A DNA stretch of 64,000 nucleotides from an uncultured Syntrophaceae bacterium (GTDB taxonomy: Bacteria > Desulfobacterota > SM23-61). The position numbers were made by a program, and so were the translations under genes. The notes below the pieces were generated by a model. That model had not been told where the DNA came from and made no database searches. It was given only the letters and a program-made list of their open reading frames with translations. Below are positions 1 through 64,000 of this stretch, piece by piece (position 1 is the first letter of the stretch; each line of letters starts with the position of its first letter). The stretch is taken from assembly GCA_964484485.1 (NCBI GenBank), contig CAZAGD010000130.1, positions 339 to 64,338 on the forward strand, written 5' to 3'.

Positions 1-2
1 CC

Positions 3-1493
3 TCTTTCTTTGGCCAGACTAATGGAGGCTTTAATTGATTCTTGATGGACAAAGCGCATTAGTTTTTGCGCAAAATTAATGGCCTTCTTGTCCTGATAAG
101 AAATTTTTAGACGAATCAAGAGATCGGCAAAGCCCATCACTCCTAAGCCAACTTTCCGATTACCCATGGTAATTTGCCTGATAGCCGGCAAGGGGAATTT
201 ATTCACTTCAATTACGTCATCCAAGAAGCGAATTCCCCAGTGGATACATTCTTTTAATTTTTCCCAGTCAAGCTCCTCGCCGCGGATCATTTTGGCCAAA
301 TTAATAGAAGCTAAATTACAACTTTCATAAGGTAAAAGCGGAAGTTCTCCGCAAGGGTTGGTAGCTTCAATTTCTCCCAAGGCGGGAGTAGGGTTGTGCC
401 GGTTGATCTCGTCTAAAAAAATTAGGCCAGGATCTCCGGTGAGCCAAGCGGCATTAGTAATGAGTTCAAAAATAGTGCGAGCTTTAATTTTTTTAACTTT
501 AGTTTTGGTGCGGGGGTTAATTAAATAAAAATAATCGTTATGGATGACTGCGTCCATGAACTGGTCAGTAACTCCCACCGAGAGATTGAAATTAGTAAAT
601 TGGTTTTTGGTCATCTTAGCTTCGATGAATTCGATGATGTCGGGGTGATCGCAACGCAGAATACCCATATTAGCACCTCGTCTTTTCCCACCCTGAACAA
701 TTACTTCCGTAGCGCGATCAAAAATAGACATGAAAGAAACTGGCCCCGAGGCCTGTCCTTTGGTGGTAGAGACTAAATCTCCTTTGGGACGCAAACGGGA
801 AAAACTAAATCCCGTCCCCCCGCCAGTCTGGTGAATTTTAGCCATGTTTTTTAAAGCATCAAAAATTCCTTCCATAGAATCATCTACGGGAATGACAAAG
901 CAGGCGGAAAGCTGGCCCAAAGGAGCACCGGCATTCATTAAAGTAGGAGAATTAGGCATAAATTCGAGATGGCGCATTAACAAATAAAACTTTTCTTCCG
1001 CGGCCAAAGGAGAACAGGAGGACTTGAATCCCTTTTCTGCTTGAGCCACATGGGCAGCAACTCTTTGGAACATCTGGCTGGGAGTTTCAATGATATTTTG
1101 TTCATCATCGCGCAAAAGATAGCGTTTTCTTAATATCTCCATTGTGTTTACAGGGAGTTTGAGGTCATCTTTTATCCCCAAAACTGTTTTGGCCAGACGA
1201 ATTTCGCTGCGTCTTTCCCGGTAAAGAATATAAGCCTTAGCAATCTGGCTGAAGCCTTTCTCCATCAAGACTGTTTCGACCGTATCCTGGATGGTTTCTA
1301 CGTGCAGAGTCTTTCCTTTGAAAAGGAGGGATAGCTTTTGGATGACCGCTTCGGTTGCTTGCTGGGCTAATTTGTGCGCTTGTTCTTGATCCTGCAGGAC
1401 TTCCCCAGCTGCCCGGAAGATGGCATTTCTGATTTTTTCTTTATGGAAAGGAACAAAGGATCCGTCTCTTTTCTGGACTCTGGTAAATTTCAT
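3..1493 (-). CDS. nrdJ: Class II (adenosylcobalamin-dependent) ribonucleotide reductase with N-terminal ATP cone; runs off the left window edge
   Basis: Not in the ORF track. Manual translation from ATG at 1493 gives MKFTRVQKRDGSFVPFHKEKI (ATP cone), then NSPTLMNAG, GQLSACFV, RRGANMG, and TNPCGELPLLPYESCNLASINL with the catalytic Cys motifs. GAGGAG/AGGGGG RBS upstream. Confidence 0.9.
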   Translation of the reverse strand, partial: MKFTRVQKRDGSFVPFHKEKIRNAIFRAAGEVLQDQEQAHKLAQQATEAVIQKLSLLFKGKTLHVETIQDTVETVLMEKGFSQIAKAYILYRERRSEIRLAKTVLGIKDDLKLPVNTMEILRKRYLLRDDEQNIIETPSQMFQRVAAHVAQAEKGFKSSCSPLAAEEKFYLLMRHLEFMPNSPTLMNAGAPLGQLSACFVIPVDDSMEGIFDALKNMAKIHQTGGGTGFSFSRLRPKGDLVSTTKGQASGPVSFMSIFDRATEVIVQGGKRRGANMGILRCDHPDIIEFIEAKMTKNQFTNFNLSVGVTDQFMDAVIHNDYFYLINPRTKTKVKKIKARTIFELITNAAWLTGDPGLIFLDEINRHNPTPALGEIEATNPCGELPLLPYESCNLASINLAKMIRGEELDWEKLKECIHWGIRFLDDVIEVNKFPLPAIRQITMGNRKVGLGVMGFADLLIRLKISYQDKKAINFAQKLMRFVHQESIKASISLAKER

Positions 1494-1603
1494 TTTTTCT
1501 TCTACCCCCTCTCCTCAATCCGCTCCCTCGAGAGACTAAGGCATAGTTAATAAATAGCTAACTTTTGGTGAAGAGCCCGGAAAAAAATTATTTCAACTCG
1601 GAA

Positions 1604-1624
1604 AATCTGCGTTTATCTGCGTCC
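1604..1624 (-). repeat. Single arm of the GGACGCAGATAAACGCAGAT repeat family
   Basis: aatctgcgtttatctgcgtcc is identical to 27061-27081. Confidence 0.75.
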
Positions 1625-1671
1625 CGTAATCTCTCCTGATTACTCTTTAAGAAATAAAGGAAAAGAATTGG

Positions 1672-2943
1672 TTACTTTTTTTTCAGTATTGGAACCGTTA
1701 AACTCCCCTGGGGCATTAATATAATTCGTGGCTGCGAGCCCAAGCGCGCATAGGCCAGACGCAGAGCTTCTTCCATATCCTGCGCTGGGGTAAATAGCAA
1801 AGTACGCACTAATTCAGGGTCTAAGTCGGAGACGAGAATGAATTGGGCTTTTTTCATTAATCTGGTAACAGCGTAGGCTTTATGGCCTCCGACAATAAAA
1901 TTTTTCCGCACTTGTTCTTCTATTTTTGCCGGTGTTTTATATTCCTTCATCCAGCGCAAGTAATCATCTGAACCTACTCCTTCTACGCATTCTCCCAAAA
2001 TAATTATCACTCCTCCTTCTCTGACCGCGAGCCAAGCATTGTCCATAGTCTTTTGGAGCTGGTAGACATTAATATCTTTGGGGTAGCCACCACAGCTGGC
2101 AATGACCAGATCTGCTGGTTCCGAGATTTCTGCGCCGTAAATTTGTTCAACCAAGGCACAACCCTGTAAGTGGGCTTGAATGTAATCCCCGGCAAATACT
2201 TTAAGGAATTCTTTTTTTTCGTTGAGCACTACATTTAAGAGGAAAGAAGGTCGGCGCATTTCCGTTCCTTCAACTTGATCTTCATAAACGGGGTTCCCTT
2301 TAAGTTTCCCCAACCCTGCGCCAGGCTCCAGCATTAAAGCATGGTTGCGGCAGATAGTTTCAAAAGAGGCCACTCCCGGAAGAAGGGCTTTCCTTCCTCC
2401 GCCAAAGCCGGCAAAAAAATGATAGACGATACTGCCCGTTAAGATAATATGATCAGCTTCGACCACTTTTTTATGAAAACAGATGGGGGTTCCCCGAGAT
2501 GTTTTACCTAAATAACTAAATTGGGAAGAATCCCGAGCATCGCTATTATACATCTTAACCCGCTTAGCCACTTTTTCACCCACCAATTGGACCATCTCTT
2601 CCGGGGGCACTAAACGGTGAGCTCCAACGGCAAACATGATAAACATGTCCTCATCGGGTATTCCGGCAGCATTTAATTCATCGAGAAGAATGGGCATAAA
2701 AATATGACTATTAGCCACGCGGGTGGAGTCATTGACTAAAAAAACTACTTTTTGGCCAGGACGAACGATTTCTCGCAAAGGAGGAGATTGAATCGGATGC
2801 CGAATAGCTTCTTTAATGGCCGTTTCTGGATCGGATAGGGGGGGAAAATCTTTAATCTTTAATTCATTTAATACCAGGTCCGCATTAAGGGCAAAAGAAA
2901 TTTCTTTTTTCCCGTATTTGAATTTATATTCTTGGAGAGGCAT
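1672..2943 (-). CDS. larA: Nickel-pincer-dependent lactate racemase family protein (LarA homolog)
   Basis: VNDSTR, GAHR, HFFAGFGGGRKALLPG, GGYPKDINVYQ, GGHKA motifs; 423 aa. Confidence 0.85.
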   Translation of the reverse strand: MPLQEYKFKYGKKEISFALNADLVLNELKIKDFPPLSDPETAIKEAIRHPIQSPPLREIVRPGQKVVFLVNDSTRVANSHIFMPILLDELNAAGIPDEDMFIMFAVGAHRLVPPEEMVQLVGEKVAKRVKMYNSDARDSSQFSYLGKTSRGTPICFHKKVVEADHIILTGSIVYHFFAGFGGGRKALLPGVASFETICRNHALMLEPGAGLGKLKGNPVYEDQVEGTEMRRPSFLLNVVLNEKKEFLKVFAGDYIQAHLQGCALVEQIYGAEISEPADLVIASCGGYPKDINVYQLQKTMDNAWLAVREGGVIIILGECVEGVGSDDYLRWMKEYKTPAKIEEQVRKNFIVGGHKAYAVTRLMKKAQFILVSDLDPELVRTLLFTPAQDMEEALRLAYARLGSQPRIILMPQGSLTVPILKKK

Positions 2944-2970
2944 TTTTATTCCTTTCTCCTTTTTAATTAT

Positions 2971-3381
2971 TTATTCCCAACCAATGGGTTCATATCCTTT
3001 TTCTCTTAGGCAGCGGTTGACAAATTCCTTTTGTATTGGAGAAGGCTCGGCAGATTTGAATAATCCGCGCATGAATCCCCAGGCGGCTCCTCCAGCTGCT
3101 CCTGCGCCTAATCCTCTGCCCAAATTGCCAGTAACTGCCCCGACAGCTCCCCCAACCACAGCTCCCGTAACTCCGCCTTTAGCCGTGCTTGCAGCTATTT
3201 CTCCTTCCGGACGAGTCTTAACATAATTTTCGGCCTGGCGCATACACTCATCGATATCCTGTTTGGCCTGGACTTCTCCCACGGTTTGGAGATGACTATT
3301 GGGATATAGAACCGGACGCTGGGTAGCGCAAGCAGCAAGGGAAAATAATAAAATTGAGATAGCAAATTTGTTCAAATTCAT
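2971..3381 (-). CDS. Glycine-zipper lipoprotein
   Basis: Likely start MNLNKFAISILLFSLAAC at 3381 (lipobox LAAC). Gly/Ala zipper GGVTGAVVGGAVGAVTG; paired Cys (DIDEC, VNRCLREKGY). Confidence 0.75.
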   Translation of the reverse strand: MNLNKFAISILLFSLAACATQRPVLYPNSHLQTVGEVQAKQDIDECMRQAENYVKTRPEGEIAASTAKGGVTGAVVGGAVGAVTGNLGRGLGAGAAGGAAWGFMRGLFKSAEPSPIQKEFVNRCLREKGYEPIGWE

Positions 3382-3411
3382 GTAAATATTTTTAAGAGTT
3401 TTTATGGATTT

Positions 3412-3440
3412 ATAATAGAATAAAAAAAACATTTAGTCAA
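3412..3440 (-). promoter_or_regulatory. Putative sigma70 promoter for the lipoprotein-larA genes
   Basis: TTGACT-17 bp-TATTAT on the minus strand. Confidence 0.5.
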
Positions 3441-3475
3441 AAGACAAAAAGCATGAAAGAAAGCGGATAACTCTC

Positions 3476-4138
3476 ATGGAAGTTTACAAAAATAATTTGG
3501 AGAAAATAAAAAAAGAGGCTTTGGGTTTTTATATTTTTGAAGAGCCGGTTTTTGAGGAGGGGGACCATCCGGAAAATTTTATTGATTATGAATGTGCTTT
3601 TGCCGCGTATCATATTAAAAAAATCCAGCCTAAATCTATCTTGGACATTGGCTCTTATCGTCATTTTATTCTGGGCTTGCTGGCTCATTTCACGGTGACT
3701 AGTATGGATGTTCGGCCACGTAAATGTTCCTTACCTGGCGAAACTATTTTAAATGGCGATGCCCAGAGGATTCCTCTCCCCGATAATTCCTTTGATTTAG
3801 TCCTTTCCCTTTGTGCTTTAGAGCATTTTGGATTGGGCCGTTATGGAGATACCCTAGATTGGCAAGCTGACCAAAAAGCCCTGGCGGAAATGAGGCGAGT
3901 TTTAAAACCAGGTGGAAGACTGATCTTTTCCACAACTATCCACCGCGCCCAGCCCGCCATAGCTTTTAATGCTCATCGCATTTATACTTATGAAATGCTT
4001 AAATCATTGCGTAAAGGGATGATTTGCATCGAAGAGAAATTTTATAGCCACGGGCAAAGGAGCTATTGCTCCTTTGCCGAAATAACCACTAACCCTAAAT
4101 GGTGGGATGTTTATCTTGGGTGCTGGGAAAAAATATGA
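3476..4138 (+). CDS. Class I SAM-dependent methyltransferase (DUF268-like)
   Basis: ILDIGS motif I, FDLVLSLCALEHFGLGRYGD, RVLKPGG. Confidence 0.8.
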   Translation: MEVYKNNLEKIKKEALGFYIFEEPVFEEGDHPENFIDYECAFAAYHIKKIQPKSILDIGSYRHFILGLLAHFTVTSMDVRPRKCSLPGETILNGDAQRIPLPDNSFDLVLSLCALEHFGLGRYGDTLDWQADQKALAEMRRVLKPGGRLIFSTTIHRAQPAIAFNAHRIYTYEMLKSLRKGMICIEEKFYSHGQRSYCSFAEITTNPKWWDVYLGCWEKI

Positions 4139-4209
4139 TTATATAATATTTTGAGCTCTGCTTAAAAAACAAAATAAGGCCTGCTCTTTGCTTGAAGTAG
4201 ATTAATCTC

Positions 4210-4315
4210 CCCTACCCGCGGCTTTGAAAGAACTAATATCACTTGCTCCTGCCTGAGCTAAGAATTGATTCGTCAATCCTGCTTAGGGCCTAATTTAAAA
4301 GTGATCGACGGTCAG
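4210..4315. mobile_element. CTGACCGTC-family MITE-like element copy, end abutting a promoter
   Basis: Ends ttaaaagtgatcgacggtcag (4315). The reverse complement carries cttagctcaggcaggag and ttctttca..ggtagggg, shared with the 26485 and 28562 copies. TTGACA follows 12 bp later at 4328. Confidence 0.6.
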
Positions 4316-4384
4316 GGGGTTTTTACATTGACAATTGAAGAAAAATTCTTAAAAATATGGTTAATCAAAAATAAAGGGTTGGCA

Positions 4385-5446
4385 ATGAGAAAGAAAAATA
4401 TGCTTTTAAGAAACTCCAAGAAATTTAATCGTAGAGAATTTCTAAGAATTATGGCCGCCGCTGGAGTAGCCGGAGTAGCTTGGCCAAGTTTTTCCCAAAT
4501 TAAAGCTGAGGGAATTTCTAAATATCCCCATTGGGGTAAAGTGGTTCTCGTTAGAGATAATAAAGCTACGGAAGGATCCAATATCAATCAAGCAATAATT
4601 AAGAATATGCTCAGCGAAGCAATTAATGTTCTAACAGATGGTGGCGGATGGAACTCTCTTTTCCCTAATTTCCAAGTTGGTGAAACTGTGGCCATTAAGG
4701 TAAATTGCATTGCCCGCAGGATGAGCACGCATTGGGAAATTATTGAGGAAATAATCAATGGACTGATGGAAGTTGGGTTTCGTCCTAAGGATATCGTCGT
4801 TTATGATACTTTTGCTTCCTTAATAAAAGCTCCTAAATATGAACTTAAAACAGATCCTGAAAATTTACGGGTTATGGCCACTGATCAATTGAAAGATCCT
4901 TATGATCGAAACAAGCCTTTTGATATGGAGGGAAACCCGGCTTATCTCAGCCGAATTCTCACTGAGGCTACATATATAATAAACGCGCCCATTTTGAAAG
5001 AACATTTTGAAGCTGGCCTAACTTTTGCCCTAAAGAATCATGTGGGTTCGGTAGATAATGCTAAAAAGTTATTTCATGAAGACCCTGAGCCTGGGAATTT
5101 TATTCATGCTTTCTTAGGAAGAGGAAAGCCTAAGCAGAAACGTATTGCCCTTATTAACGCAGCTCCCGATATTAAAAATAAAACTAAGTTAATAGTAGGC
5201 GATGCCCTATTTGGAATTTATCAACGAGGGCCAGATGGTAGTCCGCAGTTTACCTATAATGGGTTGATTATCGGAACAGACCCAGTGGCCCTTGACCATC
5301 AGGCCAGAAAAATCATTAATGAAGAGAGAGCGAAGAGAGATATGCCACCTATAAAAGCTGAGCATATTGAGATAGCGGCTCAATTAGGCCTGGGAGCTTC
5401 AAGTGAAGAAATGAAAGTTGTTTCCTTTTATAAGAAAGGATCCTAA
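4385..5446 (+). CDS. Tat-exported DUF362 domain protein
   Basis: Twin-arginine signal NRREFL; VAIKVN, IINAPILKEH, TFALKNHVG, DPVALD motifs of DUF362. Start trimmed from the ORF-track 4265. Confidence 0.75.
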   Translation: MRKKNMLLRNSKKFNRREFLRIMAAAGVAGVAWPSFSQIKAEGISKYPHWGKVVLVRDNKATEGSNINQAIIKNMLSEAINVLTDGGGWNSLFPNFQVGETVAIKVNCIARRMSTHWEIIEEIINGLMEVGFRPKDIVVYDTFASLIKAPKYELKTDPENLRVMATDQLKDPYDRNKPFDMEGNPAYLSRILTEATYIINAPILKEHFEAGLTFALKNHVGSVDNAKKLFHEDPEPGNFIHAFLGRGKPKQKRIALINAAPDIKNKTKLIVGDALFGIYQRGPDGSPQFTYNGLIIGTDPVALDHQARKIINEERAKRDMPPIKAEHIEIAAQLGLGASSEEMKVVSFYKKGS

Positions 5447-5448
5447 GA

Positions 5449-5982
5449 ATGACCAGGTTTTTATGGGTTTTTGTTCTTTTTTTCTTAGCTTTCTCTTGCT
5501 CTCCGCAGATGGGATTGAAACCAGGTGAGGCATGGCGAGCAGCCAATTTTCTTCCTGACGATATTTCTGGCTGGAAAAAACTTGGGCCTCTCTCGGAGGC
5601 GAACAGTCATGAGGAACTCTTTAAGCGCATTAATGGGGGAGCAACCATATTTATAAAATATGGTTTGCAAAGTTATGCCGGTCAAATCTATCATAATCAA
5701 GATGGAGTGGAAGTTGAGATCGGCGTATTCCTTTTTGGTGAAAAAGAAAAAGCCCGCCAACTTTTCATTGACCCACTGATGAAACCTCGTTTAAGCAAGA
5801 AATTGGAAAATTTGGGAGAGGATGCCCGATTAGATGAAAGCGCCTTATTCTATAATATAATCGAATTCATCAAAGACCGCTTTTTTGTCAGAATAACAGT
5901 CCAGGACAAAAGTAATTCTTCGATCAAGATGGCCAGCGAATTTGCTCGCCATATTCTGCAGAAGATCAATAATCTGCCTTAA
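5449..5982 (+). CDS. Putative lipoprotein (DUF6599-like)
   Basis: Hydrophobic signal with AFSC lipobox; LFKRINGGATIFIKYG motif; 2 bp after the DUF362 gene. Confidence 0.6.
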   Translation: MTRFLWVFVLFFLAFSCSPQMGLKPGEAWRAANFLPDDISGWKKLGPLSEANSHEELFKRINGGATIFIKYGLQSYAGQIYHNQDGVEVEIGVFLFGEKEKARQLFIDPLMKPRLSKKLENLGEDARLDESALFYNIIEFIKDRFFVRITVQDKSNSSIKMASEFARHILQKINNLP

Positions 5983-6080
5983 CCCCTCCCGGGCCTCCCC
6001 TTAAAATATTTTTATCCGAGGCAAGTCCGGATTTATCAATCCCGGCTCGGGTTAAGACTTTAAAAGTGATGGACGGTCAG
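5980..6080. mobile_element. CTGACCGTC-family MITE-like element copy
   Basis: Ends tttaaaagtgatggacggtcag; internal tcaatcc shared with the 4210-4315 copy. Confidence 0.6.
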
Positions 6081-6092
6081 CTTTTTAATTTA

Positions 6093-6121
6093 TTGACTTG
6101 AAAAATATGTTCATCTATAAA
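6093..6121 (+). promoter_or_regulatory. sigma70 promoter of the tctCBA-ggt operon
   Basis: TTGACT-17 bp-TATAAA. Confidence 0.65.
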
Positions 6122-6160
6122 ATAAAGATAGGTAAATTTCAAAATTTAAGGGAGTAAATT

Positions 6161-7144
6161 ATGAAGAAAAGATCAAGAACTTTGCTAATCTGTTTAGTGA
6201 TGGGATTTTTCTGTCTGATGGGAACCGGAAATAATATTTCGGCTGGAGAATACCCAGAAAAACCCATCAAGCTCATAGTCCCTTGGGCTGCGGGTGGGGA
6301 TACGGATGTGCTTATGAGGATTATCGCTCACTACGCGGGAAAATACCTCGGCCAACCAATGGTTGTTGTAAACGTAGGCGGCGTAGGGGGAACCCTGGGG
6401 GCGCGTCAAGGAAAAGATGCTAAACCAGATGGATATACACTAACGGCGACCCATGAATCCGTAATTACTTCATATATAGTGGGAGTTGCGGAATTCAATT
6501 ACTCTCAATTTCAGCCTATTGCTAATATGATAGCCACTCCAGCTATTGTAGCCGCAAGACCCGATGCTCCTTGGAACAATATGAAAGACTTGATCGCCGA
6601 CGCCAAAAAGAAACCTGGAGAGATTAAATTTGGGGCAACGCTTGGTTCGACCAGTCATTTCTTTCCTTTGATGATTGCTCATGAAGCGGGCATAGAATTT
6701 AAAATTGTGGGGTACGAAGGTACGGCTGAGCGCCAGACCGCGCTTTTAGGGGGTTTTATTGATTTAGGGGAAAGTAATCCTGCTTCGGGGAAAAAATATT
6801 TCGAAGCCAAAAAACTAAAAGGATTAGGAATTGCTCGCGCCCAGCGGCATCCCCTGCTTCCCGATATGCCTACTCTAAAGGAACAGGGCTTAAATGTCAT
6901 ATTTGAAGTTAATCGGGGGATTTGTGCCCCCCTCAATACCCCCCAGGCTATTGTAGATAAATTAGCGGCTGCTTTTAAAAAGGCTGCCGAAGATCCAGAG
7001 TTGAAAGAAAAAATTAAAGAACATGGTACATTAGTTAATTTTTTACCGCCCGCTGAGTACAAAAAGCATATTGAAGAAGAAACCAAAAAATATACTATGT
7101 TGGCCAAGAAGTTCGGCTTGGAGGGTTTATTGAAGAAAAAGTAA
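6161..7144 (+). CDS. tctC: Tripartite tricarboxylate transporter substrate-binding protein (Bug/TctC)
   Basis: YPEKPIKLIVPWAAGGDTD, PDGYTL; signal peptide. Confidence 0.9.
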   Translation: MKKRSRTLLICLVMGFFCLMGTGNNISAGEYPEKPIKLIVPWAAGGDTDVLMRIIAHYAGKYLGQPMVVVNVGGVGGTLGARQGKDAKPDGYTLTATHESVITSYIVGVAEFNYSQFQPIANMIATPAIVAARPDAPWNNMKDLIADAKKKPGEIKFGATLGSTSHFFPLMIAHEAGIEFKIVGYEGTAERQTALLGGFIDLGESNPASGKKYFEAKKLKGLGIARAQRHPLLPDMPTLKEQGLNVIFEVNRGICAPLNTPQAIVDKLAAAFKKAAEDPELKEKIKEHGTLVNFLPPAEYKKHIEEETKKYTMLAKKFGLEGLLKKK

Positions 7145-7161
7145 GGAGGATCACACCGGGA

Positions 7162-7180
7162 GCAAGGGGTAATCCCTTGC
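7162..7180 (+). terminator. Intercistronic hairpin between tctC and tctB
   Basis: gcaaggg-gtaat-cccttgc stem, no U-tract. Confidence 0.4.
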
Positions 7181-7212
7181 CCAATAAATTTAAAGGATGG
7201 TGAGGAGCTAAT

Positions 7213-7683
7213 GTGAAGGCAGATAGATATATCGGCATAATTTTAATAATTTTTAGTGTTTTTATGTATACTCAAACTTTCAAATTTCCTCCGGCCATGC
7301 TGGGAACTTTAGGAGCAGGTTTTTTCCCCAAAATTCTTTTTACGCTTTTAGGTTTAGCTGGCCTTGGATTAGTAATAGGGAGCTTCATCCAAAAGAAAAA
7401 AAGACCATTGGAAAAGACCTTTTCTCTAAAAGTTGCTTTGCAAGCGCATTCTCTGGTGATTTTAAGTTTCGTTCTGGTTTTCATTTACATTGTAGCCATG
7501 CATTTTTTTGGGTTTTTATGGGCAACCCTTGGCTTTATGATTTCCTTGATGTGGCTCTTAAGCCCCAGGAAAATAAAAAGCCTTCCCCTAATAATAATCA
7601 TCTCTGGCGGGTTGACATTCGTTATTTACTATTCCTTTCTTAAATTACTGCAGATATTTTTACCGGAGGGCGTAGTTTTTTAA
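7213..7683 (+). CDS. tctB: TTT small membrane subunit TctB
   Basis: About 4 TM segments, GAGFFPK, terminal LPEG motif; lies between tctC and tctA. Confidence 0.85.
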   Translation: MKADRYIGIILIIFSVFMYTQTFKFPPAMLGTLGAGFFPKILFTLLGLAGLGLVIGSFIQKKKRPLEKTFSLKVALQAHSLVILSFVLVFIYIVAMHFFGFLWATLGFMISLMWLLSPRKIKSLPLIIIISGGLTFVIYYSFLKLLQIFLPEGVVF

Positions 7684-7702
7684 AATTTTATAGAGGGAGG
7701 AA

Positions 7703-9199
7703 ATGCTGGACTTAATTCTCTTAGGTTTAAAAGAAATTTTTCAACCCTATCCTTTAATTTTTCTCTTCTTCGGAACAATTGCCGGAATTGTGGTGGGTTG
7801 TATTCCGGGTTTTACGGTGACCATGGGTGCGGCTCTCCTTTTGCCGCTCACCTTCGGCATGAAATCTATAGAAGGATTAGCGGCTATGATTGGCGTATTA
7901 GTTGGGGGATTAGCCGGTGGCCAGATTTCGGGTATTCTTATTGGCATACCAGGAACACCCTCCTCAGTGGCCACGGTCTTTGATGGGTACCCCATGGCCA
8001 AGAAAGGGGAGGCTGGTAACGCTTTATGTTTGGGAGTTTGGGCATCTTTCTTTGGTGGGATAATAAGCGCTTTTTTCCTCCTTTTCTTTGCTCCTCCCTT
8101 GGCTAATATGGCTTTGAAGTTTGGACCATGGGAATTTTTCTCTTTGGTAGCTTTTGGTTTAACTATCATTGCCAGCCTTTCTGGAGAGTCGCTTTTGAAA
8201 GGGTTAATCTCTGGTCTTTTAGGTCTGATTGCAGCCACCGTCGGGGCCGATCCCATAACCGGAGTTTTGCGCTTCGATTTTGGTATTTATGGGTTGAGTG
8301 GCGGATTTTCTTTTTTACCTGTCCTTATAGGCCTCTTCGCTTTTTCAGAGTTGATGGGCAATTTGGAAAGAAAAGAAAGGTCTACAGAAAAGCTTATTTT
8401 GAATCCAAATCTAAACTTCTCATCCCCCAAAATGATCCGGATAATTTTCAGTCAGCCGGTTAATCTAATTCGTTCTTCTTTAATTGGTGCTTTTATTGGT
8501 GTTCTTCCTGGAGCGGGGGGAAGTATCTCGAATATTTTGAGTTACGATCAAGCGATGAAAGGGTCTAAATACCCCGAAAAATTTGGCACGGGAATTCCTG
8601 ATGGGGTTATTGCCTCTGAAGCAGCGAATAACGCTACCGGAGGCGGGGCTCTCATTCCGGCCATGGCCTTAGGAGTTCCTGGAGACGCTGTGACGGCCAT
8701 TATGCTGGGCGCCCTTATCCTCCATGGAATCCAACCTGGTCCTATGTTAATCGTTGAGTTCCCAGGGCTAGTTTACGGGGTGATCATGGCTTTTTTCTTA
8801 GCCCATTTCTTCATGGCTGGAGTACAGCTTTATGGCATCAGTCTTTTCGTACGCTTAACTCGTCTTCCCTTATATATATTGGTTCCCTCCATTGTGGTCT
8901 TCTGTGTCGTGGGGTCATTTGCCATTCACAATCGCTTCTTCGATATTTGGGTGCTTTTCATATTCGGAATTCTGGGGTATTTAATGAAAAAGTTTGGTTT
9001 CCCTTTAACCCCTTTAATCTTAGGTATAATATTGGGCCCCTTAGCTGAGAAGAATTTGCGCCGAGCATTACAAACAAGTAGTCACCTATCTCTATTTTTT
9101 ACCAGGCCAATTTCGCTGATTTTTTTGATCTTAGCTTTGATTTCCATTCTTTATCCTTTCTACCAGCGTTATAAAAAGGGAAAAGTGAAACAAAATTGA
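7703..9199 (+). CDS. tctA: TTT large membrane subunit TctA
   Basis: GIPGTPSS, DGYPMAKKG, EAANNA, GIILGPLAE motifs. Confidence 0.92.
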   Translation: MLDLILLGLKEIFQPYPLIFLFFGTIAGIVVGCIPGFTVTMGAALLLPLTFGMKSIEGLAAMIGVLVGGLAGGQISGILIGIPGTPSSVATVFDGYPMAKKGEAGNALCLGVWASFFGGIISAFFLLFFAPPLANMALKFGPWEFFSLVAFGLTIIASLSGESLLKGLISGLLGLIAATVGADPITGVLRFDFGIYGLSGGFSFLPVLIGLFAFSELMGNLERKERSTEKLILNPNLNFSSPKMIRIIFSQPVNLIRSSLIGAFIGVLPGAGGSISNILSYDQAMKGSKYPEKFGTGIPDGVIASEAANNATGGGALIPAMALGVPGDAVTAIMLGALILHGIQPGPMLIVEFPGLVYGVIMAFFLAHFFMAGVQLYGISLFVRLTRLPLYILVPSIVVFCVVGSFAIHNRFFDIWVLFIFGILGYLMKKFGFPLTPLILGIILGPLAEKNLRRALQTSSHLSLFFTRPISLIFLILALISILYPFYQRYKKGKVKQN

Positions 9200-9212
9200 A
9201 GGGAGATAATTC

Positions 9213-10820
9213 ATGAATAAACAGGTATTCGTTTCCCACCGACCAGTAGTCATGGGCACTAATTGGATGATTACCTCTGGTCATCCCTTGGCTTCTCAGG
9301 CAGGAGCAGTCATCTTGGAGAGAGGCGGGCAAGCTATTGACGCAGCTATTGCGGCTAACGCCGTCTTATGTGTGGTCAGGCCTCATATGTGTGGCTTGGG
9401 TGGTGATGCCTTTATCATCTTTTACCAGGCTAAAGACAAGAAAGTAGAGGTTTTAAATGCCAGCGGCCGTTCGCCTTTTGCTGCTACTCGAGAATTTTAT
9501 GTGGAGCAAGGTTTTAAGAATATCCCCGAGCGAGGGATTCTTACGGCTACTGTGCCGGGCGTAGTAGATGGTTGGGTGGCCGCTTTAGAAAAATATGGAT
9601 CTATTCCCTTAACCGAGCTTCTCCAGAAAGCCATTCTATATGCGGAAAAGGGATTTCCCGTTTACCAGGAGTTGAGTCAAGTAATTGCTCAAGAAGCAGA
9701 ATTATTGCAAAAGTCGCCGGACGCTGCGAGGATTTTTTTAAAGAATGGCCGGCCACCCCAGGTGGGTGAGCTCCTTGTCCAGCCCGAGTTAGCAGCATCT
9801 TTTAAAAAAATTGCCCGGGAGGGAAGAAAAGTTTTTTATGAAGGTGAGATTGCGGAAGCTATCGTAAATTTTTCGCGAGAAGTAGGCGGTTTGTTTTCGG
9901 AGAGGGACTTAATTGAACATCGGGCCACTTGGGTTTCTCCTATAGAAACTACCTACCGAGGCTATCGTGTCTTAGCTAACCCGCCTAATTCGCAAGGCGT
10001 GGCCTTGCTTATGCAGCTTAACATGATTGAGAACTTCGATTTAAAGAAATTGGGACATAATAGCGCCGATTATGTGCATCTGTTAGTAGAAGCTAAAAAA
10101 TTGGCTTTTGCTGATCGGGATCGTTATGTGGGCGACCCCGATTTTCATCCTGTTCCCATAGAAAAAATGATAGCCAAAGAGTACGGCTTTAGACAGAGCT
10201 CCCGGATTGATTTTAATAAGGCTGCATCTGTTGTATCTCCCACCGAATTTTCAATTGGGGGAGGAGACACCATCTATTTAGCCGTCGTGGATAAAGAGGG
10301 CAATGCCGTCTCGATGATCCAGAGCCTTTATGAAGCTTTTGGAAGCGGGGTAGTCGTTAAAGGAACAGGCATCCTGCTGCATAATCGGGGAAGAGGATTT
10401 AATCTCGAAGCTAATCATCCCAATTGTTTACAACCTCATAAGAGACCATATCATACTCTATCTCCTTGTTTGGTGATGAAAGATGATCTTCCCTTCATGG
10501 TCTTGGGCACTCCTGGAGCCGATGGCCAAACGCAAACTATCACGCAAGTTTTAGCAAACTTTATTGACTTCGGTGCAGATATCCAAGAGGCGATAGAAGC
10601 TCCCCGCTGGCGGAGTTTTCCGGGGACACGTTTAGCCATTGAAGACCGCTTTCCGGCTGAGGTCTTTGAGAAATTAAAGAGCAAAGGCCATGAGTTAGAA
10701 ATCCTGCCCGCTTATTCTGCCGTGTGCGGAGGCGCTCAAGGAATTATCCTCGACCATAAAAATGGAGTTTTGATGGGAGGAGCAGATCCCCGGCGACATG
10801 GGTATGTAATCGGTAGCTGA
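9213..10820 (+). CDS. ggt: Gamma-glutamyltransferase family Ntn-hydrolase
   Basis: GLGGDAF, TVPG, NPPNSQG, GGDTIYLAVVD (autocleavage Thr), KRPYHTL, GGADPRR. Confidence 0.9.
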   Translation: MNKQVFVSHRPVVMGTNWMITSGHPLASQAGAVILERGGQAIDAAIAANAVLCVVRPHMCGLGGDAFIIFYQAKDKKVEVLNASGRSPFAATREFYVEQGFKNIPERGILTATVPGVVDGWVAALEKYGSIPLTELLQKAILYAEKGFPVYQELSQVIAQEAELLQKSPDAARIFLKNGRPPQVGELLVQPELAASFKKIAREGRKVFYEGEIAEAIVNFSREVGGLFSERDLIEHRATWVSPIETTYRGYRVLANPPNSQGVALLMQLNMIENFDLKKLGHNSADYVHLLVEAKKLAFADRDRYVGDPDFHPVPIEKMIAKEYGFRQSSRIDFNKAASVVSPTEFSIGGGDTIYLAVVDKEGNAVSMIQSLYEAFGSGVVVKGTGILLHNRGRGFNLEANHPNCLQPHKRPYHTLSPCLVMKDDLPFMVLGTPGADGQTQTITQVLANFIDFGADIQEAIEAPRWRSFPGTRLAIEDRFPAEVFEKLKSKGHELEILPAYSAVCGGAQGIILDHKNGVLMGGADPRRHGYVIGS

Positions 10821-10824
10821 AGTT

Positions 10825-12036
10825 TCAGATTATTTCTTGTTCTTTCAATTGGCGTACTTCTGCGCTCGAGTAACCAAGAAGAGAAGTAAGAATTTCCTCG
10901 TTATTTTCGCCCAGCAACGGGGGAGGGGCGGTCACTTCAATTCTGCTATCGGAAAATGTTACTGGCGGGCCGACTGCTTTTACTTTTCCATAAAAAGGAT
11001 GCTCTATTTCTTTTACTAAGCCCAGATGTTGCACTTGGGGATCAGCAAAAACCCGATCAAAAGTATTGATGGGACCGCAGGGTATACCGGCCTGATCGAA
11101 TAAAGGAATCCATTCATCTACAGTCTTTTCGGCTAACTTGCGATCTATAATTTCCATCAAGGCCTGTCGATTTAGTAGGCGGCGAGAATTATCCGCAAAT
11201 CGTGGATCATCTTGCAACTCTTCTATTTCTAAGAGCTGGCAAAAAGATTTCCACATCCGCTCGTTGATTACGCCAAAAATAAGATAATCGTCTTTAGCCC
11301 GGTGGGCTTCATACGGAACGATGTTGGGGTGCGCGCTTCCCCAGCGCTGAGGAATGATTCCGCCAATTAAGTAATTAGAACCTATATTGATAAGGGTAGC
11401 TAACTGCATGGCTAAAAGGTTAATCGAGATGCGCTGGCCTTGGCCGGTTTTTTCCCGCAGGAAGAGGACTGAGGTAATAGCCCCAAAAGCATAAAGACCG
11501 GTAAGCACATCAATTAAAGGGACGCCTATCTTAACAGGTTCACCATCAGGAGGACCAGTTATAGACATCAATCCGCCAATGGCGGAGACGATCACATCTA
11601 CGCCCGGCTTATCCCGATATGGACCATCTGTCCCGTAACCTGTAATATCGCAATAAATTAAAGCGGGGTTTATTTTCTGCAAAACTGCATAACCTATACC
11701 CAATTCATCCATGGTGCCTGGCCGAAAATTTTCTATCACTACATCAGCTTTCGATACCAACTGCTTAAAAATTTCGATGCCTTGCGGGTGCTTAAAATTT
11801 AAGGTTAAGCTTTTTTTATTCCGGTTAATGGAGATAAAATAGGCGCTAACTTTATCGGCAACCCAAGGAGGACCCCAGGAGCGGCTTTCATCACCGATTT
11901 TCGGTTGTTCTATTTTTATTACCTCTGCCCCCAGGTCGCCCATGACCATAGAGCAATATGGCCCGGCAATGATCCGGGTCAGATCAAGGACCCGAATTCC
12001 CTGCAGAGGTGGATTAGATTTAGAATTTTCTTTCAT
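10825..12036 (-). CDS. CaiB/BaiF family (class III) CoA-transferase
   Basis: PLQGIRVLDLTRIIAGP, NRNKKS, ENFRPG, PPLLGE. Confidence 0.9.
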   Translation of the reverse strand: MKENSKSNPPLQGIRVLDLTRIIAGPYCSMVMGDLGAEVIKIEQPKIGDESRSWGPPWVADKVSAYFISINRNKKSLTLNFKHPQGIEIFKQLVSKADVVIENFRPGTMDELGIGYAVLQKINPALIYCDITGYGTDGPYRDKPGVDVIVSAIGGLMSITGPPDGEPVKIGVPLIDVLTGLYAFGAITSVLFLREKTGQGQRISINLLAMQLATLINIGSNYLIGGIIPQRWGSAHPNIVPYEAHRAKDDYLIFGVINERMWKSFCQLLEIEELQDDPRFADNSRRLLNRQALMEIIDRKLAEKTVDEWIPLFDQAGIPCGPINTFDRVFADPQVQHLGLVKEIEHPFYGKVKAVGPPVTFSDSRIEVTAPPPLLGENNEEILTSLLGYSSAEVRQLKEQEII

Positions 12037-12120
12037 CTCATCTCCTTGTTTGGCAAAAGATAAATTCTAATTGATCAGATACCATATTTCCCAAATTTTG
12101 GCAACGAAAGGAGTGTCTTC

Positions 12121-12370
12121 CTGACTGTTTGTTCCCATCTGAGCCATGTTTTGATGTTTATTAAGAAACTGCTCGGCGGGCAGAGTAATGCCTCAATGAA
12201 GCGGGGGTAATATATAAGAATCTTATTTTCTCCTATTTACTCCTCCCGCTCCCTCTTAACTTAAGAGGGAGCGGGGAAGTTAAATCCTTACCTTATGAAT
12301 TATATTTAGTAAGCAATAAGCCTTTCCTTTTCGCCAGCGGAGAAAGGCGTGGTGTGGAATTACCAGTCAG
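12121..12370. mobile_element. About 250-bp MITE-like element with CTGACTG terminal inverted repeats between divergent promoters
   Basis: Left end ctgactgtttgttcc; right end reverse complement ctgactggtaattcc. Flanks agtgtcttc / agaatcttc match 7/9. Internal palindrome cccgctccctcttaacttaagagggagcggg. Confidence 0.5.
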
Positions 12371-12382
12371 AGAATCTTCATT

Positions 12383-12411
12383 TTGACTTTTATTATAGAT
12401 TAGCCTATACT
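12383..12411 (+). promoter_or_regulatory. sigma70 promoter of fba-fbp
   Basis: TTGACT-17 bp-TATACT. Confidence 0.7.
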
Positions 12412-12482
12412 GCTAAAAAAATAGTAAGAGGCAGATCGACGCAGAATTTTTGGATAAAAATAATCAGCAAGGGGGAATAAAT

Positions 12483-13496
12483 ATGCCTTTAATGACTACC
12501 AAGCCGATGTTTGATCTTGCTTATGATGGCGGTTTTGCTATAGGTGCTTTCAATGTGAATAATATGGAAATTACCCAAGGAATTATCGAAGCCTGCGCCT
12601 TAGAAAAAAGCCCCTTAATTTTGCAGATATCTAAGGGGGCACGTAAATATGCGAAGATGCGCTACCTGAGACACATAATCCAAGCAGCAGTAGAAGAATA
12701 CCCCGAACTGCCCATTGCTATCCACCTTGATCATGGAGACACGTTGGAATTAGTAGAGTCTTGTCTGCAAGAGGGATTTACGAGTGTCATGATCGATGGT
12801 TCCCATCTGCCTTATGAAGAAAATGTCCGATTGACGGCAGCCGTTGTCCAGAAAGCTCATCCGGAGGGAGTTCCCGTAGAAGGAGAGCTGGGCGTTCTGG
12901 GCGGGATAGAAGAACATGTAGTGGGCTTAAAGGCTGAAGAATATGAAAAAAGTATAGAAAAATTTCTGACTGACCCGATGCAAGCAGCCGATTTTTGGAA
13001 GCGTACTGGAGTAGATAGTTTGGCTATTGCTATTGGGACCAGCCACGGCGCCTATAAATTTAAACACGAGGCCAAATTAGCGATGGACCGCATTGAACAA
13101 ATCATGAAGACCTGTCCGGGCCTTCCACTGGTAATGCATGGCTCTTCCAGCGTTCCGCAAGAATTTATTGATTTGATAAATAAATATGGTGGGAACATGC
13201 CTAATGCCATGGGTGTACCGGAGGAGCAGATTCATATGGCGGTGACTAAATATGGGGTATGCAAAGTCAATATTGATACCGATTTGCGTTTGGCCTTGAC
13301 GGCCAAAATTCGAGAAGTTTTTGCCACTAAGCCTGCTGAATTTGATCCGCGTAATTACCTTGGTCCGGGGCGCCAAGCAATTACTGAGATGGTTCGTCAT
13401 AAACTGCATGTTCTTAACTGTGCCGGGAAAACTGAGGCGGTAATCAAACAATGGCAGAAATTGGGCAGGCCTTTGCCGCGCTATTATTTGAAATAA
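12483..13496 (+). CDS. fba: Class II fructose-1,6-bisphosphate aldolase
   Basis: [42 protein letters not shown]; start at ATG 12483 behind an AGGGGG RBS. Confidence 0.92.
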
Positions 13497-13522
13497 CTTC
13501 TCCAGCAGAAAAGGGAATGAAT

Positions 13523-14542
13523 ATGCCTCAAATTACGGTAATTGAACATCTTCTTTGGCACCAAAAAGAATCTCCCATGGCCACCGGCCGTTTTACCAGG
13601 CTTCTGAATGAGCTTATCTTGGCTGCCAAGATTATTTCCCGAGAAGTAAATAAAGCGGGCTTAGTGGATATTCTTGGTTTTACGGGGGAGGTTAATGTCC
13701 AAGGGGAAGAAGTAAGGCGTCTGGATGAATTCGCTAATCGCGTGCTCATTCATCGCTTGGAAAGAGCAGGCGTCCTTTGTGCCATGGCTTCGGAAGAAAA
13801 TGCGGACTTAATAGAAATTCCACCATCTTATCCTATGGGAGATTACATCTTGATTTTTGACCCTCTTGATGGATCTTCCAATATAGACGTTAATGTATCT
13901 ATCGGTACGATTTTTTCCATTTATCGGCGCCTTAGGGCCAGCGGAAAAAGAGTAACTATGGACGAAGTGCTCCAGAAAGGTTCGCGGCAAGTAGCCGCCG
14001 GCTATTTTGTTTATGGTTCATCGACGATGATGGTATATACTACTGGGCAAGGAGTACATGGTTTTACTCTCGACCCAGGCGTAGGGGAATTTCTACTTTC
14101 CCATCCAAACATTAAAATTCCTGAAAATGGCAAGATATATTCCGTCAATGAAGCTAATTGGGCCTATTGGGATGAGCCTACCCGCCAAGTTATTTCTTAT
14201 TTTAAAAGTCCTGAGAACGAGCGGGGAGAACCTTATACCCTACGCTATATTGGTTCTTTAGTTGCTGACTTTCATCGTAACTTGCTCAGCGGAGGTATAT
14301 TTATGTATCCGGCAGATTTCCGCAATTCCAAGAAGCCCCGCGGTAAACTCCGTCTCATGTGCGAGGCTAATCCCTTGGCTATGATAGTTCAAGAAGCCGG
14401 CGGCTTGGCCACCGATGGAATTAACTCCATCTTGGAGATTGAGCCGCAAGAATTGCACCAACGCGTGCCGCTCTTTATTGGATCCAAAAGAGATGTGCTG
14501 AAAGTGGCGGAAATATATCGGCAGAATTTTAATTTAACCTAA
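13523..14542 (+). CDS. fbp: Class 1 fructose-1,6-bisphosphatase
   Basis: [46 protein letters not shown]. Confidence 0.93.
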
Positions 14543-14579
14543 ATTGAGTGATTTTTCATTATTCATTACATCAAAAATA

Positions 14580-14679
14580 CTGGATTTCTGCCTGCTTCAG
14601 CCTGCTTCATGCTCCCGCAGGAATGAAAAATATCACCCAAGGAATGAGAATGTCATTCCGATGGAAACGGGAATCCAGA
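14580..14679. repeat. Pair of TCATTCC-N-GGAATCCAG palindromic repeats; the left copy carries two inserted 10/11-nt units
   Basis: ctggatttctg[cctgcttcag cctgcttcatg]ctcccgcaggaatga, followed by gtcattccgatggaaacgggaatccag. Confidence 0.7.
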
Positions 14680-14749
14680 AGATTTTCTCTTCATAAATAT
14701 CATAAAGAAGCACTTAGTTTAGGTTTAAATAATAGAGAAACGCGCTCGC

Positions 14750-16000
14750 ATGGTTAGCTTTAATTTATTGTTGACTATCTTCCTGTTGCTTTATGGCGCT
14801 CGGGCCGCTTTTCAATATTACTTAAACCATTTGAATATCTCTTACCTGCGTCTTCATGGCGCCGAGGTTCCCCAGGTCTTTCGAGATTTTGTCGACCAGG
14901 AGAAATTGGCCAAAATTTCTGCTTACAATCTGGAAAGCGCAAATTTTAGTATGCGGGAATCTATATTGAGCCAAGCCTTCTTTTTATTAATTTTACTTTC
15001 TGGCTTCTTGCCTTGGTTGGTGACCACGATCTCGCCATGGAAATTAAGCCCCCAGCTTTCGGGATTGATTTTTTGGGGCATTTTGGCCATTATTTCAACT
15101 CTTTGGCAGATTCCTTTTAGTCTCTATGATAACTTCGTCATCGAAGCCAAATATGGGTTCAATACGAAAACTTTTAAATTATGGACAACTGATCTTCTCA
15201 AGAGCTTGTTGATTTCCTTTGTCTTGGGAAGTCTCCTCCTTTATTTATTATTGTCACTGATCGATTATGGTGGGGATTTTTGGTGGTTTTGGGCTTGGAT
15301 AGTATTAGGTTTGGTTGAGTTGTTGATTATTTTTCTATATCCCGTATTGATCGCCCCCTGGTTTAATAAATTCACCCCTATTAATAATGAAGATTTAAAA
15401 AAAAGCATTGGGCATTTACTGGAAAAAGCGGGACTAAGGGCCAAAGGCATTTTCCAAATGGATGCTAGCAAAAGAAGTCGACATACTAATGCTTACTTTA
15501 CGGGTTTAGGCAAAAGCAAAAGAATAATCCTCTTTGATACCCTGCTCAATGCCCATCCTAAAGAAGAGGTTTTAGCTATTCTGGCGCATGAAATTGGCCA
15601 TTGGAAGAAGGGACATCTTATAAAACAACTTATTTTAACAGAGCTAATTTCTTTGATTGGACTTTATTTAGCGGCCAAATTACTCGCCTGGCCACATTTA
15701 TACCAGACTTTCGGCTTTGCCGAATCCCTCCCCTATGTGGGTCTTCTATTAGTCGGGGCTTTGGCCAGCCCCTTGGGATATTTTCTCACGCCTTTGGGAG
15801 CAGCGATTTCTCGAAAATATGAACGAGAAGCTGATGAATTTTATTGGAAACTTATGGGAAATAAAGAGGCTATGATTAATGCTCTGAAAAGATTGGGAGT
15901 GGATAACCTCAGCAATTTGAACCCTCATCCTACATTTGCTTGGTTTTATTATTCCCATCCCCCGCTTCTGGAGAGGATTAATTATATTTTGAGCAAATAA
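14750..16000 (+). CDS. M48 family zinc metalloprotease (Ste24-like)
   Basis: Multiple TM segments; NAYFTG, LAHEIGH (HExxH), EREAD, SHPPLLERI. Confidence 0.9.
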   Translation: MVSFNLLLTIFLLLYGARAAFQYYLNHLNISYLRLHGAEVPQVFRDFVDQEKLAKISAYNLESANFSMRESILSQAFFLLILLSGFLPWLVTTISPWKLSPQLSGLIFWGILAIISTLWQIPFSLYDNFVIEAKYGFNTKTFKLWTTDLLKSLLISFVLGSLLLYLLLSLIDYGGDFWWFWAWIVLGLVELLIIFLYPVLIAPWFNKFTPINNEDLKKSIGHLLEKAGLRAKGIFQMDASKRSRHTNAYFTGLGKSKRIILFDTLLNAHPKEEVLAILAHEIGHWKKGHLIKQLILTELISLIGLYLAAKLLAWPHLYQTFGFAESLPYVGLLLVGALASPLGYFLTPLGAAISRKYEREADEFYWKLMGNKEAMINALKRLGVDNLSNLNPHPTFAWFYYSHPPLLERINYILSK

Positions 16001-16046
16001 TTTGCCACCGAGGACTAATCTTCCCCATCCCTTCTTTAAATTTAAT

Positions 16047-16255
16047 CCCCCCGTCCCTCCCTTTAGAAAAGGGAAATACGCTCCCCTCTTTTTTAAAGAG
16101 GGGACGGGGGAGATTATAGGACGCAGATGAACGCTGATTTTCAGGATTACAAATAATTATCTAATATTCTCTTTTTCTCTGTGTGCTCCGTGCCCTCTGT
16201 GGCTAATATTAATAAAATAATTCTCTGCGCCCTTAGCGTTCTCGGCGGTGAATTA
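16047..16255. repeat. Cluster of short palindromic and degenerate repeats
   Basis: ccccccgtccctccc...gaggggacggggg hairpin at 16047-16110; ggacgcagatgaacgctgattttcagga at 16119-16146; ctctgtgtgctccgtgccctctgtgg; ctctgcgcccttagcgttctcggcgg. Confidence 0.6.
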
Positions 16256-16364
16256 TTCCAGGCCTTATGGTTGGCCGATTAAAGCAATGGACAAGCCCTT
16301 GCCCTACGAATTTGATCTATTGTTCATCTCGGAATTTCGTAACCCCCCTCCTCCCTATTAACTT

Positions 16365-16482
16365 ATTAATGGGAGCATAAAATAAACGACATCTTCATAC
16401 GGGGTTCGGCAAGCCCCAAGGGCTTGCCCTGCGAGAAATTTAAAAAACCTCAAATGTAGGGCAAGGGCTTGTCCCTTGCCGC
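16365..16482 (+). repeat. Dispersed about 118-bp element with an ATTAATGGGAGC end and two GTAG-type REP-like palindromes
   Basis: Aligns over its full length with the reverse complement of 34552-34667; contains gtagggcaagggcttgtcccttgcc. Confidence 0.8.
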
Positions 16483-16653
16483 ACTTGCTTTTATTTCTTA
16501 TGTATAATTACGACAAAATTTCATTGGGGAAACTCGATAAAGCCGGACCACGGAGTAAGATAAGAGTGATAACTGCAAATATTTAATTGCTCCGATTAAT
16601 AAGAGAAAGAAAGGAGGGTGTTAAGGTAAGAGGAGGTGGGGGGATAAATACAA

Positions 16654-16681
16654 TTGACTTGAGCTTTTAGATAATTATAAT
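16654..16681 (+). promoter_or_regulatory. Putative sigma70 promoter of the peptide ABC operon
   Basis: TTGACT-16 bp-TATAAT; GGAGGT RBS before 16742. Confidence 0.55.
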
Positions 16682-16741
16682 GTTTAATTAACCCCTGCAT
16701 CTAATACAAATTTTGCATGTTAAAAAAAGAGGAGGTGTTTT

Positions 16742-18280
16742 ATGTTTAGAGAATTTACTGTAAGAAAGTTTGGGGCAATTATTTTATCAATTTTCAGTTT
16801 GCTTATTCTTACCGGCTCAGCTGGGGCTAGCCCAAAAGGGAAATTAGTTTGTGCCTTATCTACAGATATTAGCACTTTAGATCCGCAAAATCATAACATT
16901 CGGGTCAATTACATCATAGGCTGGCACCTTTACGATAATTTAGTGATGCGCAACCAGAAGACTATGAAGATTGAACCTCATTTGGCAGAATCGTGGAGAA
17001 TTATTGACGACTATACTTGGGAGTTTAAGCTGCGGAAAGGAATTAAATTTGATAATGGCGAACCTTTTAATGCCGAGTGTGTGAAATTTACTATTGAGCG
17101 GGGATTGGACCCCAAATGTCCACAAAGGCCCACAGTTTCTTGGGTTAAGGAAGTCAAAGTTATCGATGATTACACAGTTAGGTTAATAACGCATACTCCC
17201 TATCCAGTAGCCCTCGAAAGGCTGGCCAATTACCAGATGCTACCGGTGAAATGGGTAAAAGAAAAAGGGTTGGATTTTATTGCCACCAATGCTAATGGCA
17301 CAGGGCCATATCGGTTGAAAGAGTGGAAAAGAGGAGTGCATATCATATTGGAAGCTAAAGAAAATTACTGGAAAGGTGCACCGGCTATTAAAACAATTAT
17401 TTATCGGCCCATAAAAGAAATCGCCACCCAAATTTCCGAGCTGCTTACGGGGGGAATTGACATCGTGCGGGACATTCCTCCTGATCAAATACCCTTGGTG
17501 GAAAATTCGGGCATTGCCCGCATCTCTAAGGCCCCCACGCTGCGCGTGGTCTATTTACTCTTCGATGCTGATGGCCGAGCCGGAAAATCGCCCGTCCAGA
17601 ATTTAAAAGTTCGGCAGGCGATCAGCCATGCCATTGATGTAGATACCATCATAAAAACCGTAATGACTGGTAATGCGACGAAAACTGCGGCCGTCTTGAA
17701 TCCGCAGCATTTCGGTTATGACAAATCTCTGGAAAATCCATATCCTTATAACCCAGAAAAAGCCCGGCAGCTCCTTAAAGAAGCCAACTTTCCTTTTGAC
17801 CAACCTCTCCGCCTGGTAACATATACCGGGAGTATTCAAAACCCGCGAGCCCTCATAGAGGCTGTAGCTGGCTACTTGGCTAAAGTAGGGATAAAGACCA
17901 ATGTGAATGTATATACAGATATTGGGATGTGGGATCGTTTAGGCAGAGAAGGAAAGCAAAATGATCTGAGTATCCATAGCTGGGGAAGCGGGGGGGTTTA
18001 TGATGCTGATGCCCTTTATTATAGTTACTTCCGCAGTGGCCAGGCCTATTGCTATGGTTCTTCGCCAGAGATGGACAAGTGGTTGGATCAAGCTCGTTCT
18101 ACCTTGGATCAGAATTTAAGAAAGAAACTTTATTACCAGGTGGGTAAGTACATTAACGATCATGCCTTAGCTGTTTCTTTTTATGCCCAACACGCTATTT
18201 TAGGCATCAATAAAAGAGTTATTTACGAGGCGCCGCCCGATGAGTTCTTAAGAACCTTTGAGGCCCAACTCAAAGAGTAA
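16742..18280 (+). CDS. Peptide/nickel ABC transporter substrate-binding protein (family 5)
   Basis: TLDPQ, PHLAESW, LRKGIKFDNGEPF, GTGPY, VRQAISHAID. Confidence 0.9.
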   Translation: MFREFTVRKFGAIILSIFSLLILTGSAGASPKGKLVCALSTDISTLDPQNHNIRVNYIIGWHLYDNLVMRNQKTMKIEPHLAESWRIIDDYTWEFKLRKGIKFDNGEPFNAECVKFTIERGLDPKCPQRPTVSWVKEVKVIDDYTVRLITHTPYPVALERLANYQMLPVKWVKEKGLDFIATNANGTGPYRLKEWKRGVHIILEAKENYWKGAPAIKTIIYRPIKEIATQISELLTGGIDIVRDIPPDQIPLVENSGIARISKAPTLRVVYLLFDADGRAGKSPVQNLKVRQAISHAIDVDTIIKTVMTGNATKTAAVLNPQHFGYDKSLENPYPYNPEKARQLLKEANFPFDQPLRLVTYTGSIQNPRALIEAVAGYLAKVGIKTNVNVYTDIGMWDRLGREGKQNDLSIHSWGSGGVYDADALYYSYFRSGQAYCYGSSPEMDKWLDQARSTLDQNLRKKLYYQVGKYINDHALAVSFYAQHAILGINKRVIYEAPPDEFLRTFEAQLKE

Positions 18281-18284
18281 AGGG

Positions 18285-19202
18285 ATGAAAAGTTATATTC
18301 TCCATAGGCTTTTTCAAGCCGTAATAGTTATCTGGGGGATAAGTTTAATCACCTTTTCTCTTCTTCATCTCTTTCGTGATCCAGTTTTGATTTTACTTCC
18401 TCCAGAAGCCACGAAAGAGGATGTGGCCCTCTTAAGGAAAGAAATGGGTTTAGACCAACCCATTTATATCCGTTATTTCAAGTTTTTGGGAGGCATGGTT
18501 CAAGGAGATTTCGGTAAATCTTTTGTAGCCCAAAGACCTGCGCTGAGTTTAGTTTTGGAAAGAATGCCCATGACTCTCTGGTTAGCCGCTTCTGGTCTGC
18601 TCTTGGCCATTATCATTTCCATCCCTTTGGGTGTGTTGGCGGCGGTCCGCCGCAATCAAATTCACGACCATTCTGCTTCTGTTTTGGCCGTCTTGGGGCA
18701 AGCCATGCCTCTTTTTTGGTTGGATATTATGCTCATTATTATTTTTGCTGTAAAGTTACGTTTGCTTCCAGCTTCAGGGGCGGGGAGCTATAAACATATT
18801 ATTTTGCCGGCTACGGGGATTGCTGTTTCTCTGTTGCCAATTCTTATGCGCCTGACTCGTTCGCGGATGATTGAGATTCTATCTCAAGATTATATCCGCA
18901 CGGCGCGGGCTAAAGGTCTGGGTGAGAGGGCTGTGCTCTTCCGCCACGCTTTGCGTAATGCCCTCATTCCTGTAATTACTATCTTAGGCTTTCAATTTGG
19001 AATGCTTTTAGGAGGCGCCGTAATCACGGAAACTATTTTTGCCTGGCCAGGGGTGGCTAGCCTGGTAGTGGAATCAATATTCAATGCGGATTTTCCCGTA
19101 GTCCAGGCTGCTGTGGCCCTCTTCGCCTTCCTCATCGTTTTAGCCAATCTGTTTACGGATGTCATTATTGCTTGGTTAGATCCTAAAGTGCGTTTCGGTT
19201 AA
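18285..19202 (+). CDS. Peptide ABC transporter permease (DppB-like)
   Basis: GDFGKSF, YIRTARAKGL (EAA region), ETIFAWPG, LDPKV. Confidence 0.9.
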   Translation: MKSYILHRLFQAVIVIWGISLITFSLLHLFRDPVLILLPPEATKEDVALLRKEMGLDQPIYIRYFKFLGGMVQGDFGKSFVAQRPALSLVLERMPMTLWLAASGLLLAIIISIPLGVLAAVRRNQIHDHSASVLAVLGQAMPLFWLDIMLIIIFAVKLRLLPASGAGSYKHIILPATGIAVSLLPILMRLTRSRMIEILSQDYIRTARAKGLGERAVLFRHALRNALIPVITILGFQFGMLLGGAVITETIFAWPGVASLVVESIFNADFPVVQAAVALFAFLIVLANLFTDVIIAWLDPKVRFG

Positions 19203-19215
19203 AGAGATTAGTTAT

Positions 19216-20091
19216 ATGTTGCGGGGGGAGAGAAAAACCTTCGATAAAATCAGGCGCCGCTTAAGCCATTCTCGCGTAGGGACGGTAGGTTTAATCATGG
19301 TGCTCTTAGTGCTCGCCGTTGCTTTTTTAGCACCTTACCTTTCTCCGCATAACCCATTGGATCAGGATTTACAGGCGCGTTTAAAACCACCTTTCTGGGA
19401 TGAAAAAAGCGATCCTCGTTATTTCCTGGGCACCGATCAGGTCGGTCGAGATCTCCTTAGTCGCTTAATTTATGGTTCAAGGATTTCTCTCTCCGTGGGC
19501 TTTTTGACGATGGCCTTTTCGGCTGTATTGGGCATCACTTTAGGAATTATAGCTGGTTACTATCGCGGAATTTGGGATTCTATTATTAGTAACTGTGTTA
19601 ATATCATGATGTCTTTCCCCTACATTCTTTTAGCCATATCAGTCATGGCCGCCGCCGGGCCCGGGTTCAAGAATTTAATATTAGTTTTGGGATTAACAGG
19701 GTGGCCTATTTATACGCGCTTGGTCCGGGCCGAAGTCATCGAACTAAAGAGTCGAGATTTTGTTACAGCCGCAAGGGCCTTAGGCGGAAGAGATAGTGGA
19801 GTGATTTGGAAACACATTTTGCCCAACTTAACGAGTTCGATAATTGTTTTGGCCACTTTTGAGTTGGCCCGGATGATTATTCGCGAGTCGTTTTTGAGCT
19901 TTCTGGGTTTAGGAATTCCCCCACCGATGGCTTCCTGGGGTGGGATGTTGGCCGAAGGCAGGTCTTATATGTTAGGCTTATGGTGGTTAGCAGCCATTCC
20001 GGGACTGGCCATCTTCTTTACTACTTTGGGGATTAATTTAATGGGCGATGGCATCCGCGATTGGCTGGACCCCCATACCAGGAATAGATGA
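19216..20091 (+). CDS. Peptide ABC transporter permease (DppC-like)
   Basis: LGTDQVGRD, HILPN, SFLGLG, GDGIRDWLDP. Confidence 0.9.
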   Translation: MLRGERKTFDKIRRRLSHSRVGTVGLIMVLLVLAVAFLAPYLSPHNPLDQDLQARLKPPFWDEKSDPRYFLGTDQVGRDLLSRLIYGSRISLSVGFLTMAFSAVLGITLGIIAGYYRGIWDSIISNCVNIMMSFPYILLAISVMAAAGPGFKNLILVLGLTGWPIYTRLVRAEVIELKSRDFVTAARALGGRDSGVIWKHILPNLTSSIIVLATFELARMIIRESFLSFLGLGIPPPMASWGGMLAEGRSYMLGLWWLAAIPGLAIFFTTLGINLMGDGIRDWLDPHTRNR

Positions 20092-20120
20092 AAAATAATC
20101 CTAAAAAGAAAGGATAAAAA

Positions 20121-21479
20121 ATGGAAAAAATTTATGCTTACATTGACCAAAATCTGGATCGTTTTATAGAGGAACTTTTTGTTTTACTGAGACAGCCTTC
20201 CATTAGCACTCGCTGGGAAGGAGTGGAAGAATGTGGCCAGCTTTTAGTGGAGATGATGGGGAAAATGGGCATGAAGACAAAGGTGCTCCCCATGGGCGGG
20301 AAAAGGAATCCTCCTTTAATATATGGAGAAGTAATCAACCCCCAAGCCAAGAGGACCCTACTCATATATGGACATTATGACGTGCAGCCGCCCGAGCCTT
20401 TGGCAGCTTGGGAGACGCCGCCTTTTCAACCAACAATTAGAAATGGGCGCATTTATGCCCGCGGCAGTGCCGACAACAAAGGGCAGTTCTTTGCCCATTT
20501 TAAGGCCATAGAATCTGTGGTCAAAATTAAGGGAGCGTTGCCTATTAATGTTAAATTTATGCTTGACCCTGAAGAAGAGGCAGGTAGTCCCAGCTTAAAT
20601 GAATTTTGTCGGAAAAATAAAGAGTTATTTACGGCGGATATAGCTTTGAATTCTGATGGTCCAATGGATACTTCTGGGCGTCCGCGCTTGAGTTTTGGAA
20701 ATCGAGGGGTACTTTATGTGGAAGTAACAGCCCGTGGAGCTAATCAGGATTTCCATTCGGGCAATTTTGGCGGGCCTGTTCCCAACCCGGCCTGGCGTTT
20801 AATTGAATTTCTCGCTTCTTTGCGCCGTCCTGATGGGACAGTAGCCATTGAGGGATTTTACGACCATATAGTTCCGCCAAGTCCAAAAGAAAAAGAAATG
20901 ATGGCCAAAATTCCTTTTGATGAAAAAGCATTTCTGGAAAGATACGGGCTTAAGCGCTTTGCGCCGCCGGATGATATAAGCTTTATGGAAAAACTTATGT
21001 TCCGGCCCACGCTCAATATTGCGGGCTTAGTCTCTGGTTACGGGGGACCGGGCAGCAAGACAGTTCTTCCCTGTCAAGCCACGGTAAAAATGGACATGCG
21101 CTTGGTGGTGAATCAAGACCCAGAGGATATATATCAAAAGTTCTTAAAGCATATGGAAAAATATGGTTTTACGGATTTGGAAGCGAAGATGATCCACTAC
21201 TATTATCCCTCCCGTACTCCCGTGGATCATCCTTGGGCCGAAAAATTTGTACAGGCCATTCGCCAGGGCTTTGCCGAAGAACCTGTGCTTGTTCCTTCTA
21301 GTGGGGGTAGTTTTCCGGGAGCGGCCATCAGCAACATTTTGGGTATTCCGATTCTCTCCATCCCTTATGGAAACCATGATGAGAATAATCACGCGCCCAA
21401 TGAGAATTTACGGATAGATTGTTTTCGTAAAGGGATAAGAACTACGGCTGCTTTATTCTTCCAATTGGCTGAGTTGTAA
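20121..21479 (+). CDS. M20 family metallopeptidase/amidohydrolase (dipeptidase-like)
   Basis: YGHYDVQP, ARGSADNKG, EEEAGS, HAPNEN. Confidence 0.88.
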   Translation: MEKIYAYIDQNLDRFIEELFVLLRQPSISTRWEGVEECGQLLVEMMGKMGMKTKVLPMGGKRNPPLIYGEVINPQAKRTLLIYGHYDVQPPEPLAAWETPPFQPTIRNGRIYARGSADNKGQFFAHFKAIESVVKIKGALPINVKFMLDPEEEAGSPSLNEFCRKNKELFTADIALNSDGPMDTSGRPRLSFGNRGVLYVEVTARGANQDFHSGNFGGPVPNPAWRLIEFLASLRRPDGTVAIEGFYDHIVPPSPKEKEMMAKIPFDEKAFLERYGLKRFAPPDDISFMEKLMFRPTLNIAGLVSGYGGPGSKTVLPCQATVKMDMRLVVNQDPEDIYQKFLKHMEKYGFTDLEAKMIHYYYPSRTPVDHPWAEKFVQAIRQGFAEEPVLVPSSGGSFPGAAISNILGIPILSIPYGNHDENNHAPNENLRIDCFRKGIRTTAALFFQLAEL

Positions 21480-21496
21480 TTTACGGGAAGAAGAGA

Positions 21497-23341
21497 CTAT
21501 TTATAAATTCTCTGAGCCGCCTTCTCTAAGCCCAAAGAGAGGAGTTTTTCGCGGCGGGGAATTCCCTTTTCGTCCCAACCTCTAAAGGCATAGTACTCTC
21601 GCCGCATGTCCCGAAAAAGTTTTTCACCCGCGGCTAATGGTCCTTGGGGACGAAGGTTCTGCAGTATGCGGGGAGCAACCATGTCTTCTCTATGATCAAC
21701 ACCTAATAAAACATTATAAGATCTTTTTAGGTTATAAAGGCGGTCCCCCACTTCCATTAAGTTGGTACTCGTTAATTCCCAACCAGTTAATCCTTTAATC
21801 CATTGGCAAAGCATTTTATGGGTGACGCGCGCGAAAAATAAAAATTTGCAAAGACCCAGGGCATTAAAAACGGCCATATAGTTCTGCATTAAGGCGGTCA
21901 TCTTCCCTTTGCCTTCGGCCGTAATCCCATTCATGGGTTCGGTATAACCTGCTTCTGGATAAGGTACTCCTCCTTCCACTTGGTGGGAAAACCCTTCCAG
22001 ATGGCAAGCCCCGCGGTTAGAAGTAGCCCAGCTTAAAGCTAAGCTTACTGTGGGAGTGGGGTTGGATAAAGATACTTCCAATCCTTTAGAGTGCATGGCG
22101 AACTCATGAGTCTCTGGGCCAAGAGTCTGCGCAGCTCTTCTTACGCCGTCGGCAAAAATTTCCCCAACCCCCTGCCGCCTAGCGATTTTTTCCATAAGAG
22201 ACCATACCGCCTGTGTATTTCCCCAGCTTAAGTTAAGGCCATCGGTTTCTTTTAACAAGCCTTTGGTGAAGGCTTCAATCGCAAAGGCGGCGGTAATTCC
22301 TGCGGACATAGTATCCAAGCCTAGGTCGTTGAGTAGATAGTTGAGATTGATGATAGCAGGTAGGTCATCATTCAAGATTAAAGAGCCCAGACTAGCCAAA
22401 GTTTCATATTCCGGGCCGTGTCCAGAAAGGCCGGCATAGGGACCTTTATTTACTTTTATTTCTTTTCCACAGCGGATGGGACATGAATAGCAGCCATAAT
22501 GTTTGGTTAGAAATTGAGCTATCATGGTCGGCCCGGAAATTTTAGCGGCTTTGTCCCAATGGAAAATGGTAAAATTTTTAATGGGTAAAGCGCCGATGGC
22601 TTCTTTGGACTCAATTAGCGCCGCCGTTCCAAATTTGCTCAGACTTTCGACAAATTTGAGGTGGGCTGAAAATTCTTTAGTAGTTTCATGCAGAAGGGCA
22701 GCGTCATAAATATGAGGTTTTTTGTCTCCCCGCACTACAATAGCCTTTAAGTTTTTTGAGCCCATGACTGCGCCTAAGCCAGTGCGAGCCATGACTCGCG
22801 CCTCCGTCCCTCCGGTCACTATAGCGGCCATAAAACTTAGGTTTTCTCCAGCAGGACCAATTGCGGCCACCTGGGCTTTGGGGTCAGTCGCGGCTAAGAG
22901 TTTTTCTGTGGTTAGAAAAGTTCCCTTTCCCCAAAGGTCTATCGCCTCTCTAATTTCTGCGCCCTGGGGGGTGATATAAAGATAAACGGGCTTATCTGCT
23001 TTCCCTTTGATTAAGAGACCATCAAACCCAGTAAATTTTAACTCCGGTCCCCAATACCCACCCCCATTGGCTTCTCCCCAAATTCCTAAAGGAGATTTAG
23101 CGCAGACCGAGATGCGGCAACCGCAAGGCACTGGTATTCCGGTTAAAAGACCAGTCATGAATATTATTGGGTTTTCGGGATGAAAAGGATCAAGGGATGG
23201 ATTTAAAAGATCAAAAAGAAGAAATGCAGAAAGACCACTTCCGCCGAAGTATTTCCGTAAAGTATTCTCCTCATACTCGCGGATTTTCTTTTCGCCAGTA
23301 GTAAGATTGATTTCTAATAGGGAATACTTGATTTTCACCAT
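21497..23341 (-). CDS. Aldehyde:ferredoxin oxidoreductase family tungsto/molybdoenzyme
   Basis: KSPLG, IGPAGE, GLGAVMGSKNLK, CYSCPIRC, GPEYET, GLDTMS, RGACH. Confidence 0.9.
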   Translation of the reverse strand: MVKIKYSLLEINLTTGEKKIREYEENTLRKYFGGSGLSAFLLFDLLNPSLDPFHPENPIIFMTGLLTGIPVPCGCRISVCAKSPLGIWGEANGGGYWGPELKFTGFDGLLIKGKADKPVYLYITPQGAEIREAIDLWGKGTFLTTEKLLAATDPKAQVAAIGPAGENLSFMAAIVTGGTEARVMARTGLGAVMGSKNLKAIVVRGDKKPHIYDAALLHETTKEFSAHLKFVESLSKFGTAALIESKEAIGALPIKNFTIFHWDKAAKISGPTMIAQFLTKHYGCYSCPIRCGKEIKVNKGPYAGLSGHGPEYETLASLGSLILNDDLPAIINLNYLLNDLGLDTMSAGITAAFAIEAFTKGLLKETDGLNLSWGNTQAVWSLMEKIARRQGVGEIFADGVRRAAQTLGPETHEFAMHSKGLEVSLSNPTPTVSLALSWATSNRGACHLEGFSHQVEGGVPYPEAGYTEPMNGITAEGKGKMTALMQNYMAVFNALGLCKFLFFARVTHKMLCQWIKGLTGWELTSTNLMEVGDRLYNLKRSYNVLLGVDHREDMVAPRILQNLRPQGPLAAGEKLFRDMRREYYAFRGWDEKGIPRREKLLSLGLEKAAQRIYK

Positions 23342-23377
23342 GAAGGGCTGCGTTTTTGGACTTTTCTAATAATTATT

Positions 23378-24691
23378 TTAGCCATAAACCAAATTGGGCA
23401 GCCACAAAACTATTTCTGGAAATAAAATACACAAAATAAGACCAGCGATTTGGAGAACCATAAAGGGAATAACTCCTCGATAAATATGCTTTAACTCTAC
23501 TTCTGGCGGAGAAACTCCTTTTAAATAAAAAATAGAATAAGCAAAAGGAGGGGATAAGTAAGATATTTGAAGGTTTACACACACAAGAATAGCAAACCAG
23601 ATTGGGTCAAAGCCAAATTTTTTGACAATAGGAGTTATGATAGGAATCATGATCAGGATAATAGCAATCCAGTCTACAAAACAGCCTAAAATAATAATTA
23701 TGACCATTACTAGAATTAGAAACCCATATGGTGACATTGCTGTACTCAACAAATAATTTTCTATAGCTGCGCCTCCGCCTAAGGCCAGAAAAACTCCGGT
23801 AAAGACATTTGCTCCCACAGTAATGATTAAGATCATCGCGGTTGTTTGTAGTGTTCGATAAACAACATCTTTTAGAGTTTCCCAAGATAATTTTTTATAG
23901 ATCAGGCATAGAATGGCCGCCCCTACCGCCCCAACTGCAGCGGCCTCAGTAGGAGCCGCGAAGCCAAACAATATGGAACCTAAAACAGCCAAAATAAGAA
24001 AAAGAGGGGGGAAAAGCGTTTTTAAAAGTAAAAGAAAAAGCTGCTTGCCGGAAATATGTCTTTGATCTTTGGGGAGAGCCGGACCCATATGGGGCCAGAA
24101 AAAACACATAGTTCCAATGTAGGCAATGTATAGACTTGAAAGGAGTAGCCCAGGAAGTATGGCCGCGGTGAAGAGGCGGGCAATGGAAAGTCCCGCCATA
24201 GGGCCATAAAGGATAAGCATTACACTGGGGGGGATAAGAATGCCTAAAGTACCTCCAGCAATGATACTGCCTGTAGCCAGCGGAATGTCGTATCCTCGCT
24301 TAAGCATAATGGGTAAAGCTAAGAGACCCATCATAGTCACGGAAGTACCCACAATCCCCGTCGTCGCAGCCAAAATAGTGCAAAGAAGAACGGTTACTAC
24401 GGCTAGGGCCCCTCTCATAGGTCCTAAAGCTAATTGTAAGGAATGAAATAATCCTTCGGCTATACCTGATCGGTCCATCAAATATCCCATAAAAATAAAT
24501 AAAGAAACAGCTACCAGAGCATCATTCATCATGATCCCGAAAGTTCGGGCTACCATCTGATCGAATACAGCAGTTCCCCACCCAATATATCCAAAAATAA
24601 AACCTGAACCTAAGAGCACATAGGCTAATGGAAATCCACTAAAAATACCAAAGAGTAGAAACAAAAACATCCAAAGGGCAATGTATTCCAT
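23378..24691 (-). CDS. dctM: TRAP transporter large permease
   Basis: GGTLGILIPPS, TEAAAVG, SPPFAYS; about 12 TM segments. Confidence 0.9.
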   Translation of the reverse strand: MEYIALWMFLFLLFGIFSGFPLAYVLLGSGFIFGYIGWGTAVFDQMVARTFGIMMNDALVAVSLFIFMGYLMDRSGIAEGLFHSLQLALGPMRGALAVVTVLLCTILAATTGIVGTSVTMMGLLALPIMLKRGYDIPLATGSIIAGGTLGILIPPSVMLILYGPMAGLSIARLFTAAILPGLLLSSLYIAYIGTMCFFWPHMGPALPKDQRHISGKQLFLLLLKTLFPPLFLILAVLGSILFGFAAPTEAAAVGAVGAAILCLIYKKLSWETLKDVVYRTLQTTAMILIITVGANVFTGVFLALGGGAAIENYLLSTAMSPYGFLILVMVIIIILGCFVDWIAIILIMIPIITPIVKKFGFDPIWFAILVCVNLQISYLSPPFAYSIFYLKGVSPPEVELKHIYRGVIPFMVLQIAGLILCILFPEIVLWLPNLVYG

Positions 24692-24698
24692 AATTATT

Positions 24699-25217
24699 CT
24701 ATGTCTTCCTCCTCACGGTTTGGACTGTCTTTATAAATTCTGCAATTCCCTGGAGCAGGAGTATAAAAGTAGCTACTGGTAGGATGGTCTTGAAGGGGTA
24801 AATAGGAACTCTCCACATGGTCACCCCAGATTTCTCTAAAATAGACCAAGAATAAATAGATTGTTGGAGCCCAGCCCAAAAAAGGACGATGAGGGCAGGA
24901 AAGAAGAAAATGGGGTATAAAAATAGGTCGATCATAGCTTGAGTTCGTGGCGAAAAACTTTTATAAAAGACGTCAATTCTCACGTCTCCTTTGCGGTAGA
25001 GGGTAAAAGCAACTCCCATCATAAAATGGGCGCCGTAAAGCATATAACTTAAATCCCAGGCCCAAATTGTTGGGGAATTAAAAACATACCGAACAATCAC
25101 TTCATAAAATATAGATAAAGTAAGGACTACAATTAGCCAGGCAAAGGCCTTAGCAGACCAAACACTCAAATTATCAGCAAATTTTATAAAAGAGGACAAT
25201 TTTCTGCTCCTTGACAA
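24699..25217 (-). CDS. dctQ: TRAP transporter small permease
   Basis: 4 TM segments, RYVFNSPT, DVRIDV; TTG start. Confidence 0.85.
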   Translation of the reverse strand: MSRSRKLSSFIKFADNLSVWSAKAFAWLIVVLTLSIFYEVIVRYVFNSPTIWAWDLSYMLYGAHFMMGVAFTLYRKGDVRIDVFYKSFSPRTQAMIDLFLYPIFFFPALIVLFWAGLQQSIYSWSILEKSGVTMWRVPIYPFKTILPVATFILLLQGIAEFIKTVQTVRRKT

Positions 25218-25262
25218 AGGAATCCCTCTGCTGAGTAGACTCTAGACAGAGGGATTCCTTTG
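25215..25262 (-). promoter_or_regulatory. Perfect 16-bp stem between dctP and dctQ covering the dctQ RBS and start codon
   Basis: caaaggaatccctctg (25215-25230) pairs with cagagggattcctttg (25247-25262). Confidence 0.6.
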
Positions 25263-25278
25263 GAATTAAGTTAATTGA

Positions 25279-26388
25279 CTATTTTTTGGGCCAATAATAA
25301 TTTGCTGGAATTTCATAAGGGGCATAAAAGCTCCGGCGGAATTCCACCATTTTTTTGGCCCATTCCTTCTGCGAGGCATAAACTTTAGCGAAAACAGGAT
25401 CTTTAGCTACATACCTTTCAGCCACTTTATCCCAGGCTTTCAGGATTTCAACAAGAACTTCTTTGGGAGTTTCCACCAAATTTACTTTGTGTTTAGTCTT
25501 TAAAACTTCCAGGTCTTTGACATTTCGAGCAGTAAGGTCTAACCAGGATCTTAGAAGGTTTTCTCTGGCTGCTATTTCCACAATAGCCTTTAGATCGGCA
25601 GGCAAAGCATCCCAGGCATCTTTATTGACCAAGAATTCGAGGGTTCCTGTATGGCGATGCATGCCTGGAGCATGGTAGTATTTAGCTACATCCATTAAGC
25701 CCAACTCCTTATCCATGGTTGGATCCATCCATTCTGCCCCATCGATGATCCCTTTATCAATGGCCGAAACAATTTCTCCACCAGGCAGAGTTATTACGGA
25801 CATTCCAAATTCTTTATAAATCTCAGCAGTAATGCCAGCTGCCCGAAATTTTTTGCCTTTCAAATCAGCTACTGATTTCATAGGTTTTTTAAACCAGCCT
25901 AATGGTTCAGAAGCAATAATGTCGGTAGGGATGACATAAACTTTCATTTTTAATACATCGGTATAAATCTGTCGGTAAAGTTCCAGGCCTCCCCCATAAA
26001 AGAGCCATCCGACATAATCAATATTATCCATACCGAATGGACCACCAGCCACACTGGAAAAAAGATTTAAAGCTGGTTGTTTACCGATCCAATAGGCCGA
26101 CCAGCTATGAGCTGCCTGGAGGGTGCCCCGGTGGATGGCATCCAGGACCTCAAAGGCAGGTACGATGGTACCGGCAGGGGAAACATCAATTTTTATCCTC
26201 CCTCCGGACATTTCCGTAATCCGCTTAGCCAGACCAACGGCACTTTCATGGAGAAATACTCCTGCTGGCCAGGTAGACTGCATTTTCCAAGTAAAGGAAG
26301 CAGCCTGGGCAATTCTGTTCAGCCCATCTAATCCCAAACCTGCAAAAGCCAGAATCCAAATTAATCCCCAAACTGTAAATTTCTTCAT
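25279..26388 (-). CDS. dctP: TRAP substrate-binding protein (TakP/alpha-keto acid-binding subtype)
   Basis: WKMQSTW, MSGGRI, FEVLDA, GKKFR, PGGEI, IDGAEW. Confidence 0.88.
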   Translation of the reverse strand: MKKFTVWGLIWILAFAGLGLDGLNRIAQAASFTWKMQSTWPAGVFLHESAVGLAKRITEMSGGRIKIDVSPAGTIVPAFEVLDAIHRGTLQAAHSWSAYWIGKQPALNLFSSVAGGPFGMDNIDYVGWLFYGGGLELYRQIYTDVLKMKVYVIPTDIIASEPLGWFKKPMKSVADLKGKKFRAAGITAEIYKEFGMSVITLPGGEIVSAIDKGIIDGAEWMDPTMDKELGLMDVAKYYHAPGMHRHTGTLEFLVNKDAWDALPADLKAIVEIAARENLLRSWLDLTARNVKDLEVLKTKHKVNLVETPKEVLVEILKAWDKVAERYVAKDPVFAKVYASQKEWAKKMVEFRRSFYAPYEIPANYYWPKK

Positions 26389-26443
26389 CTTTCCCTCCTT
26401 TTAGTTTTTTTGCCGCTTTTTGGTTATAAAAATATAGATTAAA

Positions 26444-26472
26444 AAAATATTTTATTAAGGAAATTTTGTCAA
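26444..26472 (-). promoter_or_regulatory. sigma70 promoter of dctPQM-aor
   Basis: TTGACA-17 bp-TATTTT. Confidence 0.6.
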
Positions 26473-26484
26473 GCCAAAAATCTT

Positions 26485-26620
26485 CTGACCGTCGATCAGT
26501 TTTTAAATTCCAGCTTAATTCAGGCGGGCGGGAGAGAGGCTCATTAAAATGAGCCCCATATTCTTTCATAGGTAGGGGTTTTTCCGGGATCTCGAGATCT
26601 CTTAAAAGGGTTAAAGTCAA
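26485..26620. mobile_element. CTGACCGTC-family MITE-like element copy
   Basis: Starts ctgaccgtcgatcagtttttaaattccagcttaattcaggcggg, nearly identical to the reverse complement of 44774-44814. Internal hairpin ggctcatt-aa-aatgagcc; degenerate far end ttaaaagggttaaagtcaa. Confidence 0.7.
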
Positions 26621-26825
26621 TTTTTATTTCGATTTTTGCTTCCTGACGAATTAAACGTGGTTTCGTTGTTTTCTGGCCTTCTTCATGCTTTTCCAGTTAG
26701 TACGACCCAGTCTTTACTTGGGGAGAGTCGGAGGACACACGATTACATGGATAATGGGGAGGTGCTTAGATAAATGTCATTTATTTAATGCCCCATTAAT
26801 AAAAAATAAATAAATTAAATTTTTG

Positions 26826-26918
26826 TGGCGGAGAGAGCGGGATTCGAACCCGCGGTACGCCTTTCGGCGTACACTCGCTTAGCAGGCGAGCACCTTAGGC
26901 CAACTCGGTCATCTCTCC
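26826..26918 (-). tRNA. tRNA-Ser(GCT)
   Basis: GGAGAGA acceptor stem, anticodon arm CTCGC-CTGCTAA-GCGAG, long variable arm, GGTTCGAATCC T-loop, encoded CCA. Confidence 0.95.
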
Positions 26919-26932
26919 TTAATTTTTATATA

Positions 26933-27081
26933 GGACGCAGATTAACGCAGATAAACAGGATTTATAAATAAATAAAAATGGATCCAAGCAAAGGAATTAC
27001 TGTTCGTCTCTATGAAAAGGGCAATTAATTTATTGCTTTCTTTTTTTATTTTCTCCTGTAAATCTGCGTTTATCTGCGTCC
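26933..27081. repeat. 28-bp inverted repeat pair (GGACGCAGAT family) between the two tRNAs
   Basis: 26933-26960 versus the reverse complement of 27054-27081: 25/28 identical. Confidence 0.85.
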
Positions 27082-27133
27082 AATTTCTATGTTCTTGCTT
27101 TGCGCTTACGCTAGGCGCTCTGTCCTTTAATTT

Positions 27134-27221
27134 TGGCGGAGGGAGTAGGATTCGAACCCACGTCCCCTTGCGGGGAAGCGGTTTTCAAGACCGCCGCCTT
27201 AGACCACTCGGCCATCCCTCC
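27134..27221 (-). tRNA. tRNA-Ser(TGA)
   Basis: GGAGGGA acceptor stem, anticodon arm GCGGT-CTTGAAA-ACCGC, long variable arm, GGTTCGAATCC, encoded CCA. Confidence 0.95.
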
Positions 27222-27224
27222 TCA

Positions 27225-28514
27225 TTATTTCATGCCCGCGGGCGATTTGACAATTTTTTTTATGCCCATATAAGGAATAAGCGCTTCCGGGATAATCACA
27301 CTGCCGTCTTCCTGCTGATAGTTCTCTAAAATAGCTACCACGGTTCGCCCAATGGCCAATCCGGAGCCGTTGAGCGTATGGACAAACTCCGTTCCTTTTT
27401 TTCCTTTGGGGCGGTAGCGAATATTAGCCCGCCTAGCCTGAAAATCTTCGAAATTGCTGCAGGAAGAAATTTCTTTATAAACTCCTTGCCCTGGCAACCA
27501 GGCCTCGAGGTCGTAAGTTTTAGCCGCGGAAAATCCTAAATCTCCTGTACAAAGCATTACGACCCGGTACGGAATGCCTAAACGTTTCAAGACTTCTTCA
27601 GCATCACGGGTTAATCTTTCTAGTTCCGCATAAGAAGTCTCCGGCGTAGTAAATTTAACTAATTCAACTTTATTAAACTGATGCTGGCGGATTAAACCAC
27701 GTGTATCCTTTCCATAAGAGCCAGCTTCTTTGCGAAAGCAAGGAGTAAAGGCAGCATAATATATGGGCAACTCCTCTTCGGCTAAAATTTCATCTTGGTG
27801 AATATTAGTTACGGGAACTTCTGCAGTGGGAATCAAAAAATAATCGGGATCAATTACCCGAAATAAGTCTTCTTCAAATTTGGGTAACTGACCAGTACCG
27901 GTCATGCTCTTGCGATTCACCAGGATGGGAGGCAGCACTTCTTGATACCCATGTTCTTTAGTATGCAGATCAAGCATAAAATTTATTAAAGCCCTTTCTA
28001 ATAGAGCCCCTTCTCTTTTATAAAGGGTGAAGCGCGCGCCCGCGATTTTTGCTCCCCGGTCAAAATCCAGAATACCCAATTCTTCCCCAATCTCCCAATG
28101 TGGTCGAGGAGCAAATGAAAACTCTGGAATTTTTCCCCAGCGCCTTATTTCTAAATTATCTTCTTCCCCTTTTCCGACGATTACGCTTTCATGAGGAAGG
28201 TTGGGCATCTCCATTAACAGCTGGCGCAGAGCCTCTTCTTTAGCCTCTAAAGTAGTTTCTAATTCCTTGATGCGTGCGGAAACTTCGCGCATTTCAGCTA
28301 TCTCTACCGTAGGGTCTTCTTTATTTTTCTTTTTCCGAGCAATTAAATCAGAAACTTGATTGCGCCCAGCCCGCAATTGTTCAACTTCTTGGAGGATTTC
28401 TCTCCTTTCTTTATCAAGGTTCACAAATAAATCCCAATCAATGGGTAGGCCCCGCTTGCCTATTCTTTCCTTAACTTCGCTCAGATGCTCTCTAACAAAT
28501 TTTAAATCAAGCAT
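27225..28514 (-). CDS. serS: Serine--tRNA ligase
   Basis: MLDLKFVR N-terminal coiled coil, [35 protein letters not shown]. Confidence 0.97.
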
Positions 28515-28520
28515 GATTTT

Positions 28521-28549
28521 AGATTATCATTTCAAAAACAAGGAGTCAA
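28521..28549 (-). promoter_or_regulatory. sigma70 promoter of serS, probably giving a leaderless mRNA
   Basis: TTGACT-17 bp-TAATCT with an extended TG; the ATG is 6 nt after the -10 box; no SD. Confidence 0.6.
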
Positions 28550-28561
28550 TAATGGAAGTAT

Positions 28562-28670
28562 CTGATCGCTGATCACTTTTTAATTTTCGACTTAATTCAG
28601 GCGGGAGGGGAGAGACTCATTTAAATGAGGCGCTGCTTCCTTCATAGGTACGGGCGGGGAAGGTTAACCC
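28562..28670. mobile_element. CTGACCGTC-family MITE-like element copy
   Basis: ctgatcgctgatcactttttaattttcgacttaattcaggcgggagggggagagactcatttaaatgag...ttcataggta, colinear with the 26485 copy. Confidence 0.7.
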
Positions 28671-28695
28671 TTTTGGGGCAAAGGAAAGAGATGCA

Positions 28696-29337
28696 TTAAT
28701 TAAATGTTTTTTTCCTTTTAATGATTAAATAAACCAAGACAGCTACACCTGCCATCACAGATAGCAATTTTAGCAAAAAATCAATTCTGGTAAACAATCT
28801 AATCAGCCAGCTAATATTTTCTCCAAAAAAGCAGCCCACGGAAACCAAGACCGGAACCATGATAAGAGCGGCGAAAGTATCATAGAGCAATACCTTTCCT
28901 GGTTTCATACCCATAGTTCCGGCAGCCAAAAAGGCAGCTACGCGGAAACCGGAAAAAAAGCGCGCGATAAAAATAGCTTTGTTCCCATGGGTTGCAAAAA
29001 ATTGCCTGGCCCGTTCTAATCGTTTTTCCGAGAAGATCTTGCGCATCAGGCGGTGAGTAATGATCCCCTGACCCCATTTCCGGCCTATGGAATACAGGGT
29101 CATATCGCCTGCTAAGGCACCCACAAAGATGACCACCATGGTGGGATATAAACGCGTAAACCCTAAATGAACAAAAAAGCCTCCAGCCAATAAAGTTATT
29201 TCTTCGGGAATGGGAAGCCCTAATCCGGAAAGGATAAGGATTAAAAAAAGGCCGGTATAAATGAATTGTTCAGAATAATTGAGTAGAAATATTAGTGAAT
29301 CGGGCAAGGCTTTTCCGCTCCTTCTGAGATAGGTCAA
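28696..29337 (-). CDS. DedA family membrane protein
   Basis: GLPIPEEITL, GDMTLYSIGR, FIARFFSGFR; start uncertain. Confidence 0.88.
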   Translation of the reverse strand: MTYLRRSGKALPDSLIFLLNYSEQFIYTGLFLILILSGLGLPIPEEITLLAGGFFVHLGFTRLYPTMVVIFVGALAGDMTLYSIGRKWGQGIITHRLMRKIFSEKRLERARQFFATHGNKAIFIARFFSGFRVAAFLAAGTMGMKPGKVLLYDTFAALIMVPVLVSVGCFFGENISWLIRLFTRIDFLLKLLSVMAGVAVLVYLIIKRKKTFN

Positions 29338-29360
29338 TTAGGAAAGAGATTTGCAGAAGG

Positions 29361-29669
29361 TCAGGAAATATTTTGTTTTTCATCACTTTCTCCTGAGACG
29401 CTTGGCATCTTTATCTCGTGTTCTAATTCTTTCATTCTTTTCTTCAATTTCTTGGCTTCTCCTTGTAATCTCCTCCTTTCTCCCCAACCCATGGAAAACC
29501 CTATTGTTGATCCGATTAATAAGGAAATAATGATTAATAAAAATAAAGGAAATGGTCCAGTGCTCCAACCCAAAAAGTAACGGAGAACGATTTCCTGGCG
29601 ATTTAAAGAGCAAAATGTTGCTCCAATGATTAAAAGTAAAATAAGTAGAAAAATTTTTATTAAAGTCAA
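29361..29669 (-). CDS. LapA (lipopolysaccharide assembly protein A)-like membrane protein
   Basis: TM segment, LNRQEIVLRYF, second TM segment, C-terminal coiled coil. Confidence 0.7.
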   Translation of the reverse strand: MTLIKIFLLILLLIIGATFCSLNRQEIVLRYFLGWSTGPFPLFLLIIISLLIGSTIGFSMGWGERRRLQGEAKKLKKRMKELEHEIKMPSVSGESDEKQNIS

Positions 29670-29750
29670 AATTATTACCTTTACTCTGTTTCGCTGAATT
29701 TTTTTTAAGATATCAGGAGTTTTAAATGAATGTCAATCTTTTTCTAAATC

Positions 29751-29864
29751 TTGAACCTTGATCATTTTTGAAATTTCTGCCTAATTCAGGCGGAAGGAAG
29801 AGAGTCTTTCATCCTTCCGTCTTTTCCCTGTTGGTAAGAAATAATAAAACTGTTAGACGGTCAG
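29751..29864. mobile_element. Full-length about 114-bp CTGACCGTC-family MITE
   Basis: Colinear with the reverse complement of 44700-44814; ends ttgaaccttgatca and tagacggtcag. Confidence 0.7.
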
Positions 29865-29876
29865 TTTTTTTCGTCA

Positions 29877-29905
29877 TTGTTTTATCAAAAATTTTATGTT
29901 ATATA
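29877..29905 (+). promoter_or_regulatory. Putative sigma70 promoter of the second peptide ABC cluster
   Basis: TTGTTT-17 bp-TATATA with an extended TG. Confidence 0.5.
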
Positions 29906-29976
29906 AAATCCTTAATTTTTTATAAAAATTGTGATAATAAAAATAGATGATCAATTTTTATAAATAGGTAGGGAAT

Positions 29977-30894
29977 TTGAAGGCTTATATTATCAAACGA
30001 CTGTTTCATTCAATCTTCGTTCTCATCGGTATATCCATAGTCGTTTTTATTATCCTCCATTTAACGGGTGATCCAGCAGCTTTACTTATGCCTATGGATG
30101 CTACGCCTGAACAGGTGGCCCAGTTCCGGCAAGAAATGGGGTTCAATGATCCTTTGATCGTCCAATATTGGCGGTTTTTCAAGGGGACCTTGCGGGGGGA
30201 TTTTGGGCAGTCTTTCCGGCACAATCAGCCCGCGTTGAGCTTAGTATTAGAACGTATGCCCGCTACTATTCAACTTACTTTAGCGGCTTTAGCGATTGCT
30301 CTCATCATCGCTATCCCAGTGGGTATTATTTCGGCCATAAAAAGAAATTCCCTATTGGACCATATTGGCATGACTGGAGCGCTCTTAGGGCAATCAACGC
30401 CGGTGTTCTGGTTAGGAGTTATGCTTATTTTAATCTTCTCCGTTATCTTACAATGGTTTCCTTCTTCGGGGCGAGGGGGCATCGAGAATTTGGTTCTGCC
30501 GGCCATTACTTTAGGTATGTATAGCATGGCCCGCACAGCCCGCATGATGCGGTCCAGTATGTTGGAAGTTTTGGGGCAAGAGTACATGAAGACGGCTAAA
30601 GCTAAGGGTTTAAGCCCCCAAATGGTTATTTTAAAACATGCTTTAAAGAATGCCTCTATTCCTGTAGTCACGATTGTAGGTATGGAATTGGGGACACTTT
30701 TAGGAGGAGCAGTAATAACCGAGACCATCTTTGCTTGGCCGGGTGTGGGGCGATTGGCTGTGCAGGCTATTTATAATCGCGATTATCCAGTAGTGCAAGC
30801 GGCCGTATTTATTCTGGCCTCTATTTTTGTATTGGTAAACCTCCTGGTAGATATAATTTATACTTATCTTGATCCGCGGGTTAAGCTGGGATAA
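29977..30894 (+). CDS. Peptide ABC permease (DppB/NikB-like)
   Basis: GDFGQSF, YMKTAKAKGL, ETIFAWPG, LDPRV; TTG start. Confidence 0.9.
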   Translation: MKAYIIKRLFHSIFVLIGISIVVFIILHLTGDPAALLMPMDATPEQVAQFRQEMGFNDPLIVQYWRFFKGTLRGDFGQSFRHNQPALSLVLERMPATIQLTLAALAIALIIAIPVGIISAIKRNSLLDHIGMTGALLGQSTPVFWLGVMLILIFSVILQWFPSSGRGGIENLVLPAITLGMYSMARTARMMRSSMLEVLGQEYMKTAKAKGLSPQMVILKHALKNASIPVVTIVGMELGTLLGGAVITETIFAWPGVGRLAVQAIYNRDYPVVQAAVFILASIFVLVNLLVDIIYTYLDPRVKLG

Positions 30895-30906
30895 GAGGAT
30901 TGGGCA

Positions 30907-31824
30907 ATGCAAATTTTTGAACAAGCCGCTAAATCCTTAGATTTTCTTACCGAAGAACGCCGGGCTATGCGGTGGCGCAAAATATGGCGCAAATTATTGG
31001 AAAATAAAGGGGCGGTCTTTGGTTTAATTATGGTCTTAGGAGTAATTTTTGCGAGTATCTTTGCTCCTCTTATTTCGCCCCATGACCCCATTTTGCAAGA
31101 TGTAGAAAAACGTCTTCTACCGCCTTTTTGGCAAGCGGGATCTGACCCAGCCTATATATTAGGAACAGATCATCTGGGCCGAGATATTCTTAGTCGCCTG
31201 ATTTATGGAGCCCGTATTTCTTTGGTTATCAGCACTTCGGCCGTGGCCTTTTCAGCAATTTTAGGCACCATGATTGGACTGCTTTCCGGATTTTATGGTG
31301 GGAAAATAGATAATATTTTTATGCGCTTGGCTGATGTTCAGTTAGCCTTTCCTTTTATCCTTCTGGCTATCGCCATTATTGCTGTTCTGGGGCCCAATTT
31401 ACAAAATATAATCATAGTGATGGGCATTACCGGCTGGGTAATTTATGCGCGCGTAATTCGCGCGGAGGTACTCTCTTTGCGAGAAAAAGAATTTATAACT
31501 TCTATAAAAGCCTTGGGGGGATCAAATAGCCGGATCATTTTTAAACATTTATTTCCTAATGTGGTTCCACCTTGCATAGTTATTATTTCTTTAGAGATGG
31601 CCCGCATGATCATTATGGAATCGGCCTTGAGTTTTTTAGGGTTGGGGATTCAACCCCCTACGCCTACTTGGGGCGGAATGTTGGCGGATGGCCGAGTTTA
31701 TCTTTTTACTTCTTGGTGGCTGGCCACTTTCCCTGGGTTAGTAATTATGTTAGTTGTTTTGGGAATTAATCTTTTAGGTAACTGGATGCGGGACATTTTA
31801 GATCCGCGGTTGACGCAGTTATAA
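30907..31824 (+). CDS. Peptide ABC permease (DppC-like)
   Basis: LGTDHLGRD, HLFPN, SFLGLG, RDILDP. Confidence 0.9.
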   Translation: MQIFEQAAKSLDFLTEERRAMRWRKIWRKLLENKGAVFGLIMVLGVIFASIFAPLISPHDPILQDVEKRLLPPFWQAGSDPAYILGTDHLGRDILSRLIYGARISLVISTSAVAFSAILGTMIGLLSGFYGGKIDNIFMRLADVQLAFPFILLAIAIIAVLGPNLQNIIIVMGITGWVIYARVIRAEVLSLREKEFITSIKALGGSNSRIIFKHLFPNVVPPCIVIISLEMARMIIMESALSFLGLGIQPPTPTWGGMLADGRVYLFTSWWLATFPGLVIMLVVLGINLLGNWMRDILDPRLTQL

Positions 31825-32075
31825 GATTTTTATTAAACTCAGAGGACCCAGCGCGGCAAAGCCGAAATCAAAATTTATTTTTCGGAGAGCCCACAGAGAA
31901 CGTAGAGGAAATTTTATTTTTTAATAATTTTATTTATTTCTTTCTCGGGGCGCTCAGCGAGGTCTGGGAGAGTCATTTATTTTCTTAATAAAATTTAAAG
32001 GGTTTGCAAGTATGTACTTCAGAGAGCTAAGAGTGAAAAAAGCTCTAAAAAATAAATTCTTAAAAAGGAGGAATT

Positions 32076-33590
32076 ATGAAAAAGGCATGGTTTGGTTTTT
32101 TAATTTTAGTTTTGGTCTTTGGTGGCCTTGGCTTAGGTGTTGGCGAGGGTAGGGATAAAGATACTCTGGTAATTGCGCAAGGAGTAGACCCTACAACCAT
32201 GGATCCCCATAACCATATGGAAACGCCAGCATGGAATGTTCACCTCCATCTTTTCGATACTTTGCTCCAAAGAGATCCTAACATGAAACCTGAAAAGCTT
32301 TTAGCGGAGTCCTATAGGTTAGTAAATGAGACTACCTGGGAGTTCAAAATTCGCAAAGGAGTGAAGTTTCACAACGGCGAGGATTTGACCGCTGCTTGCT
32401 TTAAATTGGCTTTAGAACGTATGGCTGATCCCAAACAGAAACTGCGCCAGACAGTCTTTCAGGGGGTAATTGAGAGAGTAGAGGTGCTAGATGACTACAC
32501 CTTCAGAATTATAACCAAAGCTCCTTACCCAGTAATGGAAGCTATTCTCTGTATTTATGGACAACCCCTGCCCATAAAATATTTTCAAGAAAAGGGGCCT
32601 GCCCATTTTGCTTTAAACCCAGTGGGCACAGGGCCTTATAAATTCGTGCGCTGGGTAAAGGATGATCATATTCTACTCGAAGCCAATGATAAATATTTCC
32701 GGGGAGCTCCCAAAATTAAGAAAATTATCTTCCGTCCTATCCCCGAAGCGACTACGAGAGTTGCCGCCTTGCAAACCGGCGAAGCAGATATTGTGGTCAA
32801 TATACCTCCGCATCTTTCGCGACTTATGGATTGGAAAGGACGCTCGTTTGTATCTAAAGTACCCAGCGTCCGGGTTATTTTCATGGCTTTTGATACTTTA
32901 AAAGGCGGACCAGTAGCTGATAAGAGAGTACGGCAAGCTATTGCTATGGGCGTAGATATGAAGACGAACATTAAAAAAGTTTTGGAAGGGAATGGAATTA
33001 TTTTGGGGTCACCCTTAACTCCTAACCATTTTGGTTATGATCCCAATATTAAACCTTATGAATACGATCCAGAAAAAGCCAAAAAGCTTTTGGCGGAAGC
33101 CGGCTATGCTAAGGGCTTTGACTTTGTTATTAATTCGCCAAGCGGAAGATATTTAATGGACAAAGAAATGGCCGAAGCGGTAGCGGGTGATTTAAGAAAG
33201 ATTGGTATTAATGCCACCGTACGAACTCACGAATGGGGTACTTATATGAACATGATGTATTCCCATAACGCTGCTCCTGCTTACCTTCTTGGTTGGGGGA
33301 ATACCAGTTTTGATGCTGATTTTACTATTGCTCCCCTAATGCGCACCGGTAAATTACTTTCCAATGTCTCCTTCCCTAAGCTCGATGAGCTTATCGATCA
33401 AGGGATTACTACCATGGATAAGAATAAACGCCTCAAGATTTACTCCGAAGCTTTAAAGGTTATTAAAGAAGAAGTGCCCTGGGCGTGGACTTATCAGCAG
33501 ATCGATATTTACGGAGTAAGCGAAAGGTTGAATTGGAAAGCGCGTACGGATGAACGTTTGGTTGGTTTTGATATGTCCTTTAAAAAATAA
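32076..33590 (+). CDS. Peptide ABC substrate-binding protein (family 5)
   Basis: TMDPH, LAESY, IRKGVKFHNG, GTGPYKF, VRQAIA. Confidence 0.9.
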   Translation: MKKAWFGFLILVLVFGGLGLGVGEGRDKDTLVIAQGVDPTTMDPHNHMETPAWNVHLHLFDTLLQRDPNMKPEKLLAESYRLVNETTWEFKIRKGVKFHNGEDLTAACFKLALERMADPKQKLRQTVFQGVIERVEVLDDYTFRIITKAPYPVMEAILCIYGQPLPIKYFQEKGPAHFALNPVGTGPYKFVRWVKDDHILLEANDKYFRGAPKIKKIIFRPIPEATTRVAALQTGEADIVVNIPPHLSRLMDWKGRSFVSKVPSVRVIFMAFDTLKGGPVADKRVRQAIAMGVDMKTNIKKVLEGNGIILGSPLTPNHFGYDPNIKPYEYDPEKAKKLLAEAGYAKGFDFVINSPSGRYLMDKEMAEAVAGDLRKIGINATVRTHEWGTYMNMMYSHNAAPAYLLGWGNTSFDADFTIAPLMRTGKLLSNVSFPKLDELIDQGITTMDKNKRLKIYSEALKVIKEEVPWAWTYQQIDIYGVSERLNWKARTDERLVGFDMSFKK

Positions 33591-33598
33591 GAAGTAAT

Positions 33599-33637
33599 TT
33601 CAGGGGTGGCTAGAAGCGCCATCCCTGAATCTCTTTA
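33599..33637 (+). terminator. Putative intrinsic terminator
   Basis: ttcaggggtggc / gccatccctgaa stem followed by tctcttt. Confidence 0.55.
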
Positions 33638-33647
33638 TAAATGATTA

Positions 33648-34388
33648 ATGGATGGTCAGCGCAATTTCGAGTGGTCAGCTTTCCTGAGGGCGTTATTTTT
33701 AATCCTCTCCGCTGTTATTTTCACCGCCATTCTCTTCCTACCCGCATTGGCCAGTTGTTTCATAGATAGATCAGGGAAATGGCCTTCTTTTTTCCAAAAG
33801 CTTTGGGTTAATTGGTTACTTTGGGCCAATAGGATTCGCTTGCAAGTTTCGGGATTAGAAAATTTGTGCCTCAATGAAGCTTATATCTTGGTCTCCAACC
33901 ATGCCAGCATTTTAGATATTCCGGCCATAATTTCGGCCTGTCCTTTTCCGGTGCGCTTTCTGGCCAAGAAGTCGCTTATTTGGTTTCCCATATTTGGTTG
34001 GTTTCTTTATCTGGCGGAGCATATATTAATCGATCGAGAAAGTGCCCAATCGGCCTTAAAAAGTCTGAAGAAAGCGGCCGGTATTTTGAAAAAGGGAATA
34101 TCCATAATTGTTTTTCCGGAAGGGACACGCACACCCGATGGCCATGTTAAAGAATTTAAAAGAGGGGCATTTCTTTTGGCTCAGCATGCTAAATTCCCTA
34201 TAGTTCCCCTTTCCATCAGCGGCAGTTTTCGAATGCTTCCGCGACATGGCTGGTGTTTTTGGCCCGGGACTATTTCCATACATATAGATCAACCTATCCC
34301 CACTAAAAACCTCCCTCCTGCTGAGGCGAAGACTTTGATGGAAAAAGTGCGCGAGACCATCATGAGAAATCTGCCCTATGCTCCCTAA
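33648..34388 (+). CDS. plsC: 1-acyl-sn-glycerol-3-phosphate acyltransferase
   Basis: NHASILD (HX4D), FLAKK, IDR, FPEGTR. Confidence 0.88.
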   Translation: MDGQRNFEWSAFLRALFLILSAVIFTAILFLPALASCFIDRSGKWPSFFQKLWVNWLLWANRIRLQVSGLENLCLNEAYILVSNHASILDIPAIISACPFPVRFLAKKSLIWFPIFGWFLYLAEHILIDRESAQSALKSLKKAAGILKKGISIIVFPEGTRTPDGHVKEFKRGAFLLAQHAKFPIVPLSISGSFRMLPRHGWCFWPGTISIHIDQPIPTKNLPPAEAKTLMEKVRETIMRNLPYAP

Positions 34389-34433
34389 TAAAGGACTGCC
34401 TCTGACCATTTCAGCCAAGGTTAGCCCATTTTC

Positions 34434-34667
34434 ATTAATGGGAGCAATTAAATATTTACGATTATCATCCTTACCTTCCCCCATGGTCTGGTCTTATGGA
34501 TTTTTTCCAATGAGATCGTGGCATAAATCGCCATAAGAAATTAAACCAAAGGCGGCAAGGGTCAAGCCCTTGCCCTACATTTGAGATTTTTTAATTTCTC
34601 GTAGGGCAAGTCCTTGGGGCTGGCCGAACTCGCCTCAAGATGTCATTTATTTTATATTCCCATTAAT
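34434..34667. mobile_element. About 234-bp non-autonomous element with ATTAATGGGA termini enclosing a REP doublet
   Basis: attaatgggagcaattaaat at the left and atttattttatattcccattaat at the right are inverted. Internal ggcaagggtcaagcccttgccctac and gtagggcaagtccttggggctggcc. Confidence 0.65.
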
Positions 34668-34774
34668 AATTAAGGTGTAGCCGCGCTGGGGAGAGGGATG
34701 TTAGGGGAACATTAAAATTTCCTTTTTAATTTTAAAAACCTAACTCTGCAGTTAGAGATTGCGGGGTTTGTTAG

Positions 34775-34803
34775 TTGCCTCTGTCCATGGCCTGTGGTAT
34801 TAT
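34775..34803 (+). promoter_or_regulatory. Putative promoter of ftsK-lolA-rimO
   Basis: TTGCCT-17 bp-TATTAT with an extended TG, 8 nt before ATG 34812. Confidence 0.5.
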
Positions 34804-34811
34804 TTAAACAA

Positions 34812-37013
34812 ATGGCTAAAAAAACCTTGGGAGAAAGTAATTTAAAAAGAGAAATCCTGGGAATTCTCCTTGCCGCTTTAGGTATTATTTTAACTCTTAG
34901 TCTCCTATCTTTTAATCCCCATGATCCATCCTTCAATAATCAACCTTCTGAACCACGCCAACCAACCAACTTAATTGGTTTAGCAGGGTCGTATATTGCG
35001 GACATTTGCTTCCAAATTTTTGGTTGGCCCGCCTTTATTTGGCCCATATTACTGTTTATTTTGGCTTTTAGATCTTTTCAGCAAGAAGTCAAACCATTTA
35101 CAGGAATTAAGCTTGCGGCCTTTGGGGGTCTTTTTTTAGCAGGGATGGGCGTGCTTTCTTTATTTGTCGGTAAAATTAGTTTCCAGGGCATCCTATTAGA
35201 GAGTGGTGGGGCTTTAGGGTATTTTTTGGGGAGGATAGCGGAAAGATATTTAAATATCAGTGGTGCATATCTCTTGTTTGCAGTAGTGCTGATCATCTCG
35301 CTTATGGTTTTGACTAACCTCTCTTGGATCGAAATTGGGCGGGCCTTAGTTTTTTTTGGCCAATCCATCTTTAAAAAAATGACCAATTTAAGTAAAAGCT
35401 GGCGCAGAAAGAGAGAAAAAAAGCCTAAACCAGCTGACCGCGAGGACCAGAAGGAAGTTCCTTTGATTATAAAGAAGGAACCCCCAGAGCAGCCTCCGCC
35501 CATCCCGGAAAAGCAAGAGCACTTTACTTTTCTCGATTCGCGCGGATCCTATGTGCTACCCCCTTTATCTTTATTGGAAGATCCGGAACAAAAAGAAATA
35601 AAAATTGATAAAGATAGTCTCCTGGCTAATGCCAAGATTTTAGAAAAACGTTTGGCCGAGTTTGGCGTAGAAGGAAAAGTGGTCGAGGTTCGTCCCGGTC
35701 CAGTTATAACTATGTATGAATATGAACCTGCGCCGGGAGTTAAAATTAACAAAATCGTCAGCTTGAGTGATGATTTAGCCTTAGCTCTGCGTGCCATTAG
35801 CGTCCGCATCGTCGCCCCCATTCCAGGTAAAGCAGCCGTGGGTATTGAAATTCCTAATTCCATCCGCGAGCCCGTTTATTTAAAAGACATCCTGGCCAGT
35901 GAAGAATTTACTAACTCAGAATCAAAACTTACTTTGGCTTTGGGTAAAGATATCTTCGGTACGCCTTTTGTTACTAACTTAGCCAAGATGCCCCACCTCT
36001 TAGTTGCTGGAGCCACGGGCACAGGAAAAAGCGTTTCGCTTAATTCTATGGTCTGCAGTATTCTTTATAAAGCTGATCCAGAAGAAGTTAAATTTTTAAT
36101 GATCGACCCCAAGCGCTTGGAACTCTCGGTCTATGATGGTATTCCCCATTTACTTCATCCGGTGGTTTATGATCCTAAAGCAGCGGCCCAAGTCCTCCGG
36201 TGGGCGACCGAAGAGATGGAGATTCGCTATCGCTTGATGGCCGAAAAGGGGGTACGGAATATTGAGCGGTATAATCAAAAAGTAGATAAAGAGTTAAAAG
36301 AGGCGCGCAAAAAAGGAGGAATTCTTTTGCCAGAGACAGAAGGACTGGAGGAAAGAACCGGAGAGAATTTGACCCTGCTCCCTTTTATTGTAATAGTCAT
36401 CGATGAATTAGCTGATTTGATGATGGTCTCAGCCCGCGATGTGGAAGCCTCTTTAACTCGTTTAGCCCAGATGGCCCGGGCGGCGGGGATTCATTTGTTG
36501 ATCGCTACCCAAAGGCCTTCCGTAGATGTACTCACGGGCGTGATCAAAGCGAATTTTCCCACCCGCATCTCCTTCCAGGTTTCCTCGAAGACTGATTCGC
36601 GCACGATCTTAGACGCTAACGGCGCGGAACATCTTTTGGGTTCCGGAGATATGCTTTTTCTTCCGCCGGGAACTTCGCGCTTGGTGCGGGTCCATGGAGC
36701 CTATGTTTCGGAAGTGGAAATTTTAAGAGTGGTGGAGTTCTGGAAGAAACAAGCTAAACCAGTTTATGATCACACTATTTTAAAGCCCAAAGAAGAAACG
36801 GTGGAAACCGAAGCTGATGGCTATGATGAAATGTATGACCAGGCCGTGGCCCTGGTGGCCGAGTCCAGGCAAGCTTCCATTTCTATGTTGCAAAGAAGGC
36901 TGAGGGTTGGCTACAATAGGGCGGCGCGGATGATCGAAAGAATGGAAAAAGAAGGAATCGTTGGACCGGCCGATGGCAGCAAACCCCGCGAAGTATATAT
37001 TAAAAAATTATGA
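34812..37013 (+). CDS. ftsK: DNA translocase FtsK
   Basis: 4-TM N-terminus, GATGTGKS Walker A, IDELADLM, ATQRPS, gamma domain SISMLQRRLRVGYNRAAR. Confidence 0.96.
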   Translation: MAKKTLGESNLKREILGILLAALGIILTLSLLSFNPHDPSFNNQPSEPRQPTNLIGLAGSYIADICFQIFGWPAFIWPILLFILAFRSFQQEVKPFTGIKLAAFGGLFLAGMGVLSLFVGKISFQGILLESGGALGYFLGRIAERYLNISGAYLLFAVVLIISLMVLTNLSWIEIGRALVFFGQSIFKKMTNLSKSWRRKREKKPKPADREDQKEVPLIIKKEPPEQPPPIPEKQEHFTFLDSRGSYVLPPLSLLEDPEQKEIKIDKDSLLANAKILEKRLAEFGVEGKVVEVRPGPVITMYEYEPAPGVKINKIVSLSDDLALALRAISVRIVAPIPGKAAVGIEIPNSIREPVYLKDILASEEFTNSESKLTLALGKDIFGTPFVTNLAKMPHLLVAGATGTGKSVSLNSMVCSILYKADPEEVKFLMIDPKRLELSVYDGIPHLLHPVVYDPKAAAQVLRWATEEMEIRYRLMAEKGVRNIERYNQKVDKELKEARKKGGILLPETEGLEERTGENLTLLPFIVIVIDELADLMMVSARDVEASLTRLAQMARAAGIHLLIATQRPSVDVLTGVIKANFPTRISFQVSSKTDSRTILDANGAEHLLGSGDMLFLPPGTSRLVRVHGAYVSEVEILRVVEFWKKQAKPVYDHTILKPKEETVETEADGYDEMYDQAVALVAESRQASISMLQRRLRVGYNRAARMIERMEKEGIVGPADGSKPREVYIKKL

Positions 37014-37038
37014 AAAATAGGTAAAAGAGAGTGTTTAT

Positions 37039-37710
37039 ATGTTCAGGAAAATGAGCATATTAGTTGTGCTGATTTCCATACTGGTTTGGCCATGGTTAGT
37101 CCAAGGGCAAGTTCTATCTTTGGAAGAAGTAGTAGCAAAAATTCAAGAACAATACGAAAATAATCAAGACTTTCAAGCTAATTTCCAGCAGGAGTCTTTT
37201 TTAAAAAGTTTAGGGCGGAAACAGGAAGCAGCCGGAGTGGTATATTTCAAAAAACCCGGGAAGATGCGCTGGATTTATCAAAAGCCCACCAAGCAAGAGA
37301 TTATTTCTGATGGGCAGAATCTGTGGAACTATCGGCCAGAAGAAAAACAGGTCATTGTGTCGCCTATGAGCCAGGCCTTTCAGTCTAAAGCCCCCCAAAC
37401 TTTTCTGGCCGGGTTAGGCAATTTGCAAAAAGATTTCCGGACCCGCTTCCTTAAAGATCCTTCCGCGGGAGCCAATTACGCCCTGGAGTTCACTCCTGTA
37501 GAAAACCAGGGAAGTTTGGAAAAGCTTTTTTTGCTGGTGGAGAAGGGAAGTTTTAAAATTATCCAGGCCCAAATCCAGGATGCCATGGGGAATATAACAA
37601 CCATTAACTTTTCTAAGGTCAAATTCAATAATAAACTCTCCGATGCCCTCTTTCACTTCACACCTCCGGCGGGAGTAGAAGTCTTTAAAATGCCCGGGAG
37701 AACGCGCTAA
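37039..37710 (+). CDS. lolA: Outer-membrane lipoprotein carrier
   Basis: Signal peptide, ANFQQ, KKPGKMRW, SDG, FHFTPP; synteny after ftsK. Confidence 0.9.
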   Translation: MFRKMSILVVLISILVWPWLVQGQVLSLEEVVAKIQEQYENNQDFQANFQQESFLKSLGRKQEAAGVVYFKKPGKMRWIYQKPTKQEIISDGQNLWNYRPEEKQVIVSPMSQAFQSKAPQTFLAGLGNLQKDFRTRFLKDPSAGANYALEFTPVENQGSLEKLFLLVEKGSFKIIQAQIQDAMGNITTINFSKVKFNNKLSDALFHFTPPAGVEVFKMPGRTR

Positions 37711-37720
37711 TTTGCGGCTT

Positions 37721-39079
37721 ATGAAAAATTTTTCCAAAACCGTCCATTTGTTAAGCTTGGGGTGTGCCAAAAATTTAGTAGATAGTGAAGTAATGCTTGG
37801 CCTTTTAAGAGAGGAGGGATGGATTCCCTCTCCCCATGGCCGAGCTACCGTAGCGATTATTAATACATGTGCTTTTATCAAAGAAGCCAAGATGGAATCA
37901 TTGACGGCCATTCTGGAGGCAACCCAAGCTAAAGAAAGAGGTCAGTATGAATATTTAGTAGTGACCGGATGTCTTCCACAACGTTATAAATCCACTCTGG
38001 TTCAAGAGCTCCCCGAGGTTGATCTATTCTTAGGTTTAGAATATATCCCGCAACTGGCGAAATTTCTTAATAAGCTCATGCAAAAAAAACTTCCGCGCCG
38101 AGAATTTGTAAGGCGGCCTACTTTTTTATATGACCACCAAACGCCTCGTCTCTTATCTACTGCTCCGGGAAGCGCTTATATAAAGATTGCTGAAGGATGC
38201 GCCAATTGCTGTGCTTATTGCGTGATTCCGCAAATTCGCGGGGAATTGCGCAGCCGGAAAATTAGCTCGGTGATTGAGGAGGCTGAATGGCTCGTTGGCC
38301 AAGGCGTAAAAGAGATAAATCTTATTGCCCAAGATATAACTAACTATGGCCGCGATCTTCGGCGAAGCGGCGATTTAACAAATTTATTAAGAAGATTGGT
38401 GAAGGTTCCTGGCCTTAAGTGGATTCGTCTCCTTTATGCTCATCCAGCCCATATCGATAACAATTTAATTTCCGTGATCAAAGAGGAAGAAAAGATTTGT
38501 AAATATCTCGATTTACCTCTGCAACATATTGATGACCAAATTTTAACCGCCATGAATAGGCCTTATACCAGCGTTAAGGTATGGCAACTTTTAGAGCGGA
38601 TTAGAAAAGAAGTGCCCGAAATGGTGCTGCGTACTTCTTTGATCGTCGGTTTTCCAGGGGAGACAGAAAAGAAATTTCAAAGATTGCTTGATTTTGTAAA
38701 AGAAGCACAGTTCGATCATTTAGGAGTTTTTATTTATTCGCGCGAAGAAGGCACTCCAGCAGCTTATCTAAAAGGACATGTTCCAGAAAGAGTTAAGGAA
38801 GAACGGTATCGGCAGATCATGCTGGCCCAGAGGAGGATTTCTTGGCGCAAGCAGAAGGAAAAAGTGGGGCGCGTCATGGAAGTTTTAATTGAGGAACCAG
38901 CAAAGAAGAAAGGTATTTTATGGCAGGGAAGAACTCCCGGCCAAGCCCCAGAAGTGGACGGAGTTACTTTCCTAAATAAAGGAAAAGCAGCTCGGGGAGA
39001 AATAAAGAGAGTATTAATTACCAAAGCTACAGCTTATGACCTATATGGCGAAATCCTTGACGCAGATGAAGGGGCGTAA
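37721..39079 (+). CDS. rimO: Ribosomal protein S12 methylthiotransferase
   Basis: SLGCAKNLVDSE, INTCAFI, GCLPQRY, CANCCAYC radical SAM motif, APEVDG TRAM domain. Confidence 0.95.
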   Translation: MKNFSKTVHLLSLGCAKNLVDSEVMLGLLREEGWIPSPHGRATVAIINTCAFIKEAKMESLTAILEATQAKERGQYEYLVVTGCLPQRYKSTLVQELPEVDLFLGLEYIPQLAKFLNKLMQKKLPRREFVRRPTFLYDHQTPRLLSTAPGSAYIKIAEGCANCCAYCVIPQIRGELRSRKISSVIEEAEWLVGQGVKEINLIAQDITNYGRDLRRSGDLTNLLRRLVKVPGLKWIRLLYAHPAHIDNNLISVIKEEEKICKYLDLPLQHIDDQILTAMNRPYTSVKVWQLLERIRKEVPEMVLRTSLIVGFPGETEKKFQRLLDFVKEAQFDHLGVFIYSREEGTPAAYLKGHVPERVKEERYRQIMLAQRRISWRKQKEKVGRVMEVLIEEPAKKKGILWQGRTPGQAPEVDGVTFLNKGKAARGEIKRVLITKATAYDLYGEILDADEGA

Positions 39080-39082
39080 AGT

Positions 39083-40969
39083 TCAGCGCACCTTAGCCCC
39101 TACCTCAGCCTCCTTATCCAAAGTGAGCAGACTGATTCCAGCCTTGCTTTCCGCAGCCAAAATCATTCCTTGAGATTCAATGCCCATTATTTTGGTCGGT
39201 TGCAGATTGGCTATTAAAATAACAGTTTTACCCACAATTTCTTCCGGTCGATAATCTCGAGCTAGGCCGGCTACGACGGTGCGCATCTCTCCTAAATCCA
39301 CAGTGAGTTTTAAAAGTTTTTCTGATTTTTTAATGTTTTCAGCAGCCAGAATTTTGCCAACTCTTAAGTCCAACTTTTGAAAATCTTCCATAGTAATCAA
39401 ATGGGCAGTAGTCATTTTTTCATTTTCCTTTCTTATCCATTGGTCATCGACCCGGGGGAAAAGAGCTTCACCTTTGCAAATTTTTCCTCCCGGCGGCAGA
39501 GCGCCCCATTTCTGTAAACTGGCTAGGGTCTTGAGATCAGGATTAGAGATGCCAAGTTGGTGAAAAATCTTCGCGCTTGTTTGGGGCATTACCGGAGAGA
39601 TAAAGACGCTTATAAAGCGGAGGGTTTCGAGAAGTTGATAAAGAACGGTACCTAAAAGTCCTTTTTTATTAATATCTTTAGCCAAAGCCCAGGGAGCGCG
39701 GGTATCGATATATTTATTGGCCAGGTTAATTATTTCCCAGGTATTGGCCAAGAAGCGATGGAAAGCCAAATCAGCGAATAATTTTTCGGCTTCTTGGGCG
39801 AGTTGTAAGCAAGCAATAGATAATTCTCGGTCTATTTCTTCTTTTTCGCCTGGCGGGGGAATTGCACCCTGATAAAATTTTTCTACCATGGTTAAGGTGC
39901 GGCTAACCAAGTTACCCAAATCATTCGCCAAATCGGCGTTTAAGCGGTTTACTAAGGCGCTCTCACTGAAATTGGCATCCAGGCCAAAAGTCATCTCTCG
40001 CAAAAGAAAGTAACGGAAAGCATCCAACCCATATTTCTCGGCCAATTCTAAGGGTTTAACTATATTGCCCCGACTCTTGGACATTTTTGATTCCGAGATG
40101 ATCCAATAGCCATGGACATTTAAATGTTGGAAAAGAGGTAGGCCAGCTGACTTTAACATAGTTGGCCAATAAATAGCATGGGGCTTAAGAATATCTTTGG
40201 CAATGAGATGTTGGCAGACAGGCCAAAACTTGGGGAAGAGTTCTCCATCGGGGTAGCCGATACCGGTAAGGTAGTTGATCAAAGCATCAAACCAAACATA
40301 AGTTACATAGTTGGGGTCGAAGGGGAGGGGAATCCCCCACTCTAAGCGAGTTTTGGGACGGGAGATACAAAGATCTTCCAAAGGATCACGGAGGAAACCC
40401 AGTACTTCATTTCGATAACGTTGGGGGCGAATGAACTCCGGATTATTTTGAATATAATCAATTAGCCAAGATTGGTATTTACTCATGCGGAAGAAGTAAT
40501 TTTTCTCTTTTATGAATTCGGGCTCTGTACCATGGTCGGGACACTTGCCTTCGACCAGTTCTTTGGCCGTCAAAAAACGTTCACAGCCTCGGCAATAATG
40601 GCCGCCGTATTCTCCAAAATATATGTCTCCTGCTTCATAAACCTTTTGCAAAATAAGTTGCACTACCCGTTTGTGAGCCTCCTCCGTGGTGCGGATGAAG
40701 CGGTCATTGGTAATTTGGAGCTTAGGCCAGAGATGGCGAAATAGAGCACTAATCCGGTCAGCATAAGATTGGGGAGATTCACCGGCAGCTCGCGCCGCTT
40801 GGGCTACTTTATCTCCATGCTCATCCGTTCCCGTAAGGAAAAAAGTTTCGTAGCCGGCCAGCTTGTAGAAGCGGTTAAGCACATCAGCCACAATAGTAGT
40901 ATAGGCATGACCGAGATGGGGTTCGGCATTTACATAATAGATAGGCGTGGTAAAATAAATTCTTTTCAT
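39083..40969 (-). CDS. metG: Methionine--tRNA ligase with C-terminal tRNA-binding domain
   Basis: TTPIYYVN, HLGH, KMSKS, DLRVGKI, ESQGMIL. Confidence 0.96.
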   Translation of the reverse strand: MKRIYFTTPIYYVNAEPHLGHAYTTIVADVLNRFYKLAGYETFFLTGTDEHGDKVAQAARAAGESPQSYADRISALFRHLWPKLQITNDRFIRTTEEAHKRVVQLILQKVYEAGDIYFGEYGGHYCRGCERFLTAKELVEGKCPDHGTEPEFIKEKNYFFRMSKYQSWLIDYIQNNPEFIRPQRYRNEVLGFLRDPLEDLCISRPKTRLEWGIPLPFDPNYVTYVWFDALINYLTGIGYPDGELFPKFWPVCQHLIAKDILKPHAIYWPTMLKSAGLPLFQHLNVHGYWIISESKMSKSRGNIVKPLELAEKYGLDAFRYFLLREMTFGLDANFSESALVNRLNADLANDLGNLVSRTLTMVEKFYQGAIPPPGEKEEIDRELSIACLQLAQEAEKLFADLAFHRFLANTWEIINLANKYIDTRAPWALAKDINKKGLLGTVLYQLLETLRFISVFISPVMPQTSAKIFHQLGISNPDLKTLASLQKWGALPPGGKICKGEALFPRVDDQWIRKENEKMTTAHLITMEDFQKLDLRVGKILAAENIKKSEKLLKLTVDLGEMRTVVAGLARDYRPEEIVGKTVILIANLQPTKIMGIESQGMILAAESKAGISLLTLDKEAEVGAKVR

Positions 40970-41814
40970 TTGCCCTTCCTGTATTTGTCGAAGAGTGTTT
41001 CTTCCCGGATTTCCGGCAAAGGAAATTCGATTTCTTGACCATCATCCAGGGCCACCCGGACTTTTTGATTAAATATATTCTGATTTACCACCTTCCCTGA
41101 GCCCTGGGGAGTTACCACTCTTTTCCCGATCTTGGGAAAGTCTTTTTTGAGTTCGAGATAAGTCTCATACTCGTAAGCCAAGCAACACATTAGACGGCCA
41201 CAGGCTCCGGATATCTTTTGGGGGTTCAGAGCCAAATTTTGCTCCTTGGCCATTTTGATGGATACCGGGGCAAATTCTTTGAGCATCATTCCACAGCAGA
41301 ATTCGCGACCGCAGGTGCCCACTCCGCCGATCATTTTTGTTTCGTTCCGCACTCCTACTTGGCGCATCTCTATCCGGGTTTTAAAAGCACAAGCCAAATC
41401 TTTCACCAACGTGCGAAAATCAACTCGTCCATCAGAAACAAAATAAAAAATTATTTTACTCCCATCAAAGAAAGAGTCAACCCCAATAAGCTTCATGGGG
41501 AGATTATATTCCTGTATCTTGGCCAAACAGAGCTTTTTAGCTTCTCTTTCCCGGAGCAGGTTTTCCCGACCTCTTTCCATGTCCACCTCATCAGCGAGGC
41601 GCATTACTTTTTTTAAAGGTTTAGGAAAATGAGCAGGGTCTCTTTCCAAGGGGGCCCGGGCCACATAGCCTAATTCCGGGCCGCGATCAGTCTCCACTAT
41701 TACAATATCTCTTTCCTTCAAAGAAAAGCCGGTAGCATCATAATCATAAATCCGGCCATGATCCCGGAATTTAATGCCCACCACTTTCATTTTCTTTCTG
41801 TTTCTTTGGGTCAA
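40966..41814 (-). CDS. ricT: PSP1/RicT (YaaT) family Fe-S protein
   Basis: RVDFRTLV, CGREFCC, SGACGRLMCCL; tmk-holB-ricT-metG synteny. Alternative ATG start at 41790. Confidence 0.9.
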   Translation of the reverse strand: MTQRNRKKMKVVGIKFRDHGRIYDYDATGFSLKERDIVIVETDRGPELGYVARAPLERDPAHFPKPLKKVMRLADEVDMERGRENLLREREAKKLCLAKIQEYNLPMKLIGVDSFFDGSKIIFYFVSDGRVDFRTLVKDLACAFKTRIEMRQVGVRNETKMIGGVGTCGREFCCGMMLKEFAPVSIKMAKEQNLALNPQKISGACGRLMCCLAYEYETYLELKKDFPKIGKRVVTPQGSGKVVNQNIFNQKVRVALDDGQEIEFPLPEIREETLFDKYRKGK

Positions 41815-42842
41815 CTAACAGAATGATTAGCGACCCCTCTTTCTTTAAGATTTTTTTGGATGTGCACCATTAAATTTTCTAAGACCAGTTGGGGGTTGAC
41901 TTTATATTCCACGTTTTTTTGGGCCTGAACCAGTCGCTTAAAAATAAAATCAAGGTCTGGCCAGGAGTATTTCTGAGCCTCCCGGCCAATTTGCTCTTCT
42001 AAATCGTGATTAATTAAGGTTAGTTTAACATTTTCTTTTTTTTCAGCTCTAATCTTATAAAGCGCCAGATCGCGCACCCAAATTTTCCAAAGTTCGAGGA
42101 GATCATTAATTTGTTCATTCCGCGCTATTTCTTCACTAAAGGCCGAAATTTCCCTAAAAGATTTTATAGACAAAGTATCCAGCATCTTTAGCCATTCTAA
42201 GCGCTTGGAAAATTCCAAACGTTGGCTAAAAGCCAGAGCGCGGCTTACGCTTCCTTCCCCCAGCGCGGCCAAGAAAAATGCTTTATCTTGGGGGAAAGAG
42301 TGTTTTTCGATGAGGATGCGGGCGATTAGTCCATTAGTAAGAGATTGAAATTTAACCCATTGACAGCGAGACAGAATTGTGGGGAGAAGCATGTGCGGTC
42401 GGGAAGTGATCAGAAAAAAGTAAGTATCTGCCGGCGGCTCTTCCAAAGTTTTGAGGAAAGCGTTAGCCGCTTCTTCATTCATACTTTCGGCAGCCTCTAA
42501 GATACAAATGCGCGCTTTTCCTTCCCAGGGGCGGAAACGAAGGCGGGCCTGTAAATCACGCAGTTGACCAATTTTAATCACCTCCCCGACCGGCTCTATT
42601 AAGGTTAAATCGGGATGAATACTGGCCTGGAATTTCTCACAGGAGGAACATTGGTCACAACAATCATCGGTATTGGGCGGGGTAAGACAGTTCAAGGTCT
42701 TGGCTAAATTAAAGGCGGTTAATCTTTTGCCCACCCCGTCTGGCCCGACGAAGAGATAAGCATGAGCCAAGCGGCCGCTCTGTAAAGCATTCTTTAAAAT
42801 ATTTATAGCTTTTTCCTGTCCCCAAATTTCTTTAAAAGACAT
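41811..42842 (-). CDS. holB: DNA polymerase III delta' subunit
   Basis: HAYLFVGPDGVGK, zinc-binding Cys cluster, HPD, ANAFLKTLEEPP, TILSRC. Confidence 0.94.
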   Translation of the reverse strand: MSFKEIWGQEKAINILKNALQSGRLAHAYLFVGPDGVGKRLTAFNLAKTLNCLTPPNTDDCCDQCSSCEKFQASIHPDLTLIEPVGEVIKIGQLRDLQARLRFRPWEGKARICILEAAESMNEEAANAFLKTLEEPPADTYFFLITSRPHMLLPTILSRCQWVKFQSLTNGLIARILIEKHSFPQDKAFFLAALGEGSVSRALAFSQRLEFSKRLEWLKMLDTLSIKSFREISAFSEEIARNEQINDLLELWKIWVRDLALYKIRAEKKENVKLTLINHDLEEQIGREAQKYSWPDLDFIFKRLVQAQKNVEYKVNPQLVLENLMVHIQKNLKERGVANHSVS

Positions 42843-42844
42843 AA

Positions 42845-43480
42845 TCAGCTATATAATTCTTGAGGAAGATGTCGTAAAATTTCTTGGTGCAAACTATTTT
42901 CATCCTCCAGGCCATTGAGAATGACAAATCTTTCGGGTTCGCGTTGAGCTAAGAAGAGATAACCTTCCCGCACCCGTTGGTGAAAATCCAAACTTTCTTT
43001 TTCAAAGCGATCTTCTTTAATTTTTTGTTTGGCTATTCTGTGCCAGGCCCGCTTTAACCCTTCTTCGGGAGGGAGGTCGAGGAGAAAGGTTAAATTGGGT
43101 TTTATTTCCCCCATGCTGCGCCGATGAATTTCTTCTAACCAGTTAAGATCAAGTTGCCGACCGAATCCTTGATAGGCCAAAGTAGCATCCATAAAGCGGT
43201 CGCACAATACAATTTTATCTTCTTGCAGAGCTGGTAAAATAATCTGGCGGTAGTGTTGCACCCGGTCGGCCAAATAGAGGAAAAGTTCCGTCCAAGGGTC
43301 AATTCGGTCATTATGGGCTAAAAGAAGAATTTCCCGAATCTTTTCTCCTAATTTTGTCCCTCCGGGTTCGCGGGTAAGGAGAAAGAGTTGTCCTTTTTTT
43401 TCTAAAAAAGAGGCTAAATGATTGATTTGGGTGGTTTTGCCGCACCCTTCTATGCCCTCGAAGGTGATGAAGAATCTCAT
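42845..43480 (-). CDS. tmk: Thymidylate kinase
   Basis: FEGIEGCGKTTQ, TREPGG, CDRF, AYQG. Confidence 0.96.
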   Translation of the reverse strand: MRFFITFEGIEGCGKTTQINHLASFLEKKGQLFLLTREPGGTKLGEKIREILLLAHNDRIDPWTELFLYLADRVQHYRQIILPALQEDKIVLCDRFMDATLAYQGFGRQLDLNWLEEIHRRSMGEIKPNLTFLLDLPPEEGLKRAWHRIAKQKIKEDRFEKESLDFHQRVREGYLFLAQREPERFVILNGLEDENSLHQEILRHLPQELYS

Positions 43481-43493
43481 ATTTCAATTTTAA

Positions 43494-43522
43494 ATTATAG
43501 GGGAAAAACTAACTTTTTACAA
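43494..43522 (-). promoter_or_regulatory. sigma70 promoter of the tmk operon
   Basis: TTGTAA-17 bp-TATAAT; degenerate element end ttgaccctc 12 bp upstream (43535-43543). Confidence 0.65.
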
Positions 43523-43598
43523 ATTACTTTTTCTTTGACCCTCTAAAAGTTTTAATGATTATCGCCTTCCTAAATATTAGATCAAAGGAGTGCAAAAT

Positions 43599-43627
43599 AA
43601 AAAAGCCGGAGAAAATCTTTCTCCGGC
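43599..43627 (-). terminator. Intrinsic terminator after the second tctC
   Basis: gccggagaaa / tttctccggc stem followed by a U-tract on the minus strand. Confidence 0.75.
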
Positions 43628-43659
43628 CTAAAATACTCGAAAGCAATGGGTTTTGGCCA

Positions 43660-44622
43660 TTATTGTTTTTCCAGCCCAAGTTTTTTGACTAATTTTTCTA
43701 TACGCTCAAATTCTTGCCGAATATATTTTTCATAATCTGCCGGCCCCAGATAATAATTATTCATATCGAATTTTTTCATAACATTGAGAAACTCAGGGTC
43801 ATCCATAGATTTCTTAAAAGCATCATGGATTTTGGCAACTATTGGCTGAGGAATTCCTTTTGGCCCAATTAAGCCCAAATGGCTTCTGGCCACCACGTCA
43901 TACCCAACTTCTTTCATTGTGGGGACTTGGGGATAACGTTGGCAGCGTTGTTCACTATAAATGGCTAAGAGCCTGAATTTGCCGGCATCTACTAAAGGAG
44001 CCCATCCCGAAGAATCCGAAACTACGTCGATATGCCCGCCTAAAAGAGCAGCGTTATTTTCGGCAATGCCCTTGTAAGGCATGTGCGTCAACTGCATGCC
44101 AGCTGCCATACTTAGCTCTTCCATGGCCAGATGGGGAGGAGTACCAACTCCGGGAGATCCATAAGTTAATTTCTTAGGATTTTGCTTAGCATATTGGATT
44201 AATTCTGCCATAGTTTTCCAGGGAGAGTCCGCCCGGACCACAATGCCGAAGAGATAATTACCCCAGCGCATGATATGGGTTAAATCATTAACCGGATGAA
44301 AATCAAGTTTGCCCATATGGAAGGCCATGATGGGGCTGCTCGTTATGATGCCCAAAGTATAACCGTCAGGTGATTTGGTCCTCACTAAGCTGGGCCCGAC
44401 TGTGCCTCCGCCACCTGATTTATTTTCGCACACAATAGGTTGGCCCAAATATTTTTTGGCGGCATTGGCCAAAGCCCGCGCAGTCAAATCAGTTGATCCA
44501 CCCGGAGGGTATTGGATAATTAAAGTGATGGATTTAGTGGGATAATCTGCAGCCCAGATAATTCCTCCTAAGGCCATAATAAAAATTAATGTTCCCCAAA
44601 GACATAAAAACCATTTTTTCAT
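43660..44622 (-). CDS. tctC: TTT substrate-binding protein (Bug/TctC)
   Basis: YPTKSITLIIQYPPGGSTD, PDGYTL, MPYKG; ATG at 44622 with a GGAGG RBS. Confidence 0.9.
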   Translation of the reverse strand: MKKWFLCLWGTLIFIMALGGIIWAADYPTKSITLIIQYPPGGSTDLTARALANAAKKYLGQPIVCENKSGGGGTVGPSLVRTKSPDGYTLGIITSSPIMAFHMGKLDFHPVNDLTHIMRWGNYLFGIVVRADSPWKTMAELIQYAKQNPKKLTYGSPGVGTPPHLAMEELSMAAGMQLTHMPYKGIAENNAALLGGHIDVVSDSSGWAPLVDAGKFRLLAIYSEQRCQRYPQVPTMKEVGYDVVARSHLGLIGPKGIPQPIVAKIHDAFKKSMDDPEFLNVMKKFDMNNYYLGPADYEKYIRQEFERIEKLVKKLGLEKQ

Positions 44623-44658
44623 CGATTTTTTTCCTCCCTTTTTAAATTTTTCTTGCCT

Positions 44659-44687
44659 AAAATAGCAGTATCTTTTTTGTATGTCAA
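44659..44687 (-). promoter_or_regulatory. Internal sigma70 promoter for the second tctC
   Basis: TTGACA-17 bp-TATTTT with an extended TG. Confidence 0.6.
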
Positions 44688-44699
44688 TAATTTTGGCGG

Positions 44700-44814
44700 C
44701 GGACCGTCGATCAGTTTTAATATTTCTCGCTAGCAGCAAACAGGCGGGAGGGGGAGAGACTCTCTCCCCCTCCCGCCTGAATTAAGCTGGAATTTAAAAA
44801 GTTTTGACGCTCAG
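44700..44814. mobile_element. Full-length 115-bp CTGACCGTC-family MITE with a central hairpin
   Basis: Ends cggaccgtcgatcagttttaa and ttaaaaagttttgacgctcag; central caggcgggagggggaga / tctccccctcccgcctg stem. Confidence 0.75.
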
Positions 44815-44834
44815 CTTTTGGATTTGATCATTGG

Positions 44835-46349
44835 TTAAGTGACATTTTCCTGTTCAAGTACTGTCCCTGGTCTACGACGACGAAGCCAGGGTAAAATAGG
44901 AATGATAAGCAGTATAAGAGCAATAATAAGACAGGTGGCGGAAATCGGGCTGGCGAAAAATATGGCAAAGCTGCCTTTCGATTTAATTAAAGATAGCCTG
45001 AGAGCTGTTTCCAGCATGGGGCCCAGCACAAAAGCTAAGACTAAAGGAGCAGGTTCTAAAGAAAGCTTACGCATGAAATAGCCGATTACACCAAATATGA
45101 GCATGATCAGCACATCAATGCTGCTATTGTTTATCGAATAGGAACCAATTAAGCAAAAAAGGATGATGATGGGAAAAAGAATGGAATAAGGTACTTTTAA
45201 AAGTTTTACCCAAATGCCGATCAAGGGTAAGTTTAAGGCCAATAGCATGGCATTACCTATATACATACTGGCTACCACGCCCCAGAATAAATCAGGGTGT
45301 TGAGACAATAAAAGCGGTCCGGGGGTGACGCCATGGATAATTAAAGCTCCTAAGAGCATAGCCATAACTACATTGGAGGGAATTCCCAAAGTGAGTAGAG
45401 GAATGAAGGCAGCTTGGGCCGCAGAATTATTTGCCGATTCAGGGGCAGCAACGCCTTCAATCGTTCCTTGGCCAAATTTTTCAGGGTAGGGAGAGACTTT
45501 CTTTTCGATAGCATAAGAAACAAAAGAGGCAATTACAGCTCCTCCTCCAGGAAGAGTTCCCAAAAAGAAGCCGATCACCGTCCCTCTTAAAATAGACCAG
45601 ATAGATTTTGCCCAATCACTCCAAGTTGGCAGAAGGCCCGTCACCTTGGTCGTAAAAATTTCCCGCTTTATTTTTAATTCAATATTGAGGAGGACTTCCG
45701 AAATTCCAAAAAGCCCCATGACCAGAGGGACGAGTCCTACCCCGTCGAGAAGCTCCGGAATGTTAAAAGAAAAACGGGCTAAACCAGAAATATTATCCAA
45801 CCCCACTGTACCGATAACTAAGCCAAAGGCAGCCATCATCAAAGCCCGAATCATAGAAGCAGAGGTTAAAAAGGTAAGAACAGTTAAGCCTAAGACCATT
45901 AAAGAGAAATATTCGGGCGGCCCAAATTTTAGGGCAAAATCCACCAAGGGGGGAGCAACTAAAATAAGGCCCAATATGCCTAAAGTTCCCGCAATGAATG
46001 AGCCAAAGGCGCTAATGCCTAAAGCCGGTCCAGCTCTTCCCTTACGGGCCATCTGGTAACCATCAAGACAGGTCATTACTGAAGAAGCTTCGCCAGGAAT
46101 GTTTACTAAAATAGAAGTTGTGGAACCGCCATATTGGGCACCGTAATAAATTCCGGCTAACATGATGATCGAAGCAACAGGAGAGGTATGAAAGGTGGCC
46201 GGCAGAAGAAGAGACATAGCCGCTACTGGCCCCAGACCAGGGAGGACACCCACTAAGGTACCAATGAGCACGCCAAAGAAGCAATAAAAGAGATTAATAG
46301 GTTGCAGGGCGACTTCAAAACCTAAAAAAAGGTGATGGAAAATGTCCAA
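44835..46349 (-). CDS. tctA: TTT large subunit TctA
   Basis: GAQYGGS, NIPGEASS, DGYQMA, ESANN. Confidence 0.92.
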   Translation of the reverse strand: MDIFHHLFLGFEVALQPINLFYCFFGVLIGTLVGVLPGLGPVAAMSLLLPATFHTSPVASIIMLAGIYYGAQYGGSTTSILVNIPGEASSVMTCLDGYQMARKGRAGPALGISAFGSFIAGTLGILGLILVAPPLVDFALKFGPPEYFSLMVLGLTVLTFLTSASMIRALMMAAFGLVIGTVGLDNISGLARFSFNIPELLDGVGLVPLVMGLFGISEVLLNIELKIKREIFTTKVTGLLPTWSDWAKSIWSILRGTVIGFFLGTLPGGGAVIASFVSYAIEKKVSPYPEKFGQGTIEGVAAPESANNSAAQAAFIPLLTLGIPSNVVMAMLLGALIIHGVTPGPLLLSQHPDLFWGVVASMYIGNAMLLALNLPLIGIWVKLLKVPYSILFPIIILFCLIGSYSINNSSIDVLIMLIFGVIGYFMRKLSLEPAPLVLAFVLGPMLETALRLSLIKSKGSFAIFFASPISATCLIIALILLIIPILPWLRRRRPGTVLEQENVT

Positions 46350-46365
46350 AGCTATCTTCCCCCCT

Positions 46366-46827
46366 TTAAAACCCCAAAACTCCGCGGGGGAGTTGGCTCT
46401 CCAGACCTATTTTAAATACTAAATAGAATAAACCCGTAGTAATCAAGGAAGCGAAAATTACTTGGCCGATGGGTCTGGGTTCCATTAAGCGGAAAAGGAA
46501 AAGCAACAGAAGAATAGTACCGAAAATAAAACCTAAAGTTGAAAATAAGATTACATAAACAAAAAGGATGGCGATCGTTTGCCATAGCTTAGGCCAGTTT
46601 ATATTGGCCCAGATCTCCCGGTCTAATCGTTCATCTTTCCATTGGTTAATAAGACCTCGGAGAAGGTCTATCAGCGCTAATGCCCCTAAAACTAAGGCGC
46701 TGAGGAAAGGCATAAAGCCAGCATGAGGTTGCTGCCAGGAGCCTAAGCCAAGTTTTATACTTCCAGCACAAACAGAGACAGCCAAGCCTATCCAGAATAG
46801 ATCATTAATGAGGAAGGTTTTCTTCAA
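46366..46827 (-). CDS. tctB: TTT small subunit TctB
   Basis: PHAGFMP, terminal LPRG, about 4 TM segments; adjacent to tctA. Confidence 0.85.
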   Translation of the reverse strand: MKKTFLINDLFWIGLAVSVCAGSIKLGLGSWQQPHAGFMPFLSALVLGALALIDLLRGLINQWKDERLDREIWANINWPKLWQTIAILFVYVILFSTLGFIFGTILLLLFLFRLMEPRPIGQVIFASLITTGLFYLVFKIGLESQLPRGVLGF

Positions 46828-46848
46828 GATTTCCTCCTTGGTTATTGG

Positions 46849-47952
46849 TTATTTTAAATGAGGATCCAATACTACTTTAATGGGGTCTTCCCCTTTAATT
46901 TCTCCGGCTACTAAAGCGATAGCTTTTTCAGCTTCGCTAAGAGGAAGACGGTGGGTAATTAGATCAGCAAAGGGATAAGTTCTTTGGCGCGCTAATTGAA
47001 TAGCTGCTTTAACCGCGCGAAAATCGTGGGAGAGTACTCCGTAAACGCTTATTTCACGCATAACTATTTGATCTAAATTTAGGGCGGCTTTTTGTCCTTT
47101 ATAAAGACCGGGCATGACCACAATCCCTTTTTTGCCAGCAAGGGAAATCGCTAAATCTGCGCCAGCAGGATTACCCGAAACGTCCATTACAACCTTAGCC
47201 ATTCTTCCGTTGGTGAGTTCTTGAACTACCTTCTGAGGATCCTCTTGGTCAATATTTATGACATGATCTGCCCCAAAGCGTTGGGCTATTTGGAGCCGAT
47301 TTTTATCGCGGGACAGGCCCAAGAGGATGATCGGATAAGCTCCAGCTTCCTTAGCTATAGCTACACCGGCAATTCCTTGTTGTCCTGGACCAATTATTAC
47401 TACCGGATCGGCAAAAGAAACCCCGCCCACCTGCCTTAGCCAGCGCACAGCATTTCCTAAAACGGCGCAGATAAGCACTCCTACTTCGGGAGATATATCC
47501 TCCCCAATTTTGTGCACCATGGCCCGCGGATGGAGGTATACATATTCACTGTATCCCCCAAAGAGGTGCGGTGGATGCTTACAAGAAATCATTGAACCAT
47601 AAGCATAACTTTCTTCGCAGAGATTATAATTTCCGGAAAGACAATACAGACACTTTCCGCAACCAAAAGAATACTCGATTACCGCCCGATCTCCTTCCCT
47701 AACTCCCCATCTTTTTTGGGCCTCTTCCCCAACGGCTGCTATGCGTCCCACTATTTCATGGCCCAATATTAGGGGGTAAGGTCGGGGGCCTCGCGTGGTT
47801 TTGCCGGCGAAGATTCCTGGATCTGAACCACATACCCCCACCAACTCCACTTGCAGGAGACCATCTTCTTCACCTATTTGGGGCAGATCGAATAATTGGA
47901 GGCTCATTGTCCGGGGAGCGGTAAGTACCATGGCGCGACATTTATTTTTCAT
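46849..47952 (-). CDS. Zinc-binding (MDR) alcohol/polyol dehydrogenase
   Basis: GVCGSD, LGHE, CGKCLYC..C structural zinc site, GPGQQG. Confidence 0.88.
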   Translation of the reverse strand: MKNKCRAMVLTAPRTMSLQLFDLPQIGEEDGLLQVELVGVCGSDPGIFAGKTTRGPRPYPLILGHEIVGRIAAVGEEAQKRWGVREGDRAVIEYSFGCGKCLYCLSGNYNLCEESYAYGSMISCKHPPHLFGGYSEYVYLHPRAMVHKIGEDISPEVGVLICAVLGNAVRWLRQVGGVSFADPVVIIGPGQQGIAGVAIAKEAGAYPIILLGLSRDKNRLQIAQRFGADHVINIDQEDPQKVVQELTNGRMAKVVMDVSGNPAGADLAISLAGKKGIVVMPGLYKGQKAALNLDQIVMREISVYGVLSHDFRAVKAAIQLARQRTYPFADLITHRLPLSEAEKAIALVAGEIKGEDPIKVVLDPHLK

Positions 47953-47985
47953 CTTTTCTCCCTATACGATAGATTTAGGAATAGA

Positions 47986-48014
47986 AGTATAAATAAAAGA
48001 TGAAAAAAAAGCAA
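47986..48014 (-). promoter_or_regulatory. sigma70 promoter of the Zn-ADH-tctBA operon
   Basis: TTGCTT-17 bp-TATACT; element end ctgaccgtcggttaa 12 bp upstream (48027). Confidence 0.65.
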
Positions 48015-48087
48015 TTAGGAGAAATTCTGACCGTCGGTTAATTTGGGAATTTGCCCTTAATTCATCTAATAGATGAAGAAAAATCTT

Positions 48088-48200
48088 TCATTCCTGTGAA
48101 AACATGAAGCAGGCATGAAGCAGGCATGAAGCAGGCATGAAGCAGGCAGGAATGCAGGATCTTAATTTTTTTCTGGATTCCGGCCGGCGCGGGATTGATG
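48088..48200. repeat. TCATTCC/GGAATCCAG palindromic repeat pair with 4x CATGAAGCAGG inserted at 48103-48146
   Basis: tcattcctgtgaaaa[catgaagcagg x4]caggaatgcag, followed by ctggattccggccggcgcgggattga. Confidence 0.85.
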
Positions 48201-48312
48201 GAATTGGCTGCCGAGGGAGCTTTTTCAGAGATCCCCCAAATTAAACTTGACAAAAGAGAAAATTGTTATATTTCTTAAAGCTATAGAAATAAGCTTAATG
48301 AAGGAGAAAAAA

Positions 48313-49509
48313 ATGTCATTGCTAAATACACCATTTTTAATTGGGCAAAAGACTGCTCCTAATCGGTTCGTAAATCAACCAATGGAGTGTAATGATGCTG
48401 ATGAGCAAGGTAATCCTACTGACCTTACTTTTGAACGGTACCGAAAATTGGCTGAAGGAGGAGCGGGAATAATTTTTGTGGAGGCCTTAACCATTACGGA
48501 AGAGAGTCGCGCGCGTAAGAATCAATTGGGAATTTATGAGCGTACGGCTAAGAGTTTAGAAAAATTAGTTAGAGAAATGAAAGGCCTCAACCAACAATCA
48601 TTAATTTTATTCCAAATTACGCACTCCGGGAGGCAGAGTGCCGCTGGTTTTTCTCGCTTAGTTACAGTATATCCAACTGCTGATCTAAAGGCTCATGTAT
48701 TAACTGAAGAAGAGGTAGAAAAGATAGGCAATGACTTTGCTCATGCTGCCTTAATTGCCCAACAGGTAGGAGCTGATGGGCTCGATTTTAAACACTGTCA
48801 TGGCTACTTATGTGCGGAGATGCTCCGACCAGCCAATACACGCCAAGATCGTTTTGGGGGAAGTTTTGAAAACCGGGTACGCTTTTTTAAAGAGACAGCC
48901 CAGAAAATTAAAGACAAAGTGGGCAAGTCTTCTTTTCTCTGCGGAGTTCGTTTTTCAGTTTACGAAGGGATTCCCGGAGGGTTTGGGACATCTGGCCCGG
49001 AAGAAGTGATCGAAGATTTAGCCGAGCCCATAGCTTTCGCCCAAATTGTGGAGGAAGCAGGTTTTGATTATATAAATGTATCCGCAGGGATTCCGGCTAT
49101 TACTCCAGAAATCGTGAGGCCAACTAAGAATTATCCCGAGGGTGTTTACCGGCACTTTGGCTGGGCCAAAGTAATCAAAAGTAGGGTGCGCATCCCCATC
49201 ATCGGATCAGGGTACAGTTATCTCCGAGATGGAAATAACAATTTAAAAGACCCTGATCCGGAAAAGCGCAGCTTACTTTATTGGGCGGAGAAAAATTTAC
49301 GGCAAGGAATCTGCGATTTCGTAGGCTTAGGTCGCCAATCTTTAGCTGATCCTCTTTTTGCCCAGAAAATTTTAACCGGCAGGAATTCAGAAATTAATTA
49401 TTGCCGGGCTTGTGGAGGATGTTCTGCTCTTCTTGGGTCCCAACTGCCTACGGGCTGTGTAATTTATTCCGAATTTTATAAAAAAATCTTCAAGGAAAAA
49501 TCTTATTAA
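48313..49509 (+). CDS. NADH:flavin oxidoreductase (Old Yellow Enzyme family) with C-terminal Fe-S motif
   Basis: NRFVNQPME, GGAGIIFVE, QITHSGR, HCHGYL, GGSFENR, GRQSLADP, CRACGGC..C; AGGAG RBS before ATG 48313. Confidence 0.85.
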   Translation: MSLLNTPFLIGQKTAPNRFVNQPMECNDADEQGNPTDLTFERYRKLAEGGAGIIFVEALTITEESRARKNQLGIYERTAKSLEKLVREMKGLNQQSLILFQITHSGRQSAAGFSRLVTVYPTADLKAHVLTEEEVEKIGNDFAHAALIAQQVGADGLDFKHCHGYLCAEMLRPANTRQDRFGGSFENRVRFFKETAQKIKDKVGKSSFLCGVRFSVYEGIPGGFGTSGPEEVIEDLAEPIAFAQIVEEAGFDYINVSAGIPAITPEIVRPTKNYPEGVYRHFGWAKVIKSRVRIPIIGSGYSYLRDGNNNLKDPDPEKRSLLYWAEKNLRQGICDFVGLGRQSLADPLFAQKILTGRNSEINYCRACGGCSALLGSQLPTGCVIYSEFYKKIFKEKSY

Positions 49510-50729
49510 AGACGGCAGAGTTTCCCTGCCCACATGGCCTCGAAGAGTGCCCGGCATTCCGCGGAAGACATGGGCCGCGGATTATTGGGCCGCGGATATT
49601 TGGTTAAGCATATTTCCGCCATTTGCGGCACGTCTTCATGCCGGAACCCCATTTCCTTTAAGCTTACCGGCAGCTTTACATCAGCCGTCAAATCATACAC
49701 AAGTTCTGCCGCTTTTTGAGCAGCTTCCCTGGTAGAAAGGCCTTCTACCTTTGCCCCCATAGCGCGGGCAATAAGAGCCAGTTTATCTTCAATCACGGGC
49801 AAGTTGAAAACCATGGTATAAGGAAGCCCAACTCCGCAACCGATACCATGAGGTACAGGCTGAAACATGGCTAATACATAAGAAATACTATGGGCATATA
49901 ATCCCCCCGTGCCCGTAAAAGAAATCATAGAGAGAGTAGCTCCCATGGACATATAATACCGCGCTTCTAAATCTTGACCGTTAAATGTAGCCCGGCGCAG
50001 ATATTTAGCGATTAACTCGATGCCGCCTATGCCCAAACAATCATAGAAAGGATTAGCTAATTTATTCATCAAGCTTTCCACGGCATGAGAAAGAGCATCT
50101 ATGCCCGTGGAGGCGGTTATATTTGGCGGTAAAGAAATAGTTAGCCCTGGGTCTATAATAGCTATTTCGGCATAAGCGTAGGGAGAACCCATGAAATATT
50201 TATCTTTCCCTACCGAGCATACAAAAAACATAGAAACTTCACTTCCTGTGCCGGAAGTAGTGGGGATTAGAATCTTCTTCAAGGCCGGCTTTTCCACAAC
50301 TTTTTTGGTCATCAATTCTAAAGGAGGCTGCGGGTTGGTTGCGACAATAGAAGTAAGCTTGGCCATATCCATGGCGCTCCCTCCACCTAGACCGATCACT
50401 AAGTCCGGTTTTTCTTGCCGGGCCATTTCATAAAGCGCATCGGCGGTCTCCATGTGTGGTTCGGGATCTACACGGTCAAAGACGGCGGTCTTGATCATTT
50501 CTTTTTCTAACTTATCTTTCACAAAACCTGCATAACCCAATTTAACCATATTTTCATCGGTAACTAAGAGAGCTTTTTGGGCGCCTAATTTTTTAGCTTG
50601 TTCGCCCACTTTGGAAATCGTATTAAAACCAAATAAAATTCCGTAAGGCGGAAGAATACCGGCTGTTTGGAAAGTAAATTCCCGCTTTAAGTGGCTCGGA
50701 ATTTCATAATCAAATTTAAATTCACTCAT
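49506..50729 (-). CDS. Iron-containing alcohol dehydrogenase family protein
   Basis: GGGSAMD, PTTSGTGSE, DALSHAVES, PHG, NNPR. Confidence 0.9.
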   Translation of the reverse strand: MSEFKFDYEIPSHLKREFTFQTAGILPPYGILFGFNTISKVGEQAKKLGAQKALLVTDENMVKLGYAGFVKDKLEKEMIKTAVFDRVDPEPHMETADALYEMARQEKPDLVIGLGGGSAMDMAKLTSIVATNPQPPLELMTKKVVEKPALKKILIPTTSGTGSEVSMFFVCSVGKDKYFMGSPYAYAEIAIIDPGLTISLPPNITASTGIDALSHAVESLMNKLANPFYDCLGIGGIELIAKYLRRATFNGQDLEARYYMSMGATLSMISFTGTGGLYAHSISYVLAMFQPVPHGIGCGVGLPYTMVFNLPVIEDKLALIARAMGAKVEGLSTREAAQKAAELVYDLTADVKLPVSLKEMGFRHEDVPQMAEICLTKYPRPNNPRPMSSAECRALFEAMWAGKLCRL

Positions 50730-50756
50730 GGAAATCCCCCTTTCTTATTTTTTAGT

Positions 50757-50807
50757 AAGATATAATTTTTAGGAAACTAAAGTCAAGAAGATTTACTATT
50801 GACCGTC
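50757..50807 (-). promoter_or_regulatory. Promoter of the Fe-ADH gene with an upstream element end
   Basis: TTGACT-18 bp-TATCTT; ttgaccgtc at 50799-50807, 12 bp from the -35 box. Confidence 0.55.
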
Positions 50808-51261
50808 TTACAGCTTAAATTTTCAGTGCCCCATGAGAAAGGGCAGGAAAAGAGAATTTGAAAATAATATTGATTTTTGAAAATTTGAAGGATGAAAAAT
50901 GACGGATGAATCATTCTTGATAGAGGCAGTAAGAGAGGGGCCGAGCAAAAAATAAGAAGAGAAATTATTAATTTTTCAAGAAAAATTTTACGTTAAATAA
51001 GGAGCGCAGAGAAAAACCAAATTAAATCTGCTTTCTTTAATTCCTCTGGTCTAAAATAGGCTTTTTTCTTGAATTGGCGGAACCTGGGGCAGGAAGATTG
51101 TTGATGAGTTAAGGCATTCTCCAAGTTCTGTTCGAAAAAGGCAAATAGAAAGCCTTTTTTGAGATAACATATTGAAATTACTTTAAAATATATTGATTAA
51201 AAAATAGGCACTTTTTACAAAACTTAAAAATTATCATGAATTATTTATTCTATTCCTATTT

Positions 51262-51295
51262 TTTTCCACAAATTTTCCACAGTTATTGTGGATAG
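51262..51295. promoter_or_regulatory. Cluster of three DnaA-box-like 9-mers
   Basis: TTTTCCACA (51262), TTTTCCACA (51273), inverted TGTGGATAG (51287); adjacent to a very AT-rich tract. Confidence 0.55.
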
Positions 51296-51343
51296 AAAAA
51301 TAATCAAAAAATTTAGAGGCCAATCTTGTTAAAAAAATTTTTA

Positions 51344-52036
51344 TTAATTTGGCAAAAGAATTCTTTGCGGATTTAACTCTTGGAGAAGATGAAAAAGAGA
51401 TTTTCCATCGGGGCGTTCGAGGAGATGTTCCCAACCCCCTATATGGCAAAAAATTACTCCTTCTTTGCTCTTAAAAATTTGGCGAATTTTCTCGGCCATA
51501 TAAAATTCTCGCTCTAAAATTTCTTTGGTTACTGGCCAAATTTTCGGTGGATTATGAAAAAGATGCTTAGCTTTGGCATATTGAGCGGAGATCTCTTTAA
51601 AAAATGATCTTGAGGGTAACATATGTAAGTTCATTAAATTTTCCGGGGAGACGAGTTCGGCTAAATAAGTGAGTTTTTCTTGGGCGTAAACAGAAAGATC
51701 GATATCAAAAAGGTAAGCATTATTTATTTGGGCATAAAATTTTGCCGCTCGCCACTCGAAAGGATCCTTGAGCAGGCAGAAGATACTCATAACTGCTCCG
51801 TGAGAAATAATTTCTTTTAAAGAAAGGCCATTTTCATTTTTCATGCAGCGAAGATTTTCGCGCAAAGTTCGACGGATTTCGGGAACATGCTTGGCGCGGA
51901 AAGATAATGAATATGGGCTAATTTCTACCGTAATTATCCTCGGTTTTATTTCAGAAAGAAGATTAAAAAGTTTCTTATAACCGTGGGGGTCCTGATGAAC
52001 TGTACCTATTAAAATCAACGAAGAAACATTTTCCAT
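51344..52036 (-). CDS. Hypothetical protein with TraB/PrgY/Tiki-like metal-binding motifs
   Basis: LIGTVH, ITVEIS, REFYMAEKI, IGGWEHL. Family assignment is an inference. Confidence 0.55.
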   Translation of the reverse strand: MENVSSLILIGTVHQDPHGYKKLFNLLSEIKPRIITVEISPYSLSFRAKHVPEIRRTLRENLRCMKNENGLSLKEIISHGAVMSIFCLLKDPFEWRAAKFYAQINNAYLFDIDLSVYAQEKLTYLAELVSPENLMNLHMLPSRSFFKEISAQYAKAKHLFHNPPKIWPVTKEILEREFYMAEKIRQIFKSKEGVIFCHIGGWEHLLERPDGKSLFHLLQELNPQRILLPN

Positions 52037-52182
52037 GACTTTGATTTTCTTTTCTCAAAAATCCCAATTATTTATAGATTATTTTAAAGAAAAAAGGAAT
52101 CATGATAAAGAATAATTATGGAAGGGAACATTAATCTACGGATTATCGCTAACCCCTTAGCGAAACTGGGTCATAATTGGAT

Positions 52183-52213
52183 AAGCAGGCCAGAGGCAGG
52201 CCAGAGGCAGGCA
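52183..52213 (+). repeat. 2x CCAGAGGCAGG tandem 11-mer
   Basis: aagcagg ccagaggcagg ccagaggcagg ca. Confidence 0.65.
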
Positions 52214-52335
52214 TAAATGAGGAAGCATAGGCGGGATAAGGAAATTTGGATGGTTGACGGCATTTAATTTCCCATGCTAACTTAAAAATTAATCTATGGA
52301 TAAGCTCAATTATTATTGCTGCAGATATAAAGTTA

Positions 52336-53523
52336 ATGGAAAAGATTGCGCGTCGTGATTTGGTTGTCGTCGCTGCCGCCGGCACAATCGTCATTATGGG
52401 TTTAGGGTTCATTATCCCGCTTTTTCCCATATATGTGACCCAAAAAGGCGCAAATAATTTACAACTGGGGCTAATTATTTCAGGGTTTACCATTTCCCAA
52501 TTTTTAGTTCAGCCTTTCTTTGGAGGTCTTTCTGATCGTTTTGGGCGAAAACCGTTTATGCTCGGCGGAATGGTTTGTTACGGCCTAGTAGCTTTTTTAT
52601 ATATTTTTGCGGAATCTTTGATTCAAGTTTTTCTCGTGCGCCTTCTCCATGGAGTGGCGGCCGGAATGATTTGGCCGGCTTTGGCTGCTTTTGTAATTGA
52701 TCAATCTCCTTTAGAAAAAAGAGGGGAGGTTATCGGGATTTTATCGGCCGTGGAAATGTTAGGTTTTGCCATTGGCCCCTTTTTAGGGGGTGTTCTTTAT
52801 GGCTGGGGAGGAATGGATTTCCCTTTTTGGGGTTGTAGTATACTTGCTTGCTCATCCGCCCTAATGATCTGGAGTTTCATTCAGGAGAATAACTCATTTC
52901 CGCCTCAGAATTTTTTGCCGTGGAAGGAGCGTTATGGCTTTTCTTCTTTACGAATTGCGGATGTGCGGCTTTTATGTCTGATTGGCTTCGCCGAAGCATT
53001 TGTCTGGGGAACTATCATCACTGTATTACCTGTTATGGCCACCAATTTGGGAATTTTACCCGAAAGAATTGGCTGGTTATTTACTTCTTATTTTTTGGTT
53101 TTTATTTTCTTGCAGAGGCCCGTAGGGAGGTGGTCAGATAGGCAAGGTAGGAAAAAGCCCATTCTTTGGGGGATTATTATCTACACAATAGCCGTAATAC
53201 TTCTCTCTTTAGGCGGCTCTCTTCTTTATTTGTTGTTAGTTTTAGCTTTGGCAGGCGCAGGCTTGGGCATATATTCGCCCTCGGCGAGAGTAGCCATTGC
53301 TGATCTTTCCTCTGTAGAAGTTAGGGGAGCGAATATGGGCATCTTCTTCACTACGCGCATGATTGGTTTTTTTTTAGGGCCCAATGTAGCTGGCTTGATT
53401 GCTGATCGATTTAGCCAGGGATTTCCTTTCTTGATCGGAGCAGTAGTTTTAGGGATGGGGATTTGGGCCTCCCTTACTTTATCGAATAAATTGGCGAAAA
53501 AAAATATTAGCTCCCTTGCTTAA
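52336..53523 (+). CDS. MFS transporter (DHA1-like)
   Basis: Motif A GGLSDRFGRKP and GRWSDRQGRK; about 12 TM segments. Confidence 0.9.
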   Translation: MEKIARRDLVVVAAAGTIVIMGLGFIIPLFPIYVTQKGANNLQLGLIISGFTISQFLVQPFFGGLSDRFGRKPFMLGGMVCYGLVAFLYIFAESLIQVFLVRLLHGVAAGMIWPALAAFVIDQSPLEKRGEVIGILSAVEMLGFAIGPFLGGVLYGWGGMDFPFWGCSILACSSALMIWSFIQENNSFPPQNFLPWKERYGFSSLRIADVRLLCLIGFAEAFVWGTIITVLPVMATNLGILPERIGWLFTSYFLVFIFLQRPVGRWSDRQGRKKPILWGIIIYTIAVILLSLGGSLLYLLLVLALAGAGLGIYSPSARVAIADLSSVEVRGANMGIFFTTRMIGFFLGPNVAGLIADRFSQGFPFLIGAVVLGMGIWASLTLSNKLAKKNISSLA

Positions 53524-53676
53524 AATTTAGCTGCTCATGAGGAAGTTCTTATTGATCACGGTCTTAAGAAATGGCCACCCTACATCTTCTTGGCTAAATA
53601 ATGACCTTGCGCAAATGACCGGCGGAGATAAGGAAGCCTTTATAAGGGGATTTTTGAAAAAGGAGAGGTGATTAAT

Positions 53677-56655
53677 ATGGCGTACCGAATAGAGGTGGGT
53701 TTAAAGCCTGGAGTTAGAGATGCTCGTGGTGAAAAGATAAAACGCCGGATAATCGGTGATTTGCAAATTCCCGTGTTGGCCGTGGATACAATTGATGTTT
53801 ATACAGTCGATGCCGCTCTTTCCAGGCCCGAAATTGAATGTATAGCTCAAGGACCTTTTATAGACCCTATAATCCAAGAATTTTCTATTAATAAACCTTT
53901 GCGCCATGACTTCGATTGGGCCATTGAAGTAGGTTACAAACCAGGAGTCACAGATAATGTGGGGCGAACGGCTAAAGAAGCTATTGAATTGATCAGGCAA
54001 CGGAAATTTGAGCCCACAGAAGGAGTTTATACTTCTATTCTTTATCTCATCAAAGGAAATTTGAATAAAAGCCAAGCCGAGACCATTGCTACTGGTCTAT
54101 TGGCAAACACGCTCATTCAAAGATTCGAAATTAAAGATAAGTTTTCCTGGGATCCAGAGGTGGGCATGGGGATTACTATCCCGCGGGTTACGGGCAAGAA
54201 AGAGATCCGCGTAGAGGAGATTGATTTACAAATTAGCGACGAAGAGTTAATTAAGCTGAGCGCTCGCCGAGTTTTAGCTTTGAGCCTAAAAGAAATGAAA
54301 GCCATTCGCCAATACGCAGAGGATCCGCAAGTCAAAGAGGAAAGACTCAAGGTGGGCTTGGGGGATAAATTAACCGATTGTGAAATTGAAGCGTTGGCCC
54401 AAACTTGGTCGGAACACTGCAAACATAAAATATTTAACAGCCTGATTGAGTACCATGATGGACAAGGGAATGTTGTCTTAATCGATAGTCTCTTCAATTC
54501 TTTTATTAAACGTTCCACAGATGAGATTAGACGAAGAATGGGGGAGAAGGATTGGTGCGTCTCTGTTTTTAAGGATAATGCCGGAGTAATTCGGTTTAAT
54601 AAAGACTGGAACTTGGTCTTTAAAGTGGAAACGCACAATAGCCCTTCTGCTTTAGACCCTTATGGAGGAGCGTTAACCGGGATTGTGGGGGTTAATCGCG
54701 ACCCCTTCGGTACGGGTAAGGGAGCCAAGTTAATCTTCAACGTGGATACTTTTTGTTTTGCCCCTCCGGACTATGATAAACCTTTGCCGCCGCGGTTGCT
54801 CCACCCCAAAAGAATCTTCGAAGGAGTAAGGGAAGGAGTAGAACACGGAGGGAATAAGAGCGGTATACCAACTGTTAATGGCTCTATTGTTTTCGATGAA
54901 CGTTATGCGGGCAAACCATTGGTTTATTGTGGCACGGGAGGAATAATGCCGCGCGAAATTTTAGGAGAGCCTGCCCATGAAAAACAAGCGCGACCCGGCG
55001 ATTTAATAGTCATGACCGGAGGACGCATCGGGAAAGATGGTATCCACGGAGCTACTTTTTCTTCCGAAGAATTACACGAAGAATCTCCCACCAGTGCGGT
55101 GCAGATTGGCGACCCCATTACCCAAAAAAGGATGACCGATTTTTTATTGCGCGCGCGAGATTTAGGACTTTACCGATCAATAACTGATAACGGGGCGGGT
55201 GGCCTTTCGTCTTCTGTAGGAGAGATGGCCCGGGATTGTAATGGCTGCCGGCTTCATTTGGAAAGGGCTCCCCTTAAATATGCTGGATTAGATCCGTGGG
55301 AGATTTTGCTCTCGGAAGCCCAAGAAAGGATGACCTTGGCCGTACCCAAGGAGAAAATAGATACCTTCTTGGAGTTGGCCAAGAGGATGGAAGTAGAAGC
55401 GACTGTTTTAGGAGAATTTACGGACAGCGGATATTTTCATATTCTTTATGACGGCCGGACCGTAGCTTATTTGGATATGGATTTTTTGCATAATGGCTAT
55501 CCCCGCATGGAGCTTTGCGCCCGCTGGGAAAGTAAAAATTATCCTGAACCCGATTTCCCCGATCCAGAAGATTTAACTCCCTATTTAAAACAGGTGCTCG
55601 CGCGCTATAACGTTTGCAGCAAAGAAAGCGTTATCCGGCAATACGATCATGAAGTGCAGGGCGGAAGTGTAATCAAACCACTCGTGGGCGCTTTTAATGA
55701 TGGGCCGAGCGATGCTGCTGTTTTACGCCCCTTGTTAGATTCCTGGGAGGGGATAGTTATCTCTTCGGGAATTTGCCCTCGATACAGTGATGTCGATACC
55801 TATCACATGATGGCTTGCGCTATTGATGAAGCTATTAGAAATAATTTGGCGGTAGGTGGAAATTTAAATCATATGGCCGGACTGGACAATTTTTGTTGGT
55901 GCGATCCGGTAAAATCGGAAAAGACTCCTGATGGCGAATATAAATTGGCTCAACTTGTGCGAGCTAATATGGCGCTTTATGATTACACGACCGCCTTTGG
56001 TGTTCCCTGTATCTCTGGTAAAGACTCGATGAAAAACGATTACTTAATTGGGGAGACTAAGATTTCTATTCCACCCACTGTGTTATTCTCGGTCGTTAGC
56101 GTAATACCCGATGTGCGCAAATGCATAACCATGGATGCCAAACGGCCGGGTGATCTGGTTTATATATTAGGGGAGACTTATAATGAAATGGGCGCTTCAG
56201 AATATTATGCTTTACGGGGTTACATCGGCAATGAAGTGCCTAAGGTTAATGCGCCGAAAGCCAAAACTCTTTATCAAGCTTTGAGTCAGGCTATTCAACA
56301 AGGATTGGTAGCTTCCTGCCATGATTGTTCAGATGGTGGATTGGGGGTAGCCTTAGCTGAGACGGCCTTTGCCGGAGCCTTGGGCATGGAAGTGGATTTG
56401 GGCAAAGTGCCAGCGCCTTCGGGATTGCGTAACGATACTCTCCTCTTTTCTGAATCAGCAAGCCGTTTCGTAGTTACTATTCATCCGGAACAAAAAGAGC
56501 GTTTTGAAGAATGTCTGGCTGGAAATGTTTTTGCGGAAATCGGAGTAGTTACTAATCAAGATTATCTGCTTATTAAAGGATTGCATGGCCGAAGCGTAGT
56601 GACCGCCAATATTTTTGAACTAAAGGAAGCTTGGCAAAAACCACTAAGGTGGTAA
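53677..56655 (+). CDS. purL: FGAM synthase synthetase subunit with N-terminal PurS-like repeats
   Basis: QTWSEHCKHK, KVETHNSPS, DNGAGG, SEAQERM, QYDHEVQG, SGKDSMKN, HDCSDGG. Confidence 0.93.
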   Translation: MAYRIEVGLKPGVRDARGEKIKRRIIGDLQIPVLAVDTIDVYTVDAALSRPEIECIAQGPFIDPIIQEFSINKPLRHDFDWAIEVGYKPGVTDNVGRTAKEAIELIRQRKFEPTEGVYTSILYLIKGNLNKSQAETIATGLLANTLIQRFEIKDKFSWDPEVGMGITIPRVTGKKEIRVEEIDLQISDEELIKLSARRVLALSLKEMKAIRQYAEDPQVKEERLKVGLGDKLTDCEIEALAQTWSEHCKHKIFNSLIEYHDGQGNVVLIDSLFNSFIKRSTDEIRRRMGEKDWCVSVFKDNAGVIRFNKDWNLVFKVETHNSPSALDPYGGALTGIVGVNRDPFGTGKGAKLIFNVDTFCFAPPDYDKPLPPRLLHPKRIFEGVREGVEHGGNKSGIPTVNGSIVFDERYAGKPLVYCGTGGIMPREILGEPAHEKQARPGDLIVMTGGRIGKDGIHGATFSSEELHEESPTSAVQIGDPITQKRMTDFLLRARDLGLYRSITDNGAGGLSSSVGEMARDCNGCRLHLERAPLKYAGLDPWEILLSEAQERMTLAVPKEKIDTFLELAKRMEVEATVLGEFTDSGYFHILYDGRTVAYLDMDFLHNGYPRMELCARWESKNYPEPDFPDPEDLTPYLKQVLARYNVCSKESVIRQYDHEVQGGSVIKPLVGAFNDGPSDAAVLRPLLDSWEGIVISSGICPRYSDVDTYHMMACAIDEAIRNNLAVGGNLNHMAGLDNFCWCDPVKSEKTPDGEYKLAQLVRANMALYDYTTAFGVPCISGKDSMKNDYLIGETKISIPPTVLFSVVSVIPDVRKCITMDAKRPGDLVYILGETYNEMGASEYYALRGYIGNEVPKVNAPKAKTLYQALSQAIQQGLVASCHDCSDGGLGVALAETAFAGALGMEVDLGKVPAPSGLRNDTLLFSESASRFVVTIHPEQKERFEECLAGNVFAEIGVVTNQDYLLIKGLHGRSVVTANIFELKEAWQKPLRW

Positions 56656-56670
56656 AGGTTGGGGTTAAAT

Positions 56671-57492
56671 ATGAAGAAGATAAGAGCTTTGGTGCTGGCT
56701 GGAAATGGCATCAACTGCGAAATGGAAATGGCCCATGCTTGCCGGCTTGCCGGTTGCGATGAGGTAGACATAGTCTATATTTATGATCTCCTCTCCGGAG
56801 AAGTGCAATTGGAAGATTACCATTTTTTAAACCTCCCTGGAGGATTTTTAGATGGTGATGATTTAGGTTCGGCAAAAGCGATGGCCAACCGGTTAAAGTT
56901 TGCCCGCATTGCCGGCAAAGGAGAACGGTTGGAAGAAGCCATTCATCGCTTTATTCGGGATGGGAAAGTTATTCTGGGGGTATGCAACGGCTTTCAGTTG
57001 ATGGTTAAGGCGGGCCTCATTCCCGCCTTAGATGGAAAATATGGCCAGCAGGAAGTTACCCTTACCTTTAACGACTCGGGAAAATTCGAGGATCGCTGGG
57101 TTTATTTGAAAGCTAATCCGCAGAGCCCTTGCATATTTACTAAAGGATTAGATAAGTTATATTTACCAGTCCGCCATGGGGAAGGGAAGTTTATTCCCCG
57201 GGATGAGCAAGTTTTGAAAGCCCTGGAAGAAAAAAATTTAGTCGTTCTTCAGTATACTACTCCCCATTACGAAAGGCCTACTATGGATTATCCTTGGAAC
57301 CCAAATGGTTCAGTGGCGGCGGTGGCTGGGATATGTGATGAATCGGGGAGATTATTTGGCTTAATGCCTCATCCCGAAGCCTATCTATATGCCGTGAATC
57401 ATCCTCGTTGGACGAGGGAAAAAGTCCCTGAAGAAGGAATGGGGTTGGCAATTTTCAAAAATGCCGTAAATTACATCCGAAAAAATTTATAG
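56671..57492 (+). CDS. purQ: FGAM synthase glutaminase subunit
   Basis: GINCE, PGGFLDGDDLG, GVCNGFQ, HGEG, MPHPE. Confidence 0.93.
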   Translation: MKKIRALVLAGNGINCEMEMAHACRLAGCDEVDIVYIYDLLSGEVQLEDYHFLNLPGGFLDGDDLGSAKAMANRLKFARIAGKGERLEEAIHRFIRDGKVILGVCNGFQLMVKAGLIPALDGKYGQQEVTLTFNDSGKFEDRWVYLKANPQSPCIFTKGLDKLYLPVRHGEGKFIPRDEQVLKALEEKNLVVLQYTTPHYERPTMDYPWNPNGSVAAVAGICDESGRLFGLMPHPEAYLYAVNHPRWTREKVPEEGMGLAIFKNAVNYIRKNL

Positions 57493-57516
57493 CCCCTGGT
57501 CATAATTTAAAAGGAG

Positions 57517-57547
57517 CGAAAAAAAATTTGGATACCAATTTTTTTCG
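57517..57547. terminator. Hairpin between convergent purQ and TRAP permease genes
   Basis: cgaaaaaaaatttgg-ata-ccaatttttttcg. Confidence 0.45.
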
Positions 57548-57588
57548 AGCCCATCCATTAAATAAATCTCAAATAAAAAATTAGACGG

Positions 57589-59451
57589 TTAGAGCAGGCG
57601 GCGATATTTCCATTGCGAGGCGACTAAAAGGGCAAATATACTAATCCCCAAAAGGTCGGTAAAGATTTCTGGAATCATTAGAATGAAACCGGAGAGAATA
57701 AAAAGCGCGGACTTGACCAAACCCAGGTCTTTCCATAACCAACGGTCAAAACCAAATGAGAAAGCCAGAACTCCCAAAATGGCCGTCACTGCACTTTGAA
57801 GAATCCAGAAAGGACTGCCTTCCCAGATAAGCACGGGATTATAAACGATTAAAAAAGGAACTAAGAATTTAGGAAAACCAAGCCGGCAAGCAATCCAGCC
57901 CACTTTCATGGGATCGCCGCCAGCGATTTGAGCCCCCGCATAAGCAGCCAAGGCAACTGGCGGAGTGATAGCGGAAAGAATGCATGACCCAAAGACAAAC
58001 ATATGGGCGGCGAGAACAGGCACTCCTAATTTGATGAGGGCCGGTGCTCCAATCATGGCCGCGAGGATATAGGCAGCGGTAGTGGGCATGCCCATACCCA
58101 GAATGATGCAGGCCACCATTACCAAAAGAAGGGTGGCTAAAAAGTTTCCTCCCGAAATTTTTAAGAGAATGCTCACGAAGCTTATTCCTAACCCAGTAAC
58201 TTCTAAAGCACCAACAACAATTCCCGCACATGCACAGGCCACTCCGATCATAATGGCATTGATCGCTCCAGTCTCTAATGATTTCCATATTCCCTTTAAG
58301 CCAATGCGGCTGCTCTTCCTAATCATAGCTACTCCTATTAAAACTATGGTAGCGGCGAAAGCAGCGCGGAAAGGAGTATATCCAGCGACCAGGAAGTAGA
58401 CCAAGGTTCCCATAGGAATTAGGAAGTGCAATCCGCCAGTAAACACCTCGCCCAAAACTGGAAGTTCCTTTACATCCATACCTCTTAGGCCTTTCTTCAT
58501 GGCTTCCGCATGAACTCCCGAGTAAATAGAGACATAGTAAAGCAGGGCGGGGAGTAAAGAGGCGAGACAAATTCTTGCATAAGATACGCCAATGAATTCA
58601 GCCATGACAAAAGCGGCTGCTCCTAAGATCGGTGGGGTGATTTGGCCCCCCGTAGATGCGGAAGCTTCTACGGCACCAGCAAAATTAGGTTGATAACCAA
58701 ATCGTTTCATTAAAGGAATGGTAAAAGTGCCAGTTCCGTAAACATTAGCGGCAGCGCTTCCGGAAATTGATCCAAACATAGCGCTGGAAATTACCGCTAC
58801 TTTGGCCGGACCACCGGTTAATCTGCCTACCATAGCCAGAGCCATATTGATGAAAAAGCGTCCCCCGCCAGTCACTTCCAAGAATGCTCCAAAAAGGACA
58901 AAGAGGTAGATATATGTAGCCGAAACTCCCGCAGGAATGCCAAACACTCCTTGAGGAATGAGAAACATATGCTCTATAAGAGTTAGAGGATTAGTCGCTC
59001 GGATGGTAAAAGGTTCGGGGAAGTAGTTGCCGAAAAGAGCATATAAAATAAAGATTCCTCCTATGGAAGTTAAAGCCCAACCAGCTACTCTCCTGGCTGC
59101 TTCTAAGGTAAGGAGGATAGTAAGAATGCCAAAAACTATATCTAAGGGGGCAATGGGTCCAAAATACAAGTCCCGTTTAATAATCCGATCGTGTTCTATG
59201 ATCATGTAAAAATCAATGGCCAGAGCTAGTCCGGCCAGGATAAGGTCAATGGGGTAGACGATTCGCGGAGGTAGTTTTCTCGAGACTGGTAAGACCAGAA
59301 AGGCCAAGGCCAGTAAGGTCAAAATGTGCACGGAGCGCTGCATCATCGTTTCGAAAACTCCGAAGGCTCCCGCATAAAGGTGGAAGAGGGAAAGGGAAAC
59401 GGCAATGCCCCCGATGATGGGTTTGGCAATTCGGTGTTCTTTAAGTTCCAT
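57589..59451 (-). CDS. TRAP fused 4TM/12TM permease (TAXI-associated)
   Basis: GGPAKVAV, ASTGGQITPP, GMGMPTTAAY, ITPPVALAAY. Confidence 0.9.
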   Translation of the reverse strand: MELKEHRIAKPIIGGIAVSLSLFHLYAGAFGVFETMMQRSVHILTLLALAFLVLPVSRKLPPRIVYPIDLILAGLALAIDFYMIIEHDRIIKRDLYFGPIAPLDIVFGILTILLTLEAARRVAGWALTSIGGIFILYALFGNYFPEPFTIRATNPLTLIEHMFLIPQGVFGIPAGVSATYIYLFVLFGAFLEVTGGGRFFINMALAMVGRLTGGPAKVAVISSAMFGSISGSAAANVYGTGTFTIPLMKRFGYQPNFAGAVEASASTGGQITPPILGAAAFVMAEFIGVSYARICLASLLPALLYYVSIYSGVHAEAMKKGLRGMDVKELPVLGEVFTGGLHFLIPMGTLVYFLVAGYTPFRAAFAATIVLIGVAMIRKSSRIGLKGIWKSLETGAINAIMIGVACACAGIVVGALEVTGLGISFVSILLKISGGNFLATLLLVMVACIILGMGMPTTAAYILAAMIGAPALIKLGVPVLAAHMFVFGSCILSAITPPVALAAYAGAQIAGGDPMKVGWIACRLGFPKFLVPFLIVYNPVLIWEGSPFWILQSAVTAILGVLAFSFGFDRWLWKDLGLVKSALFILSGFILMIPEIFTDLLGISIFALLVASQWKYRRLL

Positions 59452-59469
59452 GGAATTGCTCTTTCATAA

Positions 59470-59520
59470 AAAGTCCCCATGCCCATTTAACAAAGATAAA
59501 AAATAGGGCAAGGGGACTTT
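59470..59520 (-). terminator. Intercistronic hairpin between the TAXI gene and its permease
   Basis: aaagtccccatgccc / gggcaaggggacttt. Confidence 0.5.
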
Positions 59521-59568
59521 GGAAGTTATTCAGTGTTTAAGCTGCCCCAGCAAAGAAGCTACGATTGC

Positions 59569-60576
59569 TTACTTGAGTAAACCTTTTTCCCGGTAATACA
59601 TTTCCGCTCCTTTGTGGAGAGGAAGGCCGGTATTTTTGGCAATATCTGCTGATTTGAAGGTAACAAGACCTTTGTGGAAAGATTGGAATTTGCCTTCATT
59701 TTCCGCCAATGCTTTCACCAAGGTATAGACGATATCATCCCCGAGATCTGCCCGAACAGCGAAGACACCTGAATCTGCCGGCGCTAAGAGGTCATGATCC
59801 AATCCTTTAAAACTCCCAGCCCGCAATTTTTTCCTTTCCAAGAAACCGTATTTGCGAGTCATGATTTGATATAGATCATCATCCCACTTCAGGAATTTTA
59901 TATCGCGCACCGTGCTTAGCTCCATTAACCAGCCAATTCCTTCAGCTCCCACAGCCAATATTCCATCAGCATGACCATCCTTCACTAAACTTACGGCATC
60001 GGCCCAAGGAACAAAGTTCATCTTTCCACCCCAGGCATCAATATCTTCCCATTTGGTTCCCATTTCAGAGAAAGCCATCCGCCAGATCCACTCCGTGGCA
60101 TTTCCCCGAGCTAATGTGCATAGCCTGGCTTTCATTTTCTTCTTGACGATTTCCCCTACTGAATCTGCTGGAAAATCCTTGCGGACTACAGCAAAATAAA
60201 AATTATCGTCCTGGACACTAGCCATAGCTTTTACATTCGGTAATGGCTCAGGAAAAGGTCCTTTCCTTTCGTGGGCCATTTTGCTCATCACCAGAGTGGT
60301 GCTACCGAAATCAATTTCCCCTTTTTGAATTCGGTGAATATTGCCAATCCAGGCCCCCGGAACGATGGTTATTTTTATCTTTGGATAAATTTCTTCCACG
60401 ATCTTAGCTAAAGCAGTCACCTGCACATACCCAATTCCTCCCACCGCCCCTCCAGCGGCTTTCAAGGAAGCCGAGACTTTTGTTGGGTCAATTTTTTGAG
60501 CCTGGGAAAGGGGTGCAAAAAATAAAAGAAGATTAAAGGTAACTAAAAATAAAATACAAAAGATTTTTTTATTCAT
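59569..60576 (-). CDS. TAXI family TRAP solute-binding protein
   Basis: Signal peptide; GGAVGGIGY, DDIVYTLVKAL, PLHKGAEMYYREKG. Confidence 0.88.
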   Translation of the reverse strand: MNKKIFCILFLVTFNLLLFFAPLSQAQKIDPTKVSASLKAAGGAVGGIGYVQVTALAKIVEEIYPKIKITIVPGAWIGNIHRIQKGEIDFGSTTLVMSKMAHERKGPFPEPLPNVKAMASVQDDNFYFAVVRKDFPADSVGEIVKKKMKARLCTLARGNATEWIWRMAFSEMGTKWEDIDAWGGKMNFVPWADAVSLVKDGHADGILAVGAEGIGWLMELSTVRDIKFLKWDDDLYQIMTRKYGFLERKKLRAGSFKGLDHDLLAPADSGVFAVRADLGDDIVYTLVKALAENEGKFQSFHKGLVTFKSADIAKNTGLPLHKGAEMYYREKGLLK

Positions 60577-60689
60577 GAAAATCCTCCTTTTTATTGCGGT
60601 AATTTTCCCTCCCTGGGGGGAAGAATCATTTTTAGCAAATAAATTATATAATAAATAAAATCTCTTTGGTCAACATTTTTCTCATAAAT

Positions 60690-60855
60690 ATTAATGGCAG
60701 CATAAAATAAATGACATCTTGACGCAGGTTCAGCTTGTCGCTTGCTAAATATAATTCATAGCGTAAGGATTCAGCGCCCCCCAACCCCCTCTTAAAACCC
60801 AACTTTTCTGTCACTCCTACGCAAGCGGGAGTCCATAAATGGCTTGAAAATACTG
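60690..60855. repeat. Degenerate repeat remnants
   Basis: attaatggcagcataaaataaatgacatcttga matches the ends at 16365 and 34667; gtcactcctacgcaagcgggagtcca...ctggattc belongs to the palindrome family. Confidence 0.6.
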
Positions 60856-61027
60856 GATTCAAGCGGCGGAGCCATAACTTCTTTTTCGCCCTAAAGACGC
60901 TCCCTCTATTTGGATTAGCTCATGGTTGGCTATTTTGGAAAAAATTTGGAAATCGAAAAAGTTGCAAATTTAAGTAGATCAGGTTAAATTAATGGCAACT
61001 TTTTAAGTTGGAAAACAACATAATTTT

Positions 61028-61879
61028 ATGCTTTCTTCTGACCAAGAAAATTTTATTCTGCAGCATGCTTATATACCCGAGCATATAATCAATTTAATGG
61101 TCGGACTCTCCCGAGGAGAGCCGTTCTATGAAAATGGTTACGTTTATTTTGTAAAGAAAGATGTACTTATTTTTATCGGCTATCGCTTACCGGAGATTTT
61201 TCTATCAGAGGATTGCGGTCCATTTATGCGCCAGATTATTAAAAAATTTCGCCCAGAAACCACTTGGTTTATTGCCCCGGAAATCCCTCCCTCGTTAAAG
61301 AATGAAGTGCAGGAAAGAGAAAGTGACTTTTACTATATATTAAAAGTTGCCTCAACGAGTTTTCGGCAAAGGTTACTGCGCGAAGCCGAAAAAGCTGCCC
61401 GTCAGTTAGTAGTAACAAAGTCACGCGAATTTTCAGCGGAGCATATTTTGCTCACGAAAGAATACTTAGGCCAAGAGAATTTACCTGGAAAAATAAAAGA
61501 GCTATTTAACCGGCTTCCGGAATATATAAAATATTCCTCCTCCTCCCTAATCTTGAGCGCTTGGGATGAAGGGGGAAAGCTAAGCGCTTATTATGTATTA
61601 GAATTGGCGGGCGGAAGATTTATCACTTATGTCTTGGGAGGCTATTCCAAGAAAAATTATGTCCCCCACGCTTCTGATCTTTTGTTTTTAGAAATGTATA
61701 AACTGGCCAAAGAAATGCAGAAGGAATATATCCATTTGGGTTTAGGGGTAAATGAAGGAATCCGCAGATTTAAAATAAAATGGGGAGGAGTTCCGTACCT
61801 GCAATATGAGGCTGGAGCCATCTGGAGTAAAAGCAAATTATATTTTCCTTTTTTTAATACTTTAAAAGAAAAGTTATGA
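61028..61879 (+). CDS. Hypothetical FemX/GNAT-fold protein (paralog 1)
   Basis: C-terminal ASDLLF..IHLGLGVNEGIRRFKIKWGG resembles Fem/Acetyltransf_6/DUF2156 C-termini; paralogous to 62730. Confidence 0.6.
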   Translation: MLSSDQENFILQHAYIPEHIINLMVGLSRGEPFYENGYVYFVKKDVLIFIGYRLPEIFLSEDCGPFMRQIIKKFRPETTWFIAPEIPPSLKNEVQERESDFYYILKVASTSFRQRLLREAEKAARQLVVTKSREFSAEHILLTKEYLGQENLPGKIKELFNRLPEYIKYSSSSLILSAWDEGGKLSAYYVLELAGGRFITYVLGGYSKKNYVPHASDLLFLEMYKLAKEMQKEYIHLGLGVNEGIRRFKIKWGGVPYLQYEAGAIWSKSKLYFPFFNTLKEKL

Positions 61880-62730
61880 AATTACCAAAAATCCTCTCTT
61901 CCTTCATAAGCAGGGGAGAGAAAAATTTAAAGATGGTTTGGGAAGTTAGTAATCAGGGCCGAGTTAATTTTCTTATTGGCACGGCCCATTTTTCTCCTTA
62001 TCATTATCGAAAATCTCTTCACTATTTAATAGAAAAATCTGCTAAAGTCATATTTGAAGGCCCCCTTGATGAGGAAAGCAGACAAAAAATAGTGGCTAGG
62101 GGAATGCAGAGCAATGGGAGAGATATTTTAAAGAGTTTGGATGAGCCGACTGTTTTAAAATTAAGAAAAATTATGGAAGATCTTTTCGTTTCTCAAAACG
62201 TTTTGTCTGTTATCTCCCCATGGCCGTTAAGCAAAAGTCAATTTTTATTTGATTTTTTCCAAAATCGCCGACCTTGGTTGGCTTTTTTCCAAATTTGGGC
62301 GCACTTTTTAAAGAAGCATGGCTGGCTATACTCCCTTGATCTGGAAGCTTGGCAAATGGCCCGGAAGTTGGGCAAAGAAATTGTTTTTTTGGAAACCATT
62401 GAAGAGCAAATTGCCGGTTTAGAAGGCATTCCCTTAGAAAGGATCGTTAATTTTCTAAAAAAGATAGACTTTTGGGATGAGTTAGCTAAAAATTATGCTC
62501 AACTTTATTCCGAGGGAAAGATAGAGGCTTTGTTAGCAGTTACGAAAGATTTTCCCACGCGCTGTCCAGCGATTGTGGAAAATAGGGACCCGGTTATGTT
62601 TAATCGGTTGCGCAGCATTTTTGCGGAAGGCCAAGGGATTGCCTTTTTAGGGACAGTTCATCTTCCCGGAATAAATAAAAGATTGCAGCAGGAAGGATAC
62701 GAGCTAAAACAGATTTTAAACATTAACTAA
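61876..62730 (+). CDS. TraB/GumN (Tiki-like) family protein
   Basis: FLIGTAH, VIFE, LETIEEQI, NRDPVM, GTVHLPGI..LQQEGY; overlaps both neighbouring genes. Confidence 0.75.
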   Translation: MKLPKILSSFISRGEKNLKMVWEVSNQGRVNFLIGTAHFSPYHYRKSLHYLIEKSAKVIFEGPLDEESRQKIVARGMQSNGRDILKSLDEPTVLKLRKIMEDLFVSQNVLSVISPWPLSKSQFLFDFFQNRRPWLAFFQIWAHFLKKHGWLYSLDLEAWQMARKLGKEIVFLETIEEQIAGLEGIPLERIVNFLKKIDFWDELAKNYAQLYSEGKIEALLAVTKDFPTRCPAIVENRDPVMFNRLRSIFAEGQGIAFLGTVHLPGINKRLQQEGYELKQILNIN

Positions 62731-63563
62731 TGCTTACGCCTAAGGAAGAAGAATATCTTAAAAATCAGGCTTACATCCCCGAGCATCTGCCCGGATATGG
62801 AGCCGTAATCTCGCAGACTGAGCCTCTGCTCGAAGACGATTTTCTTTTTTATGTTGGGAAGGGATTCCTCATATTTGTGGGTTATCCTCTGAGCAAAAAA
62901 TTTATCAAGAGAGAGGCCCAAAAAATTTTACAAAAAGTGATTAAACGTTTTCAACCAGCCCAAGTAGCGATTTTGGGTCCCGAGATTCCTCTACCCAGAG
63001 TAAATCTCGTCCAAGAGGACGCTTATTTTAAATTAGATTTAGCCAACCTGAGTATTCCTGGTAAAGTTAAAAATATGATAAAAAGGGCCCATAAAGAAAT
63101 TCGAGTAGAAATGAGCCGAGAGTTTAAAGATGAACATCAGCAGCTCATCAACGAGTTTTTGCATACTCATCCCCTCGACGAAGCCACCAAATATATTTAC
63201 CAAAGAATTCCGCAGTACTTAACAGCAACCTCTTCAGCCTGTCTTTTTAATGCGCGCAATGGACAAGGGAACTTGGTCGCCTTTGATGTGGCCGAATTTG
63301 GAGCCCAGGCCTATGCCTTTTACATGTTCAATTTTCGGTCGGCTCGTTATCATGTCCCCGGCACTTCTGATCTCCTTCTTTATTCCATAATTAAAGAAGC
63401 TCAAGAGCGCGGCAAAACCTTCATTAATCTGGGATTAGGTATAAATGGGGGAGTTACTTTTTTCAAGAAGAAATGGGGAGGTGTTCCCTTTCTCCAGTAT
63501 AAATATACAGTTTATCATCCTGATTATCCTCGGTCCTTAGAGGGCCTTTGGCAGAAGATGTAA
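62730..63563 (+). CDS. Hypothetical FemX/GNAT-fold protein (paralog 2)
   Basis: Shares AYIPEH, LIF(I/V)GY, SDLL, LGLG(V/I)N, FKxKWGGVP with 61028. Confidence 0.6.
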   Translation: MLTPKEEEYLKNQAYIPEHLPGYGAVISQTEPLLEDDFLFYVGKGFLIFVGYPLSKKFIKREAQKILQKVIKRFQPAQVAILGPEIPLPRVNLVQEDAYFKLDLANLSIPGKVKNMIKRAHKEIRVEMSREFKDEHQQLINEFLHTHPLDEATKYIYQRIPQYLTATSSACLFNARNGQGNLVAFDVAEFGAQAYAFYMFNFRSARYHVPGTSDLLLYSIIKEAQERGKTFINLGLGINGGVTFFKKKWGGVPFLQYKYTVYHPDYPRSLEGLWQKM

Positions 63564-63568
63564 TTAAA

Positions 63569-64000
63569 ATGAGTATATATTTTTGGAAGAAATTTTGGTC
63601 AAGAAAACCTAAGAAAAAATTTGGAGCGTGGCAGATAGAATTGACTTCGCGTTGTCCCTTGCAGTGTCGGATGTGCAATCGCATAGAATATCGCGATTTT
63701 CCCCGGCAAGACATGCCCTTCGCCAATTTTAAAATGATACTGCCTTATTTAAAAGAAGTGGAGACAGTCATTTTAGAGGGGTGGGGAGAATCACTTCTTT
63801 ATAAAAATCTCCCGGAATGCATTCGCTTAGTCAAGAAGGAGGGTAGTCAAGTCGGGTTTGTAACTAGCGGGCAAGGTCTAAATGAAGGTTATATTAATGA
63901 ACTCTTGGCGGCGGGCGTAGATTTTATGGGTTTCTCTTTAGCGGGCACGACGGCCCAGACTCATAATGCCATCAGAAGAAACTCTTCCTTGACGGAATTG
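63569..64000 (+). CDS. Radical SAM protein; runs off the right window edge
   Basis: Not in the ORF track. ATG at 63569 gives ...WQIELTSRCPLQCRMC (CX3CX2C), LEGWGESLLY, VTSG, FSLAG. Confidence 0.85.
   Translation, partial: MSIYFWKKFWSRKPKKKFGAWQIELTSRCPLQCRMCNRIEYRDFPRQDMPFANFKMILPYLKEVETVILEGWGESLLYKNLPECIRLVKKEGSQVGFVTSGQGLNEGYINELLAAGVDFMGFSLAGTTAQTHNAIRRNSSLTEL

Follow-up and report, generated by a model that had tools for sequence, protein, structure and literature searches.

A family of miniature elements ending 12 bp upstream of promoter -35 boxes in an uncultured Syntrophaceae bacterium, and its predicted Tn5-like partner

The TnGBS ICEs and the ISLre2 family, elements with Mutator-like DDE transposases of the p-MULT 3 group, are known to insert at a set distance ahead of the -35 box in promoters of the sigma-A/sigma-70 type (Guerillot et al., 2014; PMC3942029). 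Measured from IR-right, that distance has its peak at 16 bp and ranges from 15 to 17 bp; insertion is oriented, direct repeats are 8-9 bp long and the inverted repeats begin with C. The main text makes no mention of MITE derivatives (0 uses of 'MITE'; Guerillot et al., 2014; PMC3942029). The ISKra4 group (p-MULT 4) has also been reported upstream of promoters, in both orientations, and has near-symmetric inverted repeats, a distribution in non-Firmicute phyla and, in relatives of the genome studied here, an association with DUF6788. Small, non-coding, hairpin-forming intergenic repeats of high copy number are represented in bacteria by Correia, ERIC, RUP and other MITE or REP-like repeats, and our search of the literature found no report of a bacterial MITE family in fixed single-base phase with a -35 box.

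The family described here came to light in 64,000 nucleotides of an uncultured Syntrophaceae bacterium (the window), and very probably is a MITE family of a 1.6-kb Tn5-like insertion sequence (IS), targeted to TTGAC(A/T) with its end 12 bp upstream of the -35 box. It has the general features of the bacterial MITE and REP-like repeats. With TnGBS and ISLre2 it shares the fixed distance upstream of the -35 box, the length of the direct repeats (9 bp here) and the terminal C, but it differs from them in the distance itself (12 bp rather than 15-17 bp), in its use of both orientations and in a transposase that is predicted to be Tn5-like rather than Mutator-like. All of the features listed above for ISKra4 are shared with the present family, whereas the ISKra4 transposase is of another superfamily (UPF0236/NF033572) and its ends differ (GGGTSTGCGACAAA in genome G010); a partial ISKra4-type copy in G012 has a TTGTCA at a distance of 16 bp rather than 12 bp. 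The predicted transposase family is thus another than that of the promoter-seeking elements known from bacteria until now, and targeting of the TnGBS/ISLre2/ISKra4 type takes a new form here, at 12 bp.

GACGGTCAG is the outer end of the family and forms the outermost part of its terminal inverted repeat. In the window it occurs 5 times against 0.08 expected from shuffles, each time followed by N12-TTG (5/5), and a 25-nt end matrix finds 11 ends. The first-pass annotation had listed ten promoters with such an end, and nine of them score at least 12 bits with TTG at +12 (Table 1). The tenth, ACCAGTCAG upstream of fba (12362..12370, + strand), was rejected as a family end, having no matrix match of at least 8 bits and no BLAST similarity to any paired copy. 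Similarity was also said to extend inward, away from the promoter; this is so at seven of the nine valid sites, over 32-123 bp by BLAST against other copies in the genome, but at 48027- and 50799- no similarity to other copies was found beyond the terminal motif. Three partner ends had been noted as out of phase, and two of these, 44806 and 29751, are the promoter-distal ends of the same copies, while 12121 does not belong to the family. The gene names given to the ten downstream genes are borne out by Pfam (DUF362, TctC, class II aldolase, DctP, SerS, ABC permease, thymidylate kinase, TctC, Zn-ADH and Fe-ADH). The DUF362 promoter (4316..4356) is present in the sister species G001 as well, there with a different MITE subfamily upstream, and the distal end of the 44700..44814 copy has decayed (10.8 bits at 44814).

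Table 1. Family copies in the window and the predicted host promoters that they face (scores are end-matrix bits; BLAST lengths are measured inward).
Feature	Position	Strand	Details
MITE remnant	4242..4315	+	outer end GACGGTCAG 4307-4315 faces DUF362; 35.6 bits; BLAST 74 bp
Predicted host promoter, DUF362	4316..4356	+	9-bp target copy + 3 bp 4316-4327; -35 TTGACA 4328-4333; weak -10 AAAAAT 4351-4356
MITE remnant	6031..6080	+	outer end 6072-6080 faces tctC; 31.3 bits; BLAST 50 bp
Predicted host promoter, tctC	6081..6121	+	12-nt spacer; -35 TTGACT 6093-6098; -10 TATAAA 6116-6121
MITE remnant	26485..26578	-	outer end 26485-26493 faces dctP; 42.3 bits; BLAST 94 bp, best match 98% identical
Predicted host promoter, dctP	26444..26484	-	12-nt spacer; -35 TTGACA 26467-26472; -10 TATTTT 26444-26449
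Degenerate MITE	28562..28684	-	outer end AGCGATCAG 28562-28570 faces serS; 13.1 bits; BLAST 123 bp to 294-bp class
Predicted host promoter, serS	28521..28561	-	-35 TTGACT 28544-28549; -10 TAATCT 28521-28526
114-bp MITE	29751..29864	+	outer end 29856-29864 faces ABC permease; distal end near 29751; 36.7 bits; BLAST 114 bp to 114-bp class
Predicted host promoter, ABC permease (dppB)	29865..29905	+	-35 TTGTTT 29877-29882; -10 TATATA 29900-29905
Terminal MITE fragment, about 37 bp	43535..43573	-	end GAGGGTCAA faces tmk; 13.2 bits; BLAST 32 bp
Predicted host promoter, tmk	43494..43534	-	-35 TTGTAA 43517-43522; -10 TATAAT 43494-43499
115-bp MITE	44700..44814	-	proximal end 44700-44708 (GACGGTCCG) faces second tctC; 34.5 bits; BLAST 115 bp
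Predicted host promoter, second tctC	44659..44699	-	9-bp target copy + 3 bp; -35 TTGACA 44682-44687; -10 TATTTT 44659-44664
Terminal motif only, exact GACGGTCAG	48027..48051	-	faces Zn-ADH; 20.9 bits; -35 TTGCTT 48009-48014; -10 TATACT 47986-47991
Terminal motif only, GACGGTCAA	50799..50823	-	faces Fe-ADH; 13.1 bits; -35 TTGACT 50781-50786; -10-like ATATCT 50758-50763

The 12-bp phase that the first-pass annotation had noted in the window holds across the whole source genome (G000; 3.63 Mb, 253 contigs). With the matrix built genome-wide, 341 ends score at least 8 bits, and 150 of these have a TTGA beginning at offset +12; no other offset from 0 to 35 exceeds 11, with 11 at +11, 5 at +13, and 4, 8 and 5 at +15, +16 and +17. 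Under a stricter end pattern 49/111 ends are in phase, and the same phase is seen in 95/203 ends of the sister species G001, 8/15 of G282, 4/8 of G010 and 3/7 of G012. Such a phase could in principle have arisen after loose targeting to A/T-rich intergenic DNA, through later selection for harmless or helpful copies, and the 9-bp targets are indeed A/T-rich and copies inside genes would be purged. This explanation is extremely improbable, as the single-base precision of the peak is beyond selection, selection does not explain why hexamers with one mismatch are empty (see below), and the phase is also found in full-length IS copies from further lineages, among them MAGs that bear the label of another phylum.

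Paired ends define the element itself. In G000 there are 76 outward-facing end pairs, 60-600 bp apart, with a common 19-25-nt terminus, and the copies fall into nested size classes of about 115, 168, 244, 294 and 333 bp; judging by these sizes, they are presumably non-coding. The terminal inverted repeat is about CTGACCGTCGATCAGTTTT, the ends begin with C as in CTGACC, and their outermost 15 bp make up an imperfect palindrome. One end is in phase in 65 of the 76 copies, both in 5 and neither in 6, so that 70/76 have at least one in-phase end, and either orientation relative to the promoter is used about equally. A 9-bp target duplication is perfect in 27/75 pairs and has at most one mismatch in 52/75, with identity peaking at 9 bp only (the mean is 0.80, and falls to 0.48 for a length of 8 bp and to 0.41 for 10 bp). 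Adjacent copies are likewise separated by 9 bp in 21 cases and by 8 bp in 2.

Orthologous intergenic regions differ between G000 and G001 in the presence and number of copies, as expected of a mobile family; the comparison covers three sites, since G001 contigs break at repeats, e.g. at the position of 48027. In a pairwise alignment the 43535 fragment is missing from the orthologous G001 site, where the promoter is conserved. At the 44700 promoter two MITE copies stand in tandem in G001, along with three of the 9-bp target, where G000 has a single MITE copy, and at the 50799 locus the promoter and the 12 nt are retained in G001, with other sequence beyond. The spacer and promoter belong to the host, and the elements form a non-autonomous transposable family, with inverted-repeat ends, 9-bp duplications, polymorphism between sister species and a full-length IS whose ends are the same, much as had been suggested. 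The alternative raised at the outset was a global regulator with the dyad TGAyCG-n-CGGTCA as its operator, which would have its centre near -55 and be kept by selection rather than transposed. The imperfect palindrome would suit an operator, as would its single fixed position at about 100 promoters, but the copies are flanked by 9-bp direct duplications, the motif tips elements of 110-335 bp that have long shared interiors and, at the other side, an identical end facing away from any promoter, presence or copy number varies between species at the same promoter, and the same ends bound a transposase-encoding IS. We therefore reject the operator as the primary explanation and regard it as highly improbable.

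That IS was found in the sister species and elsewhere. Contig G104:C10 carries an IS of 1602 bp that has these ends, is flanked by a perfect 9-bp duplication and lies 12 bp from TGTCAA. G001:C203, from the same genus, carries a 1.6-kb IS whose right-hand repeat is identical to one of the common MITE ends, the left-hand one differing at 1/19 bases, although this copy is broken by a short tandem duplication. IS ends in G282 have TTGAC(A/T) at +12 in 6/9 cases, and copies in MAG records labelled Aminicenantes (L148-L150) have the same ends and phase. One 9-bp duplication is common to L150 and L154, and in the divergent copy L151 TTG is absent from +12 at both ends. The expectation of a transposase flanked by the same inverted repeats is thus borne out in G001, G104 and other lineages; in G000, whose assembly keeps no contig shorter than 2.5 kb, neither transposase nor DUF6788 copies were found, so that mobilisation in trans there is deduced from the sister species. 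The IS and MITE interiors share only the terminal ~19 bp, and for this reason descent of the MITE from the IS by deletion stays a proposal.

The IS encodes a DUF6788 protein (E=6e-13) and, downstream of it, a DDE transposase. The latter matches NCBIfam IS4_2 (NF033591) with E=1.6e-34 and 119.5 bits, below the curated cut-off of 152, and Pfam DDE_Tnp_1 (PF01609) with 18.9, below the cut-off of 23, while some homologues carry precomputed PF01609. The IS4 family is marked by a DDE triad with the signature Y-(2)-R-(3)-E-(6)-K. In an alignment of 28 sequences D96, D161, E264, R260 and K271 are invariant and Y257 nearly so, which gives the triad and the spacing of this signature. Sequence-only searches of the PDB with the transposase returned no match, but with an AlphaFold model (pLDDT 86.9) the top five Foldseek hits were Tn5 transposase (E about 1e-8, probability 1.00, TMq 0.54-0.57). 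By residue signature and predicted fold the partner transposase is thus a Tn5-like (IS4-family) DDE enzyme, and not the Mutator-like partner of TnGBS/ISLre2 type first supposed; searches of G000 and G001 with NF033529, PF00872 and NF033572 gave no match. IS10 and IS50 (Tn5) also duplicate 9 bp of target and have ends beginning CTGA, and their target consensus is weak, symmetric and within the 9 bp. The promoter-targeted IS shares the predicted fold, triad and Y-R-E-K spacing with them, but has a strict hexamer on one side, outside the duplicated 9 bp, as well as the extra DUF6788 ORF upstream and the NCBIfam score below cut-off.

The flanks that the in-phase ends face have the features predicted of canonical promoters. 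Their consensus is TTGACA at +12 to +17, and TAnnnT follows at a spacer of 16, 17 or 18 bp in 18, 61 and 23 of 159 flanks (102 in total), against 20/147 on the other side. Under a crude longest-ORF scheme of gene calling, 150/159 in-phase ends face the start of a gene, with a median distance of 83.5 bp. Occupancy is 71/241 for TTGACA and 30/148 for TTGACT, falling to 4/63 for TTGACG, 2/88 for TTGACC and 5/255 for TTGAAA; it is 0 for each of twelve other one-mismatch hexamers (e.g. TTTACA 0/97, TTAACA 0/92, TTGGCA 0/87, TTGTCA 0/63 and TAGACA 0/57), including some that working promoters would be expected to contain. So sharp a specificity suggests that the -35 sequence is read directly rather than that RNA polymerase recruits the element, and the hexamer is probably read as DNA by the transposase/DUF6788 complex. 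In the competing account the target is found by protein contact with the promoter-bound RNA polymerase holoenzyme or sigma region 4. In keeping with it, a -10-like box is commoner at occupied hexamers (64/101) than at free ones (124/288; odds ratio 2.3), most in-phase ends face gene starts, and the A-rich -9 to -7 and C at -1 are also seen in free promoters, so that no extra target motif is visible. We consider such recruitment unlikely given the empty variants and the consensus hexamers occupied where no -10 is recognisable (37/201, against 64/188 with a -10-like box; p=5e-4), although the enrichment leaves room for some contribution of promoter function or RNA polymerase.

In the account that we favour, the transposition complex would make a 9-bp staggered cut with its near edge 3 bp upstream of TTGAC(A/T), which would place the element end 12 bp from the -35 box after insertion. 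The core promoter would be left intact and everything farther upstream displaced, either end could face the promoter, and repeated insertion at one promoter would give tandem copies spaced by the 9-bp target. The MITE copies would be cut-down, non-coding passengers of the 1.6-kb IS, and the site would be favoured as a harmless landing place. Many copies might in addition have been domesticated, with the end or the strong internal hairpin of the element now of use to the promoter, be it as an upstream element or as an insulator or terminator that stops read-through. A single long hairpin (-65 kcal/mol) is predicted for the 115-bp consensus and a copy is present at 26% of gene-facing consensus hexamers, yet proximal and distal ends are similarly preserved (159 in phase, 147 not) and both orientations are used about equally, which makes this addition to targeted insertion distinctly improbable.

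The DUF6788 protein is small, with a predicted shape of helix, three strands and long helix, and without a structural relative in the PDB. In relatives of G000 several ISKra4-type transposases have a DUF6788 ORF in front of them or a DUF6788 domain within the same protein, and DUF6788 is also carried by IS66-type, other DDE_Tnp_1-type and large-serine-recombinase elements. DUF6788 might be a portable target selector, recognising the consensus -35 hexamer by itself, as sigma region 4 does, and handing the site to the accompanying recombinase, a tentative idea that we hold to be rather unlikely. If true, it would explain promoter targeting in two unrelated DDE superfamilies (Tn5-like and the ISKra4-type Mutator-like), and would predict the same targeting for the three other kinds of DUF6788-carrying element just named.

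The 9-mer GACGGTCAG, the inverted-repeat tip of a family of small non-coding elements (MITEs), has five copies in the 64-kb window, where shuffles predict 0.08, and in every case 12 variable bases and then TTG come next. Conservation exceeds nine nucleotides, approximating AAAA(C/G)TGATCGACGGTCAG when read towards the gene. The genome (G000; 3.63 Mb in 253 contigs, the window being C130:339-64338) contains 141 exact 9-mers, and nearly all have the longer context in common. Among the 137 with enough flank, TTG begins exactly 12 bp beyond the end (in phase) in 65 and TTGAC in 45, with at most six (TTG) or five (TTGAC) cases at the next-best offsets; the 438 one-mismatch 9-mers supply 56 further cases with TTGAC at +12. 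A 25-nt matrix derived from the exact matches, with ends counted at 8 bits or more and at least 40 nt of flank, yields 341 ends. TTGA stands at +12 in 150 of them, the runner-up offsets being +11 (11), +9 (8), +16 (8) and +13 (5), and the genome-wide peak on which the first-pass annotation had staked its proposal of promoter-targeted elements is thus very sharp. The terminal hexamer of the element itself, CTGACC, is like the target TTGACA/T at four of six positions.

Nine of the ten candidate sites proposed in the window were upheld, each scoring at least 12 bits with TTG at +12; the tenth, at 12362 upstream of fba, has neither a matrix match nor BLAST similarity and was dropped. At seven of the nine, BLAST similarity to copies elsewhere in the genome reaches 32-123 bp inward, and at 48027 and 50799 the terminal motif alone is kept. 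The partner ends at 44806 and 29751, flagged as out of phase, terminate the 115-bp and 114-bp copies, respectively, on the side away from the promoter. The names given to the downstream genes match Pfam results. At the Zn-ADH gene, a short tandem repeat of four or more 11-nt units (catgcctgctt) lies upstream of the promoter site, adjoining the terminal motif at 48027 on its inward side (see Table).

Outward-facing ends 60-600 bp apart form 76 pairs in G000, and the elements fall into size classes of ~106-120, ~153-183, ~242-259 and ~285-296 bp, together with a 333-bp form. The consensus sequences of the four size classes have both termini in common and differ in their internal deletions, with a within-class mean column identity of 0.79-0.89, and the 115-bp consensus is a single long hairpin (-65 kcal/mol). 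Direct repeats of 9 bp flank the copies, perfectly in 27 of 75 pairs and with no more than one mismatch in 52. Flank identity per position is 0.72-0.85 over exactly nine positions and ~0.2 beyond, and the mean is 0.48 for repeats of 8 bp and 0.41 for 10 bp. Between neighbouring copies the gap is 9 bp in 21 end observations and 8 bp in two, as repeated insertion into one 9-bp target would leave it. Near-identical 333-bp copies break the G000 assembly, which suggests that the family has been recently active. An end found at G000 contig edges ('type C') was considered as an IS and ruled out, as it belongs to the 333-bp MITE.

The sister species G001 is richer in copies (278 19-mer matches with up to two mismatches vs 191 in G000), at 84-92% identity in orthologous stretches. 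Comparison of orthologous sites covered three, since most G001 contigs break inside repeats. At the second tctC promoter (window 44700) G000 has a single copy; G001 has a tandem pair, and there the 9-bp target is present three times beside the same TGTCAA. At the tmk promoter a 37-bp terminal fragment in G000 is missing from G001, and the promoter is kept in both.

All genomes studied are MAGs, in which promoters and genes are predictions, and the flanks of in-phase ends are predicted promoters. When ends of at least 12 bits with at least 70 nt of flank were profiled (n=306, 159 with TTG at +12), the in-phase profile read TTGACA at +12..+17 (A 0.86, C 0.77 and A 0.59 past the fixed TTG), with a second signal, TA...T, at +35..+40. 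TAnnnT is present at spacers of 16, 17 and 18 in 18, 61 and 23 cases respectively, together 102 of the 159 in-phase ends, vs 20 of the 147 other ends. When genes were called crudely as longest ORFs, a gene 5' end lay ahead of 150 of the 159 in-phase ends (median distance 83.5 bp); outside this set, 78 ends look towards a 5' end and 56 towards a 3' end. Per element, one end is in phase in 65 of the 76 pairs, both ends in five and neither in six. Subterminal sequences are of two dissimilar types, which face promoters at similar rates (50/88 vs 36/70), so there is no orientation preference. The target copy accounts for 9 bp of the 12-nt spacer and leaves 3 bp, so the staggered cut would fall at roughly -47 to -39 from the start site, assuming usual promoter geometry.

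Intergenic TTGAC(A/T) hexamers facing a gene start at 20-300 bp number 389 in G000, and an element end lies at exactly 12 bp in 101 (26%). Occupancy is 64/188 where TAnnnT is present at a spacer of 16-18 vs 37/201 where it is not (odds ratio 2.3, Fisher p=5e-4). No further target motif is seen, as free promoters resemble occupied ones, A-rich at -9..-7 and with C at -1. Occupancy depends strongly on the hexamer, being high for TTGACA (71/241) and TTGACT (30/148), low for TTGACG (4/63), TTGACC (2/88), TTGAAA (5/255), TTGCCA (1/109) and TTGATA (1/107), and zero for TTTACA (97), TTAACA (92), TTGGCA (87), TTGAGA (79), TTGTCA (63), TAGACA (57), ATGACA (43), TGGACA (40) and four rarer variants. Were the target found simply by following bound RNA polymerase, some of these never-occupied variants, which should work as -35 boxes, should also be hit. 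We therefore favour, as judged from these sequence counts, a transposition complex that reads TTGAC(A/T) directly and stringently; the modest enrichment of -10 boxes may reflect DNA context or some contribution of polymerase. A two-fold symmetric transpososome, either half of which could read the hexamer 12 bp from its own end, would explain both the lack of orientation bias and the five copies flanked by hexamers on both sides.

Profile searches of G000 and G001 detected no ISLre2, IS256 or ISKra4 transposases. The DDE_Tnp_1 genes of G000 (C82, C94, C97, C150) were rejected as partners, their ends being unrelated; the IS on C82, which has TTAA on both flanks, sits within a promoter-targeting MITE copy, directly past the terminal repeat of that copy. 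G000 end pairs 1.3-6 kb apart enclose ordinary genes and no partner, and no transposase adjoins the unpaired ends. ISKra4-type transposases are present in 27 of the 401 genomes of our phylum sample, and were set aside as partners after MITE ends were found at none of the 28 loci examined.

A degenerate end pattern scanned over the same 401 genomes matched in 12, and the reversed pattern, used as control, gave three single matches in 401. In G104, a genome from another family, two outward-facing ends 1602 bp apart delimit an IS with a perfect 9-bp duplication, the other flank lying on a second contig, and TGTCAA is found 12 bp from the left end, upstream of two further ORFs. The IS itself contains two ORFs, of which ORF1 (109 aa) encodes DUF6788 (Pfam E=6e-13). 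ORF2 (378 aa) matches the NCBIfam model 'IS4 family transposase' (NF033591, E=1.6e-34) with 119.5 bits, below the cut-off of 152, and Pfam DDE_Tnp_1 weakly. An alignment of 28 homologues shows D96, D161 and E264 to be invariant, with a spacing of Y257-R260-E264-K271 that we take to fit the IS4 signature. Sequence searches returned no PDB match for this transposase; for its AlphaFold model (pLDDT 86.9, pTM 0.89) the five best Foldseek matches are Tn5 transposase (E ~1e-8, probability 1.00, TMq 0.54-0.57).

Coordinates of the insertion sequences and associated features
Feature	Locus	Positions	Ends	Content
IS in G104	L107	1013-2614	CTGACCGTCTATCAC... and ...GTGATAGACGGTCAG	two ORFs
IS in G001	G001:C203	54-1668		DUF6788 ORF, transposase
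IS in G000	G000:C82 (L001)	~140-1585	CCTGAATCCTGCGTGAAAA	439-aa DDE_Tnp_1 transposase
Tandem repeat	window	~48060-48110 (-)		11-nt unit
Stretch with additional ORF and MITE (orthologous to window 4152-4418)	G001:C147 (L050)	~2200-3670		315-aa ORF (opposite strand), 320-bp MITE
Insertion (site orthologous to window ~43638)	G001:C55 (L068)	~4800-4947	TTAATGAGAGCA...TGCTCTCATTAA (inverted)	146 bp

The same IS is present in G001, of the same genus as the window. Its right repeat is identical to a common MITE end and its left repeat differs at one of 19 bases, and the transposase, 70-72% identical to that of G104, is broken by a short tandem duplication which creates a stop. TTGAC(A/T) lies at +12 on both flanks, the right one apparently before a tRNA-like sequence. 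Sequence common to MITE interiors and the IS is confined to the terminal ~19 bp. No copy of either gene was found in G000, whose smallest contigs are 2.5 kb, so a 1.6-kb repeat assembling alone would be missing from it. A transposase flanked by like inverted repeats, which the first-pass annotation had proposed to look for, therefore exists in G104 and G001, and it is Tn5-like (IS4 family), not of the TnGBS/ISLre2 Mutator-like type that the annotation had cited as the known case. Together with the paired ends, the 9-bp duplications and the copy-number difference in G001, this IS with matching ends bears out the reading of the motif as the end of a mobile element; the alternative, that it is the operator of a global regulator, is rejected as the motif's origin.

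The IS also occurs elsewhere. In G282 it is multi-copy and breaks the assembly, with TTGAC(A/T) at +12 in six of nine ends fetched. A scan of a species-representative genome collection found it in MAGs labelled Candidatus Aminicenantes, in which three loci (L148-L150) have an identical 19-nt end with TTGAC(A/T) at +12; L150 and L154 are two ends of one copy with a common 9-bp duplication, and L151, a divergent copy, is without TTG at +12. A locus labelled Eubacteriales (L152) encodes a DUF6788 relative, and no element end was found there. Metagenomes hold at least 528 relatives of the transposase, mostly on 1.5-2 kb contigs and almost all unnamed, one being named 'MAG: transposase [Thermodesulfobacteriota bacterium]'.

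The 109-aa DUF6788 protein is modelled with confidence (pLDDT 91.8) as a helix followed by three strands and then a helix of 40 residues; Foldseek gave no PDB match at E<=0.001, so its function cannot be read from the fold, and DUF6788 is absent from the literature searched. It is present in 34 of the 401 phylum-sample genomes. At 30 loci the ORF downstream was classified as ISKra4-type (8), Tn5-like transposase (2), other DDE_Tnp_1 (3), a weak sub-threshold match to DDE_Tnp_1_4 (PF13701; 1), IS66-type (1) or large serine recombinase (2), the remaining 13 having no family or BLAST match, no scanned ORF or too little downstream sequence. DUF6788 lies directly upstream of the serine recombinases at L155 and L157, the IS66-type at L162 and DDE_Tnp_1 at L159, L165 and L173. 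Among fused forms, two are named 'ISKra4 family transposase' and one has both PF20586 and UPF0236. From this gene neighbourhood DUF6788 seems to serve mobile elements in general as an accessory module, accompanying at least four unrelated kinds of recombinase. At two loci, L021 (G245:C39) and L030 (G267:C157), the ORF preceding an ISKra4-type transposase is not DUF6788 but one of 300-330 aa that matches Pfam DruA (Druantia protein DruA; E=6e-53 and 6e-57).

Insertion upstream of promoters has also been reported for the ISKra4 group, the other such lineage (PMC3942029). As a module found both in that group and with the Tn5-like IS, DUF6788 is an attractive candidate for the target selector, although we consider this role rather unlikely: that study places the specificity signature inside the transposase, between domains N1 and N2 (PMC3942029), and the family also accompanies recombinases without known target preferences. 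Other DUF6788-bearing elements weigh on neither side: the G012 copies are remnants, L024 is without clear inverted repeats, and those in G305 and G239 have left boundaries without a visible hexamer or boundaries that were not reached.

The element fits best among IS4-family (Tn5-like) ISs, as a divergent member with MITE derivatives. Fixed-distance insertion upstream of -35 boxes is on record for one superfamily, the Mutator-like TnGBS/ISLre2/ISKra4 elements, and the 2014 study left the mechanism of their targeting open (PMC3942029). The present IS resembles these in its fixed distance, its 8-9-bp duplication and its terminal C, but falls outside the group by its transposase superfamily, its distance (12 bp vs 15-17 bp) and its separate DUF6788 ORF. 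The literature searched yielded no Tn5-like or MITE family described with the 12-bp phase. The novelty lies in the target specificity and in how far the MITEs have expanded; the IS itself may already be named in ISfinder. There are ~170 elements in a 3.6-Mb genome, and more in the sister species; in G000 29% of gene-facing TTGACA hexamers are occupied, and sequence upstream of about -48 has been displaced at more than 100 predicted promoters. Among bacterial transposases, the Tn5-like type is understood best and is the easiest to reconstitute. With such an enzyme, a single small accessory ORF and a different geometry (12 vs 16 bp), promoter finding becomes testable in vitro, and a transposase that lands 12 bp ahead of consensus promoters would also be of use as a tool for tagging or insulation.

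Comparison with G001 also revealed other differences. The dctP/TRAP-transporter stretch (window 24000-26800) has no G001 match at E<=1e-30, and both neighbouring stretches match. At L050 the additional ORF is accompanied by a 320-bp MITE of another subfamily between both genes, the G000 gap being only 266 bp. The insertion at L068, with inverted ends of its own, is missing from G000 and appears to represent a second, unrelated MITE family.

What the first reader, a model, noticed from the sequence alone, without database searches (positions are those of the whole stretch)
61028..64000. Uncharacterised FemX/GNAT - TraB/GumN - FemX/GNAT - radical SAM operon
Seen: four tightly coupled genes (ATGA overlap, TAATG overlap, 5-bp gap). 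Genes 1 and 3 are diverged paralogs sharing AYIPEH and SDLL...LGLGxN.G...FKxKWGGVP. Gene 2 has TraB/GumN metal motifs but no signal peptide. Gene 4 has CX3CX2C and GWGE. Established: Fem-like folds transfer aminoacyl or acyl groups, often from aminoacyl-tRNA; Tiki/TraB proteins are metalloproteases; radical SAM enzymes of this type are often maturases. Inference: an undescribed peptide/protein modification or metalloenzyme/cofactor maturation pathway, perhaps using a heterodimeric transferase. No precursor peptide is evident upstream, and the operon continues past the window edge.
Basis: partly seen in the sequence, partly recalled or inferred. Interest (0 to 1): 0.75.

Follow-up and report, generated by a model that had tools for sequence, protein, structure and literature searches.

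The report
Aminoacyl-transfer cassette of sulfite-respiring microbes
A conserved, unstudied gene set found almost only in microbes that carry dissimilatory sulfite reductase encodes two predicted FemX-fold enzymes, a TraB-family protein and a radical SAM enzyme; they likely add amino acids from charged tRNA to a still unknown molecule and remove them again, probably as part of handling sulfite.

Summary
The four coupled genes are real: A 61028-61879, T 61876-62730, B 62730-63563, R 63569 to 669 bp past the window, with junctions as described. B folds like FemX/MprF/Sba (Z about 20); A is a 36%-identical paralog; both keep the FemX Phe-Lys motif and the basic tRNA helix. T is a cytoplasmic TraB/GumN protein with intact catalytic residues. 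R has a four-Cys Twitch domain, not a SPASM domain, and no RRE. The core is A-T-B: A/B and T mark the same 25 of 261 sampled genomes, A precedes T in 46 of 48 loci, and A-T and A-T-B fusions exist. R is a frequent, non-obligate partner that itself pairs with a YeiH-type transporter. New result: 24 of the 25 carriers have dsrA (137 of 261 overall), as do spirochaete, Chloroflexota, Nitrospinota and archaeal carriers. No precursor peptide was found, and no paper in four targeted searches. Best reading (0.35): a tRNA-dependent add/trim pathway on a small non-peptide acceptor, linked to sulfite handling. Lipid and protein acceptors remain open. The RiPP, AOR-maturase and A:B heterodimer ideas are not supported.

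The parts
61028..61879 (+). Gene A, 283 aa, FemX-type double-GNAT protein (paralog class A), predicted aminoacyl-tRNA-dependent transferase; fused to T in many Desulfovibrionaceae and in spirochaetes
   Evidence: 36% identical to B; hhalign to a FemAB-like profile, probability 97%; F248/K249 present in 100% of 172 rows; fusions
61876..62730 (+). Gene T, 284 aa, cytoplasmic TraB/PrgY/GumN (TIKI-fold) protein, predicted ester/amide hydrolase; H38, E61, E173, Q178, R237, D238 and H262 conserved
   Evidence: PF01963 111.7 bits; conservation in 186 rows; model pLDDT 90.9; same 25 genomes as A/B
62730..63563 (+). Gene B, 277 aa, FemX-type double-GNAT protein (paralog class B), predicted aminoacyl-tRNA-dependent transferase
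   Evidence: AlphaFold2 pLDDT 93.5; Foldseek FemX E 8e-12; VIA Z 20.1 to 4ii9; F245/K246 and basic helix 112-122
63569..64000 (+). 5' part of gene R, 366 aa in full (ends 669 bp beyond the window, C130:65007); radical SAM enzyme with a four-Cys Twitch domain (C252, C271, C357, C360) and no RRE

Best explanation
A and B have the FemX fold (predicted) and likely transfer amino acids from charged tRNA onto a small, non-peptide amine or alcohol acceptor; T likely hydrolyses such an ester or amide bond, R would oxidise or epimerise the same scaffold, and the pathway probably serves sulfite handling together with a YeiH-type transporter in microbes that carry DsrAB. Shown: fold (as a model), retained catalytic motifs in both paralogs, A-T-B coupling and fusion, restriction to dsrA genomes, and physical linkage to YeiH and dsrAB. 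Inferred: the aminoacyl-tRNA donor (about 0.75), two different amino acids or acceptors for A and B (class-specific residues such as A G204/H214/R247 and B Y23/F200/N201/G211), a hydrolase role for T (about 0.8), and a function tied to Dsr/sulfite physiology (about 0.8). Not identified: the acceptor. The closest working logic is dehydrophos-type (two FemX-like ligases acting in sequence on a small amine; removal of the residues by a peptidase is recalled) or synthase-plus-hydrolase turnover.
For: Top fold matches are all aminoacyl-tRNA transferases or close kin (FemX Z 20.1, Sbb17 19.4, DUF2156-like 2hqy 19.4, MprF 19.0), above other tandem GNATs (15.2 or less) and single GNATs (13.5 or less). 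The Phe-Lys motif aligns, through bridge protein L140, with S. aureus FemX GLWAFKK and the position just after W. viridescens Tyr302/303, i.e. Phe304-Lys305. Lys305 and the basic helix are the marks of this class (PMC9351520, PMC12945691; passages). A and B form two separate clades (SH-aLRT 99, quick tree of 85 of 157 rows) and both stay intact. T subfamily hits at E<1e-20 fall in exactly the 25 of 261 genomes that carry A/B. Of the best 120 hits to an A-T fusion, 115 are A+T and 5 are A+T+B. R: best solved matches BtrN (E 3e-17), PqqE and BlsE; four auxiliary Cys as in BtrN (PMC6231123, passages); SDR genes lie just upstream of R homologs in 5 of the 20 regions and are fused in L051 and L058. 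dsrA in 24 of 25 carriers vs 137 of 261 (12 families; kin-naive p 1e-6). In a spirochaete sample, dsrA is in 7 of 101 and A/B in 2 of 101, both dsrA-positive. YeiH subfamily in 20 of 25 carriers and in 19 of 24 among dsrA-positive genomes (44 of 137 have it), and within 700 bp of a cassette or NF038143 gene in 33 of 76 loci. Salmonella YeiH drives sulfite resistance (10.1101/2025.07.27.662810, abstract only).
Against: No substrate or product is identified and no activity was measured. Only 24 of 137 dsrA genomes carry the cassette, and it is patchy within genera (3 of 6 dsrA genomes in g68, 1 of 6 in g34), so it is not needed for sulfite reduction. R is adjacent in only 15 of 25 carriers and occurs in many genomes without A-T-B. 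Twitch enzymes also act on peptides (SkfB), and PMC6231123 warns that sequence clustering does not predict function; the BtrN and PqqE scores are nearly tied. PF13480-type tandem GNATs of unknown donor share the FKxxWG motif. Two carriers (G261, G270; 2.3-Mb assemblies of unknown completeness) and G103 show no dsrA. The three spirochaete carriers share context and are probably one event. YeiH here scores below the TIGR00698 cut-off (93 vs 232.6), and the D. vulgaris PSE transporter has a molybdate phenotype of unclear meaning (10.1101/2021.01.13.426591, section 12).
Confidence: 0.35

Rival explanations
1. Membrane-lipid aminoacylation and deacylation: A and B are soluble aminoacyl-lipid synthases, T (and the linked alpha/beta hydrolase) the hydrolases, R plus SDR remodel a head group, and the NF038143 proteins or YeiH give membrane access.
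For: MprF/aaPGS catalytic domains are among the top folds (Z 17.7-19.0). PF09924 is the commonest Pfam hit (13 of 35 members, best E 3e-7). An alpha/beta hydrolase lies in 9 of 76 loci. A sulfate reducer makes unexplained sulfur-containing aminolipids (PMC11181052, passages; no gene named in the passages seen).
Against: Below the PF09924 cut-off and no flippase domain. The beta-strand reads YxF/G as in FemX, not the DxxR of MprF (motif recalled). Terminal amphipathic helices do not exceed control segments. It does not explain why the cassette follows dsrAB into other phyla.
Confidence: 0.2
2. A protein-modification writer/eraser system: A and B aminoacylate Lys or N-terminal amines of a Dsr-linked protein (DsrC, DsrAB, YeiH or an NF038143 protein), T removes the tag, and R adds a radical modification.
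For: The FemX acceptor is a peptidyl-Lys amine (established; entry titles). TIKI-fold enzymes include endopeptidases (PMC6254334). Writer and eraser are fused. The cassette is tied to dsrA and lies within 10 kb of dsrAB in 10 of 76 loci.
Against: No DsrA or DsrB column separates carriers from non-carriers beyond clade structure (maximum difference 0.49 and 0.56; shuffled 95th percentile 0.51 and 0.53; 23 vs 20 and 22 vs 20 sequences). NF038143 is in only 5 of 25 carriers. DsrC was not examined.
Confidence: 0.2
3. Cofactor maturation: tailoring of a siroheme derivative for DsrAB, or of tungstopterin for aldehyde oxidoreductases.
For: R's nearest NCBIfam models are TIGR04317 (153 bits) and TIGR04311 (138.5). 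AOR is adjacent in 5 of 76 loci and dsrN in 5. The own genome has at least 8 AOR-like genes.
Against: Far below both cut-offs (380 and 400). Four of the five AOR-adjacent loci share one arrangement and look like one lineage. FemX chemistry needs an amine or alcohol acceptor, which siroheme lacks (established). Most dsrA genomes do without the cassette.
Confidence: 0.1
4. Cell-wall or surface-glycan aminoacylation (Fem-like peptidoglycan side chains, or amino acids on polysaccharide) with T as an editing peptidase.
For: FemX is the best fold match; weak hit to TIGR03019 pepcterm_femAB (24 bits).
Against: PF02388 finds nothing in the own genome. No mur or polysaccharide genes are among the conserved neighbours. 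One archaeal genome carries B. The dsr link is unexplained.
Confidence: 0.07
5. RiPP pathway with an unseen precursor peptide (part of the first reader's idea).
For: Radical SAM plus a peptidase-like protein; a PF13186 hit.
Against: Among 542 small ORFs (15-90 aa) within 700 bp of 53 loci, the only clusters are a ferredoxin in one lineage and shadows or fragments of neighbouring genes. No RRE and no 7-Cys motif.
Confidence: 0.04

Closest known systems
FemX/FemABX ligases (W. viridescens FemX 1NE9/4II9; S. aureus FemX 6SNR)
   Same: Double-GNAT fold (Z about 20), basic helix, Tyr-bearing strand, Phe-Lys motif
   Different: 14-15% identity, shorter (about 280 aa), no PF02388 match, no cell-wall context; paired paralogs fused to a TraB protein
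GNAT-fold natural-product transferases DhpH-C/DhpK, Orf11/Sba18/Sbb17, VlmA, PacB
   Same: Stand-alone proteins of about 290 aa (Sbb17 Z 19.4); DhpH-C and DhpK are two such transferases in one pathway (PMC12945691, passages)
   Different: No antibiotic cluster context; hosts are anaerobic DsrAB bacteria; a dedicated TraB-family protein and a Twitch enzyme
MprF / aminoacyl-phosphatidylglycerol synthases with partner hydrolases
   Same: Fold (Z 17.7-19.0), weak PF09924 hits, synthase-plus-hydrolase gene logic (hydrolase partners recalled)
   Different: No membrane domain, below cut-off, FemX-like rather than MprF-like strand motif
TraB/PrgY/GumN and TIKI-fold hydrolases (Tiki, Ere, RRSP)
   Same: PF01963; two His, Glu residues and an Arg conserved
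   Different: Cytoplasmic; RD in place of the usual RN (recalled); an extra FPTR motif; fused to a transferase
Twitch radical SAM enzymes (BtrN, BlsE); NCBIfam TIGR04317 and TIGR04311
   Same: One four-Cys auxiliary site, no RRE; best profile matches
   Different: Below both NCBIfam cut-offs; partnered with YeiH, SDR and A-T-B; substrate unknown

Membership tests
Aminoacyl-tRNA-dependent double-GNAT transferases (FemX superfamily) | Two GNAT domains in the FemX arrangement | tested here: met
   Model of B, Z 20.1, rmsd 3.5 over 261 residues; A by 36% identity and hhalign 97%
Aminoacyl-tRNA-dependent double-GNAT transferases (FemX superfamily) | Basic tRNA-binding helix on domain 2 | tested here: met
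   Helix 111-121 in the model; B K112 68%, R119 97%, R/K122 95%; A K/R at 112 69% and at 119 88%; same spacing as FemX PSKTKSKIKRP
Aminoacyl-tRNA-dependent double-GNAT transferases (FemX superfamily) | Catalytic Lys (FemX Lys305) after Phe | tested here: met
   F 100% and K 100%/98% in 172 A and 94 B rows; mapped indirectly through L140, not by superposition
Aminoacyl-tRNA-dependent double-GNAT transferases (FemX superfamily) | Aminoacyl-tRNA-dependent transfer activity | not testable with these tools
   needs an assay
FemABX peptidoglycan ligases | PF02388 above cut-off | tested here: not met
   0 matches in G000; none among 35 members
MprF/aaPGS | PF09924 above cut-off and a membrane flippase domain | tested here: not met
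   B 16.3 vs 27.5 bits; 0 in G000; soluble proteins of 277-283 aa
L/F-, Bpt and ATE1 protein transferases | Closest structural kinship | tested here: inconclusive
   not among the rows shown; not thereby excluded
TraB/PrgY/GumN (TIKI fold) | PF01963 above cut-off | tested here: met
   111.7 vs 26.8 bits
TraB/PrgY/GumN (TIKI fold) | 2His/2Glu plus Arg active site | tested here: met
   H38 181, E61 183, E173 185, R237 185, H262 185 of 186 rows; correspondence to the residues in PMC6254334 is inferred from motif order
TraB/PrgY/GumN (TIKI fold) | Structural match to solved TIKI-fold proteins | tested here: inconclusive
   best Z 10.9 to a Tetrahymena complex IV chain; ChaN 5.8, HopBA1 5.1, in the range of unrelated rows
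TraB/PrgY/GumN (TIKI fold) | Metal-dependent proteolysis | not testable with these tools
   needs an assay
Radical SAM, Twitch subclass | CX3CX2C plus one auxiliary cluster site | tested here: met
   C29/33/36, C252 and C271 invariant, C357/C360 at least 90% of 31 rows; CxxC also present in three Desulfovibrio-like rows
Radical SAM SPASM peptide maturases | Seven-Cys SPASM motif and N-terminal RRE | tested here: not met
   four conserved C-terminal Cys; the core starts at residue 22 (definition from PMC6231123)
TIGR04317 tungsten-cofactor oxidoreductase maturase | Score above 380 bits and AOR neighbourhood | tested here: not met
   153.2 bits; AOR in 5 of 76 loci
TIGR04311 rSAM_Geo_metal | Score above 400 bits | tested here: not met
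   138.5 bits
RiPP gene cluster | Conserved precursor peptide gene | tested here: not met

The most novel reading that the evidence does not exclude
An unrecognised accessory branch of the Dsr pathway: a tRNA-dependent writer-eraser machine (A-T-B, often one polypeptide) plus a Twitch radical enzyme that builds or reversibly installs a new amino-acid-based sulfur carrier or protein modification for sulfite respiration, moved between phyla and into an archaeon together with dsrAB.
Probability: 0.25. Interest if true: 0.85.

Novelty: new variant of a known kind. Interest (0 to 1): 0.62.

Why it matters
Dissimilatory sulfite reduction drives the sulfur cycle and gut sulfide production, and its gene set is thought to be well catalogued. 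Here is a multi-enzyme module confined to dsrA genomes (24 of 137 sampled), present from a hot-spring lineage to Desulfovibrio and Mailhella relatives, that joins three chemistries not found together in my searches: FemX-type transfer, TraB-type hydrolysis and Twitch radical chemistry. It would give the first biochemical context for a cytoplasmic TraB/GumN subfamily and extend tRNA-dependent chemistry into anaerobic energy metabolism. It is directly testable, because the fused proteins are soluble and a named Desulfovibrio strain carries one (P0243).

Tried and rejected
Sequence search of PDB with the A/B profile gave nothing meaningful (best E 0.18); hhalign of A4 against the single sequence L140 failed (probability 0.6) and only profile-profile comparison worked. 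No match in plasmids. Literature: 0 papers for NF038143, GumN + radical SAM (37), YeiH + dsrAB (38), TIGR04311/TIGR04317 (56); the Dsr evolution paper PMC11406059 has no passage on these genes (term search of the main text; supplements not read). The library lacks most subscription papers. Earlier scan findings: none. No RNA holder listed. Promoter-like sites at chance level (2 vs 2.1); Rex-like sites 1 of 60 and sigma-54 0 of 60 upstream regions, at or below shuffles (patterns recalled). Amphipathic termini: medians 0.46-0.51 vs control 0.41-0.45, below the control 90th percentile, so the membrane-anchor argument was dropped. Link to loss of sulfate activation: 11 of 26 aprA-lacking vs 13 of 111 aprA-bearing dsrA genomes (p 0.0008), but 5 of 20 vs 13 of 111 without the own family (p 0.15), so it is not claimed. 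Sulfonate catabolism in the own genome: no xsc above cut-off, and a crude motif scan printed no glycyl-radical enzyme (no positive control). NF038143 as a core part: rejected (5 of 25 carriers; 8 of 13 NF038143 genomes lack A/B). DsrA/DsrB covariation: none. L/F- and ATE1-type transferases are not among the listed fold rows. Complex prediction for A:T was not available, so no binding was tested. The profile search over 1.84 billion representatives was queued but never returned, so distant relatives outside the seeds used are unchecked. Cluster membership and host names of the fusion proteins could not be looked up.
Full report
Observation. The window ends in four same-strand genes: A 61028-61879 (283 aa), T 61876-62730 (284 aa), B 62730-63563 (277 aa) and R from 63569. 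The ATGA, TAATG and 5-bp junctions are as described. In the genome (G000, contig C130) R is 366 aa, ends 669 bp past the window, and the contig stops 81 bp later. A contig from another run covers the end of A through most of R with 188 substitutions in 3094 bases and a single inserted base in the B-R spacer. A and B are 36% identical and each is single-copy in the genome, as is T.

A and B. Neither passes a Pfam or NCBIfam cut-off, yet they have 1114 and 550 relatives at E<=0.001, nearly all unnamed. An AlphaFold2 model of B (113 sequences, pLDDT 93.5) matches FemX best (Foldseek E 8e-12; VIA Z 20.1, 261 residues), then Sbb17, 2hqy, MprF and FemA at Z 17.7-19.8; other tandem GNATs reach 15.2 and single GNATs 13.5. 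The two marks of aminoacyl-tRNA-dependent GNATs are a basic helix and the Lys305-equivalent (PMC9351520 and PMC12945691, passages). In 172 A and 94 B rows the Phe-Lys pair is 100% and 98-100% conserved, and basic residues dominate positions 112, 119 and, in B, 122. Profiles of A and B align with a 12-sequence FemAB-like profile (probability 97 and 95%), whose first member aligns with solved FemX structures so that the Phe-Lys pair falls on Phe304-Lys305. This mapping is indirect. A and B are separate clades (SH-aLRT 99; quick tree, 85 of 157 rows) with class-specific conserved residues, which suggests two active enzymes with different specificities (inference).

T. PF01963 at 111.7 bits. H38, E61, D155, E173, Q178, R237, D238, H262 and an FP(T/S)R motif are nearly invariant in 186 rows. 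TIKI/Ere-fold enzymes use a 2His/2Glu site for ester or peptide hydrolysis and may be metal-independent (PMC6254334, passages). None of 44 stand-alone T proteins has a signal-like N-terminus. Its model (pLDDT 90.9) has no close solved relative: best Z 10.9, ChaN 5.8.

R. Radical SAM plus PF13186, with only four conserved C-terminal Cys: a Twitch domain like BtrN's fully ligated site, not the seven-Cys SPASM motif (PMC6231123, passages). There is no room for an RRE. The best PDB profile hits are BtrN, PqqE and BlsE, nearly tied. TIGR04317 and TIGR04311 are nearest but far below cut-off.

Conservation. A genome scan confirmed 249 stretches and returned the best 80 as 76 loci. These hold B in 74, T in 50, R in 50, A in 48 and all four in 33; A is followed by T in 46 of 48; orders include ATBR (20), ATB (10), BATR (6) and BRAT (3); many loci end at contig edges. 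Recurrent neighbours are a YeiH-type PF03601 transporter (36 loci), NF038143 proteins (27), a Ca/Na antiporter (13), dsrAB (10) and an alpha/beta hydrolase (9). The own genome carries YeiH, two NF038143 genes and the hydrolase together on C126 and dsrAB-dsrN on C225. In a 261-genome phylum sample, A/B occur in 25 genomes of 12 families, and the T subfamily in exactly those 25; five other genomes give only weak generic TraB hits. A-T is one protein in spirochaetes and Desulfovibrionaceae: 115 of the best 120 hits are A+T and 5 are A+T+B. So A-T-B is the core. R is adjacent in 15 of the 25, and its family is wider (75 of 261 at E<=1e-45). R homologs sit beside YeiH without A-T-B (14 of 20 regions, but those 14 were picked because their coordinates already suggested it; also L100 and L118) and beside or fused to SDRs. 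Some loci appear in both sets (for example L002 = G071), so the two counts are not independent.

Link to DsrAB. dsrA is found in 137 of 261 genomes and in 24 of the 25 carriers; the exception, G103, is in 760 contigs and has an aprA fragment. Without the own family it is 18 of 18 (Fisher p 5e-6, overstated by kinship). Of ten genomes reached from other loci, seven have dsrA above cut-off (three spirochaetes, one Chloroflexota, one Nitrospinota, one archaeon, one unnamed bacterium), one has only a dsrB-like match, and two small assemblies have none. In a 101-genome spirochaete sample dsrA is in 7 and A/B in 2, both dsrA-positive; one is the centre of the sample and the other its kin. The archaeal and Gemmatimonadota genomes show B alone. 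The YeiH subfamily (47 genomes at E<1e-120, 44 with dsrA) is in 20 of 25 carriers. Salmonella YeiH confers sulfite resistance (10.1101/2025.07.27.662810, abstract). The own genome has dsrAB but no sat or aprA (97.7% complete), but the general link to aprA loss does not survive removal of its family.

Mechanism. The anatomy reads as two tRNA-dependent writers and one hydrolase in one machine, with an optional radical oxidation step and a sulfite-type transporter. With no precursor peptide, no DsrA/DsrB covariation, no flippase or cell-wall context, a BtrN-type auxiliary site and SDR partners, I put a small non-peptide acceptor first (0.35), then lipid (0.2), protein (0.2), cofactor (0.1), cell wall (0.07) and RiPP (0.04). 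The acceptor is not identified, binding between the proteins was not tested, and patchiness within genera shows that the cassette is accessory to sulfite reduction.

Novelty. Each protein belongs to a known superfamily; A and B fit no named family. Four targeted literature searches returned nothing, and a term search of one Dsr evolution paper found no mention; subscription papers and supplements were not seen. I rate it a new variant of a known kind, interest 0.62; the tie to dsrAB across phyla is what lifts it above an ordinary orphan operon.

Noticed in passing
window 51344-52036 (-): 230-aa ORF with no Pfam or NCBIfam match but GTVH, a Glu after the next strand and a C-terminal HIGG, like a second, divergent TraB/ChaN/Ere-fold protein; only a marginal match to the T profile (E 7e-4 in a single comparison, hhalign 1%).
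   Followed up: partly
window 60681-60870: Intergenic composite repeat upstream of gene A: 177 blastn hits in the genome, some about 110 bp at 92%; many loose-ended contigs pile up here.
   Followed up: partly
window 57589-60576 (-): DctM-type TRAP membrane protein plus NMT1_3 (TAXI-type) solute receptor, divergent from the cassette; not a conserved neighbour.
   Followed up: partly
G000 C225 and whole genome: dsrAB, dsrN and dsrMKJOP-like genes are present, but no sat, aprA or xsc above cut-off: a sulfite reducer with an unknown sulfite source and at least 8 AOR-like genes.
   Followed up: partly
L078 (G000 C126:392-5245): YeiH-type transporter, two NF038143 paralogs, a convergent alpha/beta hydrolase and a CitMHS-type permease. 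NF038143 proteins have no structural neighbour outside their own family in the Atlas (TM <=0.38 by query), and 12 of 13 genomes with them carry dsrA.
   Followed up: partly
L100, L118, L120-L133: A wider, apparently undescribed pair: Twitch radical SAM of the R family next to a YeiH-subfamily transporter in dsrA genomes, with or without A-T-B.
   Followed up: partly
L087:5453-7429 (G121): 658-aa frame joining A, the first third of T and the latter part of R without its CX3CX2C motif; probably an in-frame deletion remnant of the cassette.
   Followed up: partly
L099 (G000 C238:450-3303): GT4 glycosyltransferase (MshA-like N-terminal motif, recalled), a PF13480 tandem GNAT and a metallo-beta-lactamase-fold protein 40% identical to the one beside the cassette in L024.
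   Followed up: no
L013, L033, L038, L044, L067, L079, L082, L085: LarA-type racemase genes (L013: NF052595, above cut-off) lie near A-T-B in several lineages.
   Followed up: no
L115 (G089): YeiH, sensor kinase and response regulator (judged from sequence), NF038143, Usp and SulP in one cluster, resembling the molybdate-responsive DVU0539-DVU0545 cluster of D. vulgaris (10.1101/2021.01.13.426591, section 12).
   Followed up: no
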